Shown piece after piece: positions 1-64,000 of a stretch of DNA of 64,000 bases. Source of the DNA: an uncultured bacterium. Its GTDB lineage: Bacteria; Bacteroidota; Bacteroidia; Bacteroidales; CAIXTV01. Both the position numbers and the translations under genes were made by a program. Position 1 is the first letter of the stretch, and the number at the start of each line of letters is the position of its first letter. Under the pieces are notes generated by a model. It had not been told where the DNA came from. It made no database searches and was given only the letters and a program-made list of their open reading frames with translations. Where the stretch lies: positions 3,315 to 67,314 of the forward strand of contig CAIXTV010000130.1 of the NCBI GenBank assembly GCA_903922465.1, written 5' to 3'.

Positions 1-746
1 TTATAATTATATATTGTTTGTCCTGATAAATTATTAATAGTAATTTGCTTTATATTTTGAGGCAAATAATTAAAATAGATTTTATCAGTTGTAGGTATAG
101 GATAAATTTTAATTTGATTGGCATAAAAATTGTTAATAGAATTCATTTTCGTTTTTTCTAAATATATCTTATCAATATTAGCTGCAGAAAAATTAAAAGG
201 ACTACTATAAGTACCTGAAATTTCAATTTTAGATGCATTTTCATTTGCAATAAATATGGTATCCACATAAAGCCATTTTATATCGCTTATTATGGGAGAA
301 AAAATAGAATCATTAGAATTATTAAAATTAAAATAGAATTGACAAGGCTGAGTACTTAATCCTCTAAATGTGTTCAATGATACATAATAACTTAATTTAT
401 ATATGGAATCTTTTTCTAATTGAGTGATTAATGTGGCCATTCCTGTTTCATTACTTCCAATTACAATATAAGCATTGCCTGTTGCGGCAGTATCATTATC
501 CCAATTGCATGGAATATCTCCATTTACCATTCTATCGGGTGACCCTTTTACTACAGTCCAAAAATCGGGACCTTGTATTAATTGCATGGGTATACAACTT
601 CCTCCAGTAGTATCCCATATTCCCTTTGTCCATCCTCCAGAACTACTATTAGGTCCCAATTCAAAATCCCCATTAGGGATTAAATTTTGAGAAAAAACAG
701 GAGTTAAAAGCATTGATAGGTATAATAAGAGTATTAATTTTTTCAT
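1..746 (-). CDS. A-family secreted protein, copy A0 (3' end runs off the window). Signal peptide plus CBM-like QNLIPNGDFE domain. Paralog of 1456..2337, 3017..3856 and 4536..5423.
   Basis: Absent from the ORF track because no stop lies in the window. Hand translation from the ATG (revcomp of 744-746) gives MKKLILLLYLSMLLTPVFSQNLIPNGDFELGPNSSSGGWTKGIWDTT..GPDFWTVVKGSPDRMVNGDIPCNWDNDTA.., colinear with the other A copies. Confidence 0.75.
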   Translation of the reverse strand, partial: MKKLILLLYLSMLLTPVFSQNLIPNGDFELGPNSSSGGWTKGIWDTTGGSCIPMQLIQGPDFWTVVKGSPDRMVNGDIPCNWDNDTAATGNAYIVIGSNETGMATLITQLEKDSIYKLSYYVSLNTFRGLSTQPCQFYFNFNNSNDSIFSPIISDIKWLYVDTIFIANENASKIEISGTYSSPFNFSAANIDKIYLEKTKMNSINNFYANQIKIYPIPTTDKIYFNYLPQNIKQITINNLSGQTIYNY

Positions 747-758
747 GATATTTTAATG

Positions 759-1427
759 TTAGAATTGATAAGAGAAAGTATTTTTACCTTTTAAAGCATT
801 ATTAATAATGCTATTACCGATGGCAGTTTTGGCAATACCACCATCGGCAATCTCAGGCTTGGCTTTTCGGGTTTTAAAGACACTTGCTGTACCTATGCCA
901 ACATTGCCTTCGCGTGAAAGATAATTTGAAGAATTTACCCAGCGTGACGGACCAACGATGCGCATACGCTCATAAGCATACTCATTATTATTCAAAAAAG
1001 GAAATGGTGGAGTATGAAATGTCATATCTCTGGTAGACGATTGAATGGAAAAATTATAATGATCGTCGCCAACAATATTTCCGAAGTTGCATATTTTCCC
1101 TATTTCTGCAGGATTTGGACCATTAGGCTGCCCACCTGTCCATAATCGCCATGAGTTTTGTACATTTGAAGGTCCATCGGTACGGAATAATTCACCGGGT
1201 GTAAAAAAAGTTGATGTAGGTAGAAGATTTGTATTTACATGTAATGCTGATAGAGGTGAATTTGGTGCTGTGAAATTTCCTATCCCAATAGAATTTTCTG
1301 AAGCAGGTAATAAGCTATACCAAAAATTTCCTGCTGAATTTTGGATGCTCCACTGAGCAAATAAAACTTGTGTCTGAAGGATAATTGCAATTAATACAAT
1401 ACACCCTATAATAAATTTGTTTTTCAT
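759..1427 (-). CDS. B-family secreted protein, copy B1 (222 aa). Signal peptide, IGIGNFT..LSALHVN motif, FRTDGPSNVQNSWRLWTGG core, ERMRIVGP..GNVGIGT C-terminal motif. No T9SS tail.
   Basis: ATG-started ORF 12 nt downstream of the A1 stop-to-start chain. It has three paralogs in the window. The motifs resemble the G-x-V-G-I-G-T / L-H-V heads of Bacteroidota tail-fibre-like surface proteins, but that is an inference and not a family assignment. Confidence 0.7.
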   Translation of the reverse strand: MKNKFIIGCIVLIAIILQTQVLFAQWSIQNSAGNFWYSLLPASENSIGIGNFTAPNSPLSALHVNTNLLPTSTFFTPGELFRTDGPSNVQNSWRLWTGGQPNGPNPAEIGKICNFGNIVGDDHYNFSIQSSTRDMTFHTPPFPFLNNNEYAYERMRIVGPSRWVNSSNYLSREGNVGIGTASVFKTRKAKPEIADGGIAKTAIGNSIINNALKGKNTFSYQF

Positions 1428-1455
1428 GAGATTATATTTTTTTTATGATTGAATG

Positions 1456-2337
1456 TTATTTAAATACTATTATTTTTTTTGTAATATATTTTCTGTTTGT
1501 TAAATAAATATTGATTGCATAGATACCTTCTTTAAATTCGGAAAAATCAATATTAATTTGATTTGATGATATGTGTTTAACTTCTGATATATTTAATGCT
1601 CCTGTAATATTAAATATCTGTATATCTGATATAATATATTTTTTTGAGATAATAGAAACAAATCTATTAGTTGGATTAGGGAACATAGATATAGTATTAT
1701 CAAGATCAAAAAAATTATAGATTTTTGAAGATGTTATTTTTTCAAGAAATAAATTATCAACATTTGCTCCAGTAGGTAGCCCAAATTTTATAGCTTGAAT
1801 TTTTATTTCTGAGCAAGATGTTGAAGCTATAAATATAGTATCATAGCATTCCCATTGAGTTGAAGAAATGAGTGGTGAAACTATTGTATCATTTTCAAAA
1901 ATAAAAGCAATAAGTGCTGGCGAAGAAAGTAACCCATTAAATGTCTGACGGTTTAAGCAATATCTTAAATGATATAATGAATCTTTTTCAAGAGGATTTA
2001 TTAATATAGCTTTTGCTGATTCTGTATAATTAGGGTTTCCTGTTCCACCAGATGCAAAATCAATATATGCTTTTCCTGATTGAGCAGTGTCGTTATCCCA
2101 ATTGCAAGTTGGTATGTCACCTTCAACCATTCTATCAGGAGTAGCATCAACAACAAACCAAAAATCAGGTCCATATACAATAGTTGTTGGTGAGCAGGTT
2201 GTGTCCCATACACCAATACTCCAACCGCCAGAGGAACTATCTGGTCCCAATTCAAAATCCCCGTTAGGTATAAGATTCTGAGAAAAAACACGAGTTATAA
2301 GTATTGTTATGCAAATTGAAAGTATTATTCTTTTCAT
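1456..2337 (-). CDS. A-family protein A1 (293 aa): signal peptide, CBM-like jelly-roll domain, type A T9SS C-terminal sorting domain.
   Basis: N-terminus MKRIILSICITILITRVFSQNLIPNGDFELGPDSSSGGW. The C-terminal ~80 aa (FPNPTNRFVSI...GIYAINIYLTNRKYITKKIIVFK) are typical of a Por secretion tail. Confidence 0.75.
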   Translation of the reverse strand: MKRIILSICITILITRVFSQNLIPNGDFELGPDSSSGGWSIGVWDTTCSPTTIVYGPDFWFVVDATPDRMVEGDIPTCNWDNDTAQSGKAYIDFASGGTGNPNYTESAKAILINPLEKDSLYHLRYCLNRQTFNGLLSSPALIAFIFENDTIVSPLISSTQWECYDTIFIASTSCSEIKIQAIKFGLPTGANVDNLFLEKITSSKIYNFFDLDNTISMFPNPTNRFVSIISKKYIISDIQIFNITGALNISEVKHISSNQINIDFSEFKEGIYAINIYLTNRKYITKKIIVFK

Positions 2338-2349
2338 GATATTTTATAG

Positions 2350-3012
2350 TTAGAATTTATTAGAGAAATAATTTTTGTCGATTCCAGCATTAAGAATAAT
2401 GCCCTTGCCGATAGTGGTTACAACAATGCCACTATCGGCAATCGCCGGCTTGGCTTTTCGGGTTTTAAAGACACTAATTGTGCCTATGCCAACATTACCC
2501 TCGCGTGAAATATAATTTGAAGAGTTTACCCAGCGTTGTGGTCCAACAATGCGCATTCGTTCTTTTGCAATTACCGTATAAGGCATTAAAGGCATTGTAT
2601 GAAAAGTCATATCACGAGTAGATGCTTGTATGGAAAAATTTAAAGTATCCTCAGGATGAACTGAATTAGCACCATAGCAGAAAATCATACCTTTTTCACT
2701 TGGGGTAGATACGTCTGTTTGACCTCCTGTCCAAAGACGCCAGGAGTTTAATACATTTGAAGGTCCATCGGTGCGGAAGACTTCACCAATGTTAAATATT
2801 GATGAATTAGGTATAAGATTTGAATTAACATGTAGAGCTGAAAGAGGTGATGAAGTAAAATTACCAATACCTATAGTTGTTACAGTAGAATTTGTTATAC
2901 CACAAACATTACTGCTAAGTATTGGTTGATTAAATTGACCATAACTTGAATTAATGGCTGTGCAAATTGCAACAATAGTCACAATAATTGCTATTTTAAA
3001 ATCTGATTTCAT
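2350..3012 (-). CDS. B-family secreted protein B2 (220 aa), the most diverged copy.
   Basis: Shares IGIGNFT..LSALHVN, FRTDGPSNVLNSWRLWTGGQ, NFSIQASTRDMTFHT and ERMRIVGPQRWVNSSNYISREGNVGIGT with B1 and B3. Confidence 0.7.
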   Translation of the reverse strand: MKSDFKIAIIVTIVAICTAINSSYGQFNQPILSSNVCGITNSTVTTIGIGNFTSSPLSALHVNSNLIPNSSIFNIGEVFRTDGPSNVLNSWRLWTGGQTDVSTPSEKGMIFCYGANSVHPEDTLNFSIQASTRDMTFHTMPLMPYTVIAKERMRIVGPQRWVNSSNYISREGNVGIGTISVFKTRKAKPAIADSGIVVTTIGKGIILNAGIDKNYFSNKF

Positions 3013-3016
3013 AATT

Positions 3017-3856
3017 TTATTTTATTATAAAAAGTTTTTGTTTATACGTTTTTTTGTTTTTTGATATAATGATTAAATAAATTCCAGATGACAGATATGA
3101 TATATCAATATTTTCATCCGAAGAAAGAATATGTTTTTCAAGTACAATTTTCCCAAATATATTAAGGATTTGCAGATAAGAATTTTCACCATTAATATTT
3201 CTAATAGTAATGTTATCTTTTGCGGGATTAGGATATATGTTGATATATTTCGAAAATTCAAAATAATTTAACCCATCCCATGAAATTTTTTCAAGTTTTA
3301 TATTATCAATATTTGCACCCGATTGACCAAATTTGTTATTATAAATTGTAATTTCCAAAGAATTATTCGAAGCAATAAAAATAGTGTCTGCATACCTCCA
3401 TATAGTATCATTAATTAATGGTGAATACAATGTGTCATTTACATTTGAAAATTTAAAACATAAACGAGATGGCTGATTTGAATTGCCTCTGAATGTTTGT
3501 AAAGAATATAAATAACTAAGTTTATAAACAGAATCCTTTATTAATGGAGAAGTCAAAGTCGTTTTGCCTGCATCAAAATTTACAAAATCAATATAAGCCT
3601 TTCCTGATGATGCCATATGATTATCCCAACATGGTACAATGTTACCAACTAATCTATCAGGAGTACCAGATACAACGCTCCAAAAATCTGGACCTAAAAC
3701 AGTTCCAATCATTATACATGTAATATCAACACCATTAGTCCATCCTGCAGACGTACTATCTGGTCCTAATTCAAAATCACCATTAGGAATTAAGTTCTGT
3801 GCAATAATTGGGGATATAAGTAATATTATGCAAATTAAAAGTATTATTTTTTTCAT
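3017..3856 (-). CDS. A-family protein A2 (279 aa), CBM-like domain plus T9SS type A CTD.
   Basis: QNLIPNGDFELGPDSTSAGW, GPDFWSVVSGTPDRLV, and C-terminal YPNPAKDNITI...GIYLIIISKNKKTYKQKLFIIK. Confidence 0.75.
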   Translation of the reverse strand: MKKIILLICIILLISPIIAQNLIPNGDFELGPDSTSAGWTNGVDITCIMIGTVLGPDFWSVVSGTPDRLVGNIVPCWDNHMASSGKAYIDFVNFDAGKTTLTSPLIKDSVYKLSYLYSLQTFRGNSNQPSRLCFKFSNVNDTLYSPLINDTIWRYADTIFIASNNSLEITIYNNKFGQSGANIDNIKLEKISWDGLNYFEFSKYINIYPNPAKDNITIRNINGENSYLQILNIFGKIVLEKHILSSDENIDISYLSSGIYLIIISKNKKTYKQKLFIIK

Positions 3857-3871
3857 GATTTAAAGTTAGAA

Positions 3872-4531
3872 TTAATAAAAGAAATAATTTTTGCCTTTTA
3901 AAGCATTATTAATAATGCTATTACCGATGGCAGTATTGGCAATACCACCATCGGCAATCTCAGGCTTGGCTTTTCGGGTTTTAAAGACACTTGCTGTACC
4001 TATGCCAACATTGCCTTCGCGTGAAAAATAATTTGAAGAATTTACCCAACGTGACGGACCAACGATGCGCATACGCTCATAAGCATACTCATTATTATTC
4101 AAAAAAGGATAGGGTGGAGTATGAAATGTCATATCTCTGGTAGACGATTGAATGGAAAAATTATAATGATCGTCGCCAACAATATTTCCGAAGTTGCATA
4201 TTTTCCCTATTTCTGCAGGATTTGGACCATTAGGCTGCCCACCTGTCCATAACCGCCAGGAGTTTTGTACATTTGAAGGCCCATCTGTGCGGATTAGTTG
4301 ACCAGGAGGAAAATTAAATGCTGTAGGTAAAATATTAGCATTAACATGCAAAGCTGCTTGTAATGCTGTTGAAAATGGACCAATTCCAATAGCATGAACA
4401 GTTGGTGTATTGGAAGTAATTAAAACATTATCGCCAGACAAATTAGTATAATTCCATTGTGCTATAACGAGATTATATTGCAGGGTAATTATTGCAATAA
4501 TAATTAATCCCCTAATAAATGATTTTTTCAT
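3872..4531 (-). CDS. B-family secreted protein B3 (219 aa).
   Basis: The core and C-terminal two thirds are nearly identical to B1 at nucleotide level. A CAA to TAA change removes the last two codons relative to B1. Confidence 0.7.
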   Translation of the reverse strand: MKKSFIRGLIIIAIITLQYNLVIAQWNYTNLSGDNVLITSNTPTVHAIGIGPFSTALQAALHVNANILPTAFNFPPGQLIRTDGPSNVQNSWRLWTGGQPNGPNPAEIGKICNFGNIVGDDHYNFSIQSSTRDMTFHTPPYPFLNNNEYAYERMRIVGPSRWVNSSNYFSREGNVGIGTASVFKTRKAKPEIADGGIANTAIGNSIINNALKGKNYFFY

Positions 4532-4535
4532 ATTA

Positions 4536-5423
4536 TTAAATGTTTTTGTTTAAAATAATTTTTTTTGTAAATATTGAATTTTTTGAATAAATTGAAATAT
4601 AGTATATTCCTGAATTTTGATTAACCATTGGTATTTCTGTAATTTCTTTTATCATAATAGTGTGAAAAATAACCTGACCAAGCGAATTGAAGATAATAAT
4701 TGTATGTTTTAAATTGTCATTTATTGTAACAGAAAGTATATTATTGTCTGGATTTAAGATTATTATGAAAGAAATACAATTAAATGAATTTTCTTTTATT
4801 GAAGTACTTGTATCTTCCTGTAGAGAAATATCATCAATATAAATTGGAAGTGGACTTTGATTATTCCCATGAAATTTAAATTCCGTTGAATTAGCTTGTG
4901 CTGTGAAAATTGTATCATATTTCCTCCAATCTCCATATCCAGTATAAGTAATTAATGGGGAATTAAAAGTATTTCCACCATTATTAAAAGTAAATATAAT
5001 TCCTGTTTGAGGTGAAAATCCACCTTGTTGCATCCAATAAGCAAACCATAAAGAATCTAAGCAAACAAAATATTCAAGTTTATATTTATGTCCTGCAATT
5101 ATAGAATTAATTAATGTTGTATATGCTCCATCATTTCCATTAAATTCAATATGTGATGTCCCCGAATGAGAAATAATATTGTCATAGCAATTAAAAAAAG
5201 GAGAACCATATACAAATCTGTCCGATTCACCTTCAGCTGTCCAATAATCACATCCGACCACAATAGGATTTACATTAATAACACAATCATAGCTTAATAT
5301 ATACAAAAATGTATTAGTAGAAGTATCTATTCCCTGCTCAAAATCACCATTAGGGATTAAATTCTGAGCAAAAACAGGAGTTAAAAGCATTGATAGGCAG
5401 AATAAGAGTATTAATTTTTTCAT
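4536..5423 (-). CDS. A-family protein A3 (295 aa), diverged CBM-like domain plus T9SS type A CTD.
   Basis: QNLIPNGDFEQG is retained, the signal-peptide DNA is nearly identical to A0, and the C-terminus GIYYISIYSKNSIFTKKIILNKNI is CTD-like. Confidence 0.7.
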   Translation of the reverse strand: MKKLILLFCLSMLLTPVFAQNLIPNGDFEQGIDTSTNTFLYILSYDCVINVNPIVVGCDYWTAEGESDRFVYGSPFFNCYDNIISHSGTSHIEFNGNDGAYTTLINSIIAGHKYKLEYFVCLDSLWFAYWMQQGGFSPQTGIIFTFNNGGNTFNSPLITYTGYGDWRKYDTIFTAQANSTEFKFHGNNQSPLPIYIDDISLQEDTSTSIKENSFNCISFIIILNPDNNILSVTINDNLKHTIIIFNSLGQVIFHTIMIKEITEIPMVNQNSGIYYISIYSKNSIFTKKIILNKNI

Positions 5424-5434
5424 GATATATAAAT

Positions 5435-5545
5435 TTAGAATTGATAAGAGTAAGGGTATTTGTCGTAAAAAGATTTAAGAAAAATCTTTATCCGATGGTA
5501 GTACCGGCAATACTACCATCGGCAATCGCAAATCCGGTTTTGGGC
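5435..5545 (-). pseudogene. Decayed 3' fragment of a fifth B-family gene.
   Basis: It begins with the same ttagaattgataagag as the B1 stop region. It retains tttgtcg, attaaga and atcggcaatcgc colinear with B2. No open frame remains. Confidence 0.55.
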
Positions 5546-5776
5546 AAGGCTTTGCAAATACAATCATTAATATTAATGGGTATGCAATTGTGGGTTAATA
5601 TTAATTTATAGCCGGTCATTATTAAACTTAATTTTGTTTATAAGAATATTCTTATACAAAAGGGTATAGTCTTTGCAAAATGAATTACAAAGATATAAAT
5701 TTAATTTCGATATTGTATGATAAGTTGCAAATTACAGAATCTGTCAGATTCAATTTGCAAAGGCACTTCGTAAGTT

Positions 5777-6235
5777 CTATCTAATCCCCAGAGTATCCTC
5801 AGGCATTTTATCAAAATCAACTTCTTTGGTGAGTTTTCCGGCTTCATCCCAGAATTTCCAAATGCCGATTTTCTTGCCCTCTTTATAGTGACCTATATAA
5901 TATGTATTTCCATTCGGGTGCCAAACGCTGCGTATGCTATCGTTTTGTCCGTTCTTAAAATAACCTTCGCTCCACTTTTTACCATCATCAAACCAGGCAG
6001 TCCAAAGTCCATCGCGTTGCTGATTAGAAAAACCACCTTCCATTTTCTTCTTTTGGTTAGGATGATATTCAATTTCCTTAATCAATGTTTCTTTCCCGTC
6101 GGTCGAAAAGTATTGCTCCAGTTTGGGTTTGCCATCCGGGAAAGCTTCCTTGGTTACTTTCTTAAATTTTTCGGCGCAAGAAAATAGAAAAACCAGAATT
6201 AATAGGGCAAGTAAGCGATTTAAAGGTTTATGCAT
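5777..6235 (-). CDS. MORN-variant / YwqK-like repeat lipoprotein (152 aa).
   Basis: Lipobox LVFLFSC. Repeated G-x-W-x-x-(W/Y)-x-x-x-G motifs (DGLWTAWFDDGKKWSEGYFKNGQ, GHYKEGKKIGIWKFWDEAGKL). Confidence 0.6.
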   Translation of the reverse strand: MHKPLNRLLALLILVFLFSCAEKFKKVTKEAFPDGKPKLEQYFSTDGKETLIKEIEYHPNQKKKMEGGFSNQQRDGLWTAWFDDGKKWSEGYFKNGQNDSIRSVWHPNGNTYYIGHYKEGKKIGIWKFWDEAGKLTKEVDFDKMPEDTLGIR

Positions 6236-6254
6236 AAGGTAAGAAGCAAGAGAA

Positions 6255-6923
6255 TTATTTCTTTTTATATTCTTCGTTAAGTTGTTTCAACACATCTTTG
6301 GTAATGTTGTGCTTTTCGTTTGCAAACAAAATACCACCCCCTTTTGAAAACCCAAGAATGAAATCGTATTTCTTACTATTGTTCATACGATGAACAATAT
6401 TGATAATGCTATCCTGCACTCTGTAGTTCATTTCAAGTTCTTGCTGACCCAACAAATGGGTGTATTTATCGCTGAGTTCCATAATATCCTGACGCTCCTT
6501 CATAAGCTTGCTTTCAGCGTTTTTAGCTTGTTCGTCGCTTATTCTTTTTTTCAGAAGATTATCCTGATAGTTTTTCACCTTAGCCTCAAAACTCTGTTGT
6601 TTAGAAGTAACTTCAGCTTCGAGTATCACTTTTTTCTTTTCAAGATCAGTCTTGAGTTCCTTCACCATATCATAATTCTCGATAAGGGTATCTGAATTCA
6701 CATAAGCGATATTGTTATTTCCAATTCCACCTGAGGATGTTGCACTCGACGAAGAGTTATCTTTCACAGTCCTGAAAAAGAAAATATAAAGAATAAGCAC
6801 CGCAAACAAAAGAACCCCATTAAAGATTAAACTTAAACGCAATTGTTTGCTTAAGCGATTCAAGGTTTCAATTTCGATTGAGGAATTAATAGGAATTTCA
6901 TCCTGCATGTTAATATCTTCCAT
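6255..6923 (-). CDS. OmpH/Skp-like periplasmic chaperone with an N-terminal membrane anchor.
   Basis: A coiled-coil-rich ~170 aa region begins NIAYVNSDTLIENYDMVKELKTDLEKKK, typical of OmpH family. It lies 14 nt downstream of recQ. Confidence 0.6.
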   Translation of the reverse strand: MEDINMQDEIPINSSIEIETLNRLSKQLRLSLIFNGVLLFAVLILYIFFFRTVKDNSSSSATSSGGIGNNNIAYVNSDTLIENYDMVKELKTDLEKKKVILEAEVTSKQQSFEAKVKNYQDNLLKKRISDEQAKNAESKLMKERQDIMELSDKYTHLLGQQELEMNYRVQDSIINIVHRMNNSKKYDFILGFSKGGGILFANEKHNITKDVLKQLNEEYKKK

Positions 6924-6937
6924 AATTTGATTGATTA

Positions 6938-9151
6938 CTAGTTTCCGAGTTCCGACATAAATTTAATACGGAGTAAACGCACTTCATCTTCCGAAAATTC
7001 ATCTTCTCCAAGCACCCTAAGGGCATCTAAAATAGAATCAGATTCAGCTTCTCTGAAATAATCGAAAATTTCTTCCTGATGATAAGGATCAACAAATTCT
7101 TCCAGATAATAATTTAAATCTATTTTGGTTCCTGAAGCAACTATACTTTCAATTTCAGTTATTAAATCTTTTAGAGTTAATGATTTAGCAACAGCAATAT
7201 CTTCCAGATTTATTTTACGATCAATGTTTTGAATAATATAAACCTTAAGACCCGATTTATTGATAACCGATTTAACAACGAAATCCAACGGACGTGAAAT
7301 TTCATTTTCCTCAACATATTTGGCAATTAAATCAATAAAAGGTTTGCCGTATTTATGTGCTTTTCCTGTGCCAACACCCGTAATCTGATTGAGTTCTTCA
7401 TTTGTAATTGGATAATGAATAGCCATATCTTCTAAAGAAGGATCTTGGAAAATCACAAAAGGAGGAAGATTTTCTTTTCTGGCTATAACTTTTCTAAGGT
7501 CTTTCAACATCGAAAACAATGCTTTGTCAGAAGCCCCCGATTTGCTTGAACCTGCGCCCATTTCACTGAAAAATTCCTCATCATCAGAACCTTCAGGATC
7601 ATGGTCTTTGGTAAACATTATCGAAAAAGGTTTTTTAAGATATCTAATGCCTTCTTTGGTTAGCTTCAGAATTCCATAGCTTTCAATATCTTTTAAAATA
7701 AGACCGGCAATTATCATTTGCCTAATAGCCCCATTCCAAAATCTTTCACTTTTATCGTCACCCTTTGCAAAGGTTCTTAGCTTGTGGTGTTTATATTGTT
7801 TAATCTGAGAAGTAGCTTTACCCGTAAGAATATGAACAAGATGTTTCGATTTAAACAATTGCTTCACATCCTGAACGGTTTCTAGTACAAGTAGGATGTC
7901 TTCTTTTGCATCAAACTTAGTTTTTGGATGAAGGCAATTATCACACGAATTGCAATTCTCTTCTTCATAACTTTCACCAAAATAATGTAAAAGTTGTTTC
8001 CTGCGACAAATAGTCGATTCGCAATATGAGACGACTTCATCAAGCAGTTGTCGCGAAATTTCCTGTTCCGAAACATGTTTGTCTTTGTTGAACTTATCTA
8101 ATTTATCGATGTCGTCAAGACTAAAGTATGCGATGCAATTCCCCTCGCCATCATCCCTACCTGAACGACCTGTCTCCTGATAATAGCCTTCAAGACTTTT
8201 AGGCACTTCGTGATGTATTACAAAACGAACGTCAGGTTTGTCAATGCCCATACCAAATGCAATGGTAGCAACAATAACTTCAACTTCTTCCATTAGAAAT
8301 TTATCCTGATTTGTTATTCGGGTGAGAGAATCTAAGCCTGCATGATAAGGTAAGGCCCTAATTCCATTCACAACAAGAGATTCAGCTACCTCTTCCACCT
8401 TTTTCCGGCTTAAGCAGTATATTATACCTGATTTACCAGCATGGTGTTTTATGTATTTGATAATGTCTTTTACAACATCTGTGTTTTTTGGTCGTACTTC
8501 GTAATATAAATTGGGTCGGTTAAAAGAAGCTTTAAAAACAGTTGCTTCAGACATATTCAGATTTTTTAAAATATCTTGCTGAACCTTAGGAGTAGCCGTT
8601 GCTGTAAGTGCAATAACAGGTACATCATGCCCAATTGCCTGGATAATTGGACGAATTCGTCTATATTCAGGTCTGAAATCGTGTCCCCATTCTGAAATAC
8701 AATGTGCTTCATCAATAGCAAAGAAAGAAATTTTAATTTCTCTGAAAAATTCAATATTCTCTTCTTTTGTTAAGGATTCAGGCGCTACATAAAGCAGTTT
8801 TGTTTTCCCACTTGTTAGCTCACTTTTCACATGTGCTATTTCACCTTTTGAAAGTGAAGAATTTAAAAAATGTGCTATTCCCAGCTCGGCACCAAAGTTT
8901 CTGATTGCATCCACTTGGTTTTTCATTAAGGCAATCAAAGGTGAAATGATTATAGCAGTACCCTCTTTCATTAATGCCGGCAACTGATAGCAAAGAGATT
9001 TACCTCCCCCTGTTGGCATTATGACAAAGGCATCCTTCCCCTCCAATAAGTTGAGAATGACAGCTTCCTGGCTGCCCTTGAAATGATCAAACCCAAAAAC
9101 ATTTTTAAGTACTTCGTGTATTGTTTTGGTATTATAAGTTATGTTTTCCAT
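6938..9151 (-). CDS. recQ: ATP-dependent DNA helicase RecQ.
   Basis: FGFDHFKGSQEAVI, PTGGGKSLCYQLPAL, DEAHCISEWGHDFRPEY, a zinc-binding CRR..LL.YFGE..C..CDNC, and a C-terminal HRDC-like region. The track start at 9154 is TTG; ATG is the next codon (9151). Confidence 0.93.
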   Translation of the reverse strand: MENITYNTKTIHEVLKNVFGFDHFKGSQEAVILNLLEGKDAFVIMPTGGGKSLCYQLPALMKEGTAIIISPLIALMKNQVDAIRNFGAELGIAHFLNSSLSKGEIAHVKSELTSGKTKLLYVAPESLTKEENIEFFREIKISFFAIDEAHCISEWGHDFRPEYRRIRPIIQAIGHDVPVIALTATATPKVQQDILKNLNMSEATVFKASFNRPNLYYEVRPKNTDVVKDIIKYIKHHAGKSGIIYCLSRKKVEEVAESLVVNGIRALPYHAGLDSLTRITNQDKFLMEEVEVIVATIAFGMGIDKPDVRFVIHHEVPKSLEGYYQETGRSGRDDGEGNCIAYFSLDDIDKLDKFNKDKHVSEQEISRQLLDEVVSYCESTICRRKQLLHYFGESYEEENCNSCDNCLHPKTKFDAKEDILLVLETVQDVKQLFKSKHLVHILTGKATSQIKQYKHHKLRTFAKGDDKSERFWNGAIRQMIIAGLILKDIESYGILKLTKEGIRYLKKPFSIMFTKDHDPEGSDDEEFFSEMGAGSSKSGASDKALFSMLKDLRKVIARKENLPPFVIFQDPSLEDMAIHYPITNEELNQITGVGTGKAHKYGKPFIDLIAKYVEENEISRPLDFVVKSVINKSGLKVYIIQNIDRKINLEDIAVAKSLTLKDLITEIESIVASGTKIDLNYYLEEFVDPYHQEEIFDYFREAESDSILDALRVLGEDEFSEDEVRLLRIKFMSELGN

Positions 9152-9172
9152 CAATTAGTTTTTAAAAGCATG

Positions 9173-9180
9173 CAAAGATA
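9173..9180 (-). promoter_or_regulatory. Bacteroidota -7 box TATCTTTG (TAnnTTTG) for recQ.
   Basis: The plus strand reads caaagata, 21 nt upstream of the recQ ATG. Confidence 0.45.
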
Positions 9181-9319
9181 ATTTTTTGTGAAGTATTCTT
9201 TCAATACAAATTTATATTTTTTTTCCGTGTTAAAGAAAAGTTTTTTTCATTAGGTCAGTTTTAGTTGAAATTTGACAGTACTTAAATCCTGTTGAATTCT
9301 TCTAAAAGCCTTGATATCA

Positions 9320-10801
9320 TTAGAAAGAAAGGTAAATAAAAGCTTGCGATTCGGCACTATAAAATTGATATATAATAAATATTAAAAAGAAGAAAACAAC
9401 TGATTTTACACTCCAATGCATGCTAGAAAAGATATTAAATGCTCCAGAATTTAACTTTAGAGGCAAAAAATGAAGAATAAATCCAAGTAACATGACAAGA
9501 AATGGGTACAAATATAAATTTATCCATTGACCTGCAACAGAAAAATCTGTTTTATAAAAAATCATCCGATAAGAATCAACAGCCATACTCATATTTCCTG
9601 ATTTAAATAGTATTACTGAGAATACTATAAAATGAAATGTTAGAAATATACTCATGAATTTGTATAGCGTTTTTGGAACAAAGTTTTTTATTTTCCCTCT
9701 TATCGATTGGGAGGCTATATCCCATGCAAGTGCCACTCCATGAGCGCTTCCCCACAAGATATAGGTCCATTTTGGTCCATGCCATATCCCGGAAATAATA
9801 AAAGTGAGCATTACTGCAAGCATAGTTCCAAAGATTGAGAATGAACGGAAACTAAATGACAAAGGATAAAATAGATATTCATTCAGCCAGCGGGAAAGTG
9901 TAATATGCCAACGTTTCCAAAAATCAGTAATATTCTGTGCAATAAAAGGTTGATTGAAATTATGCTGAAAACTAAAACCTAATAATAAGGCTATCCCTAA
10001 TACTATGTCTGTGTAACCTGCAAAATCGCAATAAATCTGCAGAGTTGCACCATAGGCGGCCATTAAATTCTCAAATCCGGTGAAAAGCGTCGGGGAATCA
10101 TACACTCTGTTGACAAAGTTGACCGCTATAAAGTCGGCAACGCACACCTTTTTAAACGCTCCCATGATAATCAGAAAGAATCCCCTATTTACATTCATTT
10201 CGGTGATCTTTGTTGGCTGATTAAATTGAGGTAATAAGTCTCTTGCCTTTGTAATAGGGCCAGCAATTATGTTTGGAAAGAAGGAAACATATAAAAGATA
10301 GTTAGTATATTTCTTTTCCGGGACATCAATGCTACCATAATATATGTCGAAGATATATGTTAGGGTTTTAAACATATAAAATGATATCCCAATAGGCTGA
10401 ACTATATTAAGCAAGAAGGGTGAAGGCTCGTTATAGAAGAATCCCCACCAACTTTGCAAAATAAAGTTCAAGTATTTGAAGAAAGCTAAACAACTAATAT
10501 TAATTACTAATGACGATATAAGCAGAAACCTTCGCTTCTTTATATTTTGTGATTTCGCCATAGCCTTTCCAATGAAAAAATCGGAGGAAGCCATGAAAAT
10601 AAGGAGCAGCACAAATGCTTCTCCCATCTTATAATAGAAAAACAAGCTAAAAAGCAATAAAAGTATATTCCTTACCTTAATATTATCAGCATAAAAGGCA
10701 TATAATATGTAGAATCCTGAAAACAATAATACAAACATTATCGAAATCAACTGCAATGGATTGTTCGCCTGAAAGCCAAATATATCAAATAGTGTCTCCA
10801 T
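9320..10801 (-). CDS. MBOAT family membrane O-acyltransferase (AlgI/DltB/PatA-like).
   Basis: 493 aa and polytopic. The conserved catalytic-His region is FWKRWHITLSRWLNEYLFYPL. Confidence 0.9.
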   Translation of the reverse strand: METLFDIFGFQANNPLQLISIMFVLLFSGFYILYAFYADNIKVRNILLLLFSLFFYYKMGEAFVLLLIFMASSDFFIGKAMAKSQNIKKRRFLLISSLVINISCLAFFKYLNFILQSWWGFFYNEPSPFLLNIVQPIGISFYMFKTLTYIFDIYYGSIDVPEKKYTNYLLYVSFFPNIIAGPITKARDLLPQFNQPTKITEMNVNRGFFLIIMGAFKKVCVADFIAVNFVNRVYDSPTLFTGFENLMAAYGATLQIYCDFAGYTDIVLGIALLLGFSFQHNFNQPFIAQNITDFWKRWHITLSRWLNEYLFYPLSFSFRSFSIFGTMLAVMLTFIISGIWHGPKWTYILWGSAHGVALAWDIASQSIRGKIKNFVPKTLYKFMSIFLTFHFIVFSVILFKSGNMSMAVDSYRMIFYKTDFSVAGQWINLYLYPFLVMLLGFILHFLPLKLNSGAFNIFSSMHWSVKSVVFFFLIFIIYQFYSAESQAFIYLSF

Positions 10802-10807
10802 TTTCTT

Positions 10808-12574
10808 TTACTTCACTTTCAGTTTATCACCAGGGTGCAATTTATCGTCCTTTAGTTTATTAAGTTTCCGTAATGCCTCTGCAGTGGTGCTGAATTTCTT
10901 TGCAATGCCAGAAAGATTGTCCCCGGAAACAACAGAGTAAACATTTTTGCTTGGGGAAGTTGCCTTTGTTTTGGGTGAAGGTGTTTTTGTGGTGGAATTT
11001 ACATTTAGCTCATTTGTAAAGAGATTAAGCTTTTGCCCAATCTTTATCTTGTTTTTCTTCAGGTGATTCCATTTGCTGATTTGTTTCACCGTTATGGCAA
11101 ATTTCTCTGCAATTGACGAAGGGGTATCTCCCTTTTTAACGACATACACAGTATTGGTTCCAACAGGATTCGAAGAGGGTTCTTCCTTTTTTTCAAATGT
11201 ATTTTCATTTGAAATGGTTTTATCTTCCTTATTTAAGAAGGGGATGCTATCAATTGGCATCCTAGTTTCAGTTAAGAGAGAAGAAGCTCCCTTGGCCTTT
11301 AGATATTCGGAATAGGAGTTCAAAAGGGCATTATACCACAACTCTGCTTTAAGATAATAGCCTTCGAAGGTCAAATGAACCTTATCGCGTTTAGCAAAAT
11401 GAATTTTAAGCCATTTCAACATCGAGAATTGCCCACCACTTATAGCGTAATAGTCGTAAAAAGCACAATCATTTTCTAACGCTATCTTGCGAGTGAGTTC
11501 AGAAAAGGCCTTACAGCTTGTAATTTCTTTCTTTCGATAATAAATATCCTGAGAGTTAGTGACAATTATGGAGGTTTCGGGAGAAGCATCCTTAATAGTT
11601 TTAATAATTTTCTTCAAATTATCTTCCAATTCAGGGGTGTTGAAGGTTTTTCTGTAAAAATCGTTAGCACCAAGGTCAATAATTACCAAATCGGGCTTGA
11701 GTTCCGCGAGTTGACTCCCCATAAGCGATTGCCGTAAGATGCTTTTGTATCCTGCACCATTTATTCCCACACTATTATATAGTATTCCTCCTGCTTCATC
11801 ACTCTCAATTAAAAGTCCATAACACTCGAAATAGCGCTGTGTGGAATCGGTTTTATTTACGAAAACTTCAATGGTATCGCAGGCAGAGGGTAAATTGATT
11901 TGAACGTAGGGCTTACTATTAAAGGTGTCGGTTTCTAAGTAAATAGGAATGTCAGTTGAGTAGCTTTTCATCTTTAATTGAAAGCTTTCGGGGCATTTCT
12001 TCAGGTATATTTTGATCGTTTTAAAATCGCTCCTTATGGTTCCCTGATGAAAGACTATTTTAAAGGACGCCGTTGAGTCGTAGGTTCGAATGGTGACACC
12101 ACTTATTCCCATGTCAAGAGGTTTTTCTTCCTGCATGACATTTCTTGAGTATTCCCATTTGCCTTCGCAGAAGGTTCGATAGTCATAAGCAGCATGGGTT
12201 TTTGCAGCTTTATAGGGAAAGACCATTCCCCGGCCACCATAACCAAATGTTTCCTGCAATTTGTTGCGTAAACGACCCGTAAATATGTCGGCTTGCAGGT
12301 GTGAGTCGCCAATGTGCAGGATTTTCACCCGCTTACTGCCCACTTGCTGCAGTTGTTTAAAGAAATGTGAGATGGAAGTGGGATTATTCCACTCGATATA
12401 GTTCTTATTATATTGAATAAAGGGGAATTCGTGGGTATATGCTTTTTGTTTCTCAATATAAGTTAACTGAGAGAGGGAATCCTTATTAATAGGAAGGGCT
12501 GTATTATTTTTAAAGGGCGTAAAAGCCATTAAAAAAAACGCCATCATCAGTAGGACAATATTTATTTGCTTCAT
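10808..12574 (-). CDS. Exported SGNH/GDSL-type acyl-hydrolase/transferase with two C-terminal LysM domains.
   Basis: Block I is ILHIGDSHLQAD and block V is RDKVHLTFEGY. LysM-like YVVKKGDTPSSIAEKFAITVKQISKWNHL..IKIGQKLNL and YSVVSGDNLSGIAKKFSTTAEALRKLNKL..LHPGDKLKV. Confidence 0.75.
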   Translation of the reverse strand: MKQINIVLLMMAFFLMAFTPFKNNTALPINKDSLSQLTYIEKQKAYTHEFPFIQYNKNYIEWNNPTSISHFFKQLQQVGSKRVKILHIGDSHLQADIFTGRLRNKLQETFGYGGRGMVFPYKAAKTHAAYDYRTFCEGKWEYSRNVMQEEKPLDMGISGVTIRTYDSTASFKIVFHQGTIRSDFKTIKIYLKKCPESFQLKMKSYSTDIPIYLETDTFNSKPYVQINLPSACDTIEVFVNKTDSTQRYFECYGLLIESDEAGGILYNSVGINGAGYKSILRQSLMGSQLAELKPDLVIIDLGANDFYRKTFNTPELEDNLKKIIKTIKDASPETSIIVTNSQDIYYRKKEITSCKAFSELTRKIALENDCAFYDYYAISGGQFSMLKWLKIHFAKRDKVHLTFEGYYLKAELWYNALLNSYSEYLKAKGASSLLTETRMPIDSIPFLNKEDKTISNENTFEKKEEPSSNPVGTNTVYVVKKGDTPSSIAEKFAITVKQISKWNHLKKNKIKIGQKLNLFTNELNVNSTTKTPSPKTKATSPSKNVYSVVSGDNLSGIAKKFSTTAEALRKLNKLKDDKLHPGDKLKVK

Positions 12575-14049
12575 GAATTGTGCTTTTTGCGGAATAAATA
12601 CAAGTTATACTCCACCATTAAAGCATTAAAGAGTTTCTCACTAATCATTTTTTGGCCTTTAGGGGTCAAATGACCATCATAGGAAGCCAGACCTTTTTCT
12701 GTCCAGGTTAAAATGGCATCTTCTCCCCCCATAATTTCATATAAATCCCAAAATGCACAACCCGCTTTGAGGGCTGCTCGCTTCTGCGCATCACGTATTT
12801 CGGACAACATGGGGTAAGATTCGTACTTTCCATCAATACTTCTTGCCATATCGCCTGCTCCTATCACCAGCACTGAGGTTTCGGGGGCTTTGGCCTTATA
12901 TCGCATGAAAAGTTTATAATATATTTGCTCGAGATTCTTACAATCTTTTTCGTTTTTTATGTAAGGCACCACATTGGCCCCATATTGAAACAAAACCAGC
13001 TTGGTGTGCAGGTCTTGAATTTGTTTTGCCAGAAAATCAGGCTGAATGTTCATCAAACCATCGCCTGAATGGCCACGAATTGCGTAGTTGTCCACCTGAA
13101 CACCCTTATCTCCGTCGAATAAGAGTCCATAAAAATCGGGGCTTATGCCCGAAATGAATTCAATTTTAATGGCCAATGGGTTAGTGGGAAGCTTTAGTTC
13201 GTGAAGGTTAAACTCAAAGGAGGCAGCAAGGGTATCCCTCAATATTATTTCGGAAGTTTTGGTGTCATAGACATTAATCAGGCAGGGAGTTTTAGCATTT
13301 CCATACATGAGGGTGATCGTTTTGTAGGAAGTTTGGAAATGATAGGAGACCCAAGCGTTGTGAAAGGCTACAATTTTCCCACTTTTACTACTCGAATCGT
13401 AGATTGTTTGATTTACGGTGGTGTCTTTTTCTTCGGAATGGTCTATAATATATTTGCTAAAGCGGAATACTGTTCCCGAAAGTCCATAATATCCACCTTT
13501 ATAGCGATTATGGAATACCGTATATCGTATCCAGTTGTCGCTGGAGGCGATGCTGTAGTCGACACTGGTGGCAATGTCGCAGAGAGGAACGAAACCCAGC
13601 CCATAACCCCCAAATTTCTGTTGAAATTTCTTTCTGATGAAGCAGCTAACCCGGTCGCCTTCCAATTGGGAGTCGCCATAGTGGGCAATGCGGAGTGATT
13701 TTGGATGAAGGCTATCGCCTAAGGCCACAAAGAAGCTATCTAAATAGGAAGAACCGAGGGTATCGGGGTTGAAAATAAAGGATTCGCCTTTTTTTCGTTT
13801 CAGTTCTTCCAGTTTTTTGAGGCTGAATTGGGCAGAAACGCTCACCGAATCTTCATCTTCATACTTATTGATGAGGCTATCGGCCATTTGGTTTTGGTTT
13901 ACTTTCCCTAAATTCAACAAAGTTTCCCATTTCATGAACCTAAGAGGGCTTCCGTCGGGCACATAGGCGCTAAATAGCAGAACCGTTGCCACTACCAGGG
14001 CATCGAACAGCAATATGACAGAAACAATTTCGAAGGCTTTTCCTTTCAT
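12571..14049 (-). CDS. Membrane-anchored SGNH/GDSL-like (DltD/AlgX-like) protein.
   Basis: N-terminal TM helix, block I RIAHYGDSQLEGDR, C-terminal SYDGHLTPKG. Its stop overlaps the next start (ATGA at 12571-12574). Confidence 0.65.
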   Translation of the reverse strand: MKGKAFEIVSVILLFDALVVATVLLFSAYVPDGSPLRFMKWETLLNLGKVNQNQMADSLINKYEDEDSVSVSAQFSLKKLEELKRKKGESFIFNPDTLGSSYLDSFFVALGDSLHPKSLRIAHYGDSQLEGDRVSCFIRKKFQQKFGGYGLGFVPLCDIATSVDYSIASSDNWIRYTVFHNRYKGGYYGLSGTVFRFSKYIIDHSEEKDTTVNQTIYDSSSKSGKIVAFHNAWVSYHFQTSYKTITLMYGNAKTPCLINVYDTKTSEIILRDTLAASFEFNLHELKLPTNPLAIKIEFISGISPDFYGLLFDGDKGVQVDNYAIRGHSGDGLMNIQPDFLAKQIQDLHTKLVLFQYGANVVPYIKNEKDCKNLEQIYYKLFMRYKAKAPETSVLVIGAGDMARSIDGKYESYPMLSEIRDAQKRAALKAGCAFWDLYEIMGGEDAILTWTEKGLASYDGHLTPKGQKMISEKLFNALMVEYNLYLFRKKHNS

Positions 14050-14066
14050 CGGGCTTTATTGGCGCA

Positions 14067-14303
14067 CTAAAGGGCTTTCGACTGTATGGTTTTGATTAAG
14101 TCGCCCACGTTGTCCATCCTTATGACTTCTCTAAGGTTGAATTTTATATGGAATTCGCTTTCCACGGCATGAATTAGATCCATGTGGTTGAGCGACGACC
14201 AATTTTCGATGTCGTTTGAGGTGGTGTCTTCCGAAACCACTATGCTGGTGTCTTTAAACACCTTCCCGAAGATGGGGTTCAATCTTTTTTTTATTTCGTC
14301 CAT
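14067..14303 (-). CDS. Acyl carrier protein (DltC-like, 78 aa).
   Basis: Small acidic four-helix-type sequence. The candidate phosphopantetheine site is in IENWSSLNHMDLIHAVESEF. Confidence 0.7.
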   Translation of the reverse strand: MDEIKKRLNPIFGKVFKDTSIVVSEDTTSNDIENWSSLNHMDLIHAVESEFHIKFNLREVIRMDNVGDLIKTIQSKAL

Positions 14304-14304
14304 G

Positions 14305-14955
14305 TTATTTAAGCAGATGTAAGGGTGAGGTTAACTGTAAACGGCTGTTTGAGGGTAAAAATTGTAATAAAGCCTCGTCGCCGGTGACTTTATGTTTCAG
14401 GCTAAAGCCCATTTTTTGATAGGCCGCCAAGGCATTTTCGTTGGTTTGTGCCAAAATGATTTCAACCGCGGGGGCTTGGGCCTGAAGTGCATGATGTTGT
14501 ATGAGTTTTCTTATCAAACCTTTCCCACGAAATGCCGCAAGGGTGTATACCGACTCGATTTGCAGGCAGCCTTTTGTGCGTTCGATGTGAATTCCTTTCA
14601 TGATTTCGTTTTTCGAGAGCCCTTCTTTGAAGTTAGCCGCCGGAAGGTATTCGCCAAGCAGGCTGCCGGTGATGATAGAAGAGGAAATTCCATACGTTCC
14701 TTCTATCCACGAACAGCAAGTAGCCACAGCTTCCCCATCGACGCAAGCAATGGCAAAGCCCGAAATGCAGAGTTGCTGACCTTCGAGGTCTTCGGCCAGC
14801 ATTTTGCGCATGAGTTCTATTAGTTCGGCTTGGCTCAGGCCAAAGATGCCGCAATAGCTTATCATTTCTGAGCCGCTTTTTTCGGCTTCGATGATGGCTT
14901 CGATAAGAAAATCAATATCCTCGGCTCCGGCCTGTCTTATTTCGCTTACTAACAT
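14305..14955 (-). CDS. GNAT family acyl-CoA N-acyltransferase.
   Basis: Motif A is VYTLAAFRGKGLIRKLI, followed by NENALAAYQKMGF. The track start at 14979 is TTG and overlaps the predicted -7 box, so I use the ATG at 14955 (MLVSEIRQAG..). Confidence 0.75.
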   Translation of the reverse strand: MLVSEIRQAGAEDIDFLIEAIIEAEKSGSEMISYCGIFGLSQAELIELMRKMLAEDLEGQQLCISGFAIACVDGEAVATCCSWIEGTYGISSSIITGSLLGEYLPAANFKEGLSKNEIMKGIHIERTKGCLQIESVYTLAAFRGKGLIRKLIQHHALQAQAPAVEIILAQTNENALAAYQKMGFSLKHKVTGDEALLQFLPSNSRLQLTSPLHLLK

Positions 14956-14976
14956 ATATATGGTTGAAAAATCGCG

Positions 14977-14984
14977 CAAAAGTA
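14977..14984 (-). promoter_or_regulatory. -7 box TACTTTTG for the GNAT-ACP-SGNH-SGNH-MBOAT operon.
   Basis: The plus strand reads caaaagta, 21 nt upstream of the ATG at 14955. Confidence 0.45.
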
Positions 14985-15163
14985 CTAATATTTGAGCTCG
15001 AACTAAGATAATAATTCAGGCAAATGCCTATCGTATTGATTATAGCATTGATGGGGCAAGCTGTTTTTCGGGTTTTATCCTTATAAAAACAAAAATATCA
15101 GCTTATTGTATGGGATTTTGGGCCTAAAACTTCCATCATCCAACAAAAAACACCCAAAATGAA

Positions 15164-15222
15164 AGCCACCTATTCGCTGATTATCTTTTTATTAGTTTAA
15201 ATAATCAGCAGAATTGGTGGCT
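15164..15222 (-). terminator. Long hairpin downstream of the 15347..16192 gene (possible terminator).
   Basis: The arms agccacctattcgctgattat and ataatcagcagaattggtggct are about 21 nt and complementary except for one mismatch and one bulge. T-rich runs flank the hairpin on both strands. Confidence 0.4.
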
Positions 15223-15346
15223 ATAAATATTTTTTATTCCGAAAAACGGCTTATTTAAGCAGTTTTTTGAGCAGAATTTAAGAACTTTCTTTTTGTAGGT
15301 TGAGCATTTCGTGGCCTTTTGCCCACAAAAAGCGGTATTTTTTTTT

Positions 15347-16192
15347 CTATCCTAAAACATAGGTATAGGTAGTCCCCATAACGGTTACATAGACGATTAA
15401 ATCGCATGAACCATCGCCATAATCCACCGTAATATTAGGATATCCTGCATTCACAATGTCTAATTTGCCTGAGGCAATAATCCAACGATAGATATTTAGG
15501 CAAAGTTTGCAATAGAGAGGGGAGGTAATGTTTACGCTGAAGGCTGCTCCGCTAATGTCGGTGCCATTTGCGGTGCCGGTTACATAATATTCGTCGTCGA
15601 AAGGATTCATATAAGTATCATACCCCGCTGTCCATTCGTTCTGACGTTGTGAGGTCCAATGAATTGTGCCTTCGGTGTAGGAAATGCTGGCATTTTGCAC
15701 GTCAACAGAGAAGTAAGGGTGCCCAAGACTGTTATGACCTAAGTTCTTAATCACTTGTGTGCCCTGAATTTGATGGTCGACGCCATTAATGTTCTCGAAA
15801 TAATTATCGAAAGTAGAAGTAATTGTAGAATTTGAATCGACATAGAGGCCGGTGGCATGCGATATTATCTTACCTCTTCTCACAACGCCGTCGTCGCCTG
15901 TGCAACTTGCGCCAAAATCGAGGGTTACAATTTTGTCGGGCCAAGCTCCTGTGATATAAAGGGTTGGACAGCCTACAATAGTATCATTTACGCTTTTCGA
16001 ACCCACCTGACGCAGGGCTTTTGAAATTTGACTGTAAGAACGGTTGAAGGTTGCTTCGGCCGTTGAATTGTCTTGTGCAGCACGATAGTTGGCTGTTTTG
16101 TCCTCAGTGGTTTTCTTACAGGATGAAAACATTAAACTTCCCATGGCAAAGAGCATTGCAAATGCAATTAGATAGCTTTTTAAATTTTTCAT
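15347..16192 (-). CDS. Hypothetical lipoprotein (281 aa).
   Basis: Lipobox MGSLMFSSC. I recognise no family. Confidence 0.55.
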   Translation of the reverse strand: MKNLKSYLIAFAMLFAMGSLMFSSCKKTTEDKTANYRAAQDNSTAEATFNRSYSQISKALRQVGSKSVNDTIVGCPTLYITGAWPDKIVTLDFGASCTGDDGVVRRGKIISHATGLYVDSNSTITSTFDNYFENINGVDHQIQGTQVIKNLGHNSLGHPYFSVDVQNASISYTEGTIHWTSQRQNEWTAGYDTYMNPFDDEYYVTGTANGTDISGAAFSVNITSPLYCKLCLNIYRWIIASGKLDIVNAGYPNITVDYGDGSCDLIVYVTVMGTTYTYVLG

Positions 16193-16708
16193 GATTTGTG
16201 TTGTTTAGTTACTATAGTAACGCTTTTTAAATTTGCTTATTGTGTTAGTAAAGGTCTTTTTTTCATAGACACACAAAACGCTTAAAAAGTTGCTTGAACC
16301 TTGAATTTTATTTGATTTTTTTCAAATTGATGGCGATTTATCGAAAATGCTGCCCTATTCGTGCCCAAAACTATGCTTAAGCGCAATAATTGTTCAAGAA
16401 AAATGACTTCATCTCTGATATGTTACACTTGGGCGAAGGTTTAGGATGAAATTTCTGTAGCCCCATTTGGGTTTGCTTGCGAATGTGAATTTTGGTTTAT
16501 TTTTTGTGGATGAAGTGAAGTGAAAATAAATTTTGAGGCATAAAAAACTCTTCAAAGGGGTTCTGCTTATGCCATAAATACCCAATTAAAGGCCCAAAAC
16601 CTCTCTGTATTTTTATTATATACTGATATTGTGTGATATATAAATAAAATACTGAAGAAATGTGCTGCTAGAAAAGCCGTTTTTGGGTCAAAATCCATCA
16701 AAAAGGGA

Positions 16709-16890
16709 GGAAGAACTCGCCATTCCTAAATTCAGAATGGCGAGTTGTTCCAGAAGAAGTGGGCATTCCTCGTTCAGAATGGCGAGTTGTTCCAGAAGAA
16801 GTGGGCAGTCTGGATTCAGAATGGCGAGTTGTTCTGCTAGAAGTGGGCAGTTTGGATTCAGAATGGCGACTTCTCGGAGAAGAACTCGCC
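16709..16890. repeat. 42-bp tandem repeat, about 3.8 copies, bounded by hairpins.
   Basis: Units start at 16731, 16773, 16815 and 16857 (ttcagaatggcgagttgttccagaagaagtgggca...). 16709-16725 is the inverse complement of the unit core, giving a 17-bp stem with one mismatch. Confidence 0.9.
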
Positions 16891-17217
16891 AAAATCAGCA
16901 AAATCATCCCAGTTTTAGAAGATGATTTCCTCGTTTTACAAACGATATGTCGAAGTGTTTTACCCCCTTGCTGTGATTATTTTTTCCTACACCTTATATT
17001 TATATAGCACATCCATCATCCAAAAAAAAATTCCATCCTTGTTCTGGATGAAATTTTTCTTTTCCTTACATTTTAATCTCTATATCAATAATATCAAAAT
17101 ATTTTGCAGTTGAAGTAGGCTAATGAGGCCTTACAACTTAATGTAATGGGAAAACATCAGCATTTTTTCACTGTAGAAGTCCCACATCCTGATGCAAATC
17201 GGCTTTTTGGTTAGGCC

Positions 17218-20200
17218 TTATTCCCACATGGGGATGAGGGGCGAATGCATTTCTTCGCCAAACTGCCTTGCATCCTTCAAATTAAACCTTTTGTGGAGCT
17301 GAATGTAGCAATCGAAGGTAACTTTTCCCTCCTGGTCGGCCTTGAAATTGGTGTTCCAATAATTATTCATGGCATAGAGGAACAAATCGGAGGTCATGGA
17401 TATGCGGTCTTTCCATGCACGCGAGCCTTTGTTGAGGGGCCTTTCGTCGGTGATACTTCCCAACTCAAACAGAGCGGCTTGGGGGCTGCAAACGGTGGCT
17501 CCGTTGTCGTCGTTCGAGATATCTATCCAGCGTTGAACCGAGAAAAAGTCCTTGTTAGACCCGGGTATCTGACTTTTTCCCGGTATAAAGAAGGTGTCGG
17601 AGATGCCCACGCGGTCGAGCGGCCCCGAAATGTCGAAAGGAAACACAATGTGCAGGCCTTCTTTTTCTCTGATGGCCTTCTTATCGATTGTGCAACTGAG
17701 TTTTATGTAGTTCAGCCCATGATAAAAGCTAATCTGATAGCTAACTTGATGTGTTCCCTCCATATTGCAGTTTATCTTGATGGTTTTTGTGATGATGCCG
17801 TTTTCGCTTTCCTCAATATTTTTCACAACAGAGGTGGTGCGATTGGCAGGGTCGAAACCTTTGACATACAATGCCTGATTCAAGCCCTTGAAATCGGCAG
17901 TATTCACCCATTCTTTGTCTAAATACTTGAGTTGTCGCAAAGCGCCGCTGAGGCTGTCTATCGTATAGCTGTATTGGTCGATAGGCATTTCTTGTTTTCG
18001 CTTGCTCGACACAAAAGTAAACTTCTTGCTGCCCGAAGCCGCCACGTTTTTCGCCAAAAAACAAACATTGCCGTTGTTCAAATGCTGAATAAAGCTGAAT
18101 TCACCGTTTTCGTCCATCACTCCATTGCCCTTAATGTTGCTTGGGAGGCTAATTTCGACATAAGCCGAGCGCATATAGGGCAAGGTGTTGTAAACCACCA
18201 GGGTTTTTGGGCTAGGGTTTTCGGGAAGTAAGACTTTTTCGATTAGGGCGATGTATTTTTTGGTCGAATCGATGAAAGCTTTTTTGTAGTTCCACTGATT
18301 GATGGCGAAAGCATCGTCGGGGGCCGAAATACTATTCCATGCACCCCAGGTGTGCTCGTGAAACATCACCACATTTTTGCGTGCTTCGATGAAGTTTTCG
18401 GGCTGAACCGTTTTTTCGGGCTTGATGTTGGCCAACAATTGCAGTTGCTCAACTTTGTCGCTCAGTATTCTGTTCTCGCATTCTTCAGCCGCCGTTGAAT
18501 ATGCCCCATCTTCCCAGTAGGGAGTGAAGTCGCCACTCAAAACAGGCAAATCTTTGCCATATTTTTGTTCGAAACGCTGCATCATATCGTCCACATTGGC
18601 GATGATAATCTTAGGTGAGACATATTTTAGGTTCCAATCGCGCACAAAATTGCTTAAATTGGTATCCAATGGGCCGTTGTCCGACTTAATGGTGTATCTG
18701 AGCTGAATCATATCGTAAGGATATTGGGCCGAATCGAGTTTATTGATATAAATGCTCAACTTTTCCTTCATCTTATTGCCCAATTCAGGAAAAGGAATGC
18801 CGTGAAAGGCGCCATAACCGAGGCCTGCCGTCCAAAGTAAGACTTTTTCGTTGCTCTTGGTCGATTTCCAATAAAAAGGTTTGTCGCCTAACTTGCGATA
18901 AATCGAGCCAATTCGCTCGCCCCCGTCAGGTGTTTCGGGAATATAATTGGGTCCGTTCGATAAATATTTAAATCCGCCGGCCAAAAGGGCATCAACGGTG
19001 CTCCAACTAATACCCGGAATATCACTCAACATGGCAGAGGTGATGTTAAAGCCATATTTCTTCTTCAAAATGCCTGCATATTCACTAATCCAGCCAAGTT
19101 CAGGGGCCGAACACAGGCCTGTCATCACGCCTGCATAGAATGATGTTAAACAAATGCTGTTATTTTTTACGGCATCGATGAATCTTGCTTTGTCTTTGCC
19201 CCTTGCGTTGGCAAAAAAGTATTCAACAGGCCAAAGAGTCTCTTCATTCCACACAAAACGGCTGCCTTTAGGGTAATTTGCCGTGCGGTCAATCATATCC
19301 AAGGCATCCATGATGTTCTGTTGCTGTATTTTCATCACATCATCCTGAAAATGTGAGTAACCAATGTCGTTATGGCTGTGATGTATGATGTCAACTTCTC
19401 TCCTAATCACCGGATTTTGCATGACGCTAAGCTCATACACCACCTTATTCCCCAATTTCAGAACAGTATTAAGCTGAAGGGGGGCGCTCACGGTATCTAA
19501 AGGAATTTCAAGACTGTTAAAACCTTCATTAACCGCCACTTCAATTGGCTTTTGATTGATGATGAGGGTGATTTTCTTCTCATTTGGATAAATATGATCG
19601 ATGTAAACCTGAAGAAGTTGCTTAATGCCTTTGTCGGTGTTCATTAAGAAAGGAGTTGCGGTAATGAGTGCTTTCTCTTTATAAGGATATCGGAAAACCA
19701 TAAACCAATCGTTGCGGTTTTCGGCCATTCCTGTCATCGAAAGACTCAAAGGCTTGCCCGCAGTGAGGAGTTTACGGGGAACACGCAAATACATATCGCC
19801 AAAAAGGTCTTTATGCACATCGGTTTTTGTGGCCGAGAAAACCACTTTCACCGAATCTTTACCCGAAAACGACCAAACTAAAGGAGGTTTTTGGTTTTGT
19901 TGGATGGTGATTTTCAGGTAATTTACCCCGTTGATGCTGAGTTGGAAAGAACTCACCCCAAAGCTGGTACCACTCGAGTGTCCCGATAGCCAATAGAAGT
20001 AATAATAATCCTTATCGAGCACTTGTGGCAGACTTTCAGTTTCCCAACTAATGGTTTTCTTGCCATCGGTGCATCTTGTGAGCAAGGCATCCTTGGCAAA
20101 ATAGGCTGATGATGAATAATAGTTTAAAATTTCGCCCGAAATGTCCTTTTCAAAGCCATTCATTAGGTTTTGTTTCCCGAAAACGGGGAGGTCGCGCTGT

Positions 20201-20274
20201 GCAAACAGCCCTTGTTGGCTCAAAATGAGCATTAAGGTGAGCAGAAGTCTTGTGCTTAGTTTTGTTATTTTCAT
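17218..20274 (-). CDS. Secreted GH38-like glycoside hydrolase (alpha-mannosidase-like), 1018 aa.
   Basis: Signal peptide. The metal-site-like motif DIIHHSHNDIGYSH resembles the GH38 N-terminal HSHxD signature, and the size fits. The family assignment is tentative. Confidence 0.5.
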   Translation of the reverse strand: MKITKLSTRLLLTLMLILSQQGLFAQRDLPVFGKQNLMNGFEKDISGEILNYYSSSAYFAKDALLTRCTDGKKTISWETESLPQVLDKDYYYFYWLSGHSSGTSFGVSSFQLSINGVNYLKITIQQNQKPPLVWSFSGKDSVKVVFSATKTDVHKDLFGDMYLRVPRKLLTAGKPLSLSMTGMAENRNDWFMVFRYPYKEKALITATPFLMNTDKGIKQLLQVYIDHIYPNEKKITLIINQKPIEVAVNEGFNSLEIPLDTVSAPLQLNTVLKLGNKVVYELSVMQNPVIRREVDIIHHSHNDIGYSHFQDDVMKIQQQNIMDALDMIDRTANYPKGSRFVWNEETLWPVEYFFANARGKDKARFIDAVKNNSICLTSFYAGVMTGLCSAPELGWISEYAGILKKKYGFNITSAMLSDIPGISWSTVDALLAGGFKYLSNGPNYIPETPDGGERIGSIYRKLGDKPFYWKSTKSNEKVLLWTAGLGYGAFHGIPFPELGNKMKEKLSIYINKLDSAQYPYDMIQLRYTIKSDNGPLDTNLSNFVRDWNLKYVSPKIIIANVDDMMQRFEQKYGKDLPVLSGDFTPYWEDGAYSTAAEECENRILSDKVEQLQLLANIKPEKTVQPENFIEARKNVVMFHEHTWGAWNSISAPDDAFAINQWNYKKAFIDSTKKYIALIEKVLLPENPSPKTLVVYNTLPYMRSAYVEISLPSNIKGNGVMDENGEFSFIQHLNNGNVCFLAKNVAASGSKKFTFVSSKRKQEMPIDQYSYTIDSLSGALRQLKYLDKEWVNTADFKGLNQALYVKGFDPANRTTSVVKNIEESENGIITKTIKINCNMEGTHQVSYQISFYHGLNYIKLSCTIDKKAIREKEGLHIVFPFDISGPLDRVGISDTFFIPGKSQIPGSNKDFFSVQRWIDISNDDNGATVCSPQAALFELGSITDERPLNKGSRAWKDRISMTSDLFLYAMNNYWNTNFKADQEGKVTFDCYIQLHKRFNLKDARQFGEEMHSPLIPMWE

Positions 20275-20307
20275 AAGTTGCAGTATTTAGATTTTAATCA
20301 ATTCGAA

Positions 20308-20766
20308 TCATAGGGCATCAAAAGTAGGAATTTCTTTAATTAAATGAATATTTTTCCCTGATGGGGAAGAATTACACGAAACCATATAATGTTTCATTCC
20401 ATTACTTATCACTAAATAAGGGACGTTCAGCGAAAAATTGTAACGTGCAATTTGTTCCAACACTTTCTGATTTATGGGGATGTGAGGTGCCTTACATTCA
20501 ATCAAAACCAGCGGCTGAGCCTCTGCATTGAACACCAAAGCATCGCATCTTTTCTTCAAACCATTATATTGCAGACTAAATTCGACGGCAATCAGGCTGG
20601 CGGGATAGTTTTTTTCTTCTACAAGATATCTAAGGAGGTGCTGCCTGACCCATTCTTCAGGAGTATTCTTCACGTATTTCTTTCGTATAGAGTCGAATAT
20701 CTCAATATTGCCACTGTGTTTTCTAAAAGAAAACTCAAATTCCGGAAAATTTAATTTGCCTAACAT
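20308..20766 (-). CDS. HsdR-N-terminal-like (PD-(D/E)xK fold) stand-alone protein.
   Basis: EEWVRQHLLRYLVEEKNYP..IAVE....G..KRCDALVFN...QPLVLIECKAP matches the pattern of the type I restriction enzyme R protein N-terminal domain family. Confidence 0.65.
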   Translation of the reverse strand: MLGKLNFPEFEFSFRKHSGNIEIFDSIRKKYVKNTPEEWVRQHLLRYLVEEKNYPASLIAVEFSLQYNGLKKRCDALVFNAEAQPLVLIECKAPHIPINQKVLEQIARYNFSLNVPYLVISNGMKHYMVSCNSSPSGKNIHLIKEIPTFDAL

Positions 20767-20787
20767 TATTGATATTGTTTATTCAGT

Positions 20788-20795
20788 TAATTTTG
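20788..20795 (+). promoter_or_regulatory. -7 box TAATTTTG.
   Basis: 29 nt upstream of the ATG at 20824, with a TTG about 16 nt further upstream. Confidence 0.4.
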
Positions 20796-20823
20796 TAAAA
20801 AACATCCAAAGATAATATATATT

Positions 20824-21288
20824 ATGAATTCTTACCCAATAAACAAAACCGAAGAGCTTGCGGCAGTGATAAACGCATGCGATGTTTGCTACGTTTCAAT
20901 GGTTGATGAGGAGCAAAAGCCTTATGTTTTACCTTTTAATTTTGGTTACGACGGGAATTACCTCTACCTTCATTCGGGATCAGAGGGGAAAAAGATGGAT
21001 ATTTTGGCTCATAACAACAATGTATGTATCGTATTCAGTACCAACCACGAATTATATCATCAAAACGAAAAGGTTGCCTGCAGTTGGGGAATGAAATATA
21101 AAAGCGTAATGCTGTATGGGCAGAACGAATTCATCGACGATTTGCATCAGAAGGCCGATATCCTCAATATTATCATGAAAAAATATTCAGGAAAAGACGA
21201 TTTCTGCTATAGCGACCCTTCACTAAAAAATGTTACGATTTTTAAGATCAACATCTCTTCAATTACAGGCAAACAAAGGGGGCATTAA
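20824..21288 (+). CDS. Pyridoxamine 5'-phosphate oxidase-like FMN-binding protein.
   Basis: 154 aa. CYVSMVDEEQKPYVLPFNFGYDGNYLYLHSGSEGKK is typical of the split-barrel flavoprotein family. Confidence 0.7.
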   Translation: MNSYPINKTEELAAVINACDVCYVSMVDEEQKPYVLPFNFGYDGNYLYLHSGSEGKKMDILAHNNNVCIVFSTNHELYHQNEKVACSWGMKYKSVMLYGQNEFIDDLHQKADILNIIMKKYSGKDDFCYSDPSLKNVTIFKINISSITGKQRGH

Positions 21289-21425
21289 TAAGCTTAGGGT
21301 TCAAAAATGAACTCATTTGGGTATTTTTAGCCGCTGATACAATAAGTTATTCCTTAAAAGCAATGTGTATTGATGAGGGCGCAGGGTGTTTTTTGTTGAG
21401 AAATCTTTGAGGGACAGAAAAAACT

Positions 21426-22526
21426 CTAATCCACCACAATTTTCTTCGACATAGTCCGGTTTCCCGCATCGAATTGCACAATATATATGCCTTTCGACAA
21501 GCCCAAACTTTCAATACTAAAGCTTAAACGATGTTCGTTGGCATTGAGATACTTATTATACAAGTCTTTTATCCTTATGCCCCTTTCATCAAAAACAGCA
21601 ATCGAAACTTTTGCGCCCACACTCAAGCGAAAGCCAATATCTAAAGTGCTTTTCACAGGATTAGGGAAGACCTTAACATCAAACTGATAGGCATTATTCT
21701 CAATACCGGTGCCTGCCATGTTCATAAACACCACATCTGCCGAATTGAAGCAGGGAATAACCAAAGTGTCGTTGAGTTTATTGTAAAAGATGTCGGCCGG
21801 ACCGTCAACTGCCGAAGCAACTATGGTGGGAGAGCCCGAGAAAGTGCTGTTATAACGATAGACTTTATTGGTTGCCCAACTCGAAACATAATAATTCCCC
21901 GAACCATCACGGGTAATCCCGTCTAAATTCGAAACCGTAGTTGCGGCAAAGGTCGAAATCACATCGCTGCCAAGGGTTATCGACTGAATTGGCGAATTGA
22001 GGCGGTAGGAAACAAAAAGCAAACGGTTGGCTGCGCTGTCGAGCATGATGCCATTGGGAGAAATGACGGCAGATGCCACGTCAGGCAGGGGGGTCACCTG
22101 CAACGTACTGCGGTTTATCTTGAAAATCTTGCTTGCGGCATTATCCGTAACATACATAAACCCATTCCCTGCATATACAATATCATTTAGAAAGGTGGCT
22201 CCCGTAATGTTTATGGTAGCAAGGACACTTGCACTCGTAAGTCCGATGGCCTTCACCGAAGTAACATCAGCAACAAAAAGAGTATCGCTGATAATGCACA
22301 TCCCTTTGGGAGAATTGACGCCGTTGGTCAAAAAAGGAGTGACAGCCAGGGTGTTTCTGTCGACAACCACCAAATTCCCGCCCGAGGTCCCGTTTCCGGC
22401 ATTCGAAATTATGTAGCGACTGTTGGCTGCATCGTAAATCGCGCTCTCAGGACTTGAATACTGCGCATTTGCAAACTGACTTATCATCAAAAGAGTCAGA
22501 CAAATAAAGAAAATGTTTTTTTTCAT
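21426..22526 (-). CDS. Secreted beta-propeller-like protein with a T9SS type A CTD.
   Basis: Signal peptide, repetitive propeller-like blades, and C-terminal FPNPVKSTLDIGF...GIYIVQFDAGNRTMSKKIVVD. Confidence 0.6.
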   Translation of the reverse strand: MKKNIFFICLTLLMISQFANAQYSSPESAIYDAANSRYIISNAGNGTSGGNLVVVDRNTLAVTPFLTNGVNSPKGMCIISDTLFVADVTSVKAIGLTSASVLATINITGATFLNDIVYAGNGFMYVTDNAASKIFKINRSTLQVTPLPDVASAVISPNGIMLDSAANRLLFVSYRLNSPIQSITLGSDVISTFAATTVSNLDGITRDGSGNYYVSSWATNKVYRYNSTFSGSPTIVASAVDGPADIFYNKLNDTLVIPCFNSADVVFMNMAGTGIENNAYQFDVKVFPNPVKSTLDIGFRLSVGAKVSIAVFDERGIRIKDLYNKYLNANEHRLSFSIESLGLSKGIYIVQFDAGNRTMSKKIVVD

Positions 22527-22548
22527 GACGAATAATGTTTAGGAAGAA

Positions 22549-22556
22549 CAAAAATA
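22549..22556 (-). promoter_or_regulatory. -7 box TATTTTTG.
   Basis: The plus strand reads caaaaata, 23 nt upstream of the ATG at 22526. Confidence 0.4.
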
Positions 22557-22630
22557 AGAATTATTTTGAAGAAAAAGTAAGTTGAGCTAAATCCTTTTCA
22601 AGAGAAACGAGCTTTCATCTCATCGAAGGT

Positions 22631-22975
22631 TCAATTTCTTTTCATGGCTCTGACAATTAAAAGGATGATAGTAGTGAGCCATCCTATCGGATAAGGCAAA
22701 ATAAGCGTTCCCCACCACCACGAAAGCTTCGAACTACCCCCAAAACCACCAAGTGAGGATAAAAAGAACAAAAAGAAAACACCAAAAGCTATCATTATCA
22801 TGGAAATAAGAAATATTTTCCAATGCCTGTCGTGTGTTTTATGGGTAGTTAAGGCAAGAAGGGCGCTGCCCATGATAATTAATATGGAACCTTCCAAAGG
22901 ATCGATTGCCCCAACGATAAGTGTTATAATTCCAATGAAATAAACGCTACGAATCCATTTTGGTTTGTCTTTCAT
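22631..22975 (-). CDS. Small integral membrane protein (114 aa, about 4 TM helices).
   Basis: The hydrophobic segment pattern is the only evidence. Confidence 0.45.
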   Translation of the reverse strand: MKDKPKWIRSVYFIGIITLIVGAIDPLEGSILIIMGSALLALTTHKTHDRHWKIFLISMIMIAFGVFFLFFLSSLGGFGGSSKLSWWWGTLILPYPIGWLTTIILLIVRAMKRN

Positions 22976-23619
22976 ACTGCCTTATGTTTTTTAGATTATT
23001 GGGCTGTGCCCTGATTATAAAGTTTAAAGTTGAAAAGCTGTGCCACAAAGTTACAAAAAACTTCTTTAACCAAACACAATGACATCCTTTTGATTGCATA
23101 AGATTGATATTTCAAGAAAACACTAAATGAAATCTGCTGTAATTCAAAATGATTTTTGCCTTACACCGTCATCTCCTCTGCATTAAAAGGTGGAATTCCC
23201 TGATTTGAAAATATATTTTCCTACAAAATCATCATTAAATAAAGAACAATCCCCTGAAAACGAACGGAAAATAATGGATATCTAATCAAATTTAGTATTT
23301 CCTGAAGGATATTTCGAGCTAATAATTTATTACAGCATTTAAAATCTAAATAATTTCGCCTTCCAGTAAATAATAATATGCCCTGAACAGAAAAAACAAA
23401 AACTTATTTACCCAATCAGCTCAATTTGTAATATGCTACTAATGAAGACAGGCATAGGAAAGGGAATACTGCTGTAATAATAAATGTCCATGCCATAATT
23501 ACAGTAAATATTTCAAAAACATAATGATTTAGCGGCTTCTTTTCCGAGCTCACCCCACGAAAGTAATGCTGTTTTTCCGAATAATCGAATTATTTATTTT
23601 GATAACAGAAATATTTTAT

Positions 23620-23627
23620 TACTTTTG
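23620..23627 (+). promoter_or_regulatory. -7 box TACTTTTG for tRNA-Phe.
   Basis: It ends 12 nt before the mature tRNA 5' end. A TTG lies at 23599-23601, at about the -33 spacing. Confidence 0.45.
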
Positions 23628-23639
23628 CCGCCTATTGTT

Positions 23640-23712
<73 letters not shown>

Positions 23713-23716
23713 CATC

Positions 23717-23751
23717 AAAAAAGGCTGTCTTAATTAAGGCAGCCTCTTTTT
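23717..23751. terminator. Bidirectional rho-independent terminator.
   Basis: Stem AGGCTGTC / GGCAGCCT (one G-U pair) with an 8-nt loop. An A-run lies upstream and a T-run downstream. It sits between the tRNA and the convergent 23771..26458 gene. Confidence 0.7.
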
Positions 23752-23770
23752 GTTTATAGGGTTTTCTTGT

Positions 23771-26458
23771 CTATCGAATGATAGTCACCGAACCCGAGTG
23801 AGATAGGTCTTTGTTTAAGGAAGCACTATGCCAAGTAAAGATATAATAATATACTCCATCGGCTGCACCTTCTCCACCCCACAAATTATCATAACTACTT
23901 TTCTCGAATATTTTCTTTCCCCAGCGGTTATAGACTACAAAAGTGTTGCTACGTTCGGGTAACAAACCTTTAATTGCAAAATAATCGTTGTTATTATCTG
24001 CATTAGGTGTAATTACATTAGGGAACTCAAATTCTGGTTCAACAGTAATGTTCATACTGAATGTTTTAACACAACCTTCTGTTGTGGTAACAGTCAATAG
24101 AACTAAATAAGTGCCGTCAACCGTAAAAGTATTGCTAACAACCTGACCACTTCCGGTGTTACCATCTTTAAAATCCCAATCCCATGAAGCAACATTGGGC
24201 ACAGAACAAATACCCGTAAACGTTATTGTGCCATTTACATCAACAATGTTAGGGCTAGCAATAAAACTAACATCAGGGACATCATATACGGTTATATAAC
24301 TATTCTTAATTTCATCATCTTCGCACCCTAAGTCTGTTTTCACATGAAGTGAAACACTATACACTCCCGGAGTCAAATAGGTATAGGTTGGATTTTGTAA
24401 AGTAGAGGTGCCTCCATCACCAAAATCCCAATTCCATAAAGCAGTATTGGCTCCACTCGTATTATCGATAAAAGAAGTGGTAAGAGGTTCACATCCATTC
24501 AAGGGCGAAGCAGTAAAATCGGATAAAGGTGCAGGGTGAACCAAGATATTTATAGTATCAGAGTCGACACAAGAAACATTACCGTTTGTATTTGTAGCAA
24601 TCACCCAATACTGATCAGGTGTATTGATAAATATTATGGAATCAGGACCTGTAGCACCGGTAGACCATTCATAAAGTGTACCAATTCCACCTCCGTTCAA
24701 TTCAATAACTTGACCCGTACATATTGCTGTATCAGGACCTAAGTCTACTACAGGTTGAGTAAGTACATTTACAAGGAAAGTAGTGTCATATTGACAACCA
24801 AAAGCATCGATTAAAGTAAAAGTATAGTTGTAATTGTTACCAACAGGAGGTTTAATAATTGCAGAAGTATCCGTTAAAGGGAAAATGTAAGGGCCTGTCC
24901 ACATAACAGTATCAATAGGAACTGTGTACTGCCAACCTGTAGGTAATAAATTGGGGTCAAGATTTAAATCCCATGAAAATATATATCCATTATCGATTCC
25001 CCATTGGTCACAAATACGAATTGTCCATGTTCCATTAAGAGGACAGCCAATTAAACTGGTAAAGGATTGGTCAGGAGTGAAATAATTGGTATGATTCACT
25101 GTATTTGTTGAATCTATTGTTCCTGAACTAGGTTGGGTATTCATAGTACTTCCCTGAGGATATATTTGCGACCAACAATAATTCCAACCCACACCAAATG
25201 GATTATCAACAGGAAGGCAACCATTGTCATAGGTACTGTGATTAGCGCCACCATAAGGAACCCCAAGGAAAGCTCCTGCATTTGTTTGAGCTGAACCCAA
25301 GTAAGTCTTCAAAATTGCTTGCTGATTATTGGGGCAAATAATAGTAAAGTTAAGGTCTCCATTGAAGGAGTGTTCAATATTTACGCAAACTGATAGTATG
25401 TTAGATGCAGCAGAAATGGTTTGCCCAGGAATAAAACAGTTAAAGTTTACATCAGTGTTGTAGCAGGGATTAGATGGGTTGCAATTGGGTCCATCAGGAA
25501 TAAACATAGTACTATCGAAGCGTTGACTTGAACTCTGAATAGAACCAACTGGAGTAATTAAAAAAGTTGACCCAGCATCATATCCTACTTTAACCATTAT
25601 ACTGTCAATACTACAAATATCAGGCAATGCATTTAAATGCGCAATAGGATTCCCTGAAACTCGAACTCTATAATTAATTGCATTGGTACTTAAACAGCCA
25701 TGATTATCGCGCATAGTCAGCTGAATATCATAACCTCTAACTTGAGTGAAATTATGAAAAATTGTCCCACCAGTAATTGAATCTATTGTTCCATCCCCAA
25801 AATTCCAGATATAAGTACAATTCGCATCTGATTGCTGGTAAGCAAAGTTGTTTTCAGGATAATAGCCTTTTCCTACAAACTTAACAGGTTCACCAAAACA
25901 AATATCTATATAATGACTCGAATCAGTTACCGCTGGATTAAAATGTTCGGGTTGAGGATCCGTCAACACAGAATCAATTCCAGCAAAAACTATTTGACAG
26001 GGGGTATAACAAGTGATAGTTGCATCCCATCCTGCAGTATTGGTAGCCGCACTCGATTTAAATTTAAAAGTTAATGCTCCTGAAACATTTGCAAGAGTTG
26101 CTTTAACGGGAAATAGCACCAATGAATTGCTGTTATTGTAGAAAGTATGATTTGTTTGCCCTGTTTGAATTAAGGGTGCAGCAGTGTTTGCTCCATCATA
26201 TATCCACAACGAATCGGAATTATCAACATTAAAGGTGTTAAAATAAAAACTAACCCTTTGTGCTGTGCTACTAGGTTGAAATGTTACAGTATAATACTCG
26301 TTATCAGCATAATTTACCGAACCTCCACCATCGTAAAACAAACCTGAACAGGTAGTGATTGTTTGTCCATCTACAAAACCATTATTCAGCCAATATGTTT
26401 GTGAAAAACCTGACTGAATGAACATAAGACTTATTAATACAAAAATTATTCTTTTCAT
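23771..26458 (-). CDS. Large secreted multidomain protein: CUB-like N-domain, proprotein-convertase P-domain-like module, PKD repeats, type B T9SS (CHU_C / gliding-associated) C-terminal domain.
   Basis: The C-terminus FPNVITPNADNNNDYFAIKG...VYNRWGKKIFE...GVYYYIF is the type B sorting domain. IEHSFNGDLNFTIICPNN ... GTWTIRICDQWGIDNGYIFSWDLNL is P-domain-like. WNFGDGT and WDFGDGG are PKD signatures. Confidence 0.8.
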   Translation of the reverse strand: MKRIIFVLISLMFIQSGFSQTYWLNNGFVDGQTITTCSGLFYDGGGSVNYADNEYYTVTFQPSSTAQRVSFYFNTFNVDNSDSLWIYDGANTAAPLIQTGQTNHTFYNNSNSLVLFPVKATLANVSGALTFKFKSSAATNTAGWDATITCYTPCQIVFAGIDSVLTDPQPEHFNPAVTDSSHYIDICFGEPVKFVGKGYYPENNFAYQQSDANCTYIWNFGDGTIDSITGGTIFHNFTQVRGYDIQLTMRDNHGCLSTNAINYRVRVSGNPIAHLNALPDICSIDSIMVKVGYDAGSTFLITPVGSIQSSSQRFDSTMFIPDGPNCNPSNPCYNTDVNFNCFIPGQTISAASNILSVCVNIEHSFNGDLNFTIICPNNQQAILKTYLGSAQTNAGAFLGVPYGGANHSTYDNGCLPVDNPFGVGWNYCWSQIYPQGSTMNTQPSSGTIDSTNTVNHTNYFTPDQSFTSLIGCPLNGTWTIRICDQWGIDNGYIFSWDLNLDPNLLPTGWQYTVPIDTVMWTGPYIFPLTDTSAIIKPPVGNNYNYTFTLIDAFGCQYDTTFLVNVLTQPVVDLGPDTAICTGQVIELNGGGIGTLYEWSTGATGPDSIIFINTPDQYWVIATNTNGNVSCVDSDTINILVHPAPLSDFTASPLNGCEPLTTSFIDNTSGANTALWNWDFGDGGTSTLQNPTYTYLTPGVYSVSLHVKTDLGCEDDEIKNSYITVYDVPDVSFIASPNIVDVNGTITFTGICSVPNVASWDWDFKDGNTGSGQVVSNTFTVDGTYLVLLTVTTTEGCVKTFSMNITVEPEFEFPNVITPNADNNNDYFAIKGLLPERSNTFVVYNRWGKKIFEKSSYDNLWGGEGAADGVYYYIFTWHSASLNKDLSHSGSVTIIR

Positions 26459-26467
26459 GATGACTGA

Positions 26468-26911
26468 TTATTTTGTTTTATTTGAATTGAATTTTGTTGT
26501 CGTTACACTTTGTGGATAAAACACTAAATATTTTCCATTTCCAAGAGAATATGAAATGTAATGAAGATTATCAATTTTGAAATTATACTTTAAGTAATTG
26601 AATGTTTTTGGTGAAATCGCATTTACATCTTCATTAAAATAGATTGCGAAATCTTTTCTGAGGGTCACATACTTAATGTTTTCGATGGGGCCCTCGGCTT
26701 TATCGGAAATATAATATGCATTTTCAATTAAGTAATTGTAGAGGACGATACTTTCAGGCTTATTTGTTTGCATATCGTTCAACTCTTGTTTGCTAAACAC
26801 CTCTTGCAGACGTTTATCGGGAGTTAATTTAGTTTGATTACTTTGTGCAGAAACCTTTAAGGAAGGAATTAATAACACAAAAATCATTAGATAAAGTAAT
26901 TGGTTTTTCAT
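26468..26911 (-). CDS. Hypothetical secreted protein (147 aa).
   Basis: Signal peptide ..LKVSAQ. It lies 9 nt upstream of the large type B CTD gene. No family recognised. Confidence 0.5.
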   Translation of the reverse strand: MKNQLLYLMIFVLLIPSLKVSAQSNQTKLTPDKRLQEVFSKQELNDMQTNKPESIVLYNYLIENAYYISDKAEGPIENIKYVTLRKDFAIYFNEDVNAISPKTFNYLKYNFKIDNLHYISYSLGNGKYLVFYPQSVTTTKFNSNKTK

Positions 26912-27018
26912 TTTTTCAGTTTTAAATTGACACGCGAAGTTATAATAAATATTTTAATTCAAGCTTAAGACGAAAAAAATAATCAAAGGGTTGCTTCTCT
27001 CAATGTGATTATTTATAT

Positions 27019-27026
27019 TAATTTTG
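27019..27026 (+). promoter_or_regulatory. -7 box TAATTTTG for lepA.
   Basis: It ends 6 nt before the lepA ATG (27033). Confidence 0.4.
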
Positions 27027-27032
27027 CAGAAT

Positions 27033-28820
27033 ATGGAAAACATTCGAAATTTTTGTATTATTGCTCACATCGATCATGGCAAAAGCACTCTTGCCGATCG
27101 ATTGCTTGAATACACCGGAACAATAAACGAAAGAGAACAACAAGATCAGGTGCTCGACGACATGGACCTGGAACGTGAAAGAGGTATCACAATTAAGAGT
27201 CATGCCATTCAGATGGAATATGTCTATAAAGGCAAACCCTATGTTCTCAACCTCATCGACACCCCTGGGCATGTGGATTTTTCCTATGAAGTTTCACGTT
27301 CTATTGCGGCTTGTGAAGGCGCCTTGTTAGTAATTGATGCAACTCAGGGCATTCAAGCTCAAACTATTTCAAATTTATATTTGGCTGTCGAAAATAATCT
27401 GGAGATTATCCCAGTATTAAATAAAATGGACATGGAAAATGCCATGCCCGAAGAAGTAAAAGATCAGATTGTTGATTTGTTAGGCTGCAAAAGAGAAGAT
27501 ATAATTGAAGCCAGCGCTAAATCTGGCTTAGGGATTCCCGTTATTATCGATCAAATAATCAATAAAATACCTGCACCCTCGGGTGATCCAAATGCACCCT
27601 TACAGGCTTTAATTTTTGATTCAGTTTTTAATTCATTTCGTGGCATAATTGCCTACTTTAGAATTTTTAACGGACAAATTCACAAAAACGATTTGGTGAA
27701 ATTTGTTTCTACAGGAAAAGAATATGGGGCTGATGAGATAGGTGTTTTAAAATTGAAGCCCGAAGCAAAAGATGTGCTTTATGCGGGTGATGTAGGCTAT
27801 ATTATTTCAGGGATTAAAGTTTCAAAAGAAGTTAAAGTTGGTGATACTGTGACCCATGTAAGTAATCCTTGCTCCAATTTTATTGAAGGTTTCGAAAATG
27901 TAAAACCTATGTTGTTTGCAGGGATATATCCTGTTAGTGCTGAAGATTATGAAGAACTCCGAAATTCAATTGAAAAACTACAATTGAACGACGCTTCATT
28001 GACTTTTGAACCTGAATCTTCCATTGCTTTAGGTTTTGGGTTTAGATGTGGGTTTTTGGGCCTGCTTCACATGGATATTATTCAAGAAAGGCTTGATAGA
28101 GAGTTTGACATGGATGTAATTACCACAATTCCAAACGTTTCATATAAAGTAATTACTACAAAAGGCGAAAATATCGATGTTCATAATCCACTGAACTTGC
28201 CAAACCCAAGTAAGATTGATCATATTGAAGAACCATATATCATAGCTCAAATCATTACCAAATCGGAGTACGTTGGCCCCATAATGAAACTTTGTATTGA
28301 TAAAAGAGGGATACTCAAAAATCAGGTTTATTTAACTACTGATAGAATTGAAATCACCTTCGAACTTCCTTTAGGTGAAATTGTTTTCGATTTTTATGAT
28401 AAACTTAAAAGCATTTCGAGAGGTTATGCGTCTTTCGATTATTTTCAGTCGAGTTATCAACCCGCCAAATTAGTTCGATTAGATATTTTGCTGAATGGAG
28501 AGCCCGTTGATGCACTTTCTTGCTTGATTCATGCCGATAATTCCTATGATTTTGGCAGAAAAATCTGTTCCAAATTAAGAGAACTCATTCCTCGACATCA
28601 ATTTGACATTGCAATTCAAGCGGCTATTGGTGCAAAAGTAATTGCCCGCGAAACTATTAAAGCCGTCAGGAAAGATGTTACTTCGAAATGCTATGGAGGT
28701 GATATTACGCGTAAGCGTAAATTATTAGAGAAACAGAAAAAAGGAAAGAAACGTATGCGTCAGATAGGCAATGTTGAAGTACCACAGTCAGCGTTTCTAG
28801 CAGTTTTGAAGATCGATTAA
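27033..28820 (+). CDS. lepA: Translation elongation factor 4 (LepA).
   Basis: [37 protein letters not shown], and the C-terminal LepA_C-like region ..[24 protein letters not shown]. The track start at 27024 is TTG. Confidence 0.95.
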
Positions 28821-28894
28821 AGCATTGATTCTCTTTAATTAAATTCATTTTTTATAGAGGAAATTTTAAATTTGAGACTTAAGATTTAAAGCAA

Positions 28895-29270
28895 AAATCC
28901 TGGGATATTTAGAAAAAATCTTGGGATTTTAAGTTGAAATCCTAGAATATTTTGCAGAAATCCTAGAATATTTTGCAGAAATCCTAGAATATTTTGCAGA
29001 AATCCTGGAATTTTAAGTTGAAATCCTAGAATATTTTGCAGAAATCCTGGAATTTTAAGTTGAAATCCTAGAATATTTTGCAGAAATCCTAGAATATTTT
29101 GAAAAAATCCTAGGATTTTAAATTGAAATAGTGGGATTTCAACTTAAAATAGTGGGATTAAAATTTGAAATTTCAGGATTTTAACTTGAAATAGCGGTAT
29201 AAAAAATTTTTATAGCCGGATTTCAAATCGAAATAGTGGCATAAAAAATCAAAATAACGAGATTTAAAAT
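28895..29270. repeat. Phased 21-bp tandem array organised as a long imperfect palindrome.
   Basis: aaatcc recurs at exact 21-nt steps from 28895 to 29105 (11 units). ggattt recurs at about 21-nt steps from 29113 onward (about 8 inverted units). The centre is the perfect palindrome aaatcctaggattt (29105-29118). Confidence 0.9.
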
Positions 29271-29430
29271 CAGGATTCGCTATAAATATTGATCCATACG
29301 AGAAAAACGCCTTCATTTACATCTTCAATAATCCTTCATTCATTAGCCAAAACTGAGGGCTAACTCTTAGTAATTTCAAACTTAGGTCTTATTTTCTTAT
29401 CCAGAACATCAGTAATTGATATTTTCTTTT

Positions 29431-29438
29431 TACCTTTG
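29431..29438 (+). promoter_or_regulatory. -7 box TACCTTTG for the C25 peptidase gene.
   Basis: 19 nt separate the box from the ATG at 29458. This supports that ATG over the track start at 29416. Confidence 0.45.
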
Positions 29439-29457
29439 TATTGTTAAAACTACAATC

Positions 29458-32400
29458 ATGAAAAAAATATTACTAATATCTGTTATTACTTTCTTTTTAT
29501 TTTCAATCATTACTGTTTCTTTTGCCGGGGAAATTCATTTCAATAAATCCGCTAAACAGGAATTATTAATAATAGAAAACAGTTCTTCGAAACTAATCGT
29601 TAAGAACACATTAAACACATTGGATTATACCCTTGTGAATACTTCAAAAGGGTCACATATCCGCCTTTCGGTTCCCGGATATGCAGCTTCTGAAAAAGTA
29701 GGCATGCCACTATTACCTGTTAACAAATCACTGATAGAAATACCGCTAGGCGCAACCATTAGCTATAAAATCACTTCATTTACGACTGAAGAAATTAAGT
29801 TGGCTGATTTCGGCATCGTTCAACCTTTGTTTCCGGCTCAAGCTCCCATTTCCAAAAGCTTTACGGGTGAAGTTGATTTAGTAAAGAATTCGCAAGCCTA
29901 TCAAAGTCAGGCTTATTTAAATTCAGATTTGGTGAAGATTGACAAAATAGGCATTATGCGAGGGCTCAATCTTGCCCGCTTGAATATTTGTCCGTTTCAG
30001 TACAATCCCGCGAAAAACTCCTTATTAATTTATCACAATATGGTTGTTGAAATTAGTTTTTCAGGGGCTGATGAAACAGCAACTATCGAACTCAAGAAGA
30101 AAAACAATTCGCCTTATTTCGATGCAGTGCAATCCACAGTGATTAATTATAAACCTCTTTTGCAAAAAGATTTGATTACCAAAGCCACAGTCAAATATGT
30201 TATTGTTTCCAACCCTATGTTTCAGGCAACACTTCAGCCTTTTATTCAGTGGAAAACCAAAAAGGGGTTCAATGTAATTGAGGCTTACACAAATAATCCA
30301 CTTGTCGGCAGCACAACCACTTCAATAAAAGCCTATTTGCAAGGGCTATATAATGCAGGAACTCCTGCCGACCCTGCTCCTTCTTTTGTTTTGTTTGTTG
30401 GCGACATTGCTCAGCTTCCTTCCTTTGATGGCACAACAGGAACTCATCCAACTGACCTTTACTATTGCGAATACACAGGCGATTTCCTACCCGAAGTGTA
30501 TTATGGAAGATTTTCTGCTGAAAATGTAGATCAATTGGCTCCACAACTCAGCAAAACCCTAGAATATGAACAATACCTCATGCCTGATCCTTCTTTTCTG
30601 AATCAAGTGGTGATGATAGCAGGGGTCGACGCTGGAATGGCTCCTACTTATGGTAATGGTCAAATTAATTATGGCACTCAAAATTATTTCAATTCCACTT
30701 TTGGACTTACTTCACACACCTACTTATACCCTGCATCTGAAACTTCAGCAGCTCAAATCATACAAGATGTGAACAATGGTTGTGGTTTTGCAAATTACAC
30801 TGCACACGGCTCTCCTTCCGGTTGGTCTAGCCCTGGTTTCTCGGTAAGTGATGTTAGTGGACTTACCAACAGCCATAAATATCCATTAATGGTAGGCAAT
30901 TGTTGTTTAACAAATAAATTTGATGAAACCGAATGCTTTGGCGAAGCCCTATTAAGGGCAACCAACAAAGGAGCCATTGGCTATATAGGTGGTTCGAACA
31001 GCACCTATTGGGATGAAGATTATTTTTGGGGAGTTGGAGTTAAAGCCATAAGTGCTAACCCTTCCTACTTAGCTTCCGCATTAGGCTCTTACGACAGGAC
31101 TTTTCATTCGCATGGCGAAACTTATTCAAATTGGTTTGTAACCCAAGGTCAAATGGTGATTGCTGGTAATTTAGCCGTTACACAAGGTTCTGCCGGCAGC
31201 ATGAATTACTATTGGGAAATCTATCATTTAATGGGCGACCCTTCTCTAATGGTGTATTATTCGGTTCCTCCTACCCTAACCAATAGTTATGCTCCATTCA
31301 TTCCTCTTGCTGCAACAACCTTTTCTGTTACTACCGAACCATACGCATATGTTGCTGTATCAATGGGAGGCATTTTACACGGAGCTGATTTCGCTGATTC
31401 AACTGGGATATGCAATCTAAACATTCTTCCTTTTAATATTCCCGGCTCAGCCGATGTAGTGATGACAAAGCAAAATCGTCAGCCTTTTATAGGCACAGTA
31501 AATATTCAAACTCCAACAGGCCCTTATGTGGTTTATAAATCTCATATTCAAAATGACCCCACAGGCAACAACAACCACCTTGCCGATTTCAATGAAATCA
31601 TTTCTCTTGATGTTACCCTGAAAAATTATGGCATAAACGACACTCTTGTTTCTGCCATTTTATATACTGCTGATACCATGGTAAGCATTCTTGACAGTAC
31701 CCATGCATGGGGTTTCATTGCTCAAAACGATTCCCTTGCCAAGTCGAATGCATTTTCTTTTAAGGTTAAGAACTTCATTACCGATCAACACAATGTTGTT
31801 TTTAATATTAAAGTGACGGATAATTTAGGGAATATTTGGATATCCACATTAACAGTAAAACTGAATGCTCCAGCTTTGGCCGCAGGAAATATGATAATTG
31901 CTGATAATGGAAATCACAACGGCAGGCTCGACCCAGGTGAAACGGCCACAATAACAATCACCAACCATAATTACGGTCATTCAATAGCAACAAACACAAC
32001 TGGGACCTTGTCAACCCAAAGTTCATTGATTACTATAACTAATCCAACGTCCCCAGTCGGGAATCTTCCAATTGGGGGAGATGGCAGTGCAACATTTAAT
32101 GTCATTGTTAGCAGTTCTGCTACATTAGGAACTTATCTTCCTTTGAACTACAACGTTGAATCTACCCCTTACCAAAACAGTAAAATATTTAGCACTATGA
32201 TTGGTTTGGTTTCTGAAGATTGGGAAACAGGAAGTTTTACAAAATTCAGCTGGACCCAAGTGAATACTTCTCTTTGGTCAATATCAAATATTCTTCCTTA
32301 CGAGGGTGTTTATTGTGCACAATCGGGCGCTATTTCAGACAACGAATCTAATGCCATACAAATATCAATGAATGTGTTAGCCGATGATAGTATTTCATTT

Positions 32401-32913
32401 TACAAAAAGGTTTCTTCCGAACTAAATTACGATTTCCTTGAATTTTATATTGATAATGTAAAAATTGATGAATGGTCAGGAGTCCAATCATGGAGTCGTG
32501 TTGTGTATCCTGTAATTTTCGGCAACCATACTTTTAGGTGGACTTATAGCAAAGACATCTCTTCAATTGGAGGAGAAGATAAAGCTTGGGTGGATTATAT
32601 CTTATTTCCTCCTGCTATTATTTCAAATGGGCTAAATGAAACTTCCAATGAGGATAATCAATTGATTATTTATCCTAACCCTGCAAAGGATGCTGTTCAA
32701 ATTTCATTTAACATGAATCAGTCTGCAAAAGTAGAAGCATCAATATATAATTCATTAGGGAAAAAACTTATTGTTATTCAAACATACAAAGAATTAGGGG
32801 TAGGAAATCAAATCATTAATATGTCTACCGAAAGCTTAACCTCAGGTATTTATTTTGTAAAACTAAACATTGGGAATAATCAGAAAACCATAAAGTTGAT
32901 TATTAACAAGTAA
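29458..32913 (+). CDS. Peptidase C25 (gingipain-like cysteine protease) with a T9SS type A CTD.
   Basis: YVIVSNPMFQATLQPFIQWKTKKGF; catalytic-type ANYTAHGSPSGW and PLMVGNCCLTNKFDE; C-terminal IYPNPAKDAVQISF...GIYFVKLNIGNNQKTIKLIINK. Confidence 0.85.
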   Translation: MKKILLISVITFFLFSIITVSFAGEIHFNKSAKQELLIIENSSSKLIVKNTLNTLDYTLVNTSKGSHIRLSVPGYAASEKVGMPLLPVNKSLIEIPLGATISYKITSFTTEEIKLADFGIVQPLFPAQAPISKSFTGEVDLVKNSQAYQSQAYLNSDLVKIDKIGIMRGLNLARLNICPFQYNPAKNSLLIYHNMVVEISFSGADETATIELKKKNNSPYFDAVQSTVINYKPLLQKDLITKATVKYVIVSNPMFQATLQPFIQWKTKKGFNVIEAYTNNPLVGSTTTSIKAYLQGLYNAGTPADPAPSFVLFVGDIAQLPSFDGTTGTHPTDLYYCEYTGDFLPEVYYGRFSAENVDQLAPQLSKTLEYEQYLMPDPSFLNQVVMIAGVDAGMAPTYGNGQINYGTQNYFNSTFGLTSHTYLYPASETSAAQIIQDVNNGCGFANYTAHGSPSGWSSPGFSVSDVSGLTNSHKYPLMVGNCCLTNKFDETECFGEALLRATNKGAIGYIGGSNSTYWDEDYFWGVGVKAISANPSYLASALGSYDRTFHSHGETYSNWFVTQGQMVIAGNLAVTQGSAGSMNYYWEIYHLMGDPSLMVYYSVPPTLTNSYAPFIPLAATTFSVTTEPYAYVAVSMGGILHGADFADSTGICNLNILPFNIPGSADVVMTKQNRQPFIGTVNIQTPTGPYVVYKSHIQNDPTGNNNHLADFNEIISLDVTLKNYGINDTLVSAILYTADTMVSILDSTHAWGFIAQNDSLAKSNAFSFKVKNFITDQHNVVFNIKVTDNLGNIWISTLTVKLNAPALAAGNMIIADNGNHNGRLDPGETATITITNHNYGHSIATNTTGTLSTQSSLITITNPTSPVGNLPIGGDGSATFNVIVSSSATLGTYLPLNYNVESTPYQNSKIFSTMIGLVSEDWETGSFTKFSWTQVNTSLWSISNILPYEGVYCAQSGAISDNESNAIQISMNVLADDSISFYKKVSSELNYDFLEFYIDNVKIDEWSGVQSWSRVVYPVIFGNHTFRWTYSKDISSIGGEDKAWVDYILFPPAIISNGLNETSNEDNQLIIYPNPAKDAVQISFNMNQSAKVEASIYNSLGKKLIVIQTYKELGVGNQIINMSTESLTSGIYFVKLNIGNNQKTIKLIINK

Positions 32914-32952
32914 GAATATTACCAATAATCCACACAATTGAACTTTAAAAAC

Positions 32953-32985
32953 AAAAAAACCTTCTTGAATCAAGAAGGTTTTTTT
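32953..32985. terminator. Bidirectional rho-independent terminator.
   Basis: A7 run, stem ccttctt / aagaagg, T7 run. It lies between the convergent C25 and oxidoreductase genes. Confidence 0.7.
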
Positions 32986-33002
32986 ATTTGAATACTTTAA
33001 CT

Positions 33003-33554
33003 TTAAAGAGTATGAACAGGATAAATAATATTCTTTCCTGTTTCAATTGCTTTTTCATTCTCCGGAATCATACCATGATGACGTTTAGGAAGTGATTTCT
33101 CTAATCCTTTGTGCATAAACTCAGGTAAAATAATAGGCTTTAATTTCAGATAACCACCAAGTACAATCATGTTAAACACTTTTGATATACCTAATTTTGC
33201 CGCTTCATCATTAGCATCTATTCTGTAAATGTTAATATCTTTACGTTCAGGATGTCTAGTTATTCCATTGCCGTCATAAACCAACAAACCACCTGGTTTA
33301 ACAGTGCTTTCAAACTTATCCATCGATTGTTGGTTGAGGATAATTGCGGTATCATATTGATGTACAATTGGAGAACTAATGCGTTCATCGCTTATAATTA
33401 CTGTGACATTTGCAGTCCCTCCTCTCATTTCAGGCCCATACGATGGCATCCATGAAACTTCTTGGTTTTGCATAACGCCTGAATAAGCGAGTATTTTCCC
33501 CATTGAAAGGACACCTTGTCCTCCAAATCCAGCTATAATAATTTCTTCTGTCAT
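33003..33554 (-). CDS. 2-oxoacid:ferredoxin oxidoreductase, gamma subunit.
   Basis: MTEEIIIAGFGGQGVLSMGKILA and the four-gene context. Confidence 0.85.
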   Translation of the reverse strand: MTEEIIIAGFGGQGVLSMGKILAYSGVMQNQEVSWMPSYGPEMRGGTANVTVIISDERISSPIVHQYDTAIILNQQSMDKFESTVKPGGLLVYDGNGITRHPERKDINIYRIDANDEAAKLGISKVFNMIVLGGYLKLKPIILPEFMHKGLEKSLPKRHHGMIPENEKAIETGKNIIYPVHTL

Positions 33555-33589
33555 AATTTCAATGTTTTTTAAAAGCTTAATTCAAAAAT

Positions 33590-34360
33590 TTATTCAACAG
33601 GTAATTTAATGTCACCCAAAGGATAGAAAGGAAACATATTTTCTTCCATCCATACATTGGATTGAACTGGAGTCATTTTCCAACCCGAGTTACAATTCGA
33701 AACAAATTCAACAAAAGAAAGTCCTTTATCAAGCTTCTGATTTTCAAATGCAATGCGGATTGCTTTTTTTGCTTTACGAACCGCTGATGGTGTATGAACA
33801 GCTTGACGTGTTACGTATCTTACACCTGGTAATTGAGCAACTAGTTCAGTTATTTTAAGAGGGTTTCCCATCATTTTCACATCTCTTCCGTAAGGGCAAG
33901 TTGATGCTTTCATTCCAGGAAGCGTAGTTGGTGCCATTTGACCTCCTGTCATTCCATAAATTCCATTGTTTACAAAGAAAATCGAAATGTTTTCACCTCT
34001 ATTGCATGCATGAATAGTTTCTGCAGTTCCAATTGCAGCTAAATCTCCATCACCTTGATAAGTAAATACATATTTTTCTGGCATTACACGCTTAACTCCT
34101 GTTGCAACAGCTGGAGCTCTACCATGAGCTGCTTGTTGCATATCTACTTCCAGAAATTCATAAGCTAAAACAGAACAACCTACAGGTGCAATACCTATAG
34201 TTTCCGCCTGTATACCCATTTCTTCAACCACTTCCATAATAAGTCTATGAACGGTTCCATGTCCACATCCTGGACAATAGCTAAGTGCTTTTGGTGTAAG
34301 TAAACTAGTTCTTTTATAAACCAGATTTTCTTCTTTAATTATATCTTCTCTTGTTAACAT
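33590..34360 (-). CDS. 2-oxoacid:ferredoxin oxidoreductase, beta (TPP-binding) subunit.
   Basis: YCPGCGHG and YQGDGDLAAIG. The track start at 34375 is TTG; I use the ATG at 34360. Confidence 0.87.
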   Translation of the reverse strand: MLTREDIIKEENLVYKRTSLLTPKALSYCPGCGHGTVHRLIMEVVEEMGIQAETIGIAPVGCSVLAYEFLEVDMQQAAHGRAPAVATGVKRVMPEKYVFTYQGDGDLAAIGTAETIHACNRGENISIFFVNNGIYGMTGGQMAPTTLPGMKASTCPYGRDVKMMGNPLKITELVAQLPGVRYVTRQAVHTPSAVRKAKKAIRIAFENQKLDKGLSFVEFVSNCNSGWKMTPVQSNVWMEENMFPFYPLGDIKLPVE

Positions 34361-34364
34361 ATTA

Positions 34365-35447
34365 CTATCCTCCAATTATTTTTTGTATCAAAGCTGTTAG
34401 AACTTCATCTGGATTGGGGATAACACCACCAAATCGCCCAAAGTATTCCACTTTATTTTTACCATTTACTGCTAAACGAACATCTTCAACCATTTGACCT
34501 AAATTCATTTCCACTACCAAAAAGCCTTTAACCTGATCTGCCAATTCAGAAATTCGTTCTGATGGAAATGGGAAAAGGGTAATTGGTCTTAAAAGTCCCA
34601 CTTTAATTCCTTTTGCACGTGCCATATCAATTGACTTTTGGCAAATACGGGCACTCGACCCAAAAGCTACCAAAATATACTCTGCATCTTCGGTCGCAAT
34701 TTCCTCAAAGCGAACATCCTCTGCTTCCATTCTGATATATTTGTCACGCAAATCACAAACATGTTTTTCTTGGACATATGGGTCAAGATAAAGAGAGGTA
34801 ATAATATTTCTTTCTCTATCAGGAGTTCTCCCGGTAGTTGCCCAAGGGGTATTTTTAATAATCTCTTCTTGAGTTAAGCGAGCTTGAGGTTCAAAAAGTT
34901 CAACTTTCTCCATCATTTGCCCAATAACTCCATCGGTTAATATCATTACCGGATTGCGATATTTAAAAGCAAGTTCAAAGCCGAGAGGAACAAAATCGCA
35001 CATTTCCTGAACAGATGCAGGAGCTAATACCAACATACGATAATCTCCATGCCCTCCTCCTTTTGTTGCCTGAAAATAATCAGATTGAGAAGGCTGTATC
35101 GTTCCTAAACCAGGACCACCACGAACCACATTAACAATAACACAAGGCAATTCGGATCCTGCAATGTAAGAAATACCTTCCATCTTGAGACTAATCCCAG
35201 GGCTGGAAGAAGAGGTTAAAGTACGTTTTCCACAAGCAGCAGCGGCATAAACCATATTAATAGCTGCCACTTCGCTTTCAGCTTGTAAAACAACCATCCC
35301 TGTTTGTTCCCAAGGCTTTTCTGCCATTAAGTATTCTAGAATTTCAGACTGGGGTGTAATAGGATATCCGAAATAGGCATCTGCTCCTGCCCTAATGGCA
35401 GCTTCAGCTATTGCTTCATTCCCTTTCATTAATTTTAATTCTTTCAT
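34365..35447 (-). CDS. 2-oxoacid:ferredoxin oxidoreductase, alpha subunit.
   Basis: MKELKLMKGNEAIAEAAIRAGADAYFGYPITPQSE. The upstream track extension overlaps the delta subunit gene. Confidence 0.87.
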   Translation of the reverse strand: MKELKLMKGNEAIAEAAIRAGADAYFGYPITPQSEILEYLMAEKPWEQTGMVVLQAESEVAAINMVYAAAACGKRTLTSSSSPGISLKMEGISYIAGSELPCVIVNVVRGGPGLGTIQPSQSDYFQATKGGGHGDYRMLVLAPASVQEMCDFVPLGFELAFKYRNPVMILTDGVIGQMMEKVELFEPQARLTQEEIIKNTPWATTGRTPDRERNIITSLYLDPYVQEKHVCDLRDKYIRMEAEDVRFEEIATEDAEYILVAFGSSARICQKSIDMARAKGIKVGLLRPITLFPFPSERISELADQVKGFLVVEMNLGQMVEDVRLAVNGKNKVEYFGRFGGVIPNPDEVLTALIQKIIGG

Positions 35448-35466
35448 CGTTGGAAATATTTTATGA

Positions 35467-35694
35467 TTATTCGTTAGTTTTAACTCTATAAACCGATATT
35501 GCACCATCAGGACATACAATTGCGCAATTCACACAACCAGTGCATCCTTCTGTTACTTCTACGGCATAACGATATCCTTTTTTGTTAACTAATTTTGACA
35601 TTGAAAGGACAGAAGCTGGACATGCACCAATACATATTTCACAACCTTTACATCTTTCAATATCAATAACTAGAGTTCCTTTTACTTTAGCCAT
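35467..35694 (-). CDS. 4Fe-4S dicluster ferredoxin-type delta subunit.
   Basis: Two CxxCxxCxxxCP motifs (CKGCEICIGACP, CTGCVNCAIVCP). Confidence 0.82.
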   Translation of the reverse strand: MAKVKGTLVIDIERCKGCEICIGACPASVLSMSKLVNKKGYRYAVEVTEGCTGCVNCAIVCPDGAISVYRVKTNE

Positions 35695-35786
35695 TGTAAT
35701 ATATTTTAGTTTTAAACTTTTATTTGTTTTTGTAGTCCTGCAAAGAAAACAATTTTAATCGGAACTATATGGTTTTTTTTCAATTA

Positions 35787-37109
35787 TTATGAATTGAGAG
35801 GATGGTTTTCGTTGAATTTCCTAAGCCTAGATTCAAGAGTAGGGAATTGTCCCCTGTCAACTAAAGAAACACATGCTCTTAAACCCTCTAAACGTTCACT
35901 GCCTGTTATTGCTAAAGAAATAGCACTAATACCATAATATAAAAACTTCTCAATCAATTGTTCTCCGGTAAATCCAGGATATGAAATGGTAAAATAAAAT
36001 CCATCAGCCAACTCCAAGTCTTCATCTTTGTCATAAACAATTTCAAAACCATTATCGGTAAACATCTTCTTCATAATAATTGCCTTTTCACCGTATTCTT
36101 TAACTGAATCAACAAAATTGAAACTTCCTTCATTTGCAGCTTTAAGCATTGCAGCAAGGGCATATTGTGCCGAATGAGAAGTACCCGAACTTAAAGAGTA
36201 TACCGTTCCAAATATCATTGCTCGCCCAAACATATCTGACGAATAATATTTAAGTAAATCAGGAGAGGAGGTATTAAAGAGTTTATCTGAAATTACCATC
36301 ATTCCGATTCGTTCTCCTGCATAGCTAAATGCCTTGGAACTAGAAATAAATAAAATAAAGTTATCTGTATATTTTGCAACTGAAGGCTGATAAGGTGGTA
36401 CTCCAGGTTTCGAATAATCCTTCCTGAAGTCCATACAAAAATAAGCAAGGTCTTCCATTACAATTACATTATACTTATTGGCCAATTCTGCGATAATACG
36501 CAGTTCCTTATCGGTAAAACATATCCATGAAGGATTGTTTGGGTTCGAATATAGTAATGAAGAAATGTTTCCTTTTATAAGATACGATTCGAGTTTATCT
36601 CTAAGCTTATCCCCGCGGTAGTTATACACGTCAAAACTTTCAAATGGAACTCCTAACACCTTGCACTGTTGTTTATGAACCGGAAAACCAGGATCTAAAA
36701 ATAATGTCGTGTTTTTTTCTTTATGAATACGGTTTACTGTCATAAAACAGGCAAATCCACCTTGCATTGAACCAACAGTCGGTATACAGTTATATGCAGG
36801 CACATCAACGTCTAAAAAGAGTTTAACGAAACGTGATATTTCAGCTTTCAGAATGGGAACGCCATCAATGTCAGGATAAATTGCTGCAACTCCTTTTTTT
36901 AAAGCTTCAATTTGAGCATTCACACCAATATAAGAAGCGGGAATACCTGGCACACCCATTTCCATACGAATAAATTTCTGGCCACTTTCTTTTTCAATTT
37001 CATCTATCAGTCGTTTGGTTTCACGAATAGAAGCTTTTCCTACAGCTGGCAGGTTACTTTCTGCGATTTTTTTTAAAACAATGTCTTGGGGGATGGGAGT
37101 ATCAATCAT
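35787..37109 (-). CDS. PLP-dependent class I/II aminotransferase.
   Basis: 440 aa with the PLP-lysine region FISSSKAFSYAGERIG. Confidence 0.72.
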   Translation of the reverse strand: MIDTPIPQDIVLKKIAESNLPAVGKASIRETKRLIDEIEKESGQKFIRMEMGVPGIPASYIGVNAQIEALKKGVAAIYPDIDGVPILKAEISRFVKLFLDVDVPAYNCIPTVGSMQGGFACFMTVNRIHKEKNTTLFLDPGFPVHKQQCKVLGVPFESFDVYNYRGDKLRDKLESYLIKGNISSLLYSNPNNPSWICFTDKELRIIAELANKYNVIVMEDLAYFCMDFRKDYSKPGVPPYQPSVAKYTDNFILFISSSKAFSYAGERIGMMVISDKLFNTSSPDLLKYYSSDMFGRAMIFGTVYSLSSGTSHSAQYALAAMLKAANEGSFNFVDSVKEYGEKAIIMKKMFTDNGFEIVYDKDEDLELADGFYFTISYPGFTGEQLIEKFLYYGISAISLAITGSERLEGLRACVSLVDRGQFPTLESRLRKFNENHPLNS

Positions 37110-37133
37110 TTGATTATATGTTATAGTGAAGAT

Positions 37134-37832
37134 TTATTTTTTCGTCTTTAAAATGGCAATGGAAAGTAAAATACCCAAAAATACACTCAGTAGGGCTGCA
37201 AACAATACTTGAAATTCTTCAGGAAGTAAAAATGTAAGGGTATGAGCTGGAATCCAAAACAGAGGAATTGTTCTAGCAAAAACAAATCCCCATTGAACTT
37301 TCCAATCGATTCCTTTTAGTATTTCACCAAATTGGATGGGATGAATAAAAGCTTCTAACGCCCCATTCCATTTATGTATATGAGTATCTGTAATCTTATG
37401 AAAAGTCATCATAACTGGAGCAAATATCAGGTTCATACAAAAACTGATACTAAATGCAGTTAAGAGTTTAATCCCTGAAAAATCCTCTTTAAGAGATAAT
37501 TTTGAACCTTGTATGCCAAGATATTCAAGAAATGCGGGTGTTCCATTGCGGAAAATCGAAAAAGCAGCTACTATAGAGACACCTAAAAAACCCCACACAA
37601 TTGCTTTTGCAAAAAGCCCAAACCCTTTTTCATTATAGACCCCTTTCTTAATCCTTAGTCCAATGGATTCCCCAAGTGTTGACAATAAGGCAAACTTAAT
37701 AAAACCCATAATAAGTCCATGGTCTTTATTAAATTGAAAGTAAAAATTGTACACATCACTAAAGATAAAAAAAGGCAATAACAACAATATCAAAATAAAA
37801 ATTAAGCCTAAGTCGTTTCTTTTCACAAGCAA
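37134..37832 (-). CDS. Polytopic membrane protein of unknown function.
   Basis: Hydrophobicity only. The start is uncertain (TTG at 37832 or GTG at 37826). A TAAATTTG box lies at 37866-37873. Confidence 0.45.
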   Translation of the reverse strand: MLVKRNDLGLIFILILLLLPFFIFSDVYNFYFQFNKDHGLIMGFIKFALLSTLGESIGLRIKKGVYNEKGFGLFAKAIVWGFLGVSIVAAFSIFRNGTPAFLEYLGIQGSKLSLKEDFSGIKLLTAFSISFCMNLIFAPVMMTFHKITDTHIHKWNGALEAFIHPIQFGEILKGIDWKVQWGFVFARTIPLFWIPAHTLTFLLPEEFQVLFAALLSVFLGILLSIAILKTKK

Positions 37833-38127
37833 TTTTATTAATTATGGAAATATTTCCACCGTTGACAAATTTAAACGGATTTTTATTAACTCCAAGAATT
37901 CAACGAAAATATTTTTCGAAATATATTTACTGACCATTTTTGCCAGCCTTTTAAATTGCCTATTGACTCTTAAATATGCTTGTAATCAAATGAATAATAA
38001 TTCTAAATAATTCTCTTTAGCTAATTTAAACAAAATGAAATCAAAATTAAAAAGCACAATCCTTCCCAATTTTTCTTTTGAAGTTTTCAAAAAACGGCTT
38101 ATTACGCTTTTCTATAAAATTATACTG

Positions 38128-38135
38128 TAATTTTG
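38128..38135 (+). promoter_or_regulatory. -7 box TAATTTTG.
   Basis: 22 nt separate the box from the ATG at 38158. Confidence 0.4.
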
Positions 38136-38157
38136 TCCTGAAAAAAAGACATAATTA

Positions 38158-39342
38158 ATGAAGAAAAACTTATTACTCTCCAAAGCAATTATTTTTGTTT
38201 TCATATTGTTTGCTATTGTAGGATGCAACAGTAAACAGGCTGGCAAAAACGATTTTGTCATCAAAGGAAAATTAAGCAATTCATTAGGGGGTTACCTGAA
38301 ATTAGAGGTGCTTACCCCTAAAGATGTTATTCCTCTAGATTCTGTAAAACTAAAAGAGGATGGGAGTTTTTTCTTCCGCTATAAGCCAAATGAAACTGGG
38401 TTTTATTTTCTTAGTACAGATGCAAAAAATCATGTTTCATTATTGATACAAAAAGGCGAAACACTTGAGTTTTATGCCGAATTTGCATCTTTAGGCAAAA
38501 ACTATCAGGTTTCAGGTTCTGAAGGTTCAATGGAAATGAAGTTAATAAATGATAAGCTTAATGAGAATTATGTAAAAGTAGACTCTCTTCGAAAATTACT
38601 CGACATTAATAAATATCGCCCCAACTTTTTGGATGTCAAGAGACAATTAGATTCTGCCTATATTCAAATCAGGACAAAACATAAAGAGTTTATGCAGCAA
38701 TTTATCGAAAGTCATAGTACCTCATTGGCAAGCATAATAGCCATTTATCAAGATTTCGGAAGTTCGCATGTTTTCTCAGAGCGTAAAGACATTGCAATAT
38801 TCGACAAACTTGCTAAATCTATTATCTCTACTTATCCTGATAATTCACATGCTATTGAGTTTAATAAATCCCTTATTGGAATTCATAAAAAAATAGAAGA
38901 AGAAAATGCTATAGACAAAAGTCTAAGTGTAGGATCAATGGCACCCAACTTTCAACTCCCTGATACAAATAGAGCTATTTTCAACTTATCTTCTTTAAAG
39001 GGCAAAGTCGTGCTAATTGATTTCTGGGCAAGTTTTCATGCACCTTGTCGAAAACTCAACAGAATGTTAATTGCTCTTAATAATAAGTATAACCATAAAG
39101 GCTTGGAGATATTAGGCGTTTCGATGGATAAAGATGAAAAAGAATGGAAAGCTACTATTAAAAAAGACAAAATGACATGGAAAAACGTGAGCGATTTATT
39201 ATATTTCGAAAGCCCGGTCGCCAAGTTATACAATGTCACAGGCATTCCTTATTTAATTTTAATTGACCGTAGTGGGAAAATTATTGCTAAAGGAATTAAG
39301 CCTGGTGATTTGGAGAAAACCATAACAGAAGCGCTAAAATAA
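38158..39342 (+). CDS. TlpA/ResA-like thioredoxin-fold lipoprotein with an N-terminal DUF4369-like domain and an atypical active site.
   Basis: Lipobox FAIVGC. The thioredoxin-fold region is GKVVLIDFWASFHAPCRK, where the usual WASWCGPC is replaced by WASFHAPC. Confidence 0.72.
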   Translation: MKKNLLLSKAIIFVFILFAIVGCNSKQAGKNDFVIKGKLSNSLGGYLKLEVLTPKDVIPLDSVKLKEDGSFFFRYKPNETGFYFLSTDAKNHVSLLIQKGETLEFYAEFASLGKNYQVSGSEGSMEMKLINDKLNENYVKVDSLRKLLDINKYRPNFLDVKRQLDSAYIQIRTKHKEFMQQFIESHSTSLASIIAIYQDFGSSHVFSERKDIAIFDKLAKSIISTYPDNSHAIEFNKSLIGIHKKIEEENAIDKSLSVGSMAPNFQLPDTNRAIFNLSSLKGKVVLIDFWASFHAPCRKLNRMLIALNNKYNHKGLEILGVSMDKDEKEWKATIKKDKMTWKNVSDLLYFESPVAKLYNVTGIPYLILIDRSGKIIAKGIKPGDLEKTITEALK

Positions 39343-40097
39343 TGAGTTCAAAAATATATTTCGCCTCTGATTGCCACTTAGGTGTTCCCAACAAAAAAAG
39401 CAGTTTCGAACGCGAGAAACGTTTCGTTGGTTGGCTTGATGAAATCAAAACGGATGCATCAGAGTTGTTTCTTTTGGGTGATATTTTTGATTTTTGGTTT
39501 GAATATCATTCTGTAGTACCTAGAGGATATGTCCGCTTGTTAGGAAAGTTGGCAGAGCTGTCTGATAGTGGCATTAAAATTCATTATTTTACTGGCAACC
39601 ACGATATGTGGGTGTTTGATTATTTCACTGAAGAGCTGAATATTGAAGTCCATAAACAACCCATAATAAAAGAATTAAACGGAAAAAGATGTTTTATTGG
39701 GCATGGCGATGGATTGGGGGCTAAAGATTATGGATATAAGTTTATTAAAGCCATATTTGCTAGTAAAATAAACCAATGGCTTTTTGCTCGTTTGCATCCA
39801 AATTTTGCTTTTCGTATAGCAAAGTTTTTTTCGAGTAGAAGCAGAATTGCCAATGGAAATACCGATGAAGTTTTTTTAGGAGAAGAAAAAGAAAGACTCA
39901 TTAAATATTGTAAAGAGAAACTAGCTTATGAACATTTCGATTTTTTCATTTTTGGACATCGTCATTTGCCTTTGGATGTTCAACTTAATGACACTTCACG
40001 ATATATTAATTTAGGGGAATGGATTAAATCCAACTCTTATGCAGTTTTTGAAGATGATAAGCTTACATTAAAATTCCACAAAAGTTCACCTGACTAA
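39342..40097 (+). CDS. lpxH: UDP-2,3-diacylglucosamine diphosphatase (LpxH).
   Basis: IYFASDCHLG, LLGDIFDFWFEY, GNHDMW, GHGDG and FGHRH metallophosphoesterase motifs. The start overlaps the previous stop (TAATG). Confidence 0.85.
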   Translation: MSSKIYFASDCHLGVPNKKSSFEREKRFVGWLDEIKTDASELFLLGDIFDFWFEYHSVVPRGYVRLLGKLAELSDSGIKIHYFTGNHDMWVFDYFTEELNIEVHKQPIIKELNGKRCFIGHGDGLGAKDYGYKFIKAIFASKINQWLFARLHPNFAFRIAKFFSSRSRIANGNTDEVFLGEEKERLIKYCKEKLAYEHFDFFIFGHRHLPLDVQLNDTSRYINLGEWIKSNSYAVFEDDKLTLKFHKSSPD

Positions 40098-40128
40098 CAT
40101 ATTTACACTAATTCGCAAAACTATTAAC

Positions 40129-40596
40129 ATGAAAGCATCTAAACGCATTGCTCTTGTAGCGCACGACAACCGAAAAAAGGACCTCATCGAATGGGTCGAT
40201 TGGAACTATAAAATATTATTGAACCATCAATTGATTTGCACTGGGACTACCGGTATGATGGTAGAACAAGCGCTTCAAAAAAAATTACAATCTCACGATA
40301 ACTTTCGTTTCCCTGTTAAAAAACTTAAATCGGGTCCCTTAGGTGGCGATCAACAATTGGGTGCAATGATTTCGGAAGGAGAAATCGATTTAATGGTGTT
40401 TTTCTGGGATCCTATGTATTCTCAACCTCACGATGTGGATGTTAAGGCTTTGCTTCGCATAACAGTTGTTTATAATGTGCCCACTGCTTGCAATCGTTCG
40501 ACGGCTGATTTTTTAATTTCCTCTCCTTTATTAACAGAAGAGTATCATCCCCGAATGAATGACTATATAGATTATCGAAACCGCGAAATCACCTAA
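40129..40596 (+). CDS. mgsA: Methylglyoxal synthase.
   Basis: IALVAHDNRKKDL, LICTGTTG, GPLGGDQQLGA, FFWDP...HDVDVKALLR. Confidence 0.92.
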   Translation: MKASKRIALVAHDNRKKDLIEWVDWNYKILLNHQLICTGTTGMMVEQALQKKLQSHDNFRFPVKKLKSGPLGGDQQLGAMISEGEIDLMVFFWDPMYSQPHDVDVKALLRITVVYNVPTACNRSTADFLISSPLLTEEYHPRMNDYIDYRNREIT

Positions 40597-40694
40597 GGTG
40601 TTTCTAAGATTTACAAACAGAAAGTAGAACGCAATTACAATTTCACAACTGTAGTCGTAGAATTAGAAAAAATATCTTTTAAACAAAATCTGAT

Positions 40695-40702
40695 TAGCTT
40701 TG
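40695..40702 (+). promoter_or_regulatory. -7 box TAGCTTTG.
   Basis: 24 nt separate the box from the ATG at 40727. Confidence 0.4.
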
Positions 40703-40726
40703 TTGAATAAAATTAAATATTGAAAT

Positions 40727-41152
40727 ATGACTCTCAAAGAAATAGAAGAAGAAATCATTAGCGAATTTGAAGAATTCGATGATTGGATGGATAAATATAA
40801 CTACATCATCGAATTAGGCAAGAATTTGCCTATGATTGACGAGAAATATAAAGCCGACCAATTTCTTATTAGCGGTTGTCAATCGAAGGTTTGGGTGCAT
40901 GCTGAGTTTATTGAGGGAAAAGTAATTTTCTCTGCCGACAGCGATGCAATTATCACAAAAGGAATTGTAAATCTCCTTATTAGAGTTCTATCAGGCCGAA
41001 CTCCCGATGAAATATTAGAAGCCAAAATGGACTATATTAGCAAGGTTGGCCTCAATGACCATCTCAGTCCTACCCGTTCAAACGGACTAACTTCTATGAT
41101 TAAGCAAATGAAACTTTATGCTTTAGCATTTAAAACAAAACAATTAGGTTAA
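40727..41152 (+). CDS. sufE: SufE-like cysteine desulfuration protein.
   Basis: 141 aa with ISGCQSKVWVHAEF and RSNGLTSMIKQMK. Confidence 0.85.
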   Translation: MTLKEIEEEIISEFEEFDDWMDKYNYIIELGKNLPMIDEKYKADQFLISGCQSKVWVHAEFIEGKVIFSADSDAIITKGIVNLLIRVLSGRTPDEILEAKMDYISKVGLNDHLSPTRSNGLTSMIKQMKLYALAFKTKQLG

Positions 41153-41204
41153 AACCCCATATCTTATATTAATAAATTCAATTCACAAATTAAAATATTG
41201 TCCC

Positions 41205-41525
41205 ATGGAAATCCTTAACCCTAGCCCTTTAGAAGCAAAAATAATTGAAAAACTTAAAGATATATTTGATCCCGAGATTCCTGTAAACATTTTTGATCTG
41301 GGTCTGATTTATGGTATACGCGTCAATCCAGAAAATGAAGTCCATATAATAATGACGCTAACTTCGCCCAACTGCCCTGTTGCAGAATCGTTGCCTAACG
41401 ATGTTCATAATGAGATATTATCAATTGAAGAAGTGAAAAACGTTAACATCGAACTTTCTTTCGATCCTCCTTGGGATAAAGATATGCTTTCTGAAGAAGC
41501 GATGCTTGAATTGGGTTTATTATAA
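41205..41525 (+). CDS. DUF59 / SufT-like Fe-S cluster assembly protein.
   Basis: DPEIPVNIFDLGLIY and MTLTSPNCPVAESL. Confidence 0.8.
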   Translation: MEILNPSPLEAKIIEKLKDIFDPEIPVNIFDLGLIYGIRVNPENEVHIIMTLTSPNCPVAESLPNDVHNEILSIEEVKNVNIELSFDPPWDKDMLSEEAMLELGLL

Positions 41526-41538
41526 GCCCACAAATGAT

Positions 41539-41850
41539 GGTTTGAAACGTCATTGCGAGGAACTAACCTGCCTAACAGGCAGAGAAGGACGAAGCAATCT
41601 CAAACCTAAAAAGCTGTTTAGCTGTTTAGTAGTTTAGGCTTTTAGGAAGAAAAAGTCCCAAGTCCCAAGTCCCAAATTTCAAATTCCAAGACCCAAGGGG
41701 TGAAATCGCTTACTTGAAACTTCAATGCAAGGGGAAATGGCTTGTTTGAAACGTCATTGCGAGGAACTAACCTGCCTAACAGGCAGAGAAGGACGAAGCA
41801 ATCTCAAGCCTAAAAAGCTGTGTAGTAGTTTAGGCTTTTAAGAAGAAGGA
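41539..41850 (+). repeat. About 1.7 tandem copies of a ~190-bp REP-like composite unit (left arm of a foldback structure).
   Basis: gtttgaaacgtcattgcgaggaactaacctgcctaacaggcagagaaggacgaagcaatctcaa occurs twice (at 41540 and 41744), with cccaagtcccaagtcccaaatttcaaattccaag between the copies. Confidence 0.88.
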
Positions 41851-42131
41851 CCAAAAATCAGATTTTTAATTGAAAATAGGGGGATTGGGTAAGAGTTATT
41901 AGGTTAATGGGTGGATTTGAGGTGAAGGATATGGTGATTTCAGGTGCAAAATGGGCTAGACTGATTTCCGATTATATTTATCTTTCTAATGTTTTGGCAC
42001 TGTTTCTGTAGTTGAAAATTTTTCAATACATCACTTCAATATTTTGTTTTTGAATAGCTATTGTTTACCCACAGCATTTTGCCCTATTAGGTTTTTGATG
42101 AAATTTTGCTTTCAAATGGGAAAATAAACAT

Positions 42132-42420
42132 GTTTGTCGTTATGACGAGCAGCATCATAGTGAAAAATAAGTTTGTTTGTCACAGTGATTGGTTGAATCA
42201 TAGCATAAAATAAGTTTCTTTATCGTCATGAACCGGAGCGTCATAGTGTAAAAGGAGTTTCTTTATCCTTATGAACCGGAGAGTCATCCTATAAAAGGAG
42301 TTTCTTTATCGTCATGAACCGGAAATTCATAGTATAAAAAGAGTTTCTTTATCGTTATGAACCGAAGAGTCATAGTATAAAAGGAGTTTCTTTATCGTTA
42401 TGAACCGGAGCGTCATACTT
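42132..42420. repeat. 43-bp tandem repeat, about 6.8 copies.
   Basis: Units start at 42132, 42171, 42214, 42257, 42300, 42343 and 42386 (gtttctttatcgtcatgaaccggagcgtcatagtgtaaaagga). Confidence 0.88.
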
Positions 42421-42987
42421 AATTACGTAGGGATTCAGAGGACAACCACCATTTTTTTCCTCCTCCTGAGCGGCGAATTTTTACGATGAGGATAATTTGC
42501 AATTATCATCATTATTAGATGCATTCTGTTACAAAACAACACGATTTAAACCTTAATAGAAAAACCACTAAAACACCTAACTCCAACCTTATTAGCATTT
42601 CGAGAGGAGAGAAGGTAATAAGCTTAGGGTTAATAAGGCCTTGGCTTTTCTATTAAGGTTTGGAAGGGGAAGAAGACTTTTATTCAATTGACAATTGAGA
42701 ATGGAAAATTGACAATGATTTTTTACCGATATATCATCCCTGACGGGATTTGGAGAATTAAAAATGGGTTGTATGGTAACTCTTAAATGGTAAATGGATT
42801 GATACAAAGTAATAATTTATGGGTTTGTGTTTATTGATATTATATCAGGCTTGTGAGAGAAAGATGTAATTAGCGAATTTATTTTATCATATTTTTGCAA
42901 GAGTAAATCAGCAATTAAATCATAAAAATCAGCGTTTCTTGAATCAGCGTCATCAGCGTTCTATTTTTCCAACTAATTAAATTTGCA

Positions 42988-43710
42988 AACAGCTTTTTGG
43001 CTTTGAGATTGCTTCGTGCTATGACGTTTCAAATGGGCGGTTTCGTCTTGCAATACCGTTTCAAATAAACGGCTTCCCCTCTTGGGACTTGGAATTTGAA
43101 ATTTGGGGCTTGGGTCTTTTCTTCCTAAAAGTCTAAACTACTAAATGTCTAAACAGCTTTTTTGTTTTGAGATTGCTTCGTCCTTCCCTGCCTGTTAGGC
43201 AGTGAAGTTCCTCGCTATGACGTTTCAAATGGGTGGTTTCGTCTTGCAATACCGTTTCAAATAAACTGCTTCCCCCCTTGGGACTTGGAATTTGAAATTT
43301 GGGGCTTGGGTCTTTTCTTCCTAAATGTCTAAACAGCTAAACAGCTTTTTGGGTTGGAGATTGCTTAGTCCTTCCCTGCCTGTTAGGCAGTGAAGTTCCT
43401 CGCTATGACGTTTCAAATGGGCGGTTTCGTCTTGCAATACCGTTTCAAATAAACGGCTTCCCCCCTTGGGACTTGGAATTTGAAATTTGGGGCTTGGCTC
43501 TTTTCTACCTAAATGTCTAAACTACTAAATGTCTAAACAGCTTTTTGGCTTTGAAATTGCTTCGTCCTTCCCTGCCTGTTAGGCAGTGAAGTTCCTCGCT
43601 ATGACGTTTCAAATGGGCGGTTTCGTCTTGCAATACCGTTTCAAATAAACTAATCCCCCCCTTGGGACTTGGAATTTGAAATTTGGGGCTTGGGTCTTTT
43701 CTTCCTAAAA
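42988..43710 (-). repeat. About 3.8 tandem copies of the same ~190-bp unit, inverted relative to 41539..41850 (right arm).
   Basis: The anchor ga(g/a)attgcttcgt occurs at 43005, 43169, 43357 and 43553. The reverse complement aligns with the left-arm unit at roughly 85-90 percent identity by eye. The last unit contains the stop codon of the 43705..45510 gene. Confidence 0.88.
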
Positions 43711-45510
43711 GCCGTCTGAAACTCTAATTTTAATGCTCCCCCTCTTCAGTTGAAAAGGAATTTTATCCACGTTCCATAAATAAACAAGCATTTTTTTTGC
43801 GTCCTTAGCGTCATGAGGAATCCAAATCTTAACAGAAGTAGTGCCATAGGGCGAGAGAAAAGCAGCCTGAAGCCATTCAAGAGGAGAGTTTTTGTAGAGG
43901 ATGTTGCCCCCGGCGCTGTCACTCAACGAACAAACTAAATGCAAACGGGGAGCCTTGCGAAGGGTCTGCAAATTAAATTGTGTTTCAATCAGAAAACATT
44001 GCCCACCAAGGGTGTCGGCTCTTGATGTTTCGTAGAAACCAAAAAACTCATCATTGCAAGTTGAAGGGCTGTTAATATCGGTTCTTTGATAAACATCCAC
44101 AGTGCGATGAATGCTTTTTCGCTTGGCAAGTGTTATATTCGACCAGCGATCGGTGTAAACCGAATCATAAAGATTTCTGTTTAAATCAAAATCACCCCTG
44201 ACATACATTATAAAGTCCTCGTAATTGCTGTAATAATCAGCGAACTGAAGATTTTGAAGCTTATCCTTCTCCTGATAATTATACCAAGCCCATTGAAGAG
44301 ATTGCATATGATAGCCGCCTATAGTAGGATCCTTTATTCCGTTAGTGTCCGAGGTTTGATCATGAACTTTATTCCAGAATTCTTTCGAAATCCCTTCATC
44401 TTTCCATAAAGTAGTATATCCTAAATTCATATGAAAAACAAAATGCACTAAAAAGAAAATCGAAAAAGCATAGGCTAAGTAATGAAAGCGGGCATGGAGT
44501 TTGTCGAGAATAAACAGCATCGAAAGCCAAAGAAGTAAAATCAAATGCATTCCCGTGCGGTCAGAAGGATAATTGATGTTTAAAAGCCATTTCATCATAA
44601 AAAGGCCTGCAACATTCAAAAATAATAGCCCGGGTAAGAGGATGGTGGCAAATTCATTGGACGTTTGAGTCTTAAAGCGATAAACAAAGACAGACAACAG
44701 CAAGATGCTGATTATAAACCAGCACACCCAAATGGAATCGGCTAAAGGATTGATACTTCCGAAATACATCCGGCTAAAGGATGAAATGGAAACTTCCCAA
44801 AAACTTTCGCCTTCGCCATAATACAAGAGGTTCAAGGACTTAAGTTTGAAAGAAAGCATCACCAAGGGGATTGAAAAGACCATAAACATGCCGAGAAGCA
44901 GGCTTATTTTCATCTTAAAAAGGCTTTTTCGGAAGTTCAACACTTGCTGAAGACCTACAAGAAAGCAAAAAATGAGGGCGATGTTCAATAAGGTGAGATT
45001 ACCAAGTATTGCGAACCAGAAAAACATTAGGGAATAGCTCAAATGCTTCAATTTGTATTGCCTGAAAAAAATAAGACCAAAATAGAAAGCCCCCATCAAC
45101 AAAGCCATCGAAATGCCATAGCCTCGGCTCAAGGTGAAAAACTCGATAAACCCATGCATACATAAACCTAAAGCCCAAAAGGAAACCCTCAGTAACTTAT
45201 GCTCTAACAATTCGCTCAGTTTTAGGAGGAAGTAAGCATACACTATAAAAAACAGCAGATTAGGCAGGCGAAGGGCAAAAAGGTTATTCCCCAAAAGACG
45301 AACCGACCCTATACTCAAAGCCGAATTGATGAGGTGATTGTTTGCATCCCAATGGGCTAATCCCGGAATGAATTCGCCTTGTATAACGTAATGAAAGAAG
45401 GTAGCGGCTTCATCGTGCATGATAGGCACATAGCAGGCCCTTAGAATCAGATAGATGAAAACTAATGCTGCACTTATGAAAAATGTGAGCCTGTTGCTTA
45501 TGATATTCAT
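43705..45510 (-). CDS. GT-C fold membrane glycosyltransferase (ArnT/PMT, GT39/GT83-like).
   Basis: It has at least 10 TM helices, a first-loop HDEAATFFHY (DE motif), and a ~200-aa C-terminal soluble domain. Confidence 0.55.
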   Translation of the reverse strand: MNIISNRLTFFISAALVFIYLILRACYVPIMHDEAATFFHYVIQGEFIPGLAHWDANNHLINSALSIGSVRLLGNNLFALRLPNLLFFIVYAYFLLKLSELLEHKLLRVSFWALGLCMHGFIEFFTLSRGYGISMALLMGAFYFGLIFFRQYKLKHLSYSLMFFWFAILGNLTLLNIALIFCFLVGLQQVLNFRKSLFKMKISLLLGMFMVFSIPLVMLSFKLKSLNLLYYGEGESFWEVSISSFSRMYFGSINPLADSIWVCWFIISILLLSVFVYRFKTQTSNEFATILLPGLLFLNVAGLFMMKWLLNINYPSDRTGMHLILLLWLSMLFILDKLHARFHYLAYAFSIFFLVHFVFHMNLGYTTLWKDEGISKEFWNKVHDQTSDTNGIKDPTIGGYHMQSLQWAWYNYQEKDKLQNLQFADYYSNYEDFIMYVRGDFDLNRNLYDSVYTDRWSNITLAKRKSIHRTVDVYQRTDINSPSTCNDEFFGFYETSRADTLGGQCFLIETQFNLQTLRKAPRLHLVCSLSDSAGGNILYKNSPLEWLQAAFLSPYGTTSVKIWIPHDAKDAKKMLVYLWNVDKIPFQLKRGSIKIRVSDGF

Positions 45511-45560
45511 GCTTTATTAATCTATAGTAATGCTTAAACTTAAACAAGCGACCCCCAAGG

Positions 45561-47894
45561 CTACTTTGTTTTCTTCTTTGGGGGAATAATAATTTGGGGC
45601 TTCTTAATCACCTGCGCTTGAAAAGTCAATACGGGTTTTACGCTAGTATTAGCATTAATATAAATCTCTTTCGAATAGCTTCCTTCTGTTATGGGAGCCG
45701 TGAACAAAATATTAATCATCGACTTGCCACCGGGCAAAATCTTTTCGGGAGAAAAGTCGAAGCTAAAGCAGTCGGAATTGCTGCTAAGGGTTTTAATATA
45801 AAGAGGCGATTGCCCGGTATTTCTTATGCTACACGAAACCACTTTCTTTTCACCTACTGGGATGTTCCCTATGTTGAAGAGCTGCAGGTCGAAGGAAACA
45901 GTGGTGTTTTGCAAACTGTCTTTCTGCTTATTAGAGAATGAATCGTAATATAATATCTGAATCTTGCGCTCAAGGGCAGCTTCAGGATTGTAAATGGAAT
46001 TGCGTGGGTCGTTAGGATTGTCGCTAACTTTAGGGTTGGCTTTACTCTTGCCGAAAGGTTCTTCGTAAATCTTTAAGCGAGCATCTTGTTTTGTCGTCGA
46101 ATCCATAAATGCAACGAAATAGCCCTTTTCATAAACCCTTATGAAATTAAGTAAACTCGAAATGCGTCGCTTCGAAAGATTGACATTATACTCGCTATTG
46201 TTTAGCGGACTGGCATAACCTTTTATGGTGATGGCTACCCGGTTGCCTTTATCAAGGTCTTTCTTCAGAAGTGCCAAAAACTCTTCTAATTGCTGAAAGC
46301 CTTTTTCGACATAATTGCTAAAGAAATCCCTGATACTGTTTTGAGCCTCAGCTTTTTCTTTCCCCTTCAATCCTCTTGAAAACTCAGTCGAATATTCCTC
46401 TTTCATTTGCAGGTAGTTCGATAAGCAATGCTGATAGGTTTGATCAGTTGAGGTTTTGGTAGTTGCAGGGTCAGGCTCATCGTTATGGAAAAAGAGTGTA
46501 AGAGGCAGGAAACTGCGGATGGTGTCCTGATATTGAATGGTGTCGGTGTGTTGAATAATGCTGTCTACCCTAGTATTAATCATTTCCCACGAATAAATGT
46601 CATTGCAACAGGTTTCTCCTTTAATATGATAGGAGCCTGGACGATTGGAGGTGAAATAGCCGTCAGTGTCTGAATTATTCACCACAAAATACATCTCGTT
46701 GCAAGCTGAATTTAGGGGATAGCCAACATTGGCCGGAAGGGTCCAAGCATTAAAACCTCCTGCCGACTTAAAGATGTCGAATCCCCCCAATCCTCCGTGC
46801 CAATCGGAGCTGAAATATAAGATTTGGGTTTTTGAATGATAAAAGGGAGTGATTTCATCTCCGGGGGTATTGATGATATTGCCTGCATTTACCGGCTCAT
46901 AGAAGCGATTATTCTTGTAAACAGAATACCAGATGTCGTTGCCCCCGAAACCACCTTTGCGGTCGGACACAAAATAGAGCACTTCATCTCCCTCAACGGT
47001 TTTTGCAAAGCAGGGTTGAGTGGAAGTAAAGCCCTTAGCATTTATATTTAGCTTATAAGGAGACTGCCATTCATTATTTTTCTTTTCGCATGCGTATATG
47101 TCGCACTTCAACTGCCCGTTAGTGCCATTCTGGCATTGAGTGTAAATTAAGAGGGTGTAATTTTCGTTAAAAGTAAGGTTAGCAGTGTGGTATTTTGAAT
47201 TATTAATACGATTTTCCCAAAGTTTTCTGTGTGCATACCCTGCCATTGTCATCTTAGCACTTCCAATGCGCGAAAGATAAACGCTTGGGAAAATTGAACC
47301 ATAATCGTTAGTAGTGAGTTGCTGCAAAGTAGAGAATAGAAGTAAGCTGTCGCCCAGTTGCAAAGCCCCGAACTCTGAATAAGGGGTATTAACCTGCTGG
47401 TCAAGATGAAAGATATTTGTTGCAATAGGGTTATTAATCAATTTTTGAGCCGAGGCACAGGCTACTATTTCCTTTTCTGCCTTCAGGCAGTAGAAGTCTT
47501 TCTCCTTACAATATTTTTTAAGATAAAGTTTAAGATAAAGCATTGCTTCATCATAATTAGCTTCACTTTTCAACATCATTGCAAGCCAAAAACAACTTAA
47601 AGGATAGGCGTCTGCGCTGTCGTGTGAAAAAACAAAAGAATACCATACAGCAGCCCCAGGATAATTATTACTTAAACGGAAAGACTCAGCAAGTTGAAAA
47701 GTTAAATCAAGGTTGGTGGAATCTTTAGTGATGTATTGATTAAGAATGTCGCTAGCTAAAAAATAATCTCCATCGTCCATAGCCTGACTTGCAGCCTTTT
47801 CTGTTTCAGTGGCTTGCTGAGAATACAAGGGCTGCAAAAAGAATAATCCAATTAAAATAAACAGCAAACGAATATATGTAGAATTGATTTTCAT
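45561..47894 (-). CDS. TPR + PD40/TolB-like propeller + OmpA-family peptidoglycan-binding + DUF1573-like protein.
   Basis: FVSDRKGGFGGNDIWYS is PD40-like, ITIKGYASPLNNSEYNVNLSKRRISS is OmpA_C-like, and the C-terminal FNIGNIPVGEKKVVSCSIRNTGQSPLYI is DUF1573-like. The track start at 47903 is TTG; I use the ATG at 47894. Confidence 0.8.
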   Translation of the reverse strand: MKINSTYIRLLFILIGLFFLQPLYSQQATETEKAASQAMDDGDYFLASDILNQYITKDSTNLDLTFQLAESFRLSNNYPGAAVWYSFVFSHDSADAYPLSCFWLAMMLKSEANYDEAMLYLKLYLKKYCKEKDFYCLKAEKEIVACASAQKLINNPIATNIFHLDQQVNTPYSEFGALQLGDSLLLFSTLQQLTTNDYGSIFPSVYLSRIGSAKMTMAGYAHRKLWENRINNSKYHTANLTFNENYTLLIYTQCQNGTNGQLKCDIYACEKKNNEWQSPYKLNINAKGFTSTQPCFAKTVEGDEVLYFVSDRKGGFGGNDIWYSVYKNNRFYEPVNAGNIINTPGDEITPFYHSKTQILYFSSDWHGGLGGFDIFKSAGGFNAWTLPANVGYPLNSACNEMYFVVNNSDTDGYFTSNRPGSYHIKGETCCNDIYSWEMINTRVDSIIQHTDTIQYQDTIRSFLPLTLFFHNDEPDPATTKTSTDQTYQHCLSNYLQMKEEYSTEFSRGLKGKEKAEAQNSIRDFFSNYVEKGFQQLEEFLALLKKDLDKGNRVAITIKGYASPLNNSEYNVNLSKRRISSLLNFIRVYEKGYFVAFMDSTTKQDARLKIYEEPFGKSKANPKVSDNPNDPRNSIYNPEAALERKIQILYYDSFSNKQKDSLQNTTVSFDLQLFNIGNIPVGEKKVVSCSIRNTGQSPLYIKTLSSNSDCFSFDFSPEKILPGGKSMINILFTAPITEGSYSKEIYINANTSVKPVLTFQAQVIKKPQIIIPPKKKTK

Positions 47895-47903
47895 GAATGC
47901 CAA

Positions 47904-48950
47904 TTAGAAGATAGGGCAAGGGACTTCCTTGTGCTTTGTTCTTTTCTTTTTGTCAATAATATATTGCAAGGTAATTTCGGGGCCTCCTTTTGCATAACTG
48001 GCAACACTCAATTTCGAGAAATTCACATCATAACTAAAGCCAATATTGAGTTTACGATAATCAACTCCTAAAATTATGACACCAGCATCTGCTGAGCGAA
48101 GGAAGACTCCTGCATTAATAGCAGAATAAAAATTGGTTTTACTATCGGTAAAGAATTTAAAAGAGCCTCCAATCAATAACTCCGTATAGGGCCCTTGCAT
48201 CATCAACATCATTTCGGGTATGAAACTAGTGTTGTCTCCAATGGTGATGGGTGCTTTGGCGAAAATGTCAAGCTTAGAATTCAATACTACACTTTCATTG
48301 GCAAAGAGGGTCATTTTAGGCTTATTGATGTGCCACATAGCAGCACCCGCTTCGAAGCCCAACTGTTTTTTCACCTGATAATACCAGTGAAAACCTGCCG
48401 ATAAATCATAAAACCAAAACTGAGTCTTCGATAAGTTCTCATTAGAAGAAAGGTTAGGGTCATAGGCATTCCCATCCCATTGGGCATCGAAGTTTAAATC
48501 ATTATAACGAATACTTCTTTGCCCCAGACCCAAAGCAAACCCAAGACCAAGGAAGTGATTATTTTTCCTATTGAAGGCTTTAACGTACGACATACTAAAA
48601 GTTCCCTGCATAGTGCCAAAGTCAGAATCGCCTGCAATATCATGATAAATGGTTAAGCCAATTCCTAACATGTCTTGCTTGTAATTTCTTTTAAGCAATT
48701 GTCCGTCAAAAGAAACAAAAAAGGTTTGATAAGGAACCGTAACTGTATTCCACTGATTTCGGTAGGCGGCATTTACCCGGAATGACCCACTGAAGAAACC
48801 GGTATATGAAGGACTTATATAAAGAGGTGTGTTCTGGAATTGTGAAAAATGAATATCCTGAGCTTTAAGCTGAAATGAAAATAAAACAAAAAAGAAAACA
48901 ACACCCATAAATGAGCGATAGCTTAGTTTCTTTTTGTAATAGGTAATCAT
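47904..48950 (-). CDS. Type IX secretion system membrane protein, PorP/SprF family.
   Basis: AQDIHFSQFQNTPLYISPSYTGFF is the family hallmark, and the length (348 aa) is typical. Confidence 0.88.
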   Translation of the reverse strand: MITYYKKKLSYRSFMGVVFFFVLFSFQLKAQDIHFSQFQNTPLYISPSYTGFFSGSFRVNAAYRNQWNTVTVPYQTFFVSFDGQLLKRNYKQDMLGIGLTIYHDIAGDSDFGTMQGTFSMSYVKAFNRKNNHFLGLGFALGLGQRSIRYNDLNFDAQWDGNAYDPNLSSNENLSKTQFWFYDLSAGFHWYYQVKKQLGFEAGAAMWHINKPKMTLFANESVVLNSKLDIFAKAPITIGDNTSFIPEMMLMMQGPYTELLIGGSFKFFTDSKTNFYSAINAGVFLRSADAGVIILGVDYRKLNIGFSYDVNFSKLSVASYAKGGPEITLQYIIDKKKRTKHKEVPCPIF

Positions 48951-48970
48951 TCTGTATTAAGGATATTGGT

Positions 48971-51900
48971 TTATTTGATGAGGGTGATGTTGCCTTTGTG
49001 CAGATACCTTTTTTGAGCAAAACAGCCGGCATCAATATAATAGACATATACTCCTGGTTCGCAGGGTTTGCCTTTGTAATTGCCATCCCATCCCATCCCA
49101 ATGTTATGACTCTCAAAAACTTTCTCACCCCATCGGTCATAAATTAAAAATGTAAGGTCAGTTACAATATTACTTCGAACGTAAAGTACATCGTTTTTGT
49201 TATCCCGATTCGGGGTAAATGCATTTGGGACATAAATAAATGGTTCGTCACAAATTACTTCTAAGATAACGATCTTCACAGTATCAACTTTTTGACAACC
49301 ATAAGTATCGGTAACAGTGACAAAATAGGTAGTTGTTCCGGTAGGAGAAGCTACAGGATTGGAAATGCTTGGATTGCTTAAGCCTAAAGTAGGTGACCAT
49401 TGATATTGATATCCATTAATAATGGTAGCGTTTAGCTGGGCAGATTGGGATTCATATATGGTATCAATTTTCTTCAGTGTGTCATTTCCTATCCAAGCTT
49501 TAAAATCAGGGGGGAAAGTAGAAGTGATATTAACATTAATGTTTTTTACTGCCTCGCAATTATGGGCATCTGTTACCGTAACCGTATTTAAACCAAAACA
49601 TCCATTAATATTCGGGTTTACCAATGCCCCATTGTTCCATATATAAGCATAAGGAGGCACACTCCCTTGAACCGTTGCAGTGATAATAGAATTACAAACA
49701 TTTGCACAAGGGACATCAGTGGCTGTGAGGGTAATGACAATAGGACTCGGGGCAAGCAATTGAAAAGTGTCAACAGCAATACAGCCTAAGGAATCGCTAA
49801 CTGTAATATAATAGTCCCCGGCACAAAGATTTGCAATTGAAGGAGTGCTTTGCCCTGAATTCCAGCTATACAGATATGGTGAAATACCTCCTGAAGCTAG
49901 AATTGAAAGAAAGCCATTACACGAATCATGGCAAAGAGGATTGGTGAGATTGAGAGTGTCAATAGATACCGGCTGAGGTTGGGGCACTTGAATAAATGCC
50001 ATGTGAATGCATCCATGAGATTCTGTTACACGGACACTGTAAATGGCTGAACATAATTGAAAAATGGAATCATTGGTGCTGTTTGTATTCCAAAGATAGG
50101 TGAAAGGAGGATAGCCTGCTGAAGCTACCACCCAAGCAATGCCATTGCATGAGTCGGCACAATTTGGCTGTCTAAAATGTCCAACGGCATTAAAGTTAGA
50201 GGTATCTAAAACAGGGGCTGAAGCAATAGCAGTGCAATGGTTTGCATCTGTAACCGTTAATGTATATAAACCAGCACAGAGATTAAAAATCGTATCATTG
50301 GTTTGGCCCGAAATCCATTGATATTGATATGAAGGAGTCCCTCCACTTACTGCCGATACTATTAAACCATCACAAATACCATTGCAAACCACATGATTGG
50401 TGTCGGGAAATGTGATGACCAATGGTTGAGGTTGAGTGATAGGTTGGGTAAATACAGTTTTGCAGCTATTACTATCTGTTATCGTAAGGGTATAATTGCC
50501 CGGACAAAGGGTGGTAATGTTATTAGTACTTAGTCCATTACTCCAATTGTATAGATAATTAGGACTTCCTCCTGTTACCCCAACACTTATTTGCCCATCG
50601 CAAAAACTATTGCAGCTCACGTTACTAAAGCTGATAGTAGGGATAAGTTTTATAACGGTAATCTTCATACTATCTACCTTTGAACAGCCAAAACTATTGG
50701 TTGAAGTAACATAGTAAGTTGTTGTGCTCGAAGGATTGACAAGGGGACTAGAAGTATTTCCTCCCAAAATGATTGAAGAAGTTGGTGACCATGAGTAGCT
50801 AAGCGACATACCTGGGATTAGGTTGCTTACACTTAAGAAAGTAGAATCTCCAAAGCAAATACTTTTATTATTTCCAGCATCAATATTCACTACCGAAACA
50901 GTCAAATGAACACTATCCGTTTTTTCGCAATGGCCATTAGTGACTTTTAAGTAATAGGTGGCGCTGTTCTGAACTATAATATTATAATTCGGATTGCTGG
51001 TTGGCGAGTTAAGGGTATCAGTGAAGCTTGAATTGCTAGACCATATATATTGTATATTCCCAGCTAGGCCAATGACAGAGCCATGCAAAGGAATGGTATC
51101 TCCCTGACATACATTTATATTGTTGCCTGCCTCCGCAAGGAAACTGTACACAAAAACTTTTTGAAATAAAGTGTCGGTGCAAATTCCATTTGATATATAA
51201 AGGGTGTAATTTGTGGTTGTTGTTGGGCTGGCAAATGGATTTGCGGCGATTGGGTTGCTTAGGTTAGTAGTGGGCGTCCAAATATAAGTTAAATTGCTCC
51301 CTACCTGTGGGATAACCCCAATTTGAGTTTGTTGCCCCAAGCAAATAGTATCGTTGGGCAAAGTATCTTTTACTCCAGAAAGCACAACCATTTGGTGGCT
51401 TATGGTATCAGAAAAATTACAACTTCCTGTATCCGAAACAATCAAACGAATATCATATACACCCGATTGATTGTAGGTATGATTGGGTGAATATATAGTG
51501 GAATAGGTTCCGTCACCAAACGACCAATTGCAAACCATGCTTCCTGAACCTGAGATTGAAGTATTTTGAAAAGTAATGGTATATGGCGCACAACCAACAG
51601 GGGGTACTGCAAATTCTGCAATGATGATGGGTAAATTAAAGTCAAACTTTATAACCCCATTATTACAATTCCCACTATTATTCGTATTTGAAACCGCTCC
51701 GGCTGTGGTGGGAAAATCGTCATTGCTTCCACAACCAGCACAAACCGATTGATAAATCCGCCCCTGACGATCGAAACGACTTGTACCCCCATCAACATGC
51801 TCGGCAGATTGAGGTCCGCCAAAATAACTTCCATACATTATGCCTGAAGCATCATCTTTTATCACTAAAAAGTAATAATCGCTATTGTCGGTAGTGGTTT

Positions 51901-53893
51901 GGAAGGCATTTGAAGTGATGGGTAAGCCGGTAGTTCCGCCAAAACCATTTACTGCACCGCCCCATCCCGAAAGGTAAACACTATTGCAAACATCTACAAG
52001 AAAAGCCGTTGGTGAAATGTTAGGACCTGTTGTGCCAGAACCGAAAGTAGTTGACCAGATTTTATTATCAAGTTGGGAAGAAAGTTTACTAACAAATTGT
52101 CCTCCTCCGGGGTAGGACCATAAAGCATTAAATATATATGTATTGGCTGGAGCGTCGGTTTGGCCTAGTACATAAACATTCCCGTTGCGGTCGGTTTCTA
52201 GCAAATATACCTGATCGTAACCGGCAGCCCCATAATAGGTTGATTGCATAATGGCATTCCCATTTTTATTAAGATGGGTGATGAAACCATCGCAATTTCC
52301 ACCCGGATAAACAGGAAATAATACGCCGGCAGTTACAGGAAAGTTTGGCGAACAGGTGCCACCTGCAACATAAATGTTTTCGGCAGGGTCGAGTTTTATG
52401 CTATAAATAGCATCATTTTTATTCCCTCCCAAATAAGAACTCCAAACAAGTGAACTGAGGTTTTGATCGAGTTTTACAATACATCCATCTTGCAAACCTC
52501 CACCATGAGTGGTTTGAAAAGCTCCCGGGGTAACCGGGAAGTTTAATGAACTCGTGCTGCTGACAACGTAGACATTGCTGTTTTTATCAATCATAATTTC
52601 CCCTCTCACATCGTCGGCATAATTTTTCTTAAGCGTATCAACCGTATTTAAACCATCGTTGCCGTTGCCCCCAATGTAGGTTGAAGATAACAATTGAGTG
52701 CCATCGGAACTTAATCGGGCAACAACAATATCGGAACCGGCGGAGTATTGCAACACATAAGTGAGTGTATAGGGCGTTCCTCCGTTAAAACTATTATCAA
52801 ATGCATTGGCTGTCATCGGAAAGTCGATGGAACCCGTGGTTCCAAGAATAAATAATTCCCCATTTGCATTGGTAATAATGCTGTTTGGAACATCCGCACC
52901 CAAGCCGCCTAAATAAGTAGAGTAAACCATCACATGTCCGCTGGTGTCATATTTCGAAATAGCCATATCGCAACTTCCTCCACCATAATTAATTTGGTAG
53001 GCACCGGCAGTGGTAGGATATCCAAGTGTGAAAATATTGCCTCCGGCATAGAGAAATCCAAATTTATCATACGTAGCCGTGTAGCCCCAATTGTCGGAAG
53101 TAGATCCCGAGTAGGATGAAAAAATCAAAGTTGGGTCAACAACAAGAACTTTTGAGTGATCATAGCCATTAGGAAATTCAAAAGAAAGAATGTGCTTCTT
53201 CAGTTTGAAATTACAACTCACTTCAAGGTTTTTTCCACCATCTTGCACCCAAGCTTTGGGTTTTACTTCAATAATTTTATTGATCGAAGTGGTGATGATT
53301 AAATTTCCATTGGCATCGACCGTGATGTTTTTGGCCCCTTCATACGAAAACTGAACCTTGCTGATGTCGGCATTGGGTTGAGCAACCACTTCATATTTCA
53401 GCAAATAATCTTTTTCGAAAACATTCAAATTTATATTATCCCAAAGATTGATATACTCGAATTCCTTGTATTTTCGCACTTTACTTGCCCAGCGTTTTGG
53501 GTTATTGCCTATGAAATAATTTTCATATGTATCTGAAGGATAGTGAGCCTTGGTGCTAACATTGGGGTTAGCCCCGATAAAATTCACTCTATAAGCATGA
53601 CAATTGATTGTGGTGTTGGGGTTGTGCTTAAGTTTGTGCTCTTCGGCCGATAAATATTTAAAGGATAATATTTTTTCAATAGCATCGGCATCTTCAAAAG
53701 CAAAGGTGAAGCGAGTTTTCTCAAAAAAAGCAGCCCCTCCGTCAATAGTGGCTTTATACAGAATATTTGCATCCCACTGATTCAGGTTTTCGATAAATTC
53801 GAGCCGTCCCGAACGCAGTGAGTCTCTGTGGGCTTGTGTTTTACATTGAATTATCAAGATAAAAACCAACAATAAGAAGTAGCCTTTTTTCAT
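48971..53893 (-). CDS. Giant SprB-like cell-surface adhesin (1640 aa): SBBP beta-propeller repeats, PKD, multiple SprB/HYR-like repeats, type B T9SS C-terminal domain.
   Basis: YLGGNKNDAIYSIKLDPAENIYVAGGTCSPNFPVT is SBBP-like. CNSFCDGQISVGVTGGSPNYLYNWSNG-type units repeat. The C-terminus is VPNAFTPNRDNKNDVLYV...IYDRWGEKVFE...GVYVYYI. Confidence 0.85.
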   Translation of the reverse strand: MKKGYFLLLVFILIIQCKTQAHRDSLRSGRLEFIENLNQWDANILYKATIDGGAAFFEKTRFTFAFEDADAIEKILSFKYLSAEEHKLKHNPNTTINCHAYRVNFIGANPNVSTKAHYPSDTYENYFIGNNPKRWASKVRKYKEFEYINLWDNINLNVFEKDYLLKYEVVAQPNADISKVQFSYEGAKNITVDANGNLIITTSINKIIEVKPKAWVQDGGKNLEVSCNFKLKKHILSFEFPNGYDHSKVLVVDPTLIFSSYSGSTSDNWGYTATYDKFGFLYAGGNIFTLGYPTTAGAYQINYGGGSCDMAISKYDTSGHVMVYSTYLGGLGADVPNSIITNANGELFILGTTGSIDFPMTANAFDNSFNGGTPYTLTYVLQYSAGSDIVVARLSSDGTQLLSSTYIGGNGNDGLNTVDTLKKNYADDVRGEIMIDKNSNVYVVSSTSSLNFPVTPGAFQTTHGGGLQDGCIVKLDQNLSSLVWSSYLGGNKNDAIYSIKLDPAENIYVAGGTCSPNFPVTAGVLFPVYPGGNCDGFITHLNKNGNAIMQSTYYGAAGYDQVYLLETDRNGNVYVLGQTDAPANTYIFNALWSYPGGGQFVSKLSSQLDNKIWSTTFGSGTTGPNISPTAFLVDVCNSVYLSGWGGAVNGFGGTTGLPITSNAFQTTTDNSDYYFLVIKDDASGIMYGSYFGGPQSAEHVDGGTSRFDRQGRIYQSVCAGCGSNDDFPTTAGAVSNTNNSGNCNNGVIKFDFNLPIIIAEFAVPPVGCAPYTITFQNTSISGSGSMVCNWSFGDGTYSTIYSPNHTYNQSGVYDIRLIVSDTGSCNFSDTISHQMVVLSGVKDTLPNDTICLGQQTQIGVIPQVGSNLTYIWTPTTNLSNPIAANPFASPTTTTNYTLYISNGICTDTLFQKVFVYSFLAEAGNNINVCQGDTIPLHGSVIGLAGNIQYIWSSNSSFTDTLNSPTSNPNYNIIVQNSATYYLKVTNGHCEKTDSVHLTVSVVNIDAGNNKSICFGDSTFLSVSNLIPGMSLSYSWSPTSSIILGGNTSSPLVNPSSTTTYYVTSTNSFGCSKVDSMKITVIKLIPTISFSNVSCNSFCDGQISVGVTGGSPNYLYNWSNGLSTNNITTLCPGNYTLTITDSNSCKTVFTQPITQPQPLVITFPDTNHVVCNGICDGLIVSAVSGGTPSYQYQWISGQTNDTIFNLCAGLYTLTVTDANHCTAIASAPVLDTSNFNAVGHFRQPNCADSCNGIAWVVASAGYPPFTYLWNTNSTNDSIFQLCSAIYSVRVTESHGCIHMAFIQVPQPQPVSIDTLNLTNPLCHDSCNGFLSILASGGISPYLYSWNSGQSTPSIANLCAGDYYITVSDSLGCIAVDTFQLLAPSPIVITLTATDVPCANVCNSIITATVQGSVPPYAYIWNNGALVNPNINGCFGLNTVTVTDAHNCEAVKNINVNITSTFPPDFKAWIGNDTLKKIDTIYESQSAQLNATIINGYQYQWSPTLGLSNPSISNPVASPTGTTTYFVTVTDTYGCQKVDTVKIVILEVICDEPFIYVPNAFTPNRDNKNDVLYVRSNIVTDLTFLIYDRWGEKVFESHNIGMGWDGNYKGKPCEPGVYVYYIDAGCFAQKRYLHKGNITLIK

Positions 53894-54112
53894 GTGAGTT
53901 GAAATATGTTACTAAATTACTCAAAATAATGATTGTAAAATCAATATTAGCTTGTAGACACAAATTTTTATTGAAAGGTTGTATCCGTAAAGAAATTAGT
54001 TTGTACTATTTTGGAAATTTATCCTGAGAAATACATCAGAAATAGTAGCCTGATTTTGCTTTATTGTTCTTATTTTCAGAGATGTTATTGGGGTAACATC
54101 CTGATGGTGCCG

Positions 54113-54874
54113 CTAAAGGGATTTCATAAACCCTTGTTTTACTAAAGTTTTAAGGAGTTTCTCTGAGAAATACTCATTATCTTTTTTTGTATAGCGTTTA
54201 TAAGCAAAAATTTGGGCAAGATTTTCAAGTTGGTTCTCTTCAATCAAATCGTGGGTGAGTTGCGATGCTTCTTTTTCGGCATAAATCTCGTCGATACACT
54301 GTGGGGTGTAATCTTCGTAGGTTTCGTAATGCACCAAGCCCGAATCGGGCAGACGGTCGGTCAGGGGAGGGCTTTCGGCGGGATAGCCAATAACCAATGT
54401 GGTGATGGGAATTACGTGTTCGGGCAGTTTCAATAATTCGATAATTTCATCGGCATTGTAGGTGGTGGTGCCCAAATACACAATACCCAGCCCATAGCTT
54501 TCAGCAGCCACGGCAACATTTTGCGATACAAGAATGGCATCGATTGAAGCCGTCATAAACGAAAGGAAATTGTCGTAACCGGGTTCGGCATTGCGTTGTT
54601 TGCACCAGATGTTGAAGCGGTGGAAATCGGCGCAAAAAGTCATCACCATTGGGGCTTCAAGAACCATATTTTGTTTGAAATGAAGTTCCCAAAGTTTCTT
54701 TTTATTTTCGGCATCTTGCGTAATTACCACGCTATAAACCTGCATATTTCCGGTGGTTGAAGCGCGAAAACCTGCTTCTATGATAGAATCTACAATTTCT
54801 TTCGGAATTTCTTTATCGCTGTATTTACGAATTGTGCGGTGTTGGAGTAGGGTTTCGAGGGTTTGATTGCTCAT
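54113..54874 (-). CDS. Nitroreductase family (NfsA-like) flavoprotein.
   Basis: LLQHRTIRKYSDKEIP, RASTTGNMQVYSVV, and the size (253 aa). Confidence 0.78.
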   Translation of the reverse strand: MSNQTLETLLQHRTIRKYSDKEIPKEIVDSIIEAGFRASTTGNMQVYSVVITQDAENKKKLWELHFKQNMVLEAPMVMTFCADFHRFNIWCKQRNAEPGYDNFLSFMTASIDAILVSQNVAVAAESYGLGIVYLGTTTYNADEIIELLKLPEHVIPITTLVIGYPAESPPLTDRLPDSGLVHYETYEDYTPQCIDEIYAEKEASQLTHDLIEENQLENLAQIFAYKRYTKKDNEYFSEKLLKTLVKQGFMKSL

Positions 54875-54897
54875 AAAGTAGTGGATATTGTTTTTTA

Positions 54898-54905
54898 CAA
54901 AAGTA
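54898..54905 (-). promoter_or_regulatory. -7 box TACTTTTG.
   Basis: The plus strand reads caaaagta, 24 nt upstream of the ATG at 54874. Confidence 0.4.
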
Positions 54906-55107
54906 GCTAAATATTAAAAAGAGCAAAATAATGCTGCTGAAATTATGAAAGCGATTTTCGGGATGAAGATTTTCGGGATTTCGGAAATGATTTTTAGGGG
55001 AGGATGATTATTGGGGATTTGTTGAGTTTTGGGGCAAAATACCCCGAAAATCCAGGAAGATGAGGCAAGGAAGACCATTTCAAGTTAGCGAAAGCCTATT
55101 CTAATTC

Positions 55108-55296
55108 GGCGGACGAAAAAATCAAGAGTACGGAAAATGAATTCAAGAGTGGGAATAAAGAAATCAAACTGGCGGACGAAAAAATCAAACTGGCGGACGA
55201 AAAAATCAAATTGATGGATGTTGAAATCAAAAGAGCGGAAGGCAAAAAATACTAGGCGGACGATGAAATCAAGAGGGCGGATGATGAAATCAAGTG
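55108..55296. repeat. Phased 21-bp tandem array, 9 units.
   Basis: The ggcggacg-type unit heads lie at 55108, 55171, 55192, 55213, 55234, 55255 and 55276, all multiples of 21 apart. The unit is ggcggacgaaaaaatcaaact. Confidence 0.88.
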
Positions 55297-55766
55297 AAAT
55301 TTTGGGCTTCCGCAGGCTTATTTTTACCGTTTACCTAAAAAGAATAATTAACAGCTAGGTATTTCTCATAATGCTAGTTGTAATATTCTACTTCCATGAA
55401 CTTAATTTTCTATTTCTGAGATTATTACTCATCTGAAATTCTATAATTTTATATATTCTAGTAACATATGTTTACGAATGCACAGTTTTACTGATCATTC
55501 GTCAATTAGGAATAGTCATCCAAGGGTTAAAAATGATGATTTTAGGATAAAAACCGGCCATTCTAACAATATAAATCATTTATATTCAGCTATTAAACCG
55601 ATATTTTCAATTGTTTTTTATAGAGAAGAAGATAGGAAAATAAAAAAGTCCCAAATCATCAATGAAAAACTCAGAATTTAAAGTCATTTCCATGACTTTA
55701 AGGATGAATTTTCCACTTTTAATTTGGGACTTTCGACCTATACAGGCTTAAATTCCTGTATATTAT

Positions 55767-55807
55767 AAAAAAAAAGTTTGGGTTAAGCCAAAACAGCTAA
55801 CCCAAAC
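55767..55807 (-). terminator. Rho-independent terminator of the 55827..56744 gene.
   Basis: A perfect 10-bp stem gtttgggtta / taacccaaac with a 12-nt loop, followed on the minus strand by a T9 run. Confidence 0.72.
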
Positions 55808-55826
55808 GTTTAAACGGAGATTTCTT

Positions 55827-56744
55827 TTATTCGAGAGTGAAAACGGTAGTTCCAATCACATTCTTATCTACAAAAATATCAACTGTATAATTGCCTTTTT
55901 TCAACTCTTTTTTCACGTCATAGTACACGCAAAGATCCATCGCTTTGTTCGCATAGCTGATTTCCTGAAGTTGGGTATAAACAATTTGTTTCCCATCGAA
56001 AGTAAACATGTGTGCATCGTCTTTCGAGTCGGCAATAACTTCGCCACCCGGCTCCGAAATGCGAATATACACAGTTTTTGTGCCAGCCTGAGCAATTGCA
56101 TTTTCACTCAACAAGAAACAAACTCTGATCTTCTTAACCCTTTTAGGATTCTTGGTGGCAATTTCTTTTGTTCCACGCATTTTAATGGGTTCAGCAGCAA
56201 TTTCGTAGGCTTTTAACACCGAACCGGCTTCAACTTTGGTAGATAAGTTGGTGTTTTGAGTATACAAACTGGTGTTTTCCTTTTGTGTCGAGTCCAAGGC
56301 GGTTTTTACTTTGATATTCTCGAAGGTAAGGGCTTCGTTTTTGGCTTTTAGTTCCTCAATTTGTTTCAAATAATCGGCCAAACGATTTTCCAGAGCAGTC
56401 ACTTTCTTTTTGTAATTAGCAATTGAGCCTTTCTGATTTTTGATATCAGAAATCATTTTAGCAACATGTTCTTTTTCTTTGGTGAATAAAGAATCGAGAT
56501 TAGAGTAATCTTTTCCCAATTGGTCGTATTGTTTTTCAACCTTTTGGAGTTTATCGAGCAGGGCAGTTTTATCATCAGTAACTTCATTTTTGATGATAGT
56601 CACTTCTGTCAATTCACTGTTTGTAGTGAAATACAAGATAGCCATAACGATGGCTATAACTGCAAATATTGCAGTGAGGATGCGCCAGGTGTTCAATTGT
56701 TTTTTCATTGCGATTTCGTTTGTTTGAATTTGATTTGTTTCCAT
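55827..56744 (-). CDS. Membrane-anchored coiled-coil protein with a C-terminal beta-rich domain (paralog 1).
   Basis: One TM helix (WRILTAIFAVIAIVMAILYF), a ~130-aa heptad-rich region, and a conserved C-terminal domain shared with 56912..57814. Confidence 0.6.
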   Translation of the reverse strand: METNQIQTNEIAMKKQLNTWRILTAIFAVIAIVMAILYFTTNSELTEVTIIKNEVTDDKTALLDKLQKVEKQYDQLGKDYSNLDSLFTKEKEHVAKMISDIKNQKGSIANYKKKVTALENRLADYLKQIEELKAKNEALTFENIKVKTALDSTQKENTSLYTQNTNLSTKVEAGSVLKAYEIAAEPIKMRGTKEIATKNPKRVKKIRVCFLLSENAIAQAGTKTVYIRISEPGGEVIADSKDDAHMFTFDGKQIVYTQLQEISYANKAMDLCVYYDVKKELKKGNYTVDIFVDKNVIGTTVFTLE

Positions 56745-56768
56745 TGTTTTTGATATTAATTTAGGTGC

Positions 56769-56907
56769 TTAGGCATTTAGACTTTTAGGACAGTCGTTTT
56801 CTACCTAAACTCCTTATATTATACAGTTTATTAATTGCATTTTCAATAGTATTATGTTTAATTTCTTCATTCTAAAAGACTAAAAGTCTACAAGACTAAA
56901 TGCCTAA
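56769..56907. repeat. Inverted repeat in the spacer between the two coiled-coil paralogs.
   Basis: ttaggcatttag+acttttag (56769-56788) matches the reverse complement of ctaaaagtctacaagactaaatgcctaa (about 56880-56907), apart from an 8-nt insertion in the right arm. Confidence 0.7.
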
Positions 56908-56911
56908 AATC

Positions 56912-57814
56912 CTATTTAAGCTCAAATTGTCCCTGACCTATTTCATTATCCTCAAGGAAAACATTTACTTTATAAACCCCCTTCATGGCTTCATCTTTAG
57001 GATTTTGTTTTTCCCAATACATGCAAACATTCACAGCGGCATTCTGATAATCAACTTCCTTTTTTATTGAATATTGCAAACGTTGACCTTTATACATGAA
57101 AGAATACACCTCGTCGCTACCTAGGGTTACGATTTTATTATCAGGGCGGGCAATTCTGATGAAAACAGATCGGTTGCCCGGTTTAGCAACAGGGTTTTCG
57201 GCAAGCGTAAAACATATCTTTATCTTTTCAACCCTGCGGGCTTTATCAACAGCCTCTTCTTTTTTCCCTGACGACTTCATTCTTATAGGTTGTGCTGTCA
57301 CATTATATGCTTTAAGCACGGCAGCCATGTTTACTTTTTCGGTCAATTCATCTTTATCTTTAACCAATAATTGAGTCTTATCTTTCTCTTTGCTAAACTC
57401 ACCTTTGATGAAAGTGTTTTCTTCGTTCAATTGTTTGTTAACACGATACAAGGAATCAATTTGAGAAATATAACCTTGAGTCATATTGCGTAAAAGCGAT
57501 AATTTCTTCTTGATTTTATTATAATCGGCCTGGGTGCTAATAAGTTTTTCAATCTCCATAGCATCAGCCTGAATGAGACTATCTTTAGAAGTAAGCTTAT
57601 TTGAAAGACTGCCATATTCCTCTTTTATTTTTGTGTGTTCTTTCATCAAGGAATCTAATTCAGTTTTTAGGCCAGTGTTTAAACTTGAAGTTTCTTGCTG
57701 TTGTACAATAATAGTATTCACCCGCGAAGTTTGAGTAATCAATAAGAGAGCAAGAATAATAATGACTATCGCTTCGATAATGATTATGGTTCTGAGTTTT
57801 TTAGTGTTTTCCAT
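56912..57814 (-). CDS. Membrane-anchored coiled-coil protein with a C-terminal beta-rich domain (paralog 2).
   Basis: The architecture matches paralog 1. AAVLKAYNVTAQPIRMK..VEKIKICFTLAENPVAKPGNRSVFIRIARPD aligns with the paralog 1 C-domain. The track start at 57820 is TTG; I use the ATG at 57814. Confidence 0.6.
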   Translation of the reverse strand: MENTKKLRTIIIIEAIVIIILALLLITQTSRVNTIIVQQQETSSLNTGLKTELDSLMKEHTKIKEEYGSLSNKLTSKDSLIQADAMEIEKLISTQADYNKIKKKLSLLRNMTQGYISQIDSLYRVNKQLNEENTFIKGEFSKEKDKTQLLVKDKDELTEKVNMAAVLKAYNVTAQPIRMKSSGKKEEAVDKARRVEKIKICFTLAENPVAKPGNRSVFIRIARPDNKIVTLGSDEVYSFMYKGQRLQYSIKKEVDYQNAAVNVCMYWEKQNPKDEAMKGVYKVNVFLEDNEIGQGQFELK

Positions 57815-57827
57815 ATACAAATTAAGA

Positions 57828-58085
57828 TTAGTTTTTGTTGATTTCGTCGAGGTAATTTAAGCGCACTTCACTCAGAAACCCATCTAACATTCTAATGAGT
57901 TCGGGCGAAAGATTATTTTGTGTTTTTTCTTTTATCATTTCAAGCATTTCTATCGATTGTTTTGCTTGTTCTATATTTTTTTCAATTACATTTGTAATCG
58001 GATTTTTAATTTTACCTAATGCCTGCATTGCCGATGCATGAAAAATGTAAACCATTTGAAGGAAGAGTTGATCTTTTTTTTCCAT
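57828..58085 (-). CDS. DUF1844-like small protein.
   Basis: FLQMVYIFHASAMQALGKIKNPITN...EMLEMIKEKTQNNLS. The ATG at 58085 lies 25 nt downstream of a -7 box; the track start at 58112 is TTG. Confidence 0.6.
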   Translation of the reverse strand: MEKKDQLFLQMVYIFHASAMQALGKIKNPITNVIEKNIEQAKQSIEMLEMIKEKTQNNLSPELIRMLDGFLSEVRLNYLDEINKN

Positions 58086-58109
58086 AAAGTTTTTAACATT
58101 GTGTCTTTG

Positions 58110-58117
58110 CAAAATTA
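58110..58117 (-). promoter_or_regulatory. -7 box TAATTTTG for the DUF1844 / coiled-coil operon.
   Basis: The plus strand reads caaaatta. Confidence 0.4.
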
Positions 58118-58169
58118 AATTAATTATCTTTATAATTTGAAACTGAATGCTTTTTAATTCATTTTACTT

Positions 58170-58859
58170 ATGAAACTGATAGATGATTTCCTCAATTTGC
58201 TCTTTCCCGCTACTTGTGCGGCCTGCGGGAATACTTTATTTAAGAACGAAATAGTTATTTGTATATTTTGTCAACACCAAATGCCGCAAACACATTTTCA
58301 CCACTACCGTAATAATCCTTTGGAGAAAGTTTTTTGGGGAAGAGTTCCTCTAAATGCAGCAACTTCAATGTATTTTTTTAGAAAAGGTGCTAAAGTTCAA
58401 CATATGATACATCAGTTTAAATATAAAAACCGCAAAGAAATTGGTCTTTATTTAGGCCGACAGTATGGAAAAATGCTTCTCGAATCGGAATATTTTAATT
58501 CGGTGGATGTAATTCTGCCTGTTCCTTTGCATCCGAGCAAACTTAAAAAGAGAGGCTATAATCAAAGTGAGATTTTTGCCCGTGGAATTTCCGAGTCGAC
58601 ACATAAACCTGTTGATACTGTTACTCTTGTACGAAAATATGCTTCTGAAAGTCAAACGCGCAAATCAAGGCAAAATCGTTGGGAGAACGTTAAAGAAATA
58701 TTTTCCCTTGAAAATTCTGTTACTTTTCAAAACAAACATGTACTTTTGGTAGATGATGTTATAACCACAGGTGCAACCATCGAATCGTGTGTAAATGAGT
58801 TATTAAAAACTGTTGAAATTAAAGTAAGCATAGCTTCAATTGCTTGCACCACCATATAA
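58170..58859 (+). CDS. comF: ComF family phosphoribosyltransferase-domain protein.
   Basis: N-terminal Cys pairs (CAACG...CIFCQ), RGYNQSE, and the PRPP loop VLLVDDVITTGATI. Confidence 0.8.
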   Translation: MKLIDDFLNLLFPATCAACGNTLFKNEIVICIFCQHQMPQTHFHHYRNNPLEKVFWGRVPLNAATSMYFFRKGAKVQHMIHQFKYKNRKEIGLYLGRQYGKMLLESEYFNSVDVILPVPLHPSKLKKRGYNQSEIFARGISESTHKPVDTVTLVRKYASESQTRKSRQNRWENVKEIFSLENSVTFQNKHVLLVDDVITTGATIESCVNELLKTVEIKVSIASIACTTI

Positions 58860-58870
58860 ATTACCTTGTT

Positions 58871-59392
58871 ATGAGATATAAATTAGATCCCGAAATAGAA
58901 GAACGTTTTGAAATGGTGGGCATTTTGTGTCAACAGAAAGATTTTAAGCTTGCTTTTGTGTTTAACGATTTGTTGAAGTTTTCTTTTGTTAGAATCAAGA
59001 GCTTCAGTCAGTTTATTGACACAGAAAAACCCAATATCGAATTCTCGCTTTATTATTATTTTGATGAAATGAATAGAATTGGCTATTATTTAATCTCAAA
59101 TCGCTCGCAAGACAATATTCTTGTTGATCGCCTCAAACATTTTGACTATTTTTTAATCGTTAAAACCGAAAATGTACAATTTAAATTGGCTGATATATTG
59201 AAGAAACTTAAAAAAGCCCCAGAGGTTTTGGGTATTTTCAATATTAATATGACCACTTTCCCTAATATTAAGTATTTCTTTCAGGATATTGATATTCATG
59301 TGACAAATCTTAATAAAGAAGATAAGATTCAGGAAGATGAGGTTAGAAAAAACATCCAAAAAAACAAAATTACCTGGGGAACGAGAAGATAA
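58871..59392 (+). CDS. Hypothetical protein, possibly related to the Bacteroidota IPExxxVDY family.
   Basis: FEMVGILCQQKDFKLAFVFNDLL and LVDRLKHFDYFLIV loosely fit that family pattern. The track start at 58844 is TTG inside comF. Confidence 0.45.
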   Translation: MRYKLDPEIEERFEMVGILCQQKDFKLAFVFNDLLKFSFVRIKSFSQFIDTEKPNIEFSLYYYFDEMNRIGYYLISNRSQDNILVDRLKHFDYFLIVKTENVQFKLADILKKLKKAPEVLGIFNINMTTFPNIKYFFQDIDIHVTNLNKEDKIQEDEVRKNIQKNKITWGTRR

Positions 59393-59427
59393 TTATAGAT
59401 AGATTTTGGTGAGAATTTCCCAACTTC

Positions 59428-61590
59428 CTATTGTATGCTCCATCTAACCGAAAAATTTATCACTCTTCCATCGATGGGGGCCCAAAGTTTGTGAAAAACA
59501 GGCTTATATGTTGTTCCATCATAGATACGTTCGTATGTACTTTGGCGGAAATCCAATAAATTTTCTCCATTTAACACAAAACTCAAACTCCCAATATTAT
59601 AGCCTATCATGGCAGCCATCAGAAAATAGTCTTTTGTGGGATGATAATCCTGATTCAATTGATTTGCAATGTAGGAAGCCTCAATGCCGAAGCGAAGATG
59701 AGCGTTTACATCATAAAAAAAGGTAGATGAAAGCTGTTGTTTTGGAGTTGTATAAGGCGTTTTATGAAGAGGAACATAATTTTGCACCACATTTGTGTAA
59801 ACATACCCAAGATAAATCTCCAAATCACAGTAATTCAGGCGGATGTAGGTTTGTAAACCATCTGTCACCAATGATTTTTGGGCATTCACAAGGGCAATTT
59901 TTGTAGAAACAGACGAACTATCATATACTGGCTTATCGATATTGGTGATAAAGAAGGATTGATTAATGGTTATGCTTACTTTTTCCTTAAAAAAGTGCTG
60001 ATAATTGATATCTGCATTGGCGCCTTGCGAAAGTTCAGGCTTTAATTGGGCGGAAATCAGACTCTTTAAGTCTGTTTCGGGTTCAATATAAGAGAACTGC
60101 ACAGGGGTTTTATATCCCAAGCCCCCATTTATGCGAGTGGTGAATTGTTTATTTATTTTACACATCAACGATAGGCGAGGCAAGGCAAAGAAACCATATT
60201 TAGAATGATAATCTTCCCTGAAACCACTCTCAATTAAGAACTTATCGGTGATTCGCCAGGTGTTTTGCAAAAATACCCCCATTGTACTATAGTCATAATT
60301 CAACACTTCGATGAGTTCGTTGCTACGATTGTTGAAAATATCACCATTATAATTAAGGCCCATCACCCAATCGGTTTTTGGCTGGCTTTTGTAGAATGAT
60401 ATTTCGGAATAATACAATTGTTGGCTGCCCTTAAATTTATAGTCTTTGGTCGATAAATTTTCATCCAAATTATTATAACTAAATTTCAGGCTTAGATTTG
60501 ATTTTTCGGAGAAAGCATACATCCATTTGGCATCAGCAGAATGGCGTTGAGCACTGTTAGTCACATGATAAAGCGTATCGGAAGCCCCTTTTGTGAAATA
60601 CGACATATCGCCCCCCTCACGATGATCGATTGTGGCCGTATAGTTCAGAGTGAGAGTCGATTTCGGATTAAAATAGAAGAACAGTTTAGGATGTATTACG
60701 GTAGAATTCACCATGGGCACATCGCTCATACTATCATTATTCACATCCATCTGTTTTTGAAGGGTTTGACCAAAAAATAAAGTATATCCGAACTTCTTAT
60801 ACCGACGGGCAGCATAAAGGTTAAAATTGGTTTCGGAGAGGGTAGTTTGGTTGAGCGTAAGGCTAATTTCCTGAGAAGTGGGTGGCGTTTTGCTAATCAA
60901 ATTGATGATGCCCCCAATGGCATCGGCTCCATAAAGGGTAGAAACACAACCTTTTATTATTTCAATTTGTTTCAAATCTAAAGGTGGTATTTGCATAATA
61001 CTGAAACCCGCCGACATTCCACCAAAAAGCGGAAGCCCATCACGCAGAATTTGGGTGTAACGACCGTTTAATCCCTGAATGCGTGCATAAGTATTGCCCG
61101 AACTTGCCGATACTTGTTGCATTTGAATGCCTCCCATATCGCTCAACATACTCATAATATTGCCCGGTTTTATCCCATTTTCTTCATTTACTTCTTCAAA
61201 ACCAAGCACTTCTATCTTAGTGGGATTGTTTTCGATAGTAGAATTGGTGCGAACCGACGAAATGATGATTTCGCCCAATTCTTCGGTATTGCTTTGCAGA
61301 TAAACCACCAGTAAACTATCACGTTGAGGGATGTCAACTATCATGTTTTTAGATATATAACCTATAAAACCCAACACAATTTCGTATTGACCTTTTTTGC
61401 TAAAACTGAGTTTCGCTTTTCCGTTCATATCGGCCGAACACCCATGTGTGGTACCTTTTTCTACAAGAGATGCGCCCGCCAAGGTTTCTTGATTGGCCGA
61501 ATCGCGAACGGTTGCAACGAAAATGTATTGCGAATAGGACAATTGTTGCATCGTCAGCAGGGCAAATAATAATAAAACTTTAATCTTCAT
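59428..61590 (-). CDS. TonB-dependent outer-membrane receptor with an N-terminal carboxypeptidase-regulatory-like domain.
   Basis: Signal peptide, plug region (VLGFEEVNE...GIQMQQVSASSGNTYARIQGLNGRYTQILRDGLP), and terminal ..INFSVRWSIQ. Confidence 0.85.
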   Translation of the reverse strand: MKIKVLLLFALLTMQQLSYSQYIFVATVRDSANQETLAGASLVEKGTTHGCSADMNGKAKLSFSKKGQYEIVLGFIGYISKNMIVDIPQRDSLLVVYLQSNTEELGEIIISSVRTNSTIENNPTKIEVLGFEEVNEENGIKPGNIMSMLSDMGGIQMQQVSASSGNTYARIQGLNGRYTQILRDGLPLFGGMSAGFSIMQIPPLDLKQIEIIKGCVSTLYGADAIGGIINLISKTPPTSQEISLTLNQTTLSETNFNLYAARRYKKFGYTLFFGQTLQKQMDVNNDSMSDVPMVNSTVIHPKLFFYFNPKSTLTLNYTATIDHREGGDMSYFTKGASDTLYHVTNSAQRHSADAKWMYAFSEKSNLSLKFSYNNLDENLSTKDYKFKGSQQLYYSEISFYKSQPKTDWVMGLNYNGDIFNNRSNELIEVLNYDYSTMGVFLQNTWRITDKFLIESGFREDYHSKYGFFALPRLSLMCKINKQFTTRINGGLGYKTPVQFSYIEPETDLKSLISAQLKPELSQGANADINYQHFFKEKVSITINQSFFITNIDKPVYDSSSVSTKIALVNAQKSLVTDGLQTYIRLNYCDLEIYLGYVYTNVVQNYVPLHKTPYTTPKQQLSSTFFYDVNAHLRFGIEASYIANQLNQDYHPTKDYFLMAAMIGYNIGSLSFVLNGENLLDFRQSTYERIYDGTTYKPVFHKLWAPIDGRVINFSVRWSIQ

Positions 61591-61782
61591 CGAATTAGGA
61601 TATAAAAAACTTAAAAATATGCATTTTAGAAATGATAAAATTACTAAAAAACCAAAGCCATTGAGTATAAATTAAGCCTTTTTAAGAGTTGCGGTGGCTT
61701 GGCTTTCAATGAAAAATCAGGCATTTAGAGGATGCAAAGAAGAGTGAGGCTCAAAAAATCAGAAAATTGGGGATGTTTCAGA

Positions 61783-62205
61783 TTACAATTGCTCCCCTTT
61801 TCCCGTAAAAAGGGCTTCTTTTGTTTTCTTTCCGGCTTTATATTCAATTTCGTATTGCATAGGATGGTTTTTTTGGTCGATTTGAGCAATTGCGATAATC
61901 ACCCTATCTTTCCCATACTTCGAATAGAAAGCATCTTTCACCATATCAGGCAGTTCGCTCAGCAAAATGGGAGTTTCGGTTTCGACACATTCGCCTTCAG
62001 CAGTGAAATTAGCCGAGCAGGCCTTCCCGTTTAACATAAATGAGGCTTCGAACTCCTTGCTGCCTTCTTTTTCCCATTTAACATGGGTGGCATTGGCAAA
62101 TTTAAGTTTAAATAAATTTTTAACCTTTTCGGGAGCCTGAGATTTGCCTACATTTATACCTAAAAAAAGCATGATTGCGAGACTTTGAAAAATGATTTTT
62201 TTCAT
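61783..62205 (-). CDS. PepSY-like (putative beta-lactamase-inhibitor-like) periplasmic protein.
   Basis: Signal peptide, then two half-repeats (KVKNLFKLKFANATHVKWEKEG..EFEASF and LPDMVKDAFYSKYG...YEIEYK). Confidence 0.65.
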   Translation of the reverse strand: MKKIIFQSLAIMLFLGINVGKSQAPEKVKNLFKLKFANATHVKWEKEGSKEFEASFMLNGKACSANFTAEGECVETETPILLSELPDMVKDAFYSKYGKDRVIIAIAQIDQKNHPMQYEIEYKAGKKTKEALFTGKGEQL

Positions 62206-62490
62206 TTTAGAAGTGTATAATTTGTTTGAAGCAAAAATGGAAAATTATGGAAGCAGCAAACGCAAGATATTATGGAAATTTCGATAAAATGAGGCTTTAA
62301 TTTTGATCTAAAACTTCAAATCAATCAAAAATAGGGTCGGAAAACATCTAAAAATAGTGTTTTTTTCATTTGTTTTTGGTTTTGGAAATAATTTTGTTGA
62401 AAAACATGAAAATTTGAAAATCGCTGAAACTCTCATTCTCATTGGGTTTGAAAACATGAAGTGATTTTGAAAACCATTTTTATATGATAA

Positions 62491-62700
62491 ACAAAAAAGA
62501 TAAACATATAAAAATCGATTTTTACAGCAAAACCTAAAATGATAAACCTATAAAAATTCATTTTCATAGAAAAACCTAAAATGAAAACCATATAAAAATT
62601 CATTTTCATAGCAAAACCTAAAATGATAAACCTATAAAAATCGATTTTCATAGGAAAACCTAAAAAGATAAACATATAAAAATGGATTTTTATATGAAAG
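62491..62700. repeat. 42-bp tandem array, 5 units.
   Basis: Units start at 62491, 62533, 62575, 62617 and 62659. Each contains an aaaaat(c/t/g)(g/c)attttt pseudo-palindrome. Confidence 0.88.
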
Positions 62701-63066
62701 TCATTTTGTATATTGATATAAAAATATTTTTTCAGGTATTTTCCATTAATACTCTTCTAGCGAAAATGAATTTTCATATTAAAAGTCAAAATATTGACGC
62801 ATCAAAAATCGATTTTTATATCAGTTTACTTAAAGAAAATTCTCTATATATCAATTTTCAATATAAAAATAATAATGAAAATCATCTGAAAATGTTCCTT
62901 TCAAACCCCATTCTTGATAACAATAAATGAACAGAGTAATGGCAATTCAAATGCACATCAATTATACAAAAATTTACTTCTATTGATTAAAAACCTGAAA
63001 AAGAAAACTTCAAAAAACTTAAATTTTCAGCCGACAAAATTAAGGTGGATGAATTTTCGGGGAGTT

Positions 63067-63420
63067 TTACTCCATCAAATGCATTTTCGAACGATTCTGC
63101 CAGCCTGCATCGCTCTTATACTTAGAAAAATAGATTTTTAAATCGGCATCGCTTTTATATTCGCAAAAATATACGGTCACTTTTGCATCGCTTTTGTAGC
63201 TACAAAAATGCCATAAACCGTTGTTGCCCGATGCATCGCTCTTATAATCACATTTATACACCACCAAATCGGCATCGCTTTTATATTCACAAGAATAAAT
63301 TTTCACTTTTGCATCGCTTTTATACTGACAGCTATACACCGTCTGCGATTTTACACTGCTAGCAAAGCCTAATAGCAAGAACATTGCCGCTAAAAATGAG
63401 TTTCTGAACGCTTTTTTCAT
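63067..63420 (-). CDS. Small secreted protein with six YKSDA repeats.
   Basis: Signal peptide ..SSVKSQ, then 6 x [Y-x-C-x-YKSDA-(K/D)-(V/L)-x-(V/I)] at about 13-aa spacing. Confidence 0.65.
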   Translation of the reverse strand: MKKAFRNSFLAAMFLLLGFASSVKSQTVYSCQYKSDAKVKIYSCEYKSDADLVVYKCDYKSDASGNNGLWHFCSYKSDAKVTVYFCEYKSDADLKIYFSKYKSDAGWQNRSKMHLME

Positions 63421-63480
63421 GAGTTTTGGTTTAAAACGTTAAAATTACAGATTATTTACGAATTATCAAGGAAAAAAAAA

Positions 63481-63871
63481 GAAACAACAGTTCGATAAGC
63501 CGGATTCTGTTTCCCAACGAATTGGAAATTCTATCATTTATCTGGAAACGTTATCACTAACGAGTTCAATCAGCCTACCCCCCGGAAATAGACGAGCCAT
63601 CTATGATCTGTAAACAGATGCTTCCGGTATATTTGGCCTTTCAACCCATAAGGTTTACCCCCACCCTATATCACTATAAAGCGTTGTGAGCTCTTACCTC
63701 ACATTTTCACCCTTATTGCGACGAGTCGCAACGGTTATTTTCTGTGGCACTCTCTGTCTTGCGCCAGTCATCCAACGCAATCCTTCCCGTTAGGAAGTAT
63801 GGTGCTCTATGTTGTCCGGACTTTCCTCCACGGTACTTTTAAACCGAGGCGATAGAATGAACTGTTGTTTC
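63481..63871 (-). ncRNA. rnpB: RNase P RNA, bacterial type A.
   Basis: The reverse complement contains GGAGGAAAGTCCGGAC (P4 5' strand), AGAGAGTGCCACAGAAA, AAGGGTGAAA..GTGAGGTAAGAGCTCAC, GAAAGGCCAAATA, GGGTAGGCTG and ACAGAATCCGGCTTATCG (P4 3' strand). The termini pair as P1 (GAAACAACAGTTC / GAACTGTTGTTTC). Confidence 0.93.
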
Positions 63872-63939
63872 GATTGCAAAGATACACAAAAGCACCCACT
63901 TCGACTCTTAAGAAATTTATAATCTTAAAAACGAGAAAT

Positions 63940-64000
63940 TTAGGCGTGCGCAGCCATTCGAGCCTTTGCAAAACGAAGAGTTTGTTTTAAGATGGCTTGA
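63940..64000 (-). CDS. 3' end of an unidentified gene entering from beyond the window.
   Basis: An open frame reads ..QAILKQTLRFAKARMAAHA-stop (TAA at 63940-63942). It is too short to identify. Confidence 0.3.
   Translation of the reverse strand, partial: QAILKQTLRFAKARMAAHA

Follow-up and report, generated by a model that had tools for sequence, protein, structure and literature searches.

The five-gene operon described here is best read as ape1b-ape1c-pat, the O-acetylpeptidoglycan (OAP) cluster of Bacteroidota, in a form that is fed by a carrier protein. Two SGNH proteins (SGNH1 and SGNH2) and an MBOAT are its known OAP core, and the new part is the pair formed by a GNAT-fold acetyltransferase and an acyl carrier protein (ACP). 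We consider it probable that the core is a carrier-dependent, PatA-type MBOAT/SGNH system acting on murein. Our fuller account, in which the GNAT would modify a carrier-bound cargo loaded by a ligase acting in trans, is offered as a tentative proposal.

Organization of the operon

All five open reading frames were confirmed on the minus strand of the window (the whole 64-kb stretch of DNA that was analysed), in the order GNAT, ACP, SGNH1, SGNH2, MBOAT. Rereading the sequence reproduced the tight packing given in the preliminary description, with gaps of 1 nt (GNAT-ACP), 17 nt (ACP-SGNH1), -4 nt (an ATGA overlap) and 6 nt, and Pfam and profile searches agreed with its family calls of a GNAT, an ACP, two SGNH proteins, one with two LysM domains, and an MBOAT. 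A Bacteroidota-type -7 promoter box read from the sequence, TACTTTTG (14977..14984, minus strand), does lie 21 nt upstream of the GNAT ATG as described. It is not single, however, as there are five TAnnTTTG matches on the minus strand between 9320 and 15346, and a second match (15097-15090) falls in the same intergenic region. With TAnnTTTG turning up about 0.8 times per kb on each strand of the window, the TACTTTTG match is not significant by itself; the box is backed by a 20-nt block, TACTTTTGCGCGATTTTTCA, that is identical upstream of the orthologous GNAT in the closest relative (L151), where the rest of the upstream region has diverged.

This closest relative shares the ligase-less arrangement of the window. 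The orthologous five-gene operon is intact in L150 and L151 with dN values of 0.09-0.29 and saturated dS, which argues that the operon is functional and not decaying; each of its five genes is under purifying selection. The window yielded no PPTase, which could be encoded anywhere in the genome.

The MBOAT/SGNH core

The SGNH1-SGNH2-MBOAT order was found again in over 600 species hits throughout the Bacteroidota and equals ape1b-ape1c-pat, an order reported for Bacteroides and Porphyromonas, where murein is O-acetylated (PMC1199599). Peptidoglycan O-acetylation by this cluster was predicted for Bacteroides in 2005 (Weadge et al. 2005, PMC1199599), and the earlier statement that no characterised system has such a composition is thus half right, failing for the SGNH-SGNH-MBOAT core.

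The MBOAT (493 aa; 9320..10801, minus strand; Pfam MBOAT 1e-20) is PatA/DltB-like. It matches the DltB structures 6BUG/8JEM at 1.6e-21, its RWHITLS and IWHG motifs align with RWHMSLS and FWHG of DltB, and His299 and His341 are kept in 91/91 sequences; against the TIGR04091 DltB model it scores 178 bits, below the cutoff of 375. Its C-terminus carries FIYLSF (9323..9340, minus strand), an FxYxxF “acyl shuttle” hexapeptide with Tyr490, the function of which has been demonstrated for PatA and DltX (PMC12148441). The F.Y..F pattern is present at the C-terminus of 81 of the 87 complete MBOATs of related loci, and Y490 is kept in 86/91. The enzyme therefore combines the fused FxYxxF typical of the PatA/AlgI type with a carrier protein in its neighbourhood, in line with the combination of Dlt and Pat logic that had been proposed. 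According to a 2025 mechanistic paper, PatA-type MBOATs take acetyl-CoA directly, and MBOAT/SGNH pathways other than Dlt work without a carrier protein (PMC12148441). A crude NJ tree places the MBOAT of the window in a clade whose loci normally include an ACP, apart from the ACP-less OAP triads, and ACP linkage tracks MBOAT phylogeny; L012/L013/L018, which belong to the same clade, have no ACP.

Both SGNH proteins score above the Pfam Lipase_GDSL_2 cutoff, are paralogues at 25% identity, and have Neisseria Ape1 as their best match. SGNH1 (492 aa; 12571..14049, minus strand) has a hydrophobic N-terminal membrane anchor and an inserted domain, and its profile finds N. meningitidis Ape1 (4K3U/4K40) at 4.8e-21; of its catalytic residues, S127, N359 and H460 are kept in 87/87 orthologues and D458 in 83/87. 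SGNH2 (588 aa; 10808..12574, minus strand) has a signal/anchor sequence, finds Ape1 (4K3U) at 7.9e-23, and has its catalytic residues S91, N304, D397 and H400 kept in 72-73 of 73 orthologues. Two C-terminal LysM repeats (aa 477-518, 11021..11146; aa 545-587, 10814..10942; both minus strand) are recognized by Pfam LysM at 5.2e-30 across the two stretches and by PDB matches, of LytE/MltD type for the first. Among 79 SGNH2 orthologues only 13 have LysM, and almost all of these belong to the clade of the window. Together with the Ape1 homology, the LysM domains point to murein as the target, as had been suggested; LysM also binds chitin-like glycans, which counts against this assignment. The earlier claim that the two SGNH proteins deliver the acyl group is less secure. 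Both are Ape1-like and characterised Ape1 is an esterase, so one of them may remove rather than add the acyl group, and profile searches with both gave no match to the PatB (Ape2) family, which counts against our best explanation.

The GNAT and its carrier protein

The GNAT (216 aa, cytoplasmic; 14305..14955, minus strand; Pfam Acetyltransf_1 9e-9) begins at the first ATG, the start also picked by the ENA gene callers. Its AF2 model (mean pLDDT 93.2) matched GNAT structures such as PaiA, Ard1/Naa and SpeG in Foldseek, and by sequence and fold its nearest relatives are amine and N-alpha acetyltransferases; the SbzI-SbzG complex appears among the fold matches at rank 26, and no similarity to PKS GNAT_L was seen in the top sequence or fold matches. 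The residues of the CoA-pyrophosphate loop that follows beta4, R143-G144-x-G146, are invariant, which suggests CoA binding.

The ACP (78 aa; 14067..14303, minus strand) has a predicted phosphopantetheine site at Ser37 in NWSSLNH (codon 14193-14195). As a single sequence it reaches a sub-threshold 18.8 bits against Pfam PP-binding (cutoff 20.8); its family profile finds the solved structure 2LML (“putative ACP” in the PDB) at 6e-28 and AcpPs at 1e-9 to 1e-6. Across 28 family members W35 and S37 are invariant and residue 36 is D, S, T or N, so that the modifiable serine and the ACP fold called for in the preliminary description are both present. Relative to the L151 orthologue the protein shows 81% identity, a dN of 0.12 and a dS of about 2.

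In relatives of the window the GNAT, whose family comprises about 298 clusters (50% identity, E<=1e-30), is co-located with the ACP, the MBOAT and a DltA-like ligase (ligA), as a widespread cassette. Among assessable loci, 38 of 51 have the ACP next to the GNAT and 33 of 39 have an MBOAT no more than 6 kb away. In many rearranged cassettes, too, the ACP still immediately precedes SGNH1 or the MBOAT. The expected co-conservation of the GNAT with other genes of the operon was found for the ACP and the MBOAT, and as GNAT::ACP fusions also occur in some genomes, sequence comparison ties the GNAT firmly to the ACP. Sister loci have other loaders for the ACP at this position, either ligA or an acetate-CoA-ligase-like ligB with a second ACP.

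The ligase is full-length and reaches about 300 bits against DltA models; like that of the MBOAT, its score falls short of the NCBIfam equivalog cutoffs. Among its NRPS A-domain motifs is FDxS, whose Asp binds the substrate alpha-amine in A domains. The ligase gene immediately precedes the GNAT in 42-44 of 49 assessable loci, and there are natural ligA::GNAT fusions. Such an arrangement does not support the view that the GNAT replaces DltA and argues that it is an extra component; judged by these relatives, the window holds a derived, ligase-less form of the cassette. The lack of DltA was borne out over the entire 64-kb window, where tblastn with six ligases gave a best E of 0.16. In the closest relative no ligase was found up to 10 kb away from the operon, nor is there one beside the operon in two other ligase-less lineages, L009/L099 and L096/L097, where the neighbours are unrelated housekeeping genes.

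Proposed mechanism and alternatives

While families, catalytic residues, gene order, co-occurrence and fusions are directly observed, we infer the following route as to chemistry, cargo and target. Holo-ACP, modified at Ser37, would carry an acyl thioester, and the GNAT would act directly on the ACP, preferably by N-acetylating, from acetyl-CoA, an aminoacyl group loaded by a DltA-like ligase, much as an NRPS module can hold a tailoring domain between its A and T domains. The position of ligA, the fusions, the A-domain motifs and the amine-acetyltransferase relatives of the GNAT all argue for this role. Since the ligase is missing from the window it would have to be encoded at another genomic locus and act in trans, which is plausible because several such cassettes or ligA paralogues often occur within one genome. 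By homology to DltB/DltC and PatA, the MBOAT (His299/His341) would unload the ACP at the inner face, taking over its acyl group; that the ACP is the donor is suggested by its adjacency to the GNAT, the proximity of the MBOAT, the MBOAT clade in which an ACP is the norm and the alternative loaders at the ACP position. The group would then pass to Tyr490 of the enzyme's own FIYLSF shuttle on the periplasmic side and, by homology to PatB/DltD/Ape1, to S127 of the membrane-anchored SGNH1 or S91 of SGNH2, the latter tethered to peptidoglycan by its LysM domains. The SGNH serine would finally esterify a peptidoglycan sugar hydroxyl, and one Ape1-like paralogue might instead serve as a de-acylating esterase. 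Several observations count against this explanation: the ligase absences listed above, one locus (L017) with ligA and ACP but no GNAT, and the direct use of acetyl-CoA by PatA-type MBOATs. Moreover, we know of no envelope-acylation pathway with an enzyme that N-acetylates an aminoacyl group held as a thioester on a carrier protein.

The preliminary description proposed a relay in which the GNAT charges holo-ACP from an acyl-CoA, most simply acetyl, for onward transfer by MBOAT, Tyr shuttle and SGNH to murein. With no adenylating ligase needed in the operon, the relay is the one mechanism that the genes present could carry out unaided, and it would accommodate the GNAT::ACP fusions, the invariant CoA-pyrophosphate loop and the sister loci where an acetate-CoA-ligase-like enzyme with an ACP hints at an acetyl-ACP cargo in the clade. 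At least three lineages have ligase-less GNAT-ACP-OAP operons under purifying selection. In what look like three or more independent events, ligA was lost while GNAT and ACP were kept, which fits a GNAT charging the ACP alone. We nevertheless regard the relay as unlikely, as pairing of the GNAT, sometimes by fusion, with a DltA-like amino-acid ligase in 42-44/49 loci would be odd for two independent loaders, and a CoA-to-ACP acetyl step brings no obvious gain where PatA-type MBOATs use acetyl-CoA directly (PMC12148441). The PKS precedent invoked for it is also weaker than stated, since CurA/GphF-type loading-module GNAT domains are now described as decarboxylating malonyl-ACP loaded by an AT (PMC10127204), and GNAT_L domains are not among the top matches of our GNAT.

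The triads of most Bacteroidota, which work with neither ACP nor GNAT, the fused FxYxxF of CoA-using enzymes, the missing ligase and the ACP-less L012/L013/L018 would suit an ordinary OAP cluster, in which the MBOAT uses acetyl-CoA like PatA to O-acetylate murein, the Ape1-like proteins are transferase and esterase, and GNAT and ACP either form a co-transcribed module with a function of its own or are what remains of a cassette after ligase loss. Gaps of 1 and 17 nt under one conserved promoter block, the intact GNAT and ACP, which purifying selection maintains in two genomes at saturated dS, the position of the ACP upstream of SGNH1 or MBOAT in rearranged cassettes and the agreement of ACP linkage with MBOAT phylogeny make this improbable. 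We give still less credence, and consider it very improbable, that acyl-S-ACP is the acyl donor of the GNAT, which would N- or O-acylate a cytoplasmic acceptor such as a lipid-linked precursor and leave the MBOAT/SGNH proteins a different substrate. GNATs that take the acyl group from a ligase-loaded carrier are documented in FeeM, SbzI and SbzC (PMC6331615), the ligase-GNAT-ACP trio resembles the SbzB/SbzC/SbzG set, and the rank-26 SbzI-SbzG match is consistent with such a role. It would, however, leave the near-universal MBOAT right after the ACP unexplained, sits poorly with the invariant CoA-pyrophosphate loop, and shares the problem of the absent ligase.

Comparison with known systems

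The operon is alike to ape1b-ape1c-pat in its MBOAT, which has the catalytic His and, fused at its C-terminus, the FxYxxF Tyr shuttle, in the two exported or anchored Ape1-family SGNH proteins upstream of it in identical order, and in a murein-directed target, suggested here through LysM. It differs in adding a cytoplasmic carrier and a GNAT (in relatives also a DltA-like ligase) where PatA uses acetyl-CoA, in having one SGNH protein fused to LysM, and in that no PatB (Ape2)-family member was detectable. With the Gram-positive DltA/B/C/D/X system it shares a small carrier next to an MBOAT that aligns with DltB, an external SGNH protein, an acyl-Tyr shuttle motif and, in relatives, a full-length DltA-like ligase. 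In contrast to Dlt, the window lacks DltA and has an extra GNAT, the shuttle is fused to the MBOAT rather than a separate DltX microprotein, the SGNH proteins are Ape1-like and not of the DltD family, and the carrier is not of the DltC family. The host is moreover a diderm member of the Bacteroidota, which are not known to have teichoic acids. In Vibrio cholerae, AlmEFG likewise uses a DltA-like ligase and a DltC-like carrier to aminoacylate a Gram-negative envelope component, by glycylation; its target is lipid A, it has no GNAT, and its final transferase AlmG is an LpxL-type cytoplasmic-face acyltransferase with no MBOAT/SGNH relay.

The cassette also recalls NRPS A-(tailoring)-T modules and the PKS GNAT-ACP loading didomains of CurA, GphF and LynB1 in the order adenylation enzyme, GNAT, carrier, in the natural A::GNAT and GNAT::ACP fusions, and in a GNAT-fold protein that would act on carrier-bound cargo. 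Its proteins are free-standing, however, and their output would go to a membrane MBOAT instead of a KS or C domain; the PKS domains decarboxylate malonyl-ACP, and the searches gave no specific similarity between them and the cassette GNAT. FeeM, SbzI and SbzC are again GNATs whose genes accompany those of an adenylate-forming enzyme and a small carrier, and GNAT-carrier contact is structurally established (8ZT4). There the acyl-carrier is the donor to a small-molecule acceptor in secondary metabolism, whereas the GNAT of the window stands beside an envelope MBOAT/SGNH machine.

Organization of the operon and its upstream region

The operon is encoded on the minus strand and opens with the GNAT gene (14305-14955; 216 aa from its ATG, the start also picked by the ENA gene callers), which is followed by the ACP-like gene (14067-14303; 78 aa), SGNH1 (12571-14049), SGNH2 (10808-12574) and the MBOAT gene (9320-10801). 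All five open reading frames of the preliminary description were found where it had placed them, and the gaps between them measure 1, 17, -4 and 6 nt, as it had reported. Searches of Pfam and NCBIfam confirmed its family calls for the GNAT (9e-9), both SGNH proteins, the two LysM domains (5e-30) and the MBOAT (PF03062, 1e-20).

A promoter-like box, TACTTTTG (14984-14977, minus strand), lies 21 nt ahead of the GNAT ATG. The box and its distance were thus described correctly, but it is not the single copy that had been claimed: TAnnTTTG has five minus-strand matches in the operon region, one of them a second copy within the GNAT gene's own upstream intergenic stretch. As the motif is common in the window (about 0.8 per kb per strand), the box alone is neither single nor significant. 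More persuasive is a 20-nt block, TACTTTTGCGCGATTTTTCA, that is identical ahead of the orthologous operon of the closest relative (MAG GCA_037144095.1). The remaining intergenic sequence has diverged, and the retention of this block therefore supports the view that a promoter or leader is likely to be real. A sigma-70 promoter and terminator scan returned counts equal to the shuffle expectation, the sigma-70 type not being relevant for Bacteroidota, and found no terminator downstream of the MBOAT gene.

Several features of the surrounding sequence may be recorded here. Upstream of the operon lies a 281-aa lipoprotein-like gene without a Pfam family (15347-16192), which is retained with 81% identity and in synteny in the closest relative. 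Beyond it is a 1018-aa gene (17218-20274) with no Pfam match on record; it contains the stretch HHSHNDIGY, which may recall GH38 mannosidases. The gap of about 1 kb separating these two genes holds a 42-bp tandem repeat (16730-16869; 3.3 copies, 89% matches) that gives rise to spurious repetitive open reading frames on both strands. GC content is uneven over 9320-20274: it climbs along the operon, from 0.33 in the MBOAT gene to 0.47 in the GNAT gene (GC3 from 0.34 to 0.49-0.61), and the 12-20 kb stretch has an overall GC of 0.42-0.44 compared with 0.367 for the window. The gradient is weaker in the orthologous operon of the closest relative (locus L151), running from 0.33 in the MBOAT gene to 0.38 in the GNAT gene.

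The distal genes form a predicted O-acetylpeptidoglycan cluster

SGNH1 and SGNH2 are paralogues with 25% identity, and their best solved relatives belong to the same structures, the 4K3U/4K40 series for the SGNH1 profile (4.8e-21) and 4K3U for the SGNH2 sequence (7.9e-23). We take these entries, which the search output labels only 'GDSL-like lipase', to be Neisseria meningitidis Ape1. Block I is set off from the other blocks by the characteristic large insertion. The catalytic residues are conserved in SGNH1 (S127/N359/D458/H460, kept in 83-87 of 87 orthologues) and in SGNH2 (S91/N304/D397/H400, kept in 72-73 of 73), so that Ape1-family SGNH proteins with a Ser-His-Asp triad lie next to an MBOAT gene. 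In SGNH1 the Asp stands two residues ahead of the His (DGH) rather than three. Both SGNH proteins have hydrophobic N-termini, which the GNAT and the ACP do not, and the LysM match of SGNH2 (PF01476, 5.2e-30) covers two stretches, aa 477-518 and aa 545-587. No match to the PatB (Ape2) family was obtained in PDB sequence searches with the SGNH1 profile (E<=1) or with SGNH2 (E<=0.1), and neither protein matched the DltD family in Pfam or NCBIfam or the AlgX/AlgJ-type SGNH-like domain (ALGX, PF16822).

The MBOAT aligns to the DltB structures 6BUG/8JEM (1.6e-21) with coinciding RWH and WHG histidine motifs, and H299 and H341, the catalytic histidines of PatA/AlgI/DltB-type enzymes, are kept in 91 of 91 sequences. 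It scores only 178 bits on the DltB equivalog model TIGR04091, against a cutoff of 375. Its C-terminus, ...AFIYLSF, is a fused FxYxxF hexapeptide of the PatA/AlgI type, not the DltB type, and F.Y..F is C-terminal in 81 of 87 related MBOATs. This hexapeptide has been shown to be an acyl-Tyr shuttle for PatA and DltX (PMC12148441).

Relatives of SGNH1 occur in at least 600 species in a scan of one genome per species, nearly all of them Bacteroidota, with Ignavibacteria in addition. Most of the 80 best loci share the gene order SGNH1-SGNH2-MBOAT as their conserved core, among them those of Bacteroides MAGs (L026, L032 and L036). Weadge et al. described an ape1b-ape1c-pat O-acetylpeptidoglycan (OAP) cluster for B. 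thetaiotaomicron, B. fragilis and P. gingivalis, and reported Bacteroides murein O-acetylation of 27-69% (PMC1199599). By gene order and predicted family, the distal trio of our operon is this ape1b-ape1c-pat cluster. The SGNH-SGNH-MBOAT core has been predicted as an OAP cluster since 2005.

A carrier protein and a GNAT joined to the core

What sets the operon apart is its proximal pair. The single ACP sequence falls below the Pfam and NCBIfam cutoffs (PP-binding, 18.8 bits against 20.8). A profile of its family matches the solved 'putative acyl carrier protein' 2LML (6e-28) and many AcpPs (1e-9 to 1e-6), in agreement with a four-helix carrier fold whose second helix begins at a conserved Ser. 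Across 28 aligned members W35 and S37 are invariant. The residue before S37 is usually D; the window and its closest relative have S there, and other members have T or N, which places the WSSL of our protein within normal family variation. The window ACP drew sub-cutoff matches to generic ACP models only, with no DltC model among those reported. With an ACP gene 17 nt ahead of SGNH1, the gene content of the operon is not that of a carrier-free OAP system with acetyl-CoA as direct donor. A tblastn search of the 64-kb window with an approximate E. coli AcpS query found no phosphopantetheinyl transferase, a gene that may lie at any other place in the genome.

The GNAT is confidently modeled (AF2 mean pLDDT 93.2) and matches many GNATs in Foldseek. 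In both sequence and fold searches it resembles common amine and N-alpha acetyltransferases (PaiA, YpeA, Ard1/Naa50 and SpeG), and the GNAT-like domains of CurA/GphF (PKS GNAT_L) are absent from its best 60 sequence and top 50 fold matches. Its CoA-pyrophosphate loop, the beta4-alpha3 (Q/R)xxGxG/A loop, has invariant R143, G144 and G146, and Ile instead of G/A at the last position. The family is sharply bounded, comprising 298 clusters (50% identity) at E<=1e-30 against 433 at E<=1e-10. Natural fusions link it to both of its neighbors, as GNAT::ACP in three family sequences (P0130, P0305 and P0329) and as ligA::GNAT, with the DltA-like ligase of relatives, in two (P0287 and P0182). In the AF2 model of P0130 the GNAT part is confident; the ACP part has pLDDT <50 and is mis-folded as strands.

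A ligA-GNAT-ACP-MBOAT cassette in relatives

Of the 80 best SGNH1 loci, only those of the window's nearest relatives contain GNAT and ACP. A metagenome search with the GNAT alignment yielded 64 loci, in which the canonical cassette is ligA-GNAT-ACP-MBOAT. ligA adjoins the GNAT gene upstream in 42 of the 49 loci with enough upstream sequence (44 counting two ORF-calling artefacts), the ACP gene follows directly downstream in 38 of 51, and in 33 of 39 an MBOAT gene is no more than 6 kb away. On TIGR01733 LigA reaches 302 bits (cutoff 317), and on two DltA models about 300 bits over its full length, in each case under the cutoff (DltA cutoff 476). Its family consensus holds the NRPS motifs A3-A10, including FDxS, the Asp of which binds the substrate alpha-amine in A domains. 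LigA is a predicted DltA-like amino-acid adenylating enzyme. The family is very large, with 7460 matches at E<=1e-30 among the candidates for one ligase query (from locus L098) against a protein database.

Gene content varies around this cassette. In an NJ tree of MBOATs, built crudely from a quick alignment, the window belongs to a clade whose members usually have an ACP, apart from a large clade of ACP-less OAP triads. Within the window's clade, five loci have ligA, GNAT and ACP together (L010, L011, L086, L098 and L157), whereas GNAT and ACP occur without ligA in the window, its closest relative (L150/L151), L009/L099 and L096/097; a further locus, L017, has ligA and ACP without GNAT. These neighborhoods were read from simple six-frame open reading frames and phmmer with window queries, and gene absences in MAGs are weak evidence. 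In L006, a close relative, ligA and GNAT are followed by a 281-nt gap (8547-8828) and then SGNH1; no ACP was found in this gap by HMM or tblastn, which may reflect ACP loss or a sequence error. The six-gene relative L157 carries an extra 168-aa GNAT between SGNH2 and MBOAT (13234-13740).

Four loci (L007, L008, L016 and L156) and the P0042 contig carry instead an acetate-CoA-ligase-like enzyme (ligB) and a second ACP immediately after the MBOAT gene. This enzyme scores 651 bits on PRK04319 (cutoff 729; L007, 13340-16733; L156, 13369-16739), and the four loci are sister OAP clusters without GNAT, in which a different carrier-loading module is attached to the same core. In many cassettes a protein of about 320 aa without a Pfam family accompanies the MBOAT in place of the Ape1-like proteins and is presumably a periplasmic partner of an undescribed family. 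It is the next gene after MBOAT in the non-OAP cassettes (L105, 5764-6723; L110, 5156-6118; L094, 12474-13436; L152, 12874-13860), and one member has a weak DUF1574 match (0.0023). Elaborate variants also occur (L091, 6224-10645, also L092, L093 and L119; L107, 7496-12353; L139). They include a protein of about 1006 aa with two AMP-binding stretches and a GNAT gene on each side, opposite a divergent MBOAT-ACP-SGNH1 set, as well as one locus with four GNAT paralogues and one 20-kb locus with four MBOATs and at least four ACPs.

The window holds a maintained, ligase-less form

The preliminary description had the operon lacking DltA, and this extends to the whole 64-kb window, where tblastn with six ligases found no AMP-binding or ligA homologue. 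The closest relative likewise has no ligase within 10 kb of its operon, and it shares the gene order of the window from a 283-aa lipoprotein gene, across all five operon genes, as far as RecQ and OmpH. Beside the three ligase-less lineages, a search for alternative loaders met only unrelated housekeeping genes. Amino-acid identity to the closest relative is 63% for GNAT, 81% for ACP, 70% for SGNH1, 67% for SGNH2 and 84% for MBOAT; dS is saturated and dN is 0.09-0.29, and all five genes are thus under purifying selection. On the tree the other ligase-less lineages stand beside ligase-bearing relatives, which suggests that the cis ligase was lost repeatedly. The form found in the window is derived and without a ligase, yet it is maintained. 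A single genome can contain several systems of this kind and several ligA paralogues: two or three ligA genes are present on several contigs, and one 4.86-Mb contig has both an OAP cluster with ligB and ACP and an MBOAT-ligA-GNAT-ACP cassette.

Proposed mechanism

We think it likely that the acyl group passes from the ACP through the MBOAT and its Tyr490 to an SGNH serine and on to murein. By analogy with DltC and DltB, the ACP would be the cytoplasmic acyl donor for the PatA-type MBOAT, and the group would then move to Tyr490, the fused shuttle, and from there to the SGNH serine. The final acceptor would be a hydroxyl of murein, a target for which the two LysM domains of SGNH2 are indirect evidence and to which they would tether this protein. 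One of the Ape1-like paralogues may be an esterase that takes the group off again.

The place of the GNAT in this route is the principal point of choice. We favor a role in tailoring the ACP-bound cargo, most simply by N-acetylation of an aminoacyl-S-ACP, because of the fixed ligase-GNAT-carrier order with fusions on both sides, because the fold resembles that of amine acetyltransferases, and because a carrier is needed only where adenylation activates the acyl group. In the window, such tailoring requires a ligase in trans. The alternative, in which the GNAT by itself charges the ACP from acetyl-CoA, follows the acyl-CoA relay put forward in the preliminary description. No other scheme is self-contained with the genes present, and it agrees with the repeated ligase losses, but it leaves the usual pairing, and sometimes fusion, of the GNAT with an amino-acid ligase unexplained and includes a step that should be superfluous for a PatA-type enzyme. 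The precedent invoked for it, GNAT loading in polyketide synthases, is also weaker than was claimed: in CurA/GphF-type loading modules it is the AT that loads malonyl, the GNAT domain acting as a decarboxylase of malonyl-ACP (Skiba et al. 2020, as cited in PMC10127204).

It is less likely that the GNAT uses the acyl-carrier protein as its donor, as the GNATs FeeM, SbzI and SbzC do (PMC6331615). Decarboxylation of malonyl-ACP in the PKS GNAT_L manner is rated low, no specific similarity having been found, and a regulatory role, in which the GNAT would acetylate Lys of the ligase as AcuA/Pat do, is rejected as being at odds with the GNAT::ACP fusions and the ligase-less operons.

We tentatively entertain a broader and rather doubtful proposal, in which many Bacteroidota, Ignavibacteria and other diderms would have an undescribed Dlt-like pathway that places ester groups derived from amino acids, perhaps N-acetyl-aminoacyl, and not plain acetate, on peptidoglycan or a different envelope glycan. 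A DltA-like ligase would load a dedicated carrier, a dedicated GNAT would tailor the cargo, and export to Ape1-like SGNH transferases would be the task of a PatA-type MBOAT with its fused Tyr shuttle. The window would belong to this system with its ligase in trans, or as an acetyl-only member. Were the cargo an amino acid or N-acetyl-amino acid, diderm murein or a different envelope polymer would bear an undescribed modification chemistry, with possible effects on the control of lysozyme and autolysins, on resistance to antimicrobial peptides and on immune recognition in a phylum dominant in gut and environmental microbiomes.

Comparison with known systems

No description of a ligase-GNAT-ACP-MBOAT system was found in the literature searched, most subscription journals being outside its scope, and within that literature the combination of a fused-shuttle MBOAT, a dedicated carrier, a GNAT and, usually, a DltA-like ligase is undescribed. 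Because the window is a ligase-less derivative, its six-gene relatives are the more informative members. The operon differs from the Dlt system in being without DltA, a DltD family protein and a separate DltX, its shuttle being fused to the MBOAT; for these reasons, and with the DltB and DltA scores under cutoff, it is not Dlt by membership. Nor is it canonical PatAB, since PatB was not detected and a carrier protein is present. Bacterial MBOAT-SGNH envelope acylation is at present sorted into Dlt, with a carrier-protein donor and a separate DltX shuttle, and all other types, which take the group from acyl-CoA, have the shuttle fused and lack a carrier protein (PMC12148441). The operon and its large family break this split, as they bring together a fused-shuttle, PatA-like MBOAT with a dedicated carrier and GNAT, and usually a DltA-like ligase, in Gram-negative lineages.

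What the first reader, a model, noticed from the sequence alone, without database searches (positions are those of the whole stretch)
16709..62700. Recurrent theme: five unrelated intergenic tandem arrays in 64 kb, all with periods of 21, 42 or 43 bp, several of them palindromic
The arrays at 16.7 kb (42 bp), 28.9 kb (21 bp), 42.1 kb (43 bp), 55.1 kb (21 bp) and 62.5 kb (42 bp) share no sequence. All have periods at or near two or four helical turns, and all sit in intergenic spacers.

Four of the five lie upstream of a promoter; the exception is the 42.1-kb array, which sits between two convergent gene ends. Several meet their own inverse complement at a boundary.

This density and period bias is not what I expect from random slippage. 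It suggests one of two things: a lineage-specific mechanism that generates helical-phase duplications, or selection for phased, face-of-helix elements such as curved DNA or cooperative binding of a nucleoid or regulatory protein.
Basis: inference. Interest (0 to 1): 0.6.

Follow-up and report, generated by a model that had tools for sequence, protein, structure and literature searches.

The report
Helically phased 21-bp intergenic minisatellites
One uncultured freshwater Bacteroidales lineage carries an unusually dense set of unrelated non-coding tandem repeats whose unit lengths are almost all 21 bp or a multiple of it (two or four turns of the DNA helix), which points to a protein or a mechanism that measures DNA in helical turns.

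Summary
Five mutually unrelated, non-coding tandem arrays with periods of 42, 21, 43, 21 and 42 bp lie in the five longest gene-free spacers. Shuffled windows give no comparable array.

The bias extends beyond the window. Another strain and the sister species carry six more arrays with a 21- or 42-bp period (plus one 125/126-bp repeat), all with different sequences. A cousin species has none in 55 kb. In the lineage, 10 of 12 arrays are exact multiples of 21, against 3 of 12 in 1.3 Mb of background (p=0.006). Array density is about 11 times higher.

Periods of 20-23 and 41-44 bp are also common among non-coding arrays elsewhere, for example the 23- and 41-nt repeats of Porphyromonas gingivalis. 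So the period class is general; the exact 21 and the density are lineage-specific.

The basic module is 21 bp and often dyad-symmetric. The 42-, 63- and 84-bp periods are higher-order units, and 43 bp is a 22+21-nt inverted pair. Arrays stay in strict register, sit at synteny-block boundaries and turn over between sister species. Coding, intrinsic curvature, RNA structure and assembly artefact do not explain them.

My best reading is phased protein-binding or ruler-generated minisatellites, and this is inferred, not shown.

The parts
16709..16900 (.). A1: 42-bp units x3.3 (ATTCAGAATGGCGAGTTGTTCCAGAAGAAGTGGGCAGTCTGG), bracketed by inverted half-units at 16709-16725 and 16875-16891. The unit is a diverged dimer of 21-mers.
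   Evidence: TRF one search reports period 42 at 89% and a 21-bp sub-period at 60%. Global dyad symmetry is 28/42 (p<0.0005). The ssDNA fold gives z = -7.35. The spacer length is identical (1025 bp) in 9 other assemblies.
28842..29283 (.). A2: about 21 units of 21 bp in one register with no indels. The left part alternates two unit types (42/63-bp higher-order repeats). The right part carries the flipped core. Columns AT(1-2), AAAT(12-15, part of the recurrent GAAAT) and G(20) are nearly invariant.
   Evidence: See (D1; column heterogeneity p<0.0002). (I1) shows 91-nt arms meeting at 29090/29091. The array lies between lepA and porU. The gene after lepA differs in the sister and cousin species.
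42133..42433 (.). A3: 43-bp units x7 (TTTATCGTTATGAACCGGAGAGTCATAGTATAAAAGGAGTTTC). Each unit is an inverted pair of ~21-22-nt halves, lying between convergent genes.
   Evidence: See (D6); TRF reports 0% indels. The array sits inside a 2.2-kb spacer bracketed by inverted 'E' repeats.
55108..55296 (.). A4: 21-bp units x9 (GGCGGACGAAAAAATCAAACT) with a 63-bp higher-order repeat and no dyad symmetry.
   Evidence: See (column heterogeneity p=0.0006). The array is identical in another sample. It is absent upstream of the orthologous nitroreductase gene in the sister species.
62428..62890 (.). A5: 42-bp units, core array 62470-62694 (84-bp higher-order repeat), with degenerate units in the same register on both sides. 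Each unit carries a ~22-bp near-palindrome, CTATRAAAAT-NN-ATTTTYATAG, with a variable centre.
   Evidence: See (D4, D5). The local palindrome has p=0.0005. A second strain (L118) has the same copy number, and all 5 of its substitutions in the array fall in variable columns.
43018..43709 (-). Each unit holds a split copy of a widespread hairpin motif plus 8-bp and 7-bp microsatellites.
   Evidence: See (D3, I1-I7).
41540..41847 (+). E array, inverted partner: two 204-bp units. Together with 43018-43709 it brackets the segment that carries A3.
   Evidence: See (D18, I1-I7). Copy number differs in other assemblies: 1 unit in L045 and about 3 in L044.

Best explanation
**What they are.** These are non-coding minisatellites of one lineage-specific class. 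The building block is a 21-bp module, two turns of the helix, and it is often dyad-symmetric. The 42-, 63- and 84-bp periods are dimers or higher-order repeats of that module, and 43 bp is an inverted 22+21-nt pair.

**How they behave.**
- Arrays appear and disappear quickly in the spacers that separate conserved gene blocks.
- They grow by gain and loss of whole units, through unequal exchange or slippage, which keeps the register.
- They then decay by substitution.

**What sets the period.** The length is sharply quantised and the register is strict. Cores are conserved while linkers or centres are free. I think this is best explained by a protein that contacts every module on the same face of the helix. 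Such cooperative binding is known from iterons and centromere arrays. It would either select the unit length or template it.

**What they are not.** They are not conserved cis-regulators of the neighbouring genes.

**Shown:** periodicity, module structure, non-coding status, lineage restriction, turnover and position at block boundaries.
**Inferred:** protein binding, and its role in fixing the period.
For: **Period and density.**
- 10 of 12 lineage arrays are exact multiples of 21 bp, against 3 of 12 in the background (Fisher p=0.006).
- Density is 9.8 per 100 kb against 0.9 per 100 kb (p=1e-7).
- The cousin species has 0 arrays in 54.7 kb (P=0.005 at the lineage rate).

**The module is 21 bp.**
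- The sister's 42-bp array runs directly into pure 21-bp units (L127:5729-5908).
- A1 has a 21-bp sub-period.
- A2 and A4 show 42/63-bp higher-order repeats.

**Register.** TRF reports 0% indels in A2, A3 and A5 and in all three sister arrays apart from their 84- and 21-bp overlapping rows. Units hold one register over 21 units in A2 and about 12 in A5, including the degenerate flanks.

**Conserved cores.**
- Column heterogeneity gives p<0.001 in A2, A4 and A5.
- Dyad cores with variable centres or linkers appear in A5, A2 and L044, and in L009, L027 and L067 of other MAGs.
- Between two strains, all 5 substitutions inside A5 hit variable columns, and at least 2 of them cannot be gene conversion.

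**Turnover.**
- A4 is absent at the orthologous site in the sister.
- The sister has its own arrays elsewhere.
- Both species carry a 21-bp array right after lepA, yet these share no detectable sequence.

**Block boundaries.** 3 of 3 boundaries of two conserved blocks carry arrays, against 0 of 14 internal spacers (p=0.0015).

**Genome-wide helical signal.** Outside the arrays, the window's own AA/TT periodicity is 10.6 bp (z=10.5). Two periods are 21.2 bp and four are 42.4 bp, which fits 21 and 42/43.
Against: - No binding protein is identified.
- Every array has a different core, so either many proteins or one shape-reading protein is needed.
- A4 has no dyad symmetry.
- Column heterogeneity could partly reflect higher-order repeat history rather than selection.
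- The strain-polymorphism test rests on 5 substitutions.
- Rapid turnover and patchy presence look more like selfish or neutral DNA than a host function.
- The sister species has arrays but only weak general AA/TT periodicity (z=2).
- Only about 123 kb of the lineage could be examined.
Confidence: 0.4

Rival explanations
1. They are minisatellite cores of several families of non-autonomous mobile elements (MITE-like), as with BrickBuilt and PgRS in Porphyromonas gingivalis. Each family would have some 10-20 copies per genome, so a 64-kb window shows only one member of each. The period would be inherited from the parent elements, for example from transposase-binding sub-repeats.
For: - There is a precedent in the same order. 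P. gingivalis has intergenic 23-nt and 41-nt tandem repeats inside MITEs, with dyad symmetry and conserved versus variable positions in the unit (PMC4596501).
- The arrays sit in expanded spacers at synteny breakpoints.
- They are absent from orthologous sites in relatives.
- A3 lies in a segment bracketed by inverted E arrays. In another assembly the same bracket holds a different 21-bp array next to a different gene (L044).
- L043 lacks the window sequence just left of A5.
- A1 has a candidate 18-nt inverted repeat, 16632-16649 with 16994-17011.
Against: - The five spacers share no leader or tail sequence.
- The flanks of 10 arrays share no motif beyond chance.
- No IS5-type terminal repeat is present.
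- The window has no transposase gene next to any array.
- No second copy of any array unit appears in about 123 kb of the lineage.
- The A1 inverted repeat is AT-rich and not significant by my estimate.
- This reading does not by itself explain why unrelated families all have exactly 21 or 42 bp.
Confidence: 0.3
2. A lineage-specific mutational 'ruler' makes tandem duplications of a fixed 21 bp. An example would be staggered cuts by a nuclease, recombinase or integrase followed by fill-in. The arrays would then be neutral by-products with no function.
For: - The period is exactly 21 in arrays of unrelated sequence. These include one with no dyad symmetry (A4) and several predicted to be straight.
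- The trait is restricted to two sister species and absent in the cousin.
- The arrays are associated with rearrangement breakpoints.
Against: - No known bacterial enzyme makes 21-bp duplications (my knowledge).
- No candidate gene lies in the window.
- A 43-bp period exists.
- Conserved cores, and strain substitutions confined to variable columns, suggest constraint.
- Other Bacteroidales show 22-, 23- and 42-bp arrays of the same design.
Confidence: 0.15
3. The arrays are selected as intrinsically curved DNA. Any bend in a 21-bp unit adds up in phase.
For: A2, A3 and A5 are among the 1.5% most curved 147-bp windows of the sequence in a wedge model. Changing the period by 5 bp abolishes the predicted curvature.
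Against: - A1, A4, L044 and L113 are predicted straight, no more curved than column-permuted versions of themselves (fractions 0.83, 0.88, 0.71 and 0.49).
- Combined over seven arrays the effect is not significant (Fisher's method computed by hand, p about 0.2).
- The model parameters were taken from memory of the Bolshoy/Trifonov 1991 table.
Confidence: 0.05
4. The arrays are amplified hairpins acting as RNA or single-stranded DNA, for example multiplied terminators or REP-like elements.
For: - A1's left edge forms a 17-bp GC-rich hairpin. On the minus strand it is followed by CTCCCTTTTT, which looks like a terminator.
- A3 lies between convergent genes.
- A5, the centre of A2 and L044 fold better than shuffles (z = -3.6, -4.3 and -2.4).
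Against: - The left half of A2, A3 and A4 do not fold better than shuffles (z = 0.2, -0.2 and 0.4).
- No Rfam family matches.
- REP families are single-sequence and high-copy with alternating orientation, which is not seen here.
Confidence: 0.07
5. The pattern is chance, coding remnants (21 bp = a heptad of codons) or an assembly artefact.
For: 21, 42, 63 and 84 are multiples of 3. A4 reads as ADEKIKL-like heptads in one frame. Short-read contigs break inside A5.
Against: - Shuffles give no such arrays.
- Stops occur in the frames; A2 has no ORF above 47 aa and A3 has a 43-bp period.
- Independent assemblies give the same sequence and copy number.
- The units are diverged, which an assembler cannot invent.
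Confidence: 0.02

Closest known systems
BrickBuilt (23-nt repeats) and MITEPgRS/464 (41-nt repeats) of Porphyromonas gingivalis (PMC4596501)
   Same: They occur in the same bacterial order. They are strictly intergenic, with head-to-tail units and no spacers. Unit lengths are near two and four helical turns. Units show dyad symmetry and a mix of conserved and variable positions. Elements reach up to about 1 kb.
   Different: BrickBuilt is one sequence family present 19 times, with shared leader and tail and IS5-like terminal repeats. Here every array has a different unit. No shared flanks or terminal repeats were found. The period is exactly 21 or 42 rather than 22, 23 or 41.
Plasmid and phage iterons, and centromere arrays such as F sopC (12 x 43 bp, each with an inverted repeat); from my own knowledge
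   Same: They are direct repeats of about 17-22 bp spaced at about 21-23 bp, or at 43 bp. They often hold dyad-symmetric cores, are bound cooperatively by one protein, and differ in sequence between replicons.
   Different: Those arrays sit next to the rep or par genes whose products bind them, at one or a few per replicon. Here there are about 10 arrays per 100 kb of chromosome, next to housekeeping genes. No rep or par gene is adjacent and there is no DnaA-box cluster.
REP/BIME elements of enterobacteria and pseudomonads (my own knowledge)
   Same: They are imperfect palindromes clustered in intergenic regions, are lineage-specific, and often lie between convergent genes.
   Different: REPs are one or a few high-copy sequence families with alternating orientation and a partner RAYT transposase. 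The arrays here are direct, in strict register and mutually unrelated.
Pneumococcal BOX elements (boxA-(boxB)n-boxC, boxB 45 bp; my own knowledge)
   Same: They are intergenic modular elements with an internally amplified unit of about four helical turns.
   Different: BOX is a single family with conserved end modules. No conserved end modules were found here.
Eukaryotic satellite DNA with higher-order repeats and concerted evolution (my own knowledge)
   Same: The period is conserved while the sequence turns over between close species. They show higher-order repeat structure and sit at rearrangement-prone sites.
   Different: The scale differs: hundreds of base pairs here against megabases there. 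The bacterial context also differs, and no chromatin protein is known to set the period.

Membership tests
BrickBuilt/PgRS-type MITE with internal minisatellite | Tandem ~23- or 41-nt units without spacers, strictly intergenic | tested here: met
   The arrays have 21-, 42- and 43-bp units head to tail in spacers of 595-2179 bp.
BrickBuilt/PgRS-type MITE with internal minisatellite | Conserved leader and tail segments shared by the copies | tested here: not met
   Spacers share no similarity outside their own arrays. The flanks of 10 arrays share no k-mer beyond chance.
BrickBuilt/PgRS-type MITE with internal minisatellite | IS5-like terminal inverted repeats (GAGACCTTTGCA type) and target-site duplications | tested here: not met
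   The pattern with 1 mismatch gives 2 hits, both inside genes, against 3 expected by chance. The only candidate terminal repeat, around A1, is AT-rich and not significant.
BrickBuilt/PgRS-type MITE with internal minisatellite | Many copies of the same unit sequence dispersed in the genome | not testable with these tools
   Only about 123 kb of the lineage was reachable, and no second copy was found in it. The genome itself could not be scanned.
CRISPR array | Repeats separated by unique spacers of similar length, with cas genes nearby | tested here: not met
   Units abut without spacers. No cas gene is among the flanking genes.
Iteron-type replication origin or sopC/parS-type centromere | The array lies next to the rep or par gene whose product binds it, or next to DnaA boxes and an AT-rich unwinding element | tested here: not met
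   The neighbours are lepA, porU, sufT, a nitroreductase, a PepSY-like gene and similar. There is no DnaA-box cluster.
Iteron-type replication origin or sopC/parS-type centromere | Units in helical phase with a conserved recognition core | tested here: met
   Periods are 21, 42 and 43 bp. Cores are conserved and linkers variable.
REP/BIME | One high-copy palindromic family in alternating orientation, with a RAYT partner gene | tested here: not met
   The arrays are direct and mutually unrelated. No IS200/IS605-like gene was seen among the Pfam-annotated genes of the fetched loci.
Protein-coding repeat (heptad or other) | An open frame across the array with a period that is a multiple of 3 | tested here: not met
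   A2 has stops in all frames. A3 has a 43-bp period. The other ORFs are under 90 aa with low-complexity products.
Known structured RNA (Rfam 15) | A match to a covariance model | tested here: not met
   Only RNase P and tRNA-Phe reach the gathering score. Nothing lies on the arrays even at E<=5.

The most novel reading that the evidence does not exclude
A genus-level Bacteroidales lineage has acquired a protein that measures DNA in two-helical-turn steps. It could be a filament-forming nucleoid or partition-type protein, or a recombinase or nuclease with a 21-bp stagger. The protein would create or stabilise 'bacterial satellite DNA': unrelated 21-bp-quantised arrays that mark the boundaries of gene blocks and take part in genome rearrangement.
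Probability: 0.2. Interest if true: 0.8.

Novelty: new variant of a known kind. Interest (0 to 1): 0.55.

Why it matters
Intergenic minisatellites in bacteria are usually treated as isolated curiosities or typing markers. Here a whole class of unrelated arrays shares one exact unit length equal to two helical turns. The class is about ten times denser than in other genomes. It is confined to two sister species and sits at the joints between conserved gene blocks.

If the period is set by a protein, two things follow. It would be a tractable case of sequence-independent, phase-dependent DNA recognition shaping a bacterial genome. It might also explain why 21-23- and 41-43-bp repeats recur across Bacteroidales, including the MITE-borne repeats of P. 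gingivalis.

If the period is set by a duplication mechanism, that mechanism would be new.

Either way, the claim can be tested directly with complete genomes and simple binding assays.

Tried and rejected
- **Coding or heptad-repeat pseudogenes:** rejected. Frames carry stops, one period is 43 bp, and the ORFs are spurious.
- **Assembly artefact:** rejected. Independent assemblies are identical and the units are diverged.
- **Hypervariable copy number:** not seen. The available samples are nearly clonal, so the test is weak.
- **Intrinsic curvature as the common cause:** not supported.
- **Single-strand or RNA structure as the common cause:** not supported. There are no Rfam matches.
- **Common ancestry of the arrays:** no significant cross-hits with profile HMMs, only weak hints. 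The shared heptamer TGAAATC is not enriched.
- **Shared flank motif or IS5-type terminal repeat:** none found.
- **Replication origin:** no DnaA-box cluster.
- **Metagenome scan with the E-element core.** It was meant to fetch more loci of this genome. Instead it returned 65 contigs of unrelated organisms that carry a widespread hairpin motif. I used these as background only.
- **Viral scans with five unit cores:** only single chance hits.
- **TonB-receptor homologue search:** no sister orthologue, so the orthologous site of A5 could not be examined.
- **Literature searches:** nothing on 21-bp intergenic repeats or helical-phase minisatellites in Bacteroidetes beyond the P. gingivalis work.

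Full report
**What the window is.** The window comes from a low-GC (37%) Bacteroidota chromosome. It carries type IX secretion genes (PorU, PorP/SprF, a SprB-like adhesin), RNase P RNA class A and tRNA-Phe. The same species is assembled in many ENA metagenome assemblies; the sample names suggest stratified freshwater lakes, which is my inference. The closest genome in GTDB is 'MAG: Bacteroidota bacterium isolate ELA062' (GCA_037144095.1), with PorU 80%, LepA 96% and nitroreductase 91% identical. I call this the sister species. A second relative, the cousin, has PorU 72% and LepA 93% identical. All other homologues are at or below about 55% for PorU.

**Checking the observation.** TRF finds all five arrays at the stated places and with the stated periods, plus higher-order periods of 63 and 84 bp.
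- Lag autocorrelation of each spacer peaks at 21, 42 or 43.
- Thirty block-shuffled windows gave no row with score >=100.
- The arrays occupy the five longest gene-free spacers of the window, 595-2179 bp; only the 664-bp spacer before tRNA-Phe has no array.
- They are not coding and match no Rfam family.
- They share no detectable sequence.
- The statement about inverse complements at boundaries is correct for A1, A2 and A5, and A3 has a hairpin inside each unit by my reading of the sequence, though neither test detects it. A4 has no dyad symmetry.

**Anatomy.** Printed in register, A2 shows about 21 units of 21 bp with no indel.
- In A2, columns AT (1-2), AAAT (12-15, part of the recurrent GAAAT) and G (20) are nearly invariant and the rest is free. 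Its right half carries the flipped version of a 15-bp imperfect palindrome rather than a simple inversion.
- A5 keeps a ~22-bp near-palindrome with a variable two-base centre at 42-bp spacing over about 12 units. This includes flanks where the rest of the unit has decayed.
- A3 is an inverted pair of 21-22-nt halves.
- A1 is a diverged dimer of 21-mers, bracketed by inverted half-units.
- Column heterogeneity is significant in A2, A4 and A5 (p<0.001). Part of this may reflect higher-order repeat history.
- A second strain (L118, 99.0% identical) has the same A5 copy number. All five of its substitutions in the array fall in the most variable columns, and at least two alleles are not present in any other unit, so they are not gene conversion.

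**More of the same lineage.**
- Another assembly of the same species (L044) has, behind the same sufT gene and the same E repeats, a different array: 8 units of 21 bp (GAGATRAAGCATCCGAAGCTT), followed by a different gene.
- The sister species has a 21-bp array of about 10 units (L113:9899-10109).
- It has a 21-bp array of about 11 units directly after lepA (L127:11873-12125).
- It has a 42-bp array that runs into pure 21-bp units (L127:5729-5908).
- It has a 42/84-bp array whose unit is a 32-bp perfect palindrome plus a 10-bp linker (L127:21029-21197).
- It also has a 125/126-bp E-like repeat.
- None of these is detectably similar to any window array.
- The cousin species has no array in 54.7 kb, and its spacers are compact.

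**Statistics.** I counted non-coding arrays with >=3 copies and period >=15 bp.

| Set | Sequence examined | Arrays | Exact multiples of 21 bp |
|---|---|---|---|
| Lineage (window species + sister) | 122.8 kb | 12 | 10 |
| Background (other Bacteroidales, diverse metagenome contigs, viral contigs) | 1335 kb | 12 | 3 |
| Cousin species | 54.7 kb | 0 | - |

- The excess of exact multiples of 21 gives Fisher p=0.006.
- The density ratio is about 11 (p=1e-7).
- The chance of zero arrays in the cousin at the lineage rate is P=0.005.
- The broader class of 20-23 and 41-44 bp holds 8 of the 12 background arrays. Some have the same design: L009 with 42 bp x9 and 22 bp x8, L027 with 23 bp x4, and L067 with 21 bp x9, each with a conserved dyad core and a variable centre or linker.
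- P. gingivalis has 22-, 23- and 41-nt intergenic repeats (PMC4596501).

So the two- and four-turn class is general. The exact 21 and the density are what is special here.

**Position.** Protein-level synteny shows two conserved blocks.
- porU-sufT (29.4-41.5 kb) is conserved in the cousin and partly in the sister.
- The 601-aa gene to nitroreductase (43.7-54.9 kb) is conserved in the sister and partly in the cousin.
- Their three boundaries in the window carry A2, E/A3 and A4. None of the 14 internal spacers carries an array (p=0.0015).
- The neighbours across each boundary differ between species. The sister's L113 array lies at the sister's own breakpoint.
- The genes around A5 have no sister orthologue.

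The arrays are therefore not conserved regulators of particular genes. The nearest Bacteroidetes-type -7 boxes lie roughly 100-340 bp (about 340 bp for A1) from the arrays.

**Tests of mechanism.**
- Intrinsic curvature, using a wedge model whose parameters I recalled from the Bolshoy/Trifonov table, is predicted for A2, A3 and A5. It is not predicted for A1, A4, L044 or L113.
- Single-strand folding is exceptional only at the A1 edge, the A2 centre and A5.
- I found no common flank motif, IS5-type terminal repeat or DnaA-box cluster.
- Copy number did not vary among the nearly clonal samples available. Short-read contigs do break inside A5, and one contig (L043) diverges from the window just left of A5.
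- With the arrays removed, the window still shows a strong AA/TT periodicity of 10.6 bp (z=10.5). The sister shows a weak one and the cousin none. Twice and four times 10.6 are 21.2 and 42.4 bp. In coding DNA, however, such a signal can come from protein structure.

**Interpretation.** The only features common to all arrays are the quantised period, non-coding status, position between gene blocks and lineage restriction.
- I think the most likely account is a class of fast-evolving minisatellites built from a 21-bp module. The unit length would be fixed by a protein that contacts each module on one face of the helix.
- A closely competing account is a set of MITE-like families, as in P. gingivalis. 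This cannot be excluded without the whole genome, because one window would see only one member of each family.
- A pure mutational ruler is a third possibility.
- None of these three is demonstrated.

**Compared with what is known.** The arrays work most like iteron or centromere arrays, and they look most like the BrickBuilt and PgRS minisatellites. They fail the defining features of both families that could be tested: no adjacent rep or par gene, no shared leader or tail, and no terminal repeats.

Noticed in passing
window 41540-41847 and 43018-43709; loci L048-L112: The ~200-bp 'E' repeat contains a split copy of GTCATTGCGAGGAAC...GAAGCAATC. The exact 20-mer GAAACGTCATWGCGAGGAAC occurs in 65 JGI metagenome contigs of GC 23-65% from many habitats. 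There it is usually one arm of a 25-30-bp hairpin with a variable loop, sometimes next to microsatellites. It has no Rfam match, and a full-text search for the sequence found nothing.
   Followed up: partly
L044:2289-3677, compared with window 41526-43704: Another assembly of the same species has the same sufT gene and E repeats. However, it holds a different central segment with a 21-bp array, followed by a different downstream gene (an FAD-binding protein). This could be a cassette-like variable region between inverted E arrays, or recombination between dispersed E copies. L045 has one 204-bp unit instead of two.
   Followed up: partly
L043:1-135, compared with window 62373 onward: Two samples carry a contig in which the sequence upstream of the PepSY-like gene diverges from the window at 62372/62373, about 55 bp before the first degenerate unit of A5 (62428). 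It shows a terminator-like hairpin instead. This may be a presence/absence or replacement polymorphism of the A5 segment.
   Followed up: partly
window 1-5430: There are three and a half tandem copies, about 1.5-1.6 kb apart, of a gene pair. One gene encodes a ~220-aa protein and the other a ~290-aa protein with a T9SS C-terminal sorting domain. The copies are 70-94% identical at the DNA level.
   Followed up: no
whole window with arrays removed: AA/TT dinucleotides show a 10.6-bp periodicity (z=10.5 against triplet shuffles). It is weaker in the sister (11.2 bp, z=2) and absent in the cousin. It may come from DNA phasing or from protein structure in coding regions. I did not separate coding from non-coding sequence.
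   Followed up: partly
window 56760-56790 and 56888-56914; also 41600-41650 and 43117-43160: Runs of 8-bp units of the type CTAAANNN (CTAAAAGT, CTAAACAG, CTAAATGT) occur as an inverted pair. They flank the spacer between the two DUF8429/DUF8428 paralogues and also lie inside every E unit. The sister has the same microsatellite in a 125/126-bp repeat (L127:6201-6506).
   Followed up: no
window 30000-40000: Cumulative GC skew has a local minimum near 38 kb, at a divergent gene pair. There is no cluster of DnaA boxes there or elsewhere in the window.
   Followed up: partly
L129:7826-10150: An unrelated organism encodes a 774-aa LepA with a duplicated EFG_C + LepA_C C-terminal part, next to an integrase and an IS1595 transposase.
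   Followed up: no
L009:1704-2082 and 11036-11217; L027:4793-4907; L067:1911-2099: Other MAGs (two Bacteroidales and one unknown low-GC organism) carry arrays of 42, 22, 23 and 21 bp of the same design: a conserved palindromic core, a variable centre or linker, and a long non-coding spacer. This suggests the architecture is widespread.
   Followed up: partly

Follow-up and report, generated by a model that had tools for sequence, protein, structure and literature searches.

The spacer between lepA and a gene for a C25-family cysteine peptidase is occupied by a tandem array of 21-nt units, which turns round at a short palindrome. The question raised by this locus is whether the array belongs to the control region of the peptidase gene, ahead of whose promoter it lies, or whether it is an element of a different kind that is found there incidentally. 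The window, i.e. the whole stretch of DNA that was analysed (64 kb), is ordinary chromosome and rich in genes for cargo proteins of the type IX secretion system (T9SS). The features of the locus are as follows.

27033 to 28820, plus strand: lepA (EF4), the upstream neighbour, assigned by the Pfam domains GTP_EFTU and LepA_C
28895 to 29125, plus strand: left arm of the array, 11 well-conserved units, defined by the register print, the lag-21 identity and the phased AAATCC positions
29104 to 29119, no strand: perfect 16-nt palindrome AAAATCCTAGGATTTT, which contains AAATCCTAGGATTT at 29105-29118 and forms the head-to-head junction of the arms
29126 to 29272, minus strand: right arm of the array, 7 decayed units with the 21-nt phase kept, defined by the strand of the hexamer and by the lag-21 and lag-42 identity
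29431 to 29438, plus strand: TACCTTTG, Bacteroidota-type -7 promoter box (TAnnTTTG) of the peptidase gene, found by regex scan and three-species alignment
29458 to 32913, plus strand: C25-family cysteine peptidase with propeptide and type IX secretion C-terminal sorting domain (Pfam Peptidase_C25, Propeptide_C25, Por_Secre_tail)

Layout, strand switch and folding of the array

When the region is printed in register, it resolves into 18 units which share a single exact 21-nt register without any indel and span 28895-29272. A phased array of 21-mers at 28895-29270 is thereby confirmed, and so are the eleven units which had been described at exact 21-nt spacing from 28895 to 29105. The units of the left arm start with AAATC(C/T)T at 28895, 28916 and so on up to 29105. 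Each of them comprises the heptamer AAATCCT, a degenerate repeat of this heptamer in inverted orientation (AGAATAT or GGAATTT) and a 7-nt linker, and holds a quasi-palindrome of 14-16 nt. Subtype A, AAATCCTAGAATATTTTGCAG, is present in the left arm in five identical copies and subtype B, AAATCCTGGAATTTTAAGTTG, in two; the remaining units are A', B', one outer degenerate unit (x) and the dyad unit. The two subtypes of the original prediction therefore exist, but they do not strictly alternate, as the order of the left arm is x, B', A, A, A, B, A, B, A, A', dyad unit.

The lag-21 identity amounts to 0.725 for the whole array, 0.77 for the left arm and 0.65 for the right arm, and at the off-period lags 15-20 and 22-27 the identity over the whole array is at most 0.36. 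For the right arm none of 5000 shuffles matched the observed lag identity at any lag between 15 and 27. Its outer part (29189-29272) shows a higher-order period of 42 nt, with a lag-42 identity of 0.71 for the right arm. TRF reported periods of 21, 42 and 63 across 28891-29270. The exact A unit gave 6 matches at up to 3 mismatches (0.01 expected) and the 13-mer core 13 matches (0.61 expected). TRF, pattern searches and shuffle controls are concordant, and the repeat is non-random far beyond chance. A period of 21 bp corresponds to two helical turns, and the exact phasing supports the view that the units are exposed on the same face of the helix. A CRISPR array is ruled out: the units are contiguous and lack the unique spacers of about 26-72 nt typical of CRISPR arrays, the only variable part is a linker of 7-9 nt which is itself recurrent, and no cas domains were seen in the domain scan of the window.

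The array was also predicted to flip at the palindrome at 29105-29118, and it does, though subtly. There are ten phased plus-strand copies of the hexamer AAATCC in the left arm, but not one in the right arm. The reverse complement GGATTT is located at 29113, 29134, 29176 and 29218, and copies with one mismatch are found at 29155 (GGATTA) and 29260 (AGATTT). The strand counts of the hexamer (left arm 10 plus and 1 minus, right arm 0 plus and 4 minus) differ with p ~0.004 in Fisher's exact test. Compared with B over the whole unit, the seven units of the right arm agree at 17, 13, 18, 12, 13, 11 and 14 of 21 positions as reverse complement and at 15, 15, 15, 12, 11, 12 and 12 of 21 as direct repeat, and the arm also keeps the direct register with AAAT at 29126, 29147 and so on. 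Because each unit is a quasi-palindrome, the right arm aligns nearly equally well both ways; the flip is decided by the best-conserved hexamer, which changes strand at the dyad. The perfect palindrome AAATCCT/AGGATTT itself needs no separate explanation, since head-to-head AAATCCT units yield such a junction automatically. Beyond it the inverted units decay outward as described before, and all seven degenerate units of the right arm are still in phase.

A perfect inverted match of 17 nt connects 28926-28942 with 29134-29150, and the 91-nt arm pair 29000-29090 and 29091-29181 is 70% complementary. The predicted single-strand fold is strong in comparison to shuffles (z = -7.3 as RNA, -6.5 as DNA). 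These results support the interpretation of the array as a foldback of tandem 21-mers.

Such a fold could act at the level of RNA. The array would then form a hairpin in transcripts reading through from lepA, which terminates transcription, protects the 3' end of the mRNA in the manner of REP/BIME elements or yields a small RNA. The array starts 75 nt downstream of the lepA stop codon, and the terminator scan predicted no intrinsic terminator in between (0 sites). Together with the RNA fold and with a related array (locus L014, see below) which likewise lies directly downstream of a co-oriented gene, this is what a 3'-end element would look like. However, a search against Rfam 15, both at the gathering threshold and with permissive settings, found no relevant family in the array; the Rfam matches in the window are confined to RNase P RNA and one tRNA, and the sub-threshold matches in the array are miRNA-like hairpins at chance level. 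The stems are AT-rich and not followed by a U-tract, and any tandem quasi-palindromic array folds far better than its own shuffles. A hairpin would moreover explain neither the strict 21-nt phasing nor the fact that conservation is limited to the heptamer. We consider a function at the RNA level improbable.

The array and the peptidase gene

The array is situated within the 638-nt spacer from lepA to the C25 peptidase gene. Its end is 159 nt away from the TACCTTTG box at 29431, in agreement with the distance of about 160 nt to the promoter box which had been noted originally. From this position it was proposed that the array is a row of operators or a curved upstream element which serves the peptidase gene.

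Curvature was predicted with a wedge model with parameters after Bolshoy/Trifonov 1991, and all curvature figures are indicative only. By this model no 126-bp stretch of the 64-kb window is more curved than the left arm (lowest 0.2 percentile of predicted straightness), and its end-to-end distance is only 0.26 of the contour length over 231 bp. On the other hand, when random 21-mers of matching composition are repeated eight times, 18% of them reach or exceed this curvature. The right arm and the L014 array are predicted to be straight, and the other arrays with periods of 21 or 42 nt are not especially curved. Thus, of the intrinsically curved element in the original prediction, the curvature of the left arm stands as a model result, yet it is unexceptional for a 21-bp array. 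Curvature was for these reasons rejected as a distinguishing feature; according to the model it is a by-product of the period and generic to AT-rich tandem arrays of 21 bp.

A promoter inside the units was rejected as well. The regex scan found no Bacteroidota -7 box (TAnnTTTG) inside the array units, and matches of the sigma-70 type are at the level of shuffles. Solitary copies of the palindrome are absent from the rest of the 64-kb window, which rules out, within the window, a regulon of solitary palindromic sites.

The orthologous peptidase loci are more informative. The closest homologues of the peptidase are 80% (P0002) and 72% (P0003) identical, and the former is encoded by the metagenome-assembled genome (MAG) 'Bacteroidota bacterium ELA062' (GCA_037144095), in the following called ELA062. 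Both relatives have kept the downstream synteny, with subunits of pyruvate:ferredoxin oxidoreductase and an aminotransferase, and in both the upstream gene differs from lepA. No 21-nt array was found upstream of the orthologous peptidase (loci L042 and L043) in the 1130 nt covered in ELA062 and in the 138-nt spacer of the 72% relative. Conservation across the three species is limited to about 45 nt adjoining the start codon, TACCTTTG among them, and the sequences further upstream are unalignable. The comparison shows that the array lies in a fast-evolving spacer at a synteny breakpoint and does not belong to the conserved control region of the peptidase gene; on the available evidence its position upstream of the peptidase is incidental.

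The proposed link to the peptidase promoter was consequently not upheld: the two relatives retain the promoter and do without the array, an absence which speaks against a conserved gene-specific role. What remains in favour of a dedicated cis-regulatory array is the distance of 159 nt to the -7 box and the window-wide rank of the left arm in predicted curvature. Against it stand, besides the conserved core promoter in relatives lacking the array, the occurrence of the same repeat family beside unrelated genes (see below), a predicted curvature which any 21-bp tandem array might show, and units devoid of the -7 box. A gene-specific role is unsupported because the array is absent at the orthologous promoters, and we regard it as improbable, too.

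We also asked whether the element could be an artefact of one assembly. An exact match of the LepA protein is encoded on eight contigs. An independent 17-kb ENA contig from another sample has the identical distance of 596 nt from lepA to the long peptidase ORF, and partial contigs from a number of independent lake metagenome assemblies show no difference over the length they cover. The organism is present in lake metagenomes such as ERZ1426731, ERZ1426675 and ERZ27313186. Most short-read contigs with an identical lepA or peptidase gene end in the array or close to it; in sample ERZ1426675 they do so at 29089 and 29314, on either side of the dyad and the right arm. Such breaks were rejected as proof of a multi-copy repeat, as a palindrome can by itself interrupt a de Bruijn assembly. 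The element is reproducible and not an artefact of one assembly, since the array is not confined to one assembly and the independent contig gives the same 596-nt spacing; the exact copy number of units is not guaranteed by short reads.

One contig deviates. L003 carries lepA followed by a left arm which is 3 units shorter, a slightly different dyad unit and different following units, and downstream of these an operon for Flavin_Reduct, DUF6913, DHDPS and M14 peptidase proteins. Either it was joined via a second array of high similarity, or a genuine rearrangement has taken place between two arrays; the short variant is probably a join to another locus. The contigs which carry the Flavin_Reduct gene end 72-100 nt upstream of it, short of any second array.

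These data also bear on the idea of a contingency locus, in which slippage alters the number of units and thereby switches or tunes the neighbouring genes. Three identical A units in succession (63 nt) in perfect register would favour slippage, and the left arm of L003 is shorter by exactly 3 units. However, the spacing of 596 nt is identical in two independent assemblies, and L003 differs also in its tail and its downstream gene, which makes a join to some other array the likelier explanation. The length of the array at 55108 in the window is unchanged in 3 further samples. A copy-number-variable switch is accordingly very unlikely.

An origin from an integrated plasmid or phage, as iterons or as a centromere, is highly unlikely, and so is an assembly artefact. 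Plasmid iterons are 17-22 bp long, are phased at about 22 bp and may occur in both orientations, and short-read contigs do break at the array. But the flanking genes are housekeeping genes; no rep, par, integrase or transposase domains were found among the scanned ORFs of at least 100 aa in the 64-kb window; BLAST against 72,556 plasmids and 50,697 phages gave no match; and several independent assemblies contain the same sequence.

A dispersed family of 21-bp arrays

One genome per species (GTDB) was scanned for two cores at 21-nt spacing with the pattern AAATCYTRGRAT-N9-AAATCYTRGRAT. The search of other genomes for the 21-mer which the original prediction had recommended was successful, as the scan returned three further contigs, L008, L014 and L015, all of them from ELA062. 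Each contains an array of at least 10 units in phase, built from AAATCCTRGRATTT and a 7-nt linker, and the linkers differ between the loci. The neighbouring genes are unrelated to those in the window and include mlaE with a response regulator as well as a LytTR-type two-component system. The scan for the core of the 21-mer gave no match from P. gingivalis.

The central dyad recurs in these arrays. L015 contains a perfect palindrome of 28 nt, CTGGTAGAAATCCT/AGGATTTCTACCAG, and L014 one of 30 nt, AAAAATTGAAATCCT/AGGATTTCAATTTTT, and both are centred on AAATCCT/AGGATTT. In L014 the heptamer switches strand at the palindrome as it does in the window. Exactly one perfect 14-mer per array is present in the window, L003, L008, L014 and L015. 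A second locus in the species of the window itself is deduced from L003 only. With these loci the element is shown to be one member of a family of 21-bp minisatellites which is lineage-specific and dispersed over the intergenic DNA of an uncultured freshwater genus of the Bacteroidota. About five arrays of the family were examined, and those outside the window were found by a pattern which requires the core, so that the sample carries an ascertainment bias. In the literature on 21-bp phased intergenic repeats we found no description of a family of AAATCCT arrays.

The closest known analogue is BrickBuilt of P. gingivalis (and with it PgRS/MITE464). BrickBuilt is a 23-nt minisatellite which occupies 19 intergenic loci and is frequently flanked by peptidase or T9SS-cargo genes (Klein et al. 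2015, Mobile DNA 6:18; PMC4596501). Its units have conserved and variable positions and occur in 1 to about 23 imperfect copies, and its status as a MITE rests on leader and tail flanks and on IS5-like terminal inverted repeats (TIRs) (PMC4596501). Both families belong to the same phylum and consist of tandem imperfect units of about 21-23 nt without spacers, in which conserved and variable positions can be told apart. Both are also dispersed over many strictly intergenic, lineage-restricted loci, for which the arrays on three contigs of ELA062 are the example here. They differ in the period (23 nt versus 21 nt, the BrickBuilt 23-mer being published only as a logo), and neither a quasi-palindromic unit nor a head-to-head dyad has been described for BrickBuilt. 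Furthermore, the leader and tail flanks and the IS5-like TIRs of BrickBuilt were not detected for the family of the window. A short-word all-versus-all BLAST of 8 flanks of 5 arrays, a small sample, revealed no shared leader or tail, TIRs or target-site duplications (all matches with E > 0.01). The array is for lack of the MITE leader, tail and TIRs not filed as a member of BrickBuilt.

The family could nevertheless be a non-autonomous element of the BrickBuilt/PgRS type, i.e. a minisatellite inside a MITE which is moved by a transposase acting in trans and affects promoters or terminators only incidentally. The dispersed, intergenic and lineage-restricted copies as well as the precedent in P. 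gingivalis agree with such an origin, and so does the coincidence of arrays with contig joins and synteny breaks. Converging units would also be expected of a transposon with subterminal binding sites which has lost its interior. However, the flanks have none of the hallmarks named above, a transposase gene is absent from the window, and the locus-specific linkers in ELA062 fit local amplification better than copy-and-paste. On balance a MITE is unlikely.

REP/BIME elements of enterobacteria and pseudomonads consist of units of about 35 nt in alternating orientation with defined linkers, occur in hundreds of copies and are associated with RAYT transposases; they bind IHF and gyrase and stabilise upstream mRNA. 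They resemble the arrays described here in being short imperfect palindromes which form clusters in intergenic regions or 3'-UTRs and occur in both orientations. In contrast, the array in the window comprises long runs of the same orientation, is strictly phased at 21 bp and switches its orientation once.

Iteron arrays such as P1 incC/incA, F, RK2 oriV and the lambda origin have sites of 17-22 bp with a period of about 21-22 bp; they may occur in both orientations, and the lambda iterons possess an internal dyad symmetry. The description of the units as iteron-like holds for the geometry, with direct repeats phased at exactly 21 bp and sites on one face of the helix. It does not extend to the genetic context, which lacks replication and partition genes and similarity to plasmids or phages: the array has no nearby initiator gene, AT-rich unwinding element or DnaA boxes, its setting is chromosomal among housekeeping genes, and there are several arrays per genome.

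Dispersed intergenic tandem repeats which are abundant in particular lineages are furthermore reported as STRR heptamers of cyanobacteria and TAACTGA repeats of Beggiatoaceae (PMC4679880). They share with the present family the character of 'naked' intergenic tandem repeats of unexplained function. Their units are 7 nt long, versus 21 nt here, and neither helical phasing nor a palindromic core is known for them.

Heptamer conservation and array periods

Within the units the heptamer and the linker differ in conservation. The mismatches to the consensus in the first seven positions (heptamer) and in positions 15-21 (linker) are given for five arrays; in L014 the conservation of the heptamer is weaker.

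Left arm in the window: positions 1-7, 1 of 77; positions 15-21, 22 of 77
L015: positions 1-7, 6 of 70; positions 15-21, 24 of 70
L014: positions 1-7, 11 of 70; positions 15-21, 18 of 70
L010 (Verrucomicrobiae): positions 1-7, 2 of 70; positions 15-21, 22 of 70
L012 (Verrucomicrobiae): positions 1-7, 5 of 70; positions 15-21, 23 of 70

In the window the variation is mostly between the two unit subtypes, which reduces it to few independent changes; all six differences between A and B are located outside of the heptamer, with a chance probability of ~0.09. The 14-nt core is identical in two species between which the rest of the intergenic DNA cannot be aligned. As the core is kept between species while the linkers vary between loci, something seems to read the heptamer. 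Judging from the sequences, this could be a DNA-binding protein or the machinery which amplifies the units.

We therefore propose the following course of events. Tandem amplification via slippage or unequal exchange would have built the array, whose edge units decayed as is usual in tandem repeats. A single foldback event, by inverted duplication or template switch at a quasi-palindromic unit, would then have produced the head-to-head arms. The product most likely is a row of recognition sites for a putative sequence-specific DNA-binding protein. Spaced at two helical turns and thus located on the same face of the helix, the bound proteins could cooperate in a bent nucleoprotein structure. Should the array influence the 3'-end formation of lepA or the peptidase promoter, this would be a secondary effect peculiar to this species. 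The reading as a row of binding sites is based on the preservation of the heptamer within arrays, between arrays and between species, which is not shared by linkers and flanks. Of the roles originally considered, an array of protein-binding sites is thereby the best functional guess, though no candidate protein was identified and the absence of solitary sites from the rest of the 64 kb counts against it. Altogether we lean, with slightly better than even confidence, towards a dispersed minisatellite which arose by tandem amplification and one foldback and whose heptamer is probably read by a protein once per two helical turns.

If the arrays are binding platforms, they would point to a chromosome-structuring or regulatory protein in an uncultured freshwater lineage of the Bacteroidota, and they would represent a natural case of operator-like sites which were amplified into helically phased arrays. 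They also have a practical side. The arrays coincide with contig breaks and changes of synteny and can create chimeric joins such as L003, and a location upstream of a gene is alone no ground to call such an array a gene-specific regulator.

AAATCCT-type arrays may not be limited to the Bacteroidota. A Verrucomicrobiae MAG encodes two 21-nt arrays of 10 units each with a AAATCCTRGGAY core and GC-rich linkers (L010 and L012 above), one of which is located 1.2 kb downstream of dnaA-dnaN. In a scan of viral contigs the real core was found at 4 loci (3 distinct), compared to 1 and 0 loci for two composition-matched permuted 12-mers. Several of the matches in genomes and metagenomes are plain duplications of 2 units and compatible with chance. 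With a search pattern that demands the core and with thin controls, these matches are only suggestive of a link across phyla, which is unproven. A more far-reaching reading would regard AAATCCT once per two helical turns as the site of a putative filament-building protein which is distributed beyond the genus, and the array periods as a chromatin-like organising principle and not as the outcome of neutral turnover of repeats. We consider this rather unlikely.

The lineage is unusually rich in intergenic tandem arrays, most of which have periods of about 21/22 or 42-44 nt and unrelated sequences. These arrays are located as follows.

Window, further arrays: 16730 (42 nt), 55108 (21 nt), 62470 (42 nt) and 42198 (43 nt)
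ELA062: L014 with three adjacent arrays (21, 42 and 42 nt), L042 (21/42 nt) and L048 (22/44 nt)

In about 209 kb of unrelated loci the periods of other arrays are scattered from 12 to 25. We know of no description of a lineage whose array periods are restricted to about two or four helical turns. The unrelated arrays of about 21/42 nt in this lineage fit a sequence-independent structural or purely mutational cause no worse than a specific binder.

Corresponding sites can carry different arrays, as is seen in the spacer upstream of the Flavin_Reduct gene. The species of the window has the tail of an AAATCC-type array at this site. ELA062 has a different array there, with a period of 22/44 nt and the perfect palindrome GGACTAATTAGTCC, and this 22/44 array counts against a specific binder. 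The arrays may have a sequence-independent structural role, and the two found here suggest a turnover of arrays at permissive sites.

Periods of the intergenic arrays

Among the intergenic arrays of the lineage with a period of at least 20 nt, about 10 of 11 have periods of 21-22, 42-44 or 63 nt. These were counted over the window and the whole loci L003 (a contig of the window's own species), L008, L014, L015, L042 and L048 (contigs of the related MAG ELA062), and arrays which had been selected by search were left out. In the comparison set, approximately 209 kb of unrelated loci, array periods are spread over 12 to 25. A preference for two helical turns may underlie the periods found in the lineage. 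In ELA062, three distinct tandem arrays with periods of 21, 42 and 42 abut within one intergenic region (L014 1783-2254). Besides the AAATCC-type array next to lepA, the following tandem arrays were identified in the window:

16709-16897, intergenic: 42-nt unit, 3.3 copies
55108-55293, within a spacer of 953 nt that lies upstream of a - strand nitroreductase gene: 21-nt unit GGCGGACGAAAAAATCAAACT, about 9 copies
62470-62694: 42/84-nt array, the units of which hold the palindromes AAAATCGATTTT / AAAATTCATTTT

Inverted partial copies (GAAGAACTCGCCATTC / GAATGGCGAGTTGTTC) flank the first of these at either end; it is a further array whose orientation switches at the edges. For the nitroreductase array the same length was obtained from three other samples, and contig L052 departs entirely from the window exactly at the outer edge of this array (window 55305). 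Several of the 126-bp segments predicted to be the most curved of the window lie around the third array (62245-62917).

Arrays and octamer runs at the flavin reductase gene

The spacer upstream of the flavin reductase gene (Flavin_Reduct) contains the tail of an AAATCC-type array in the window's species (L003), whereas in ELA062 it contains an array based on GGACTAATTAGTCC. Site and architecture are the same in both, while the sequence is different.

L048 4552-4781 (ELA062): array with a 22/44-nt period and, as its core, the perfect palindrome GGACTAATTAGTCC of 14 nt
L003 3229-3675: lepA and the left arm of the main array, 3 units shorter, running into an array tail that differs from the window's and into the Flavin_Reduct operon

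The junction in L003 arose either by chimeric assembly via a second array of nearly identical sequence or by genuine rearrangement between arrays.

The octamer CTAAA(A/C)NT forms runs at several places across the lineage:

Window: 56872-56909, 43125-43153 and 43509-43537
L048: 4890-4995
L014: 1238-1283
L042: 10968-11000

In ELA062 a run of 13 copies extends right up to the flavin reductase start codon, and as it ends there it may be a 5'-leader element.

Similar arrays in a Verrucomicrobiae MAG and a viral contig

Arrays in 21-nt phase were also identified on contigs from other sources:

L010 6694-6902 and L012 3420-3620 (Verrucomicrobiae MAG MFD01213.bin.1.241): one 10-unit, 21-nt array each
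L017 8607-8911 (37-kb IMG/VR contig): approximately 10 units of AAATCCTAGAATCTATAATAC

Both Verrucomicrobiae arrays comprise an AT-rich core, AAATCCTRGGAY, and GC-rich linkers. The one in L010 is 1.2 kb downstream of dnaA-dnaN, within a region of divergent promoters. The two arrays may be kin of the Bacteroidota family or the product of chance convergence with it. The viral contig L017 is very AT-rich, and the genes near its array carry SWIB and DUF5871 domains; a relationship of this array to the Bacteroidota family is unlikely.

Further repeats and a series of gene pairs in the window

Two other regions of the window were noted:

41525-43705, between convergent genes: 2.2-kb non-coding, repeat-dense stretch
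759-5423, - strand: three successive gene pairs

The non-coding stretch contains AAGTCCC (six copies), a 32-mer (two copies), a 43-mer (five copies, 42198-42417), a 196-mer (3.6 copies, 43018-43709) and runs of the octamer CTAAANNT. No Rfam match was found for 41525-43705 at the gathering threshold. In each gene pair the first protein has about 220 aa and no Pfam match, and the second, about 280-295 aa long, carries a T9SS sorting domain. The pairs look like a two-gene cassette triplicated in tandem.
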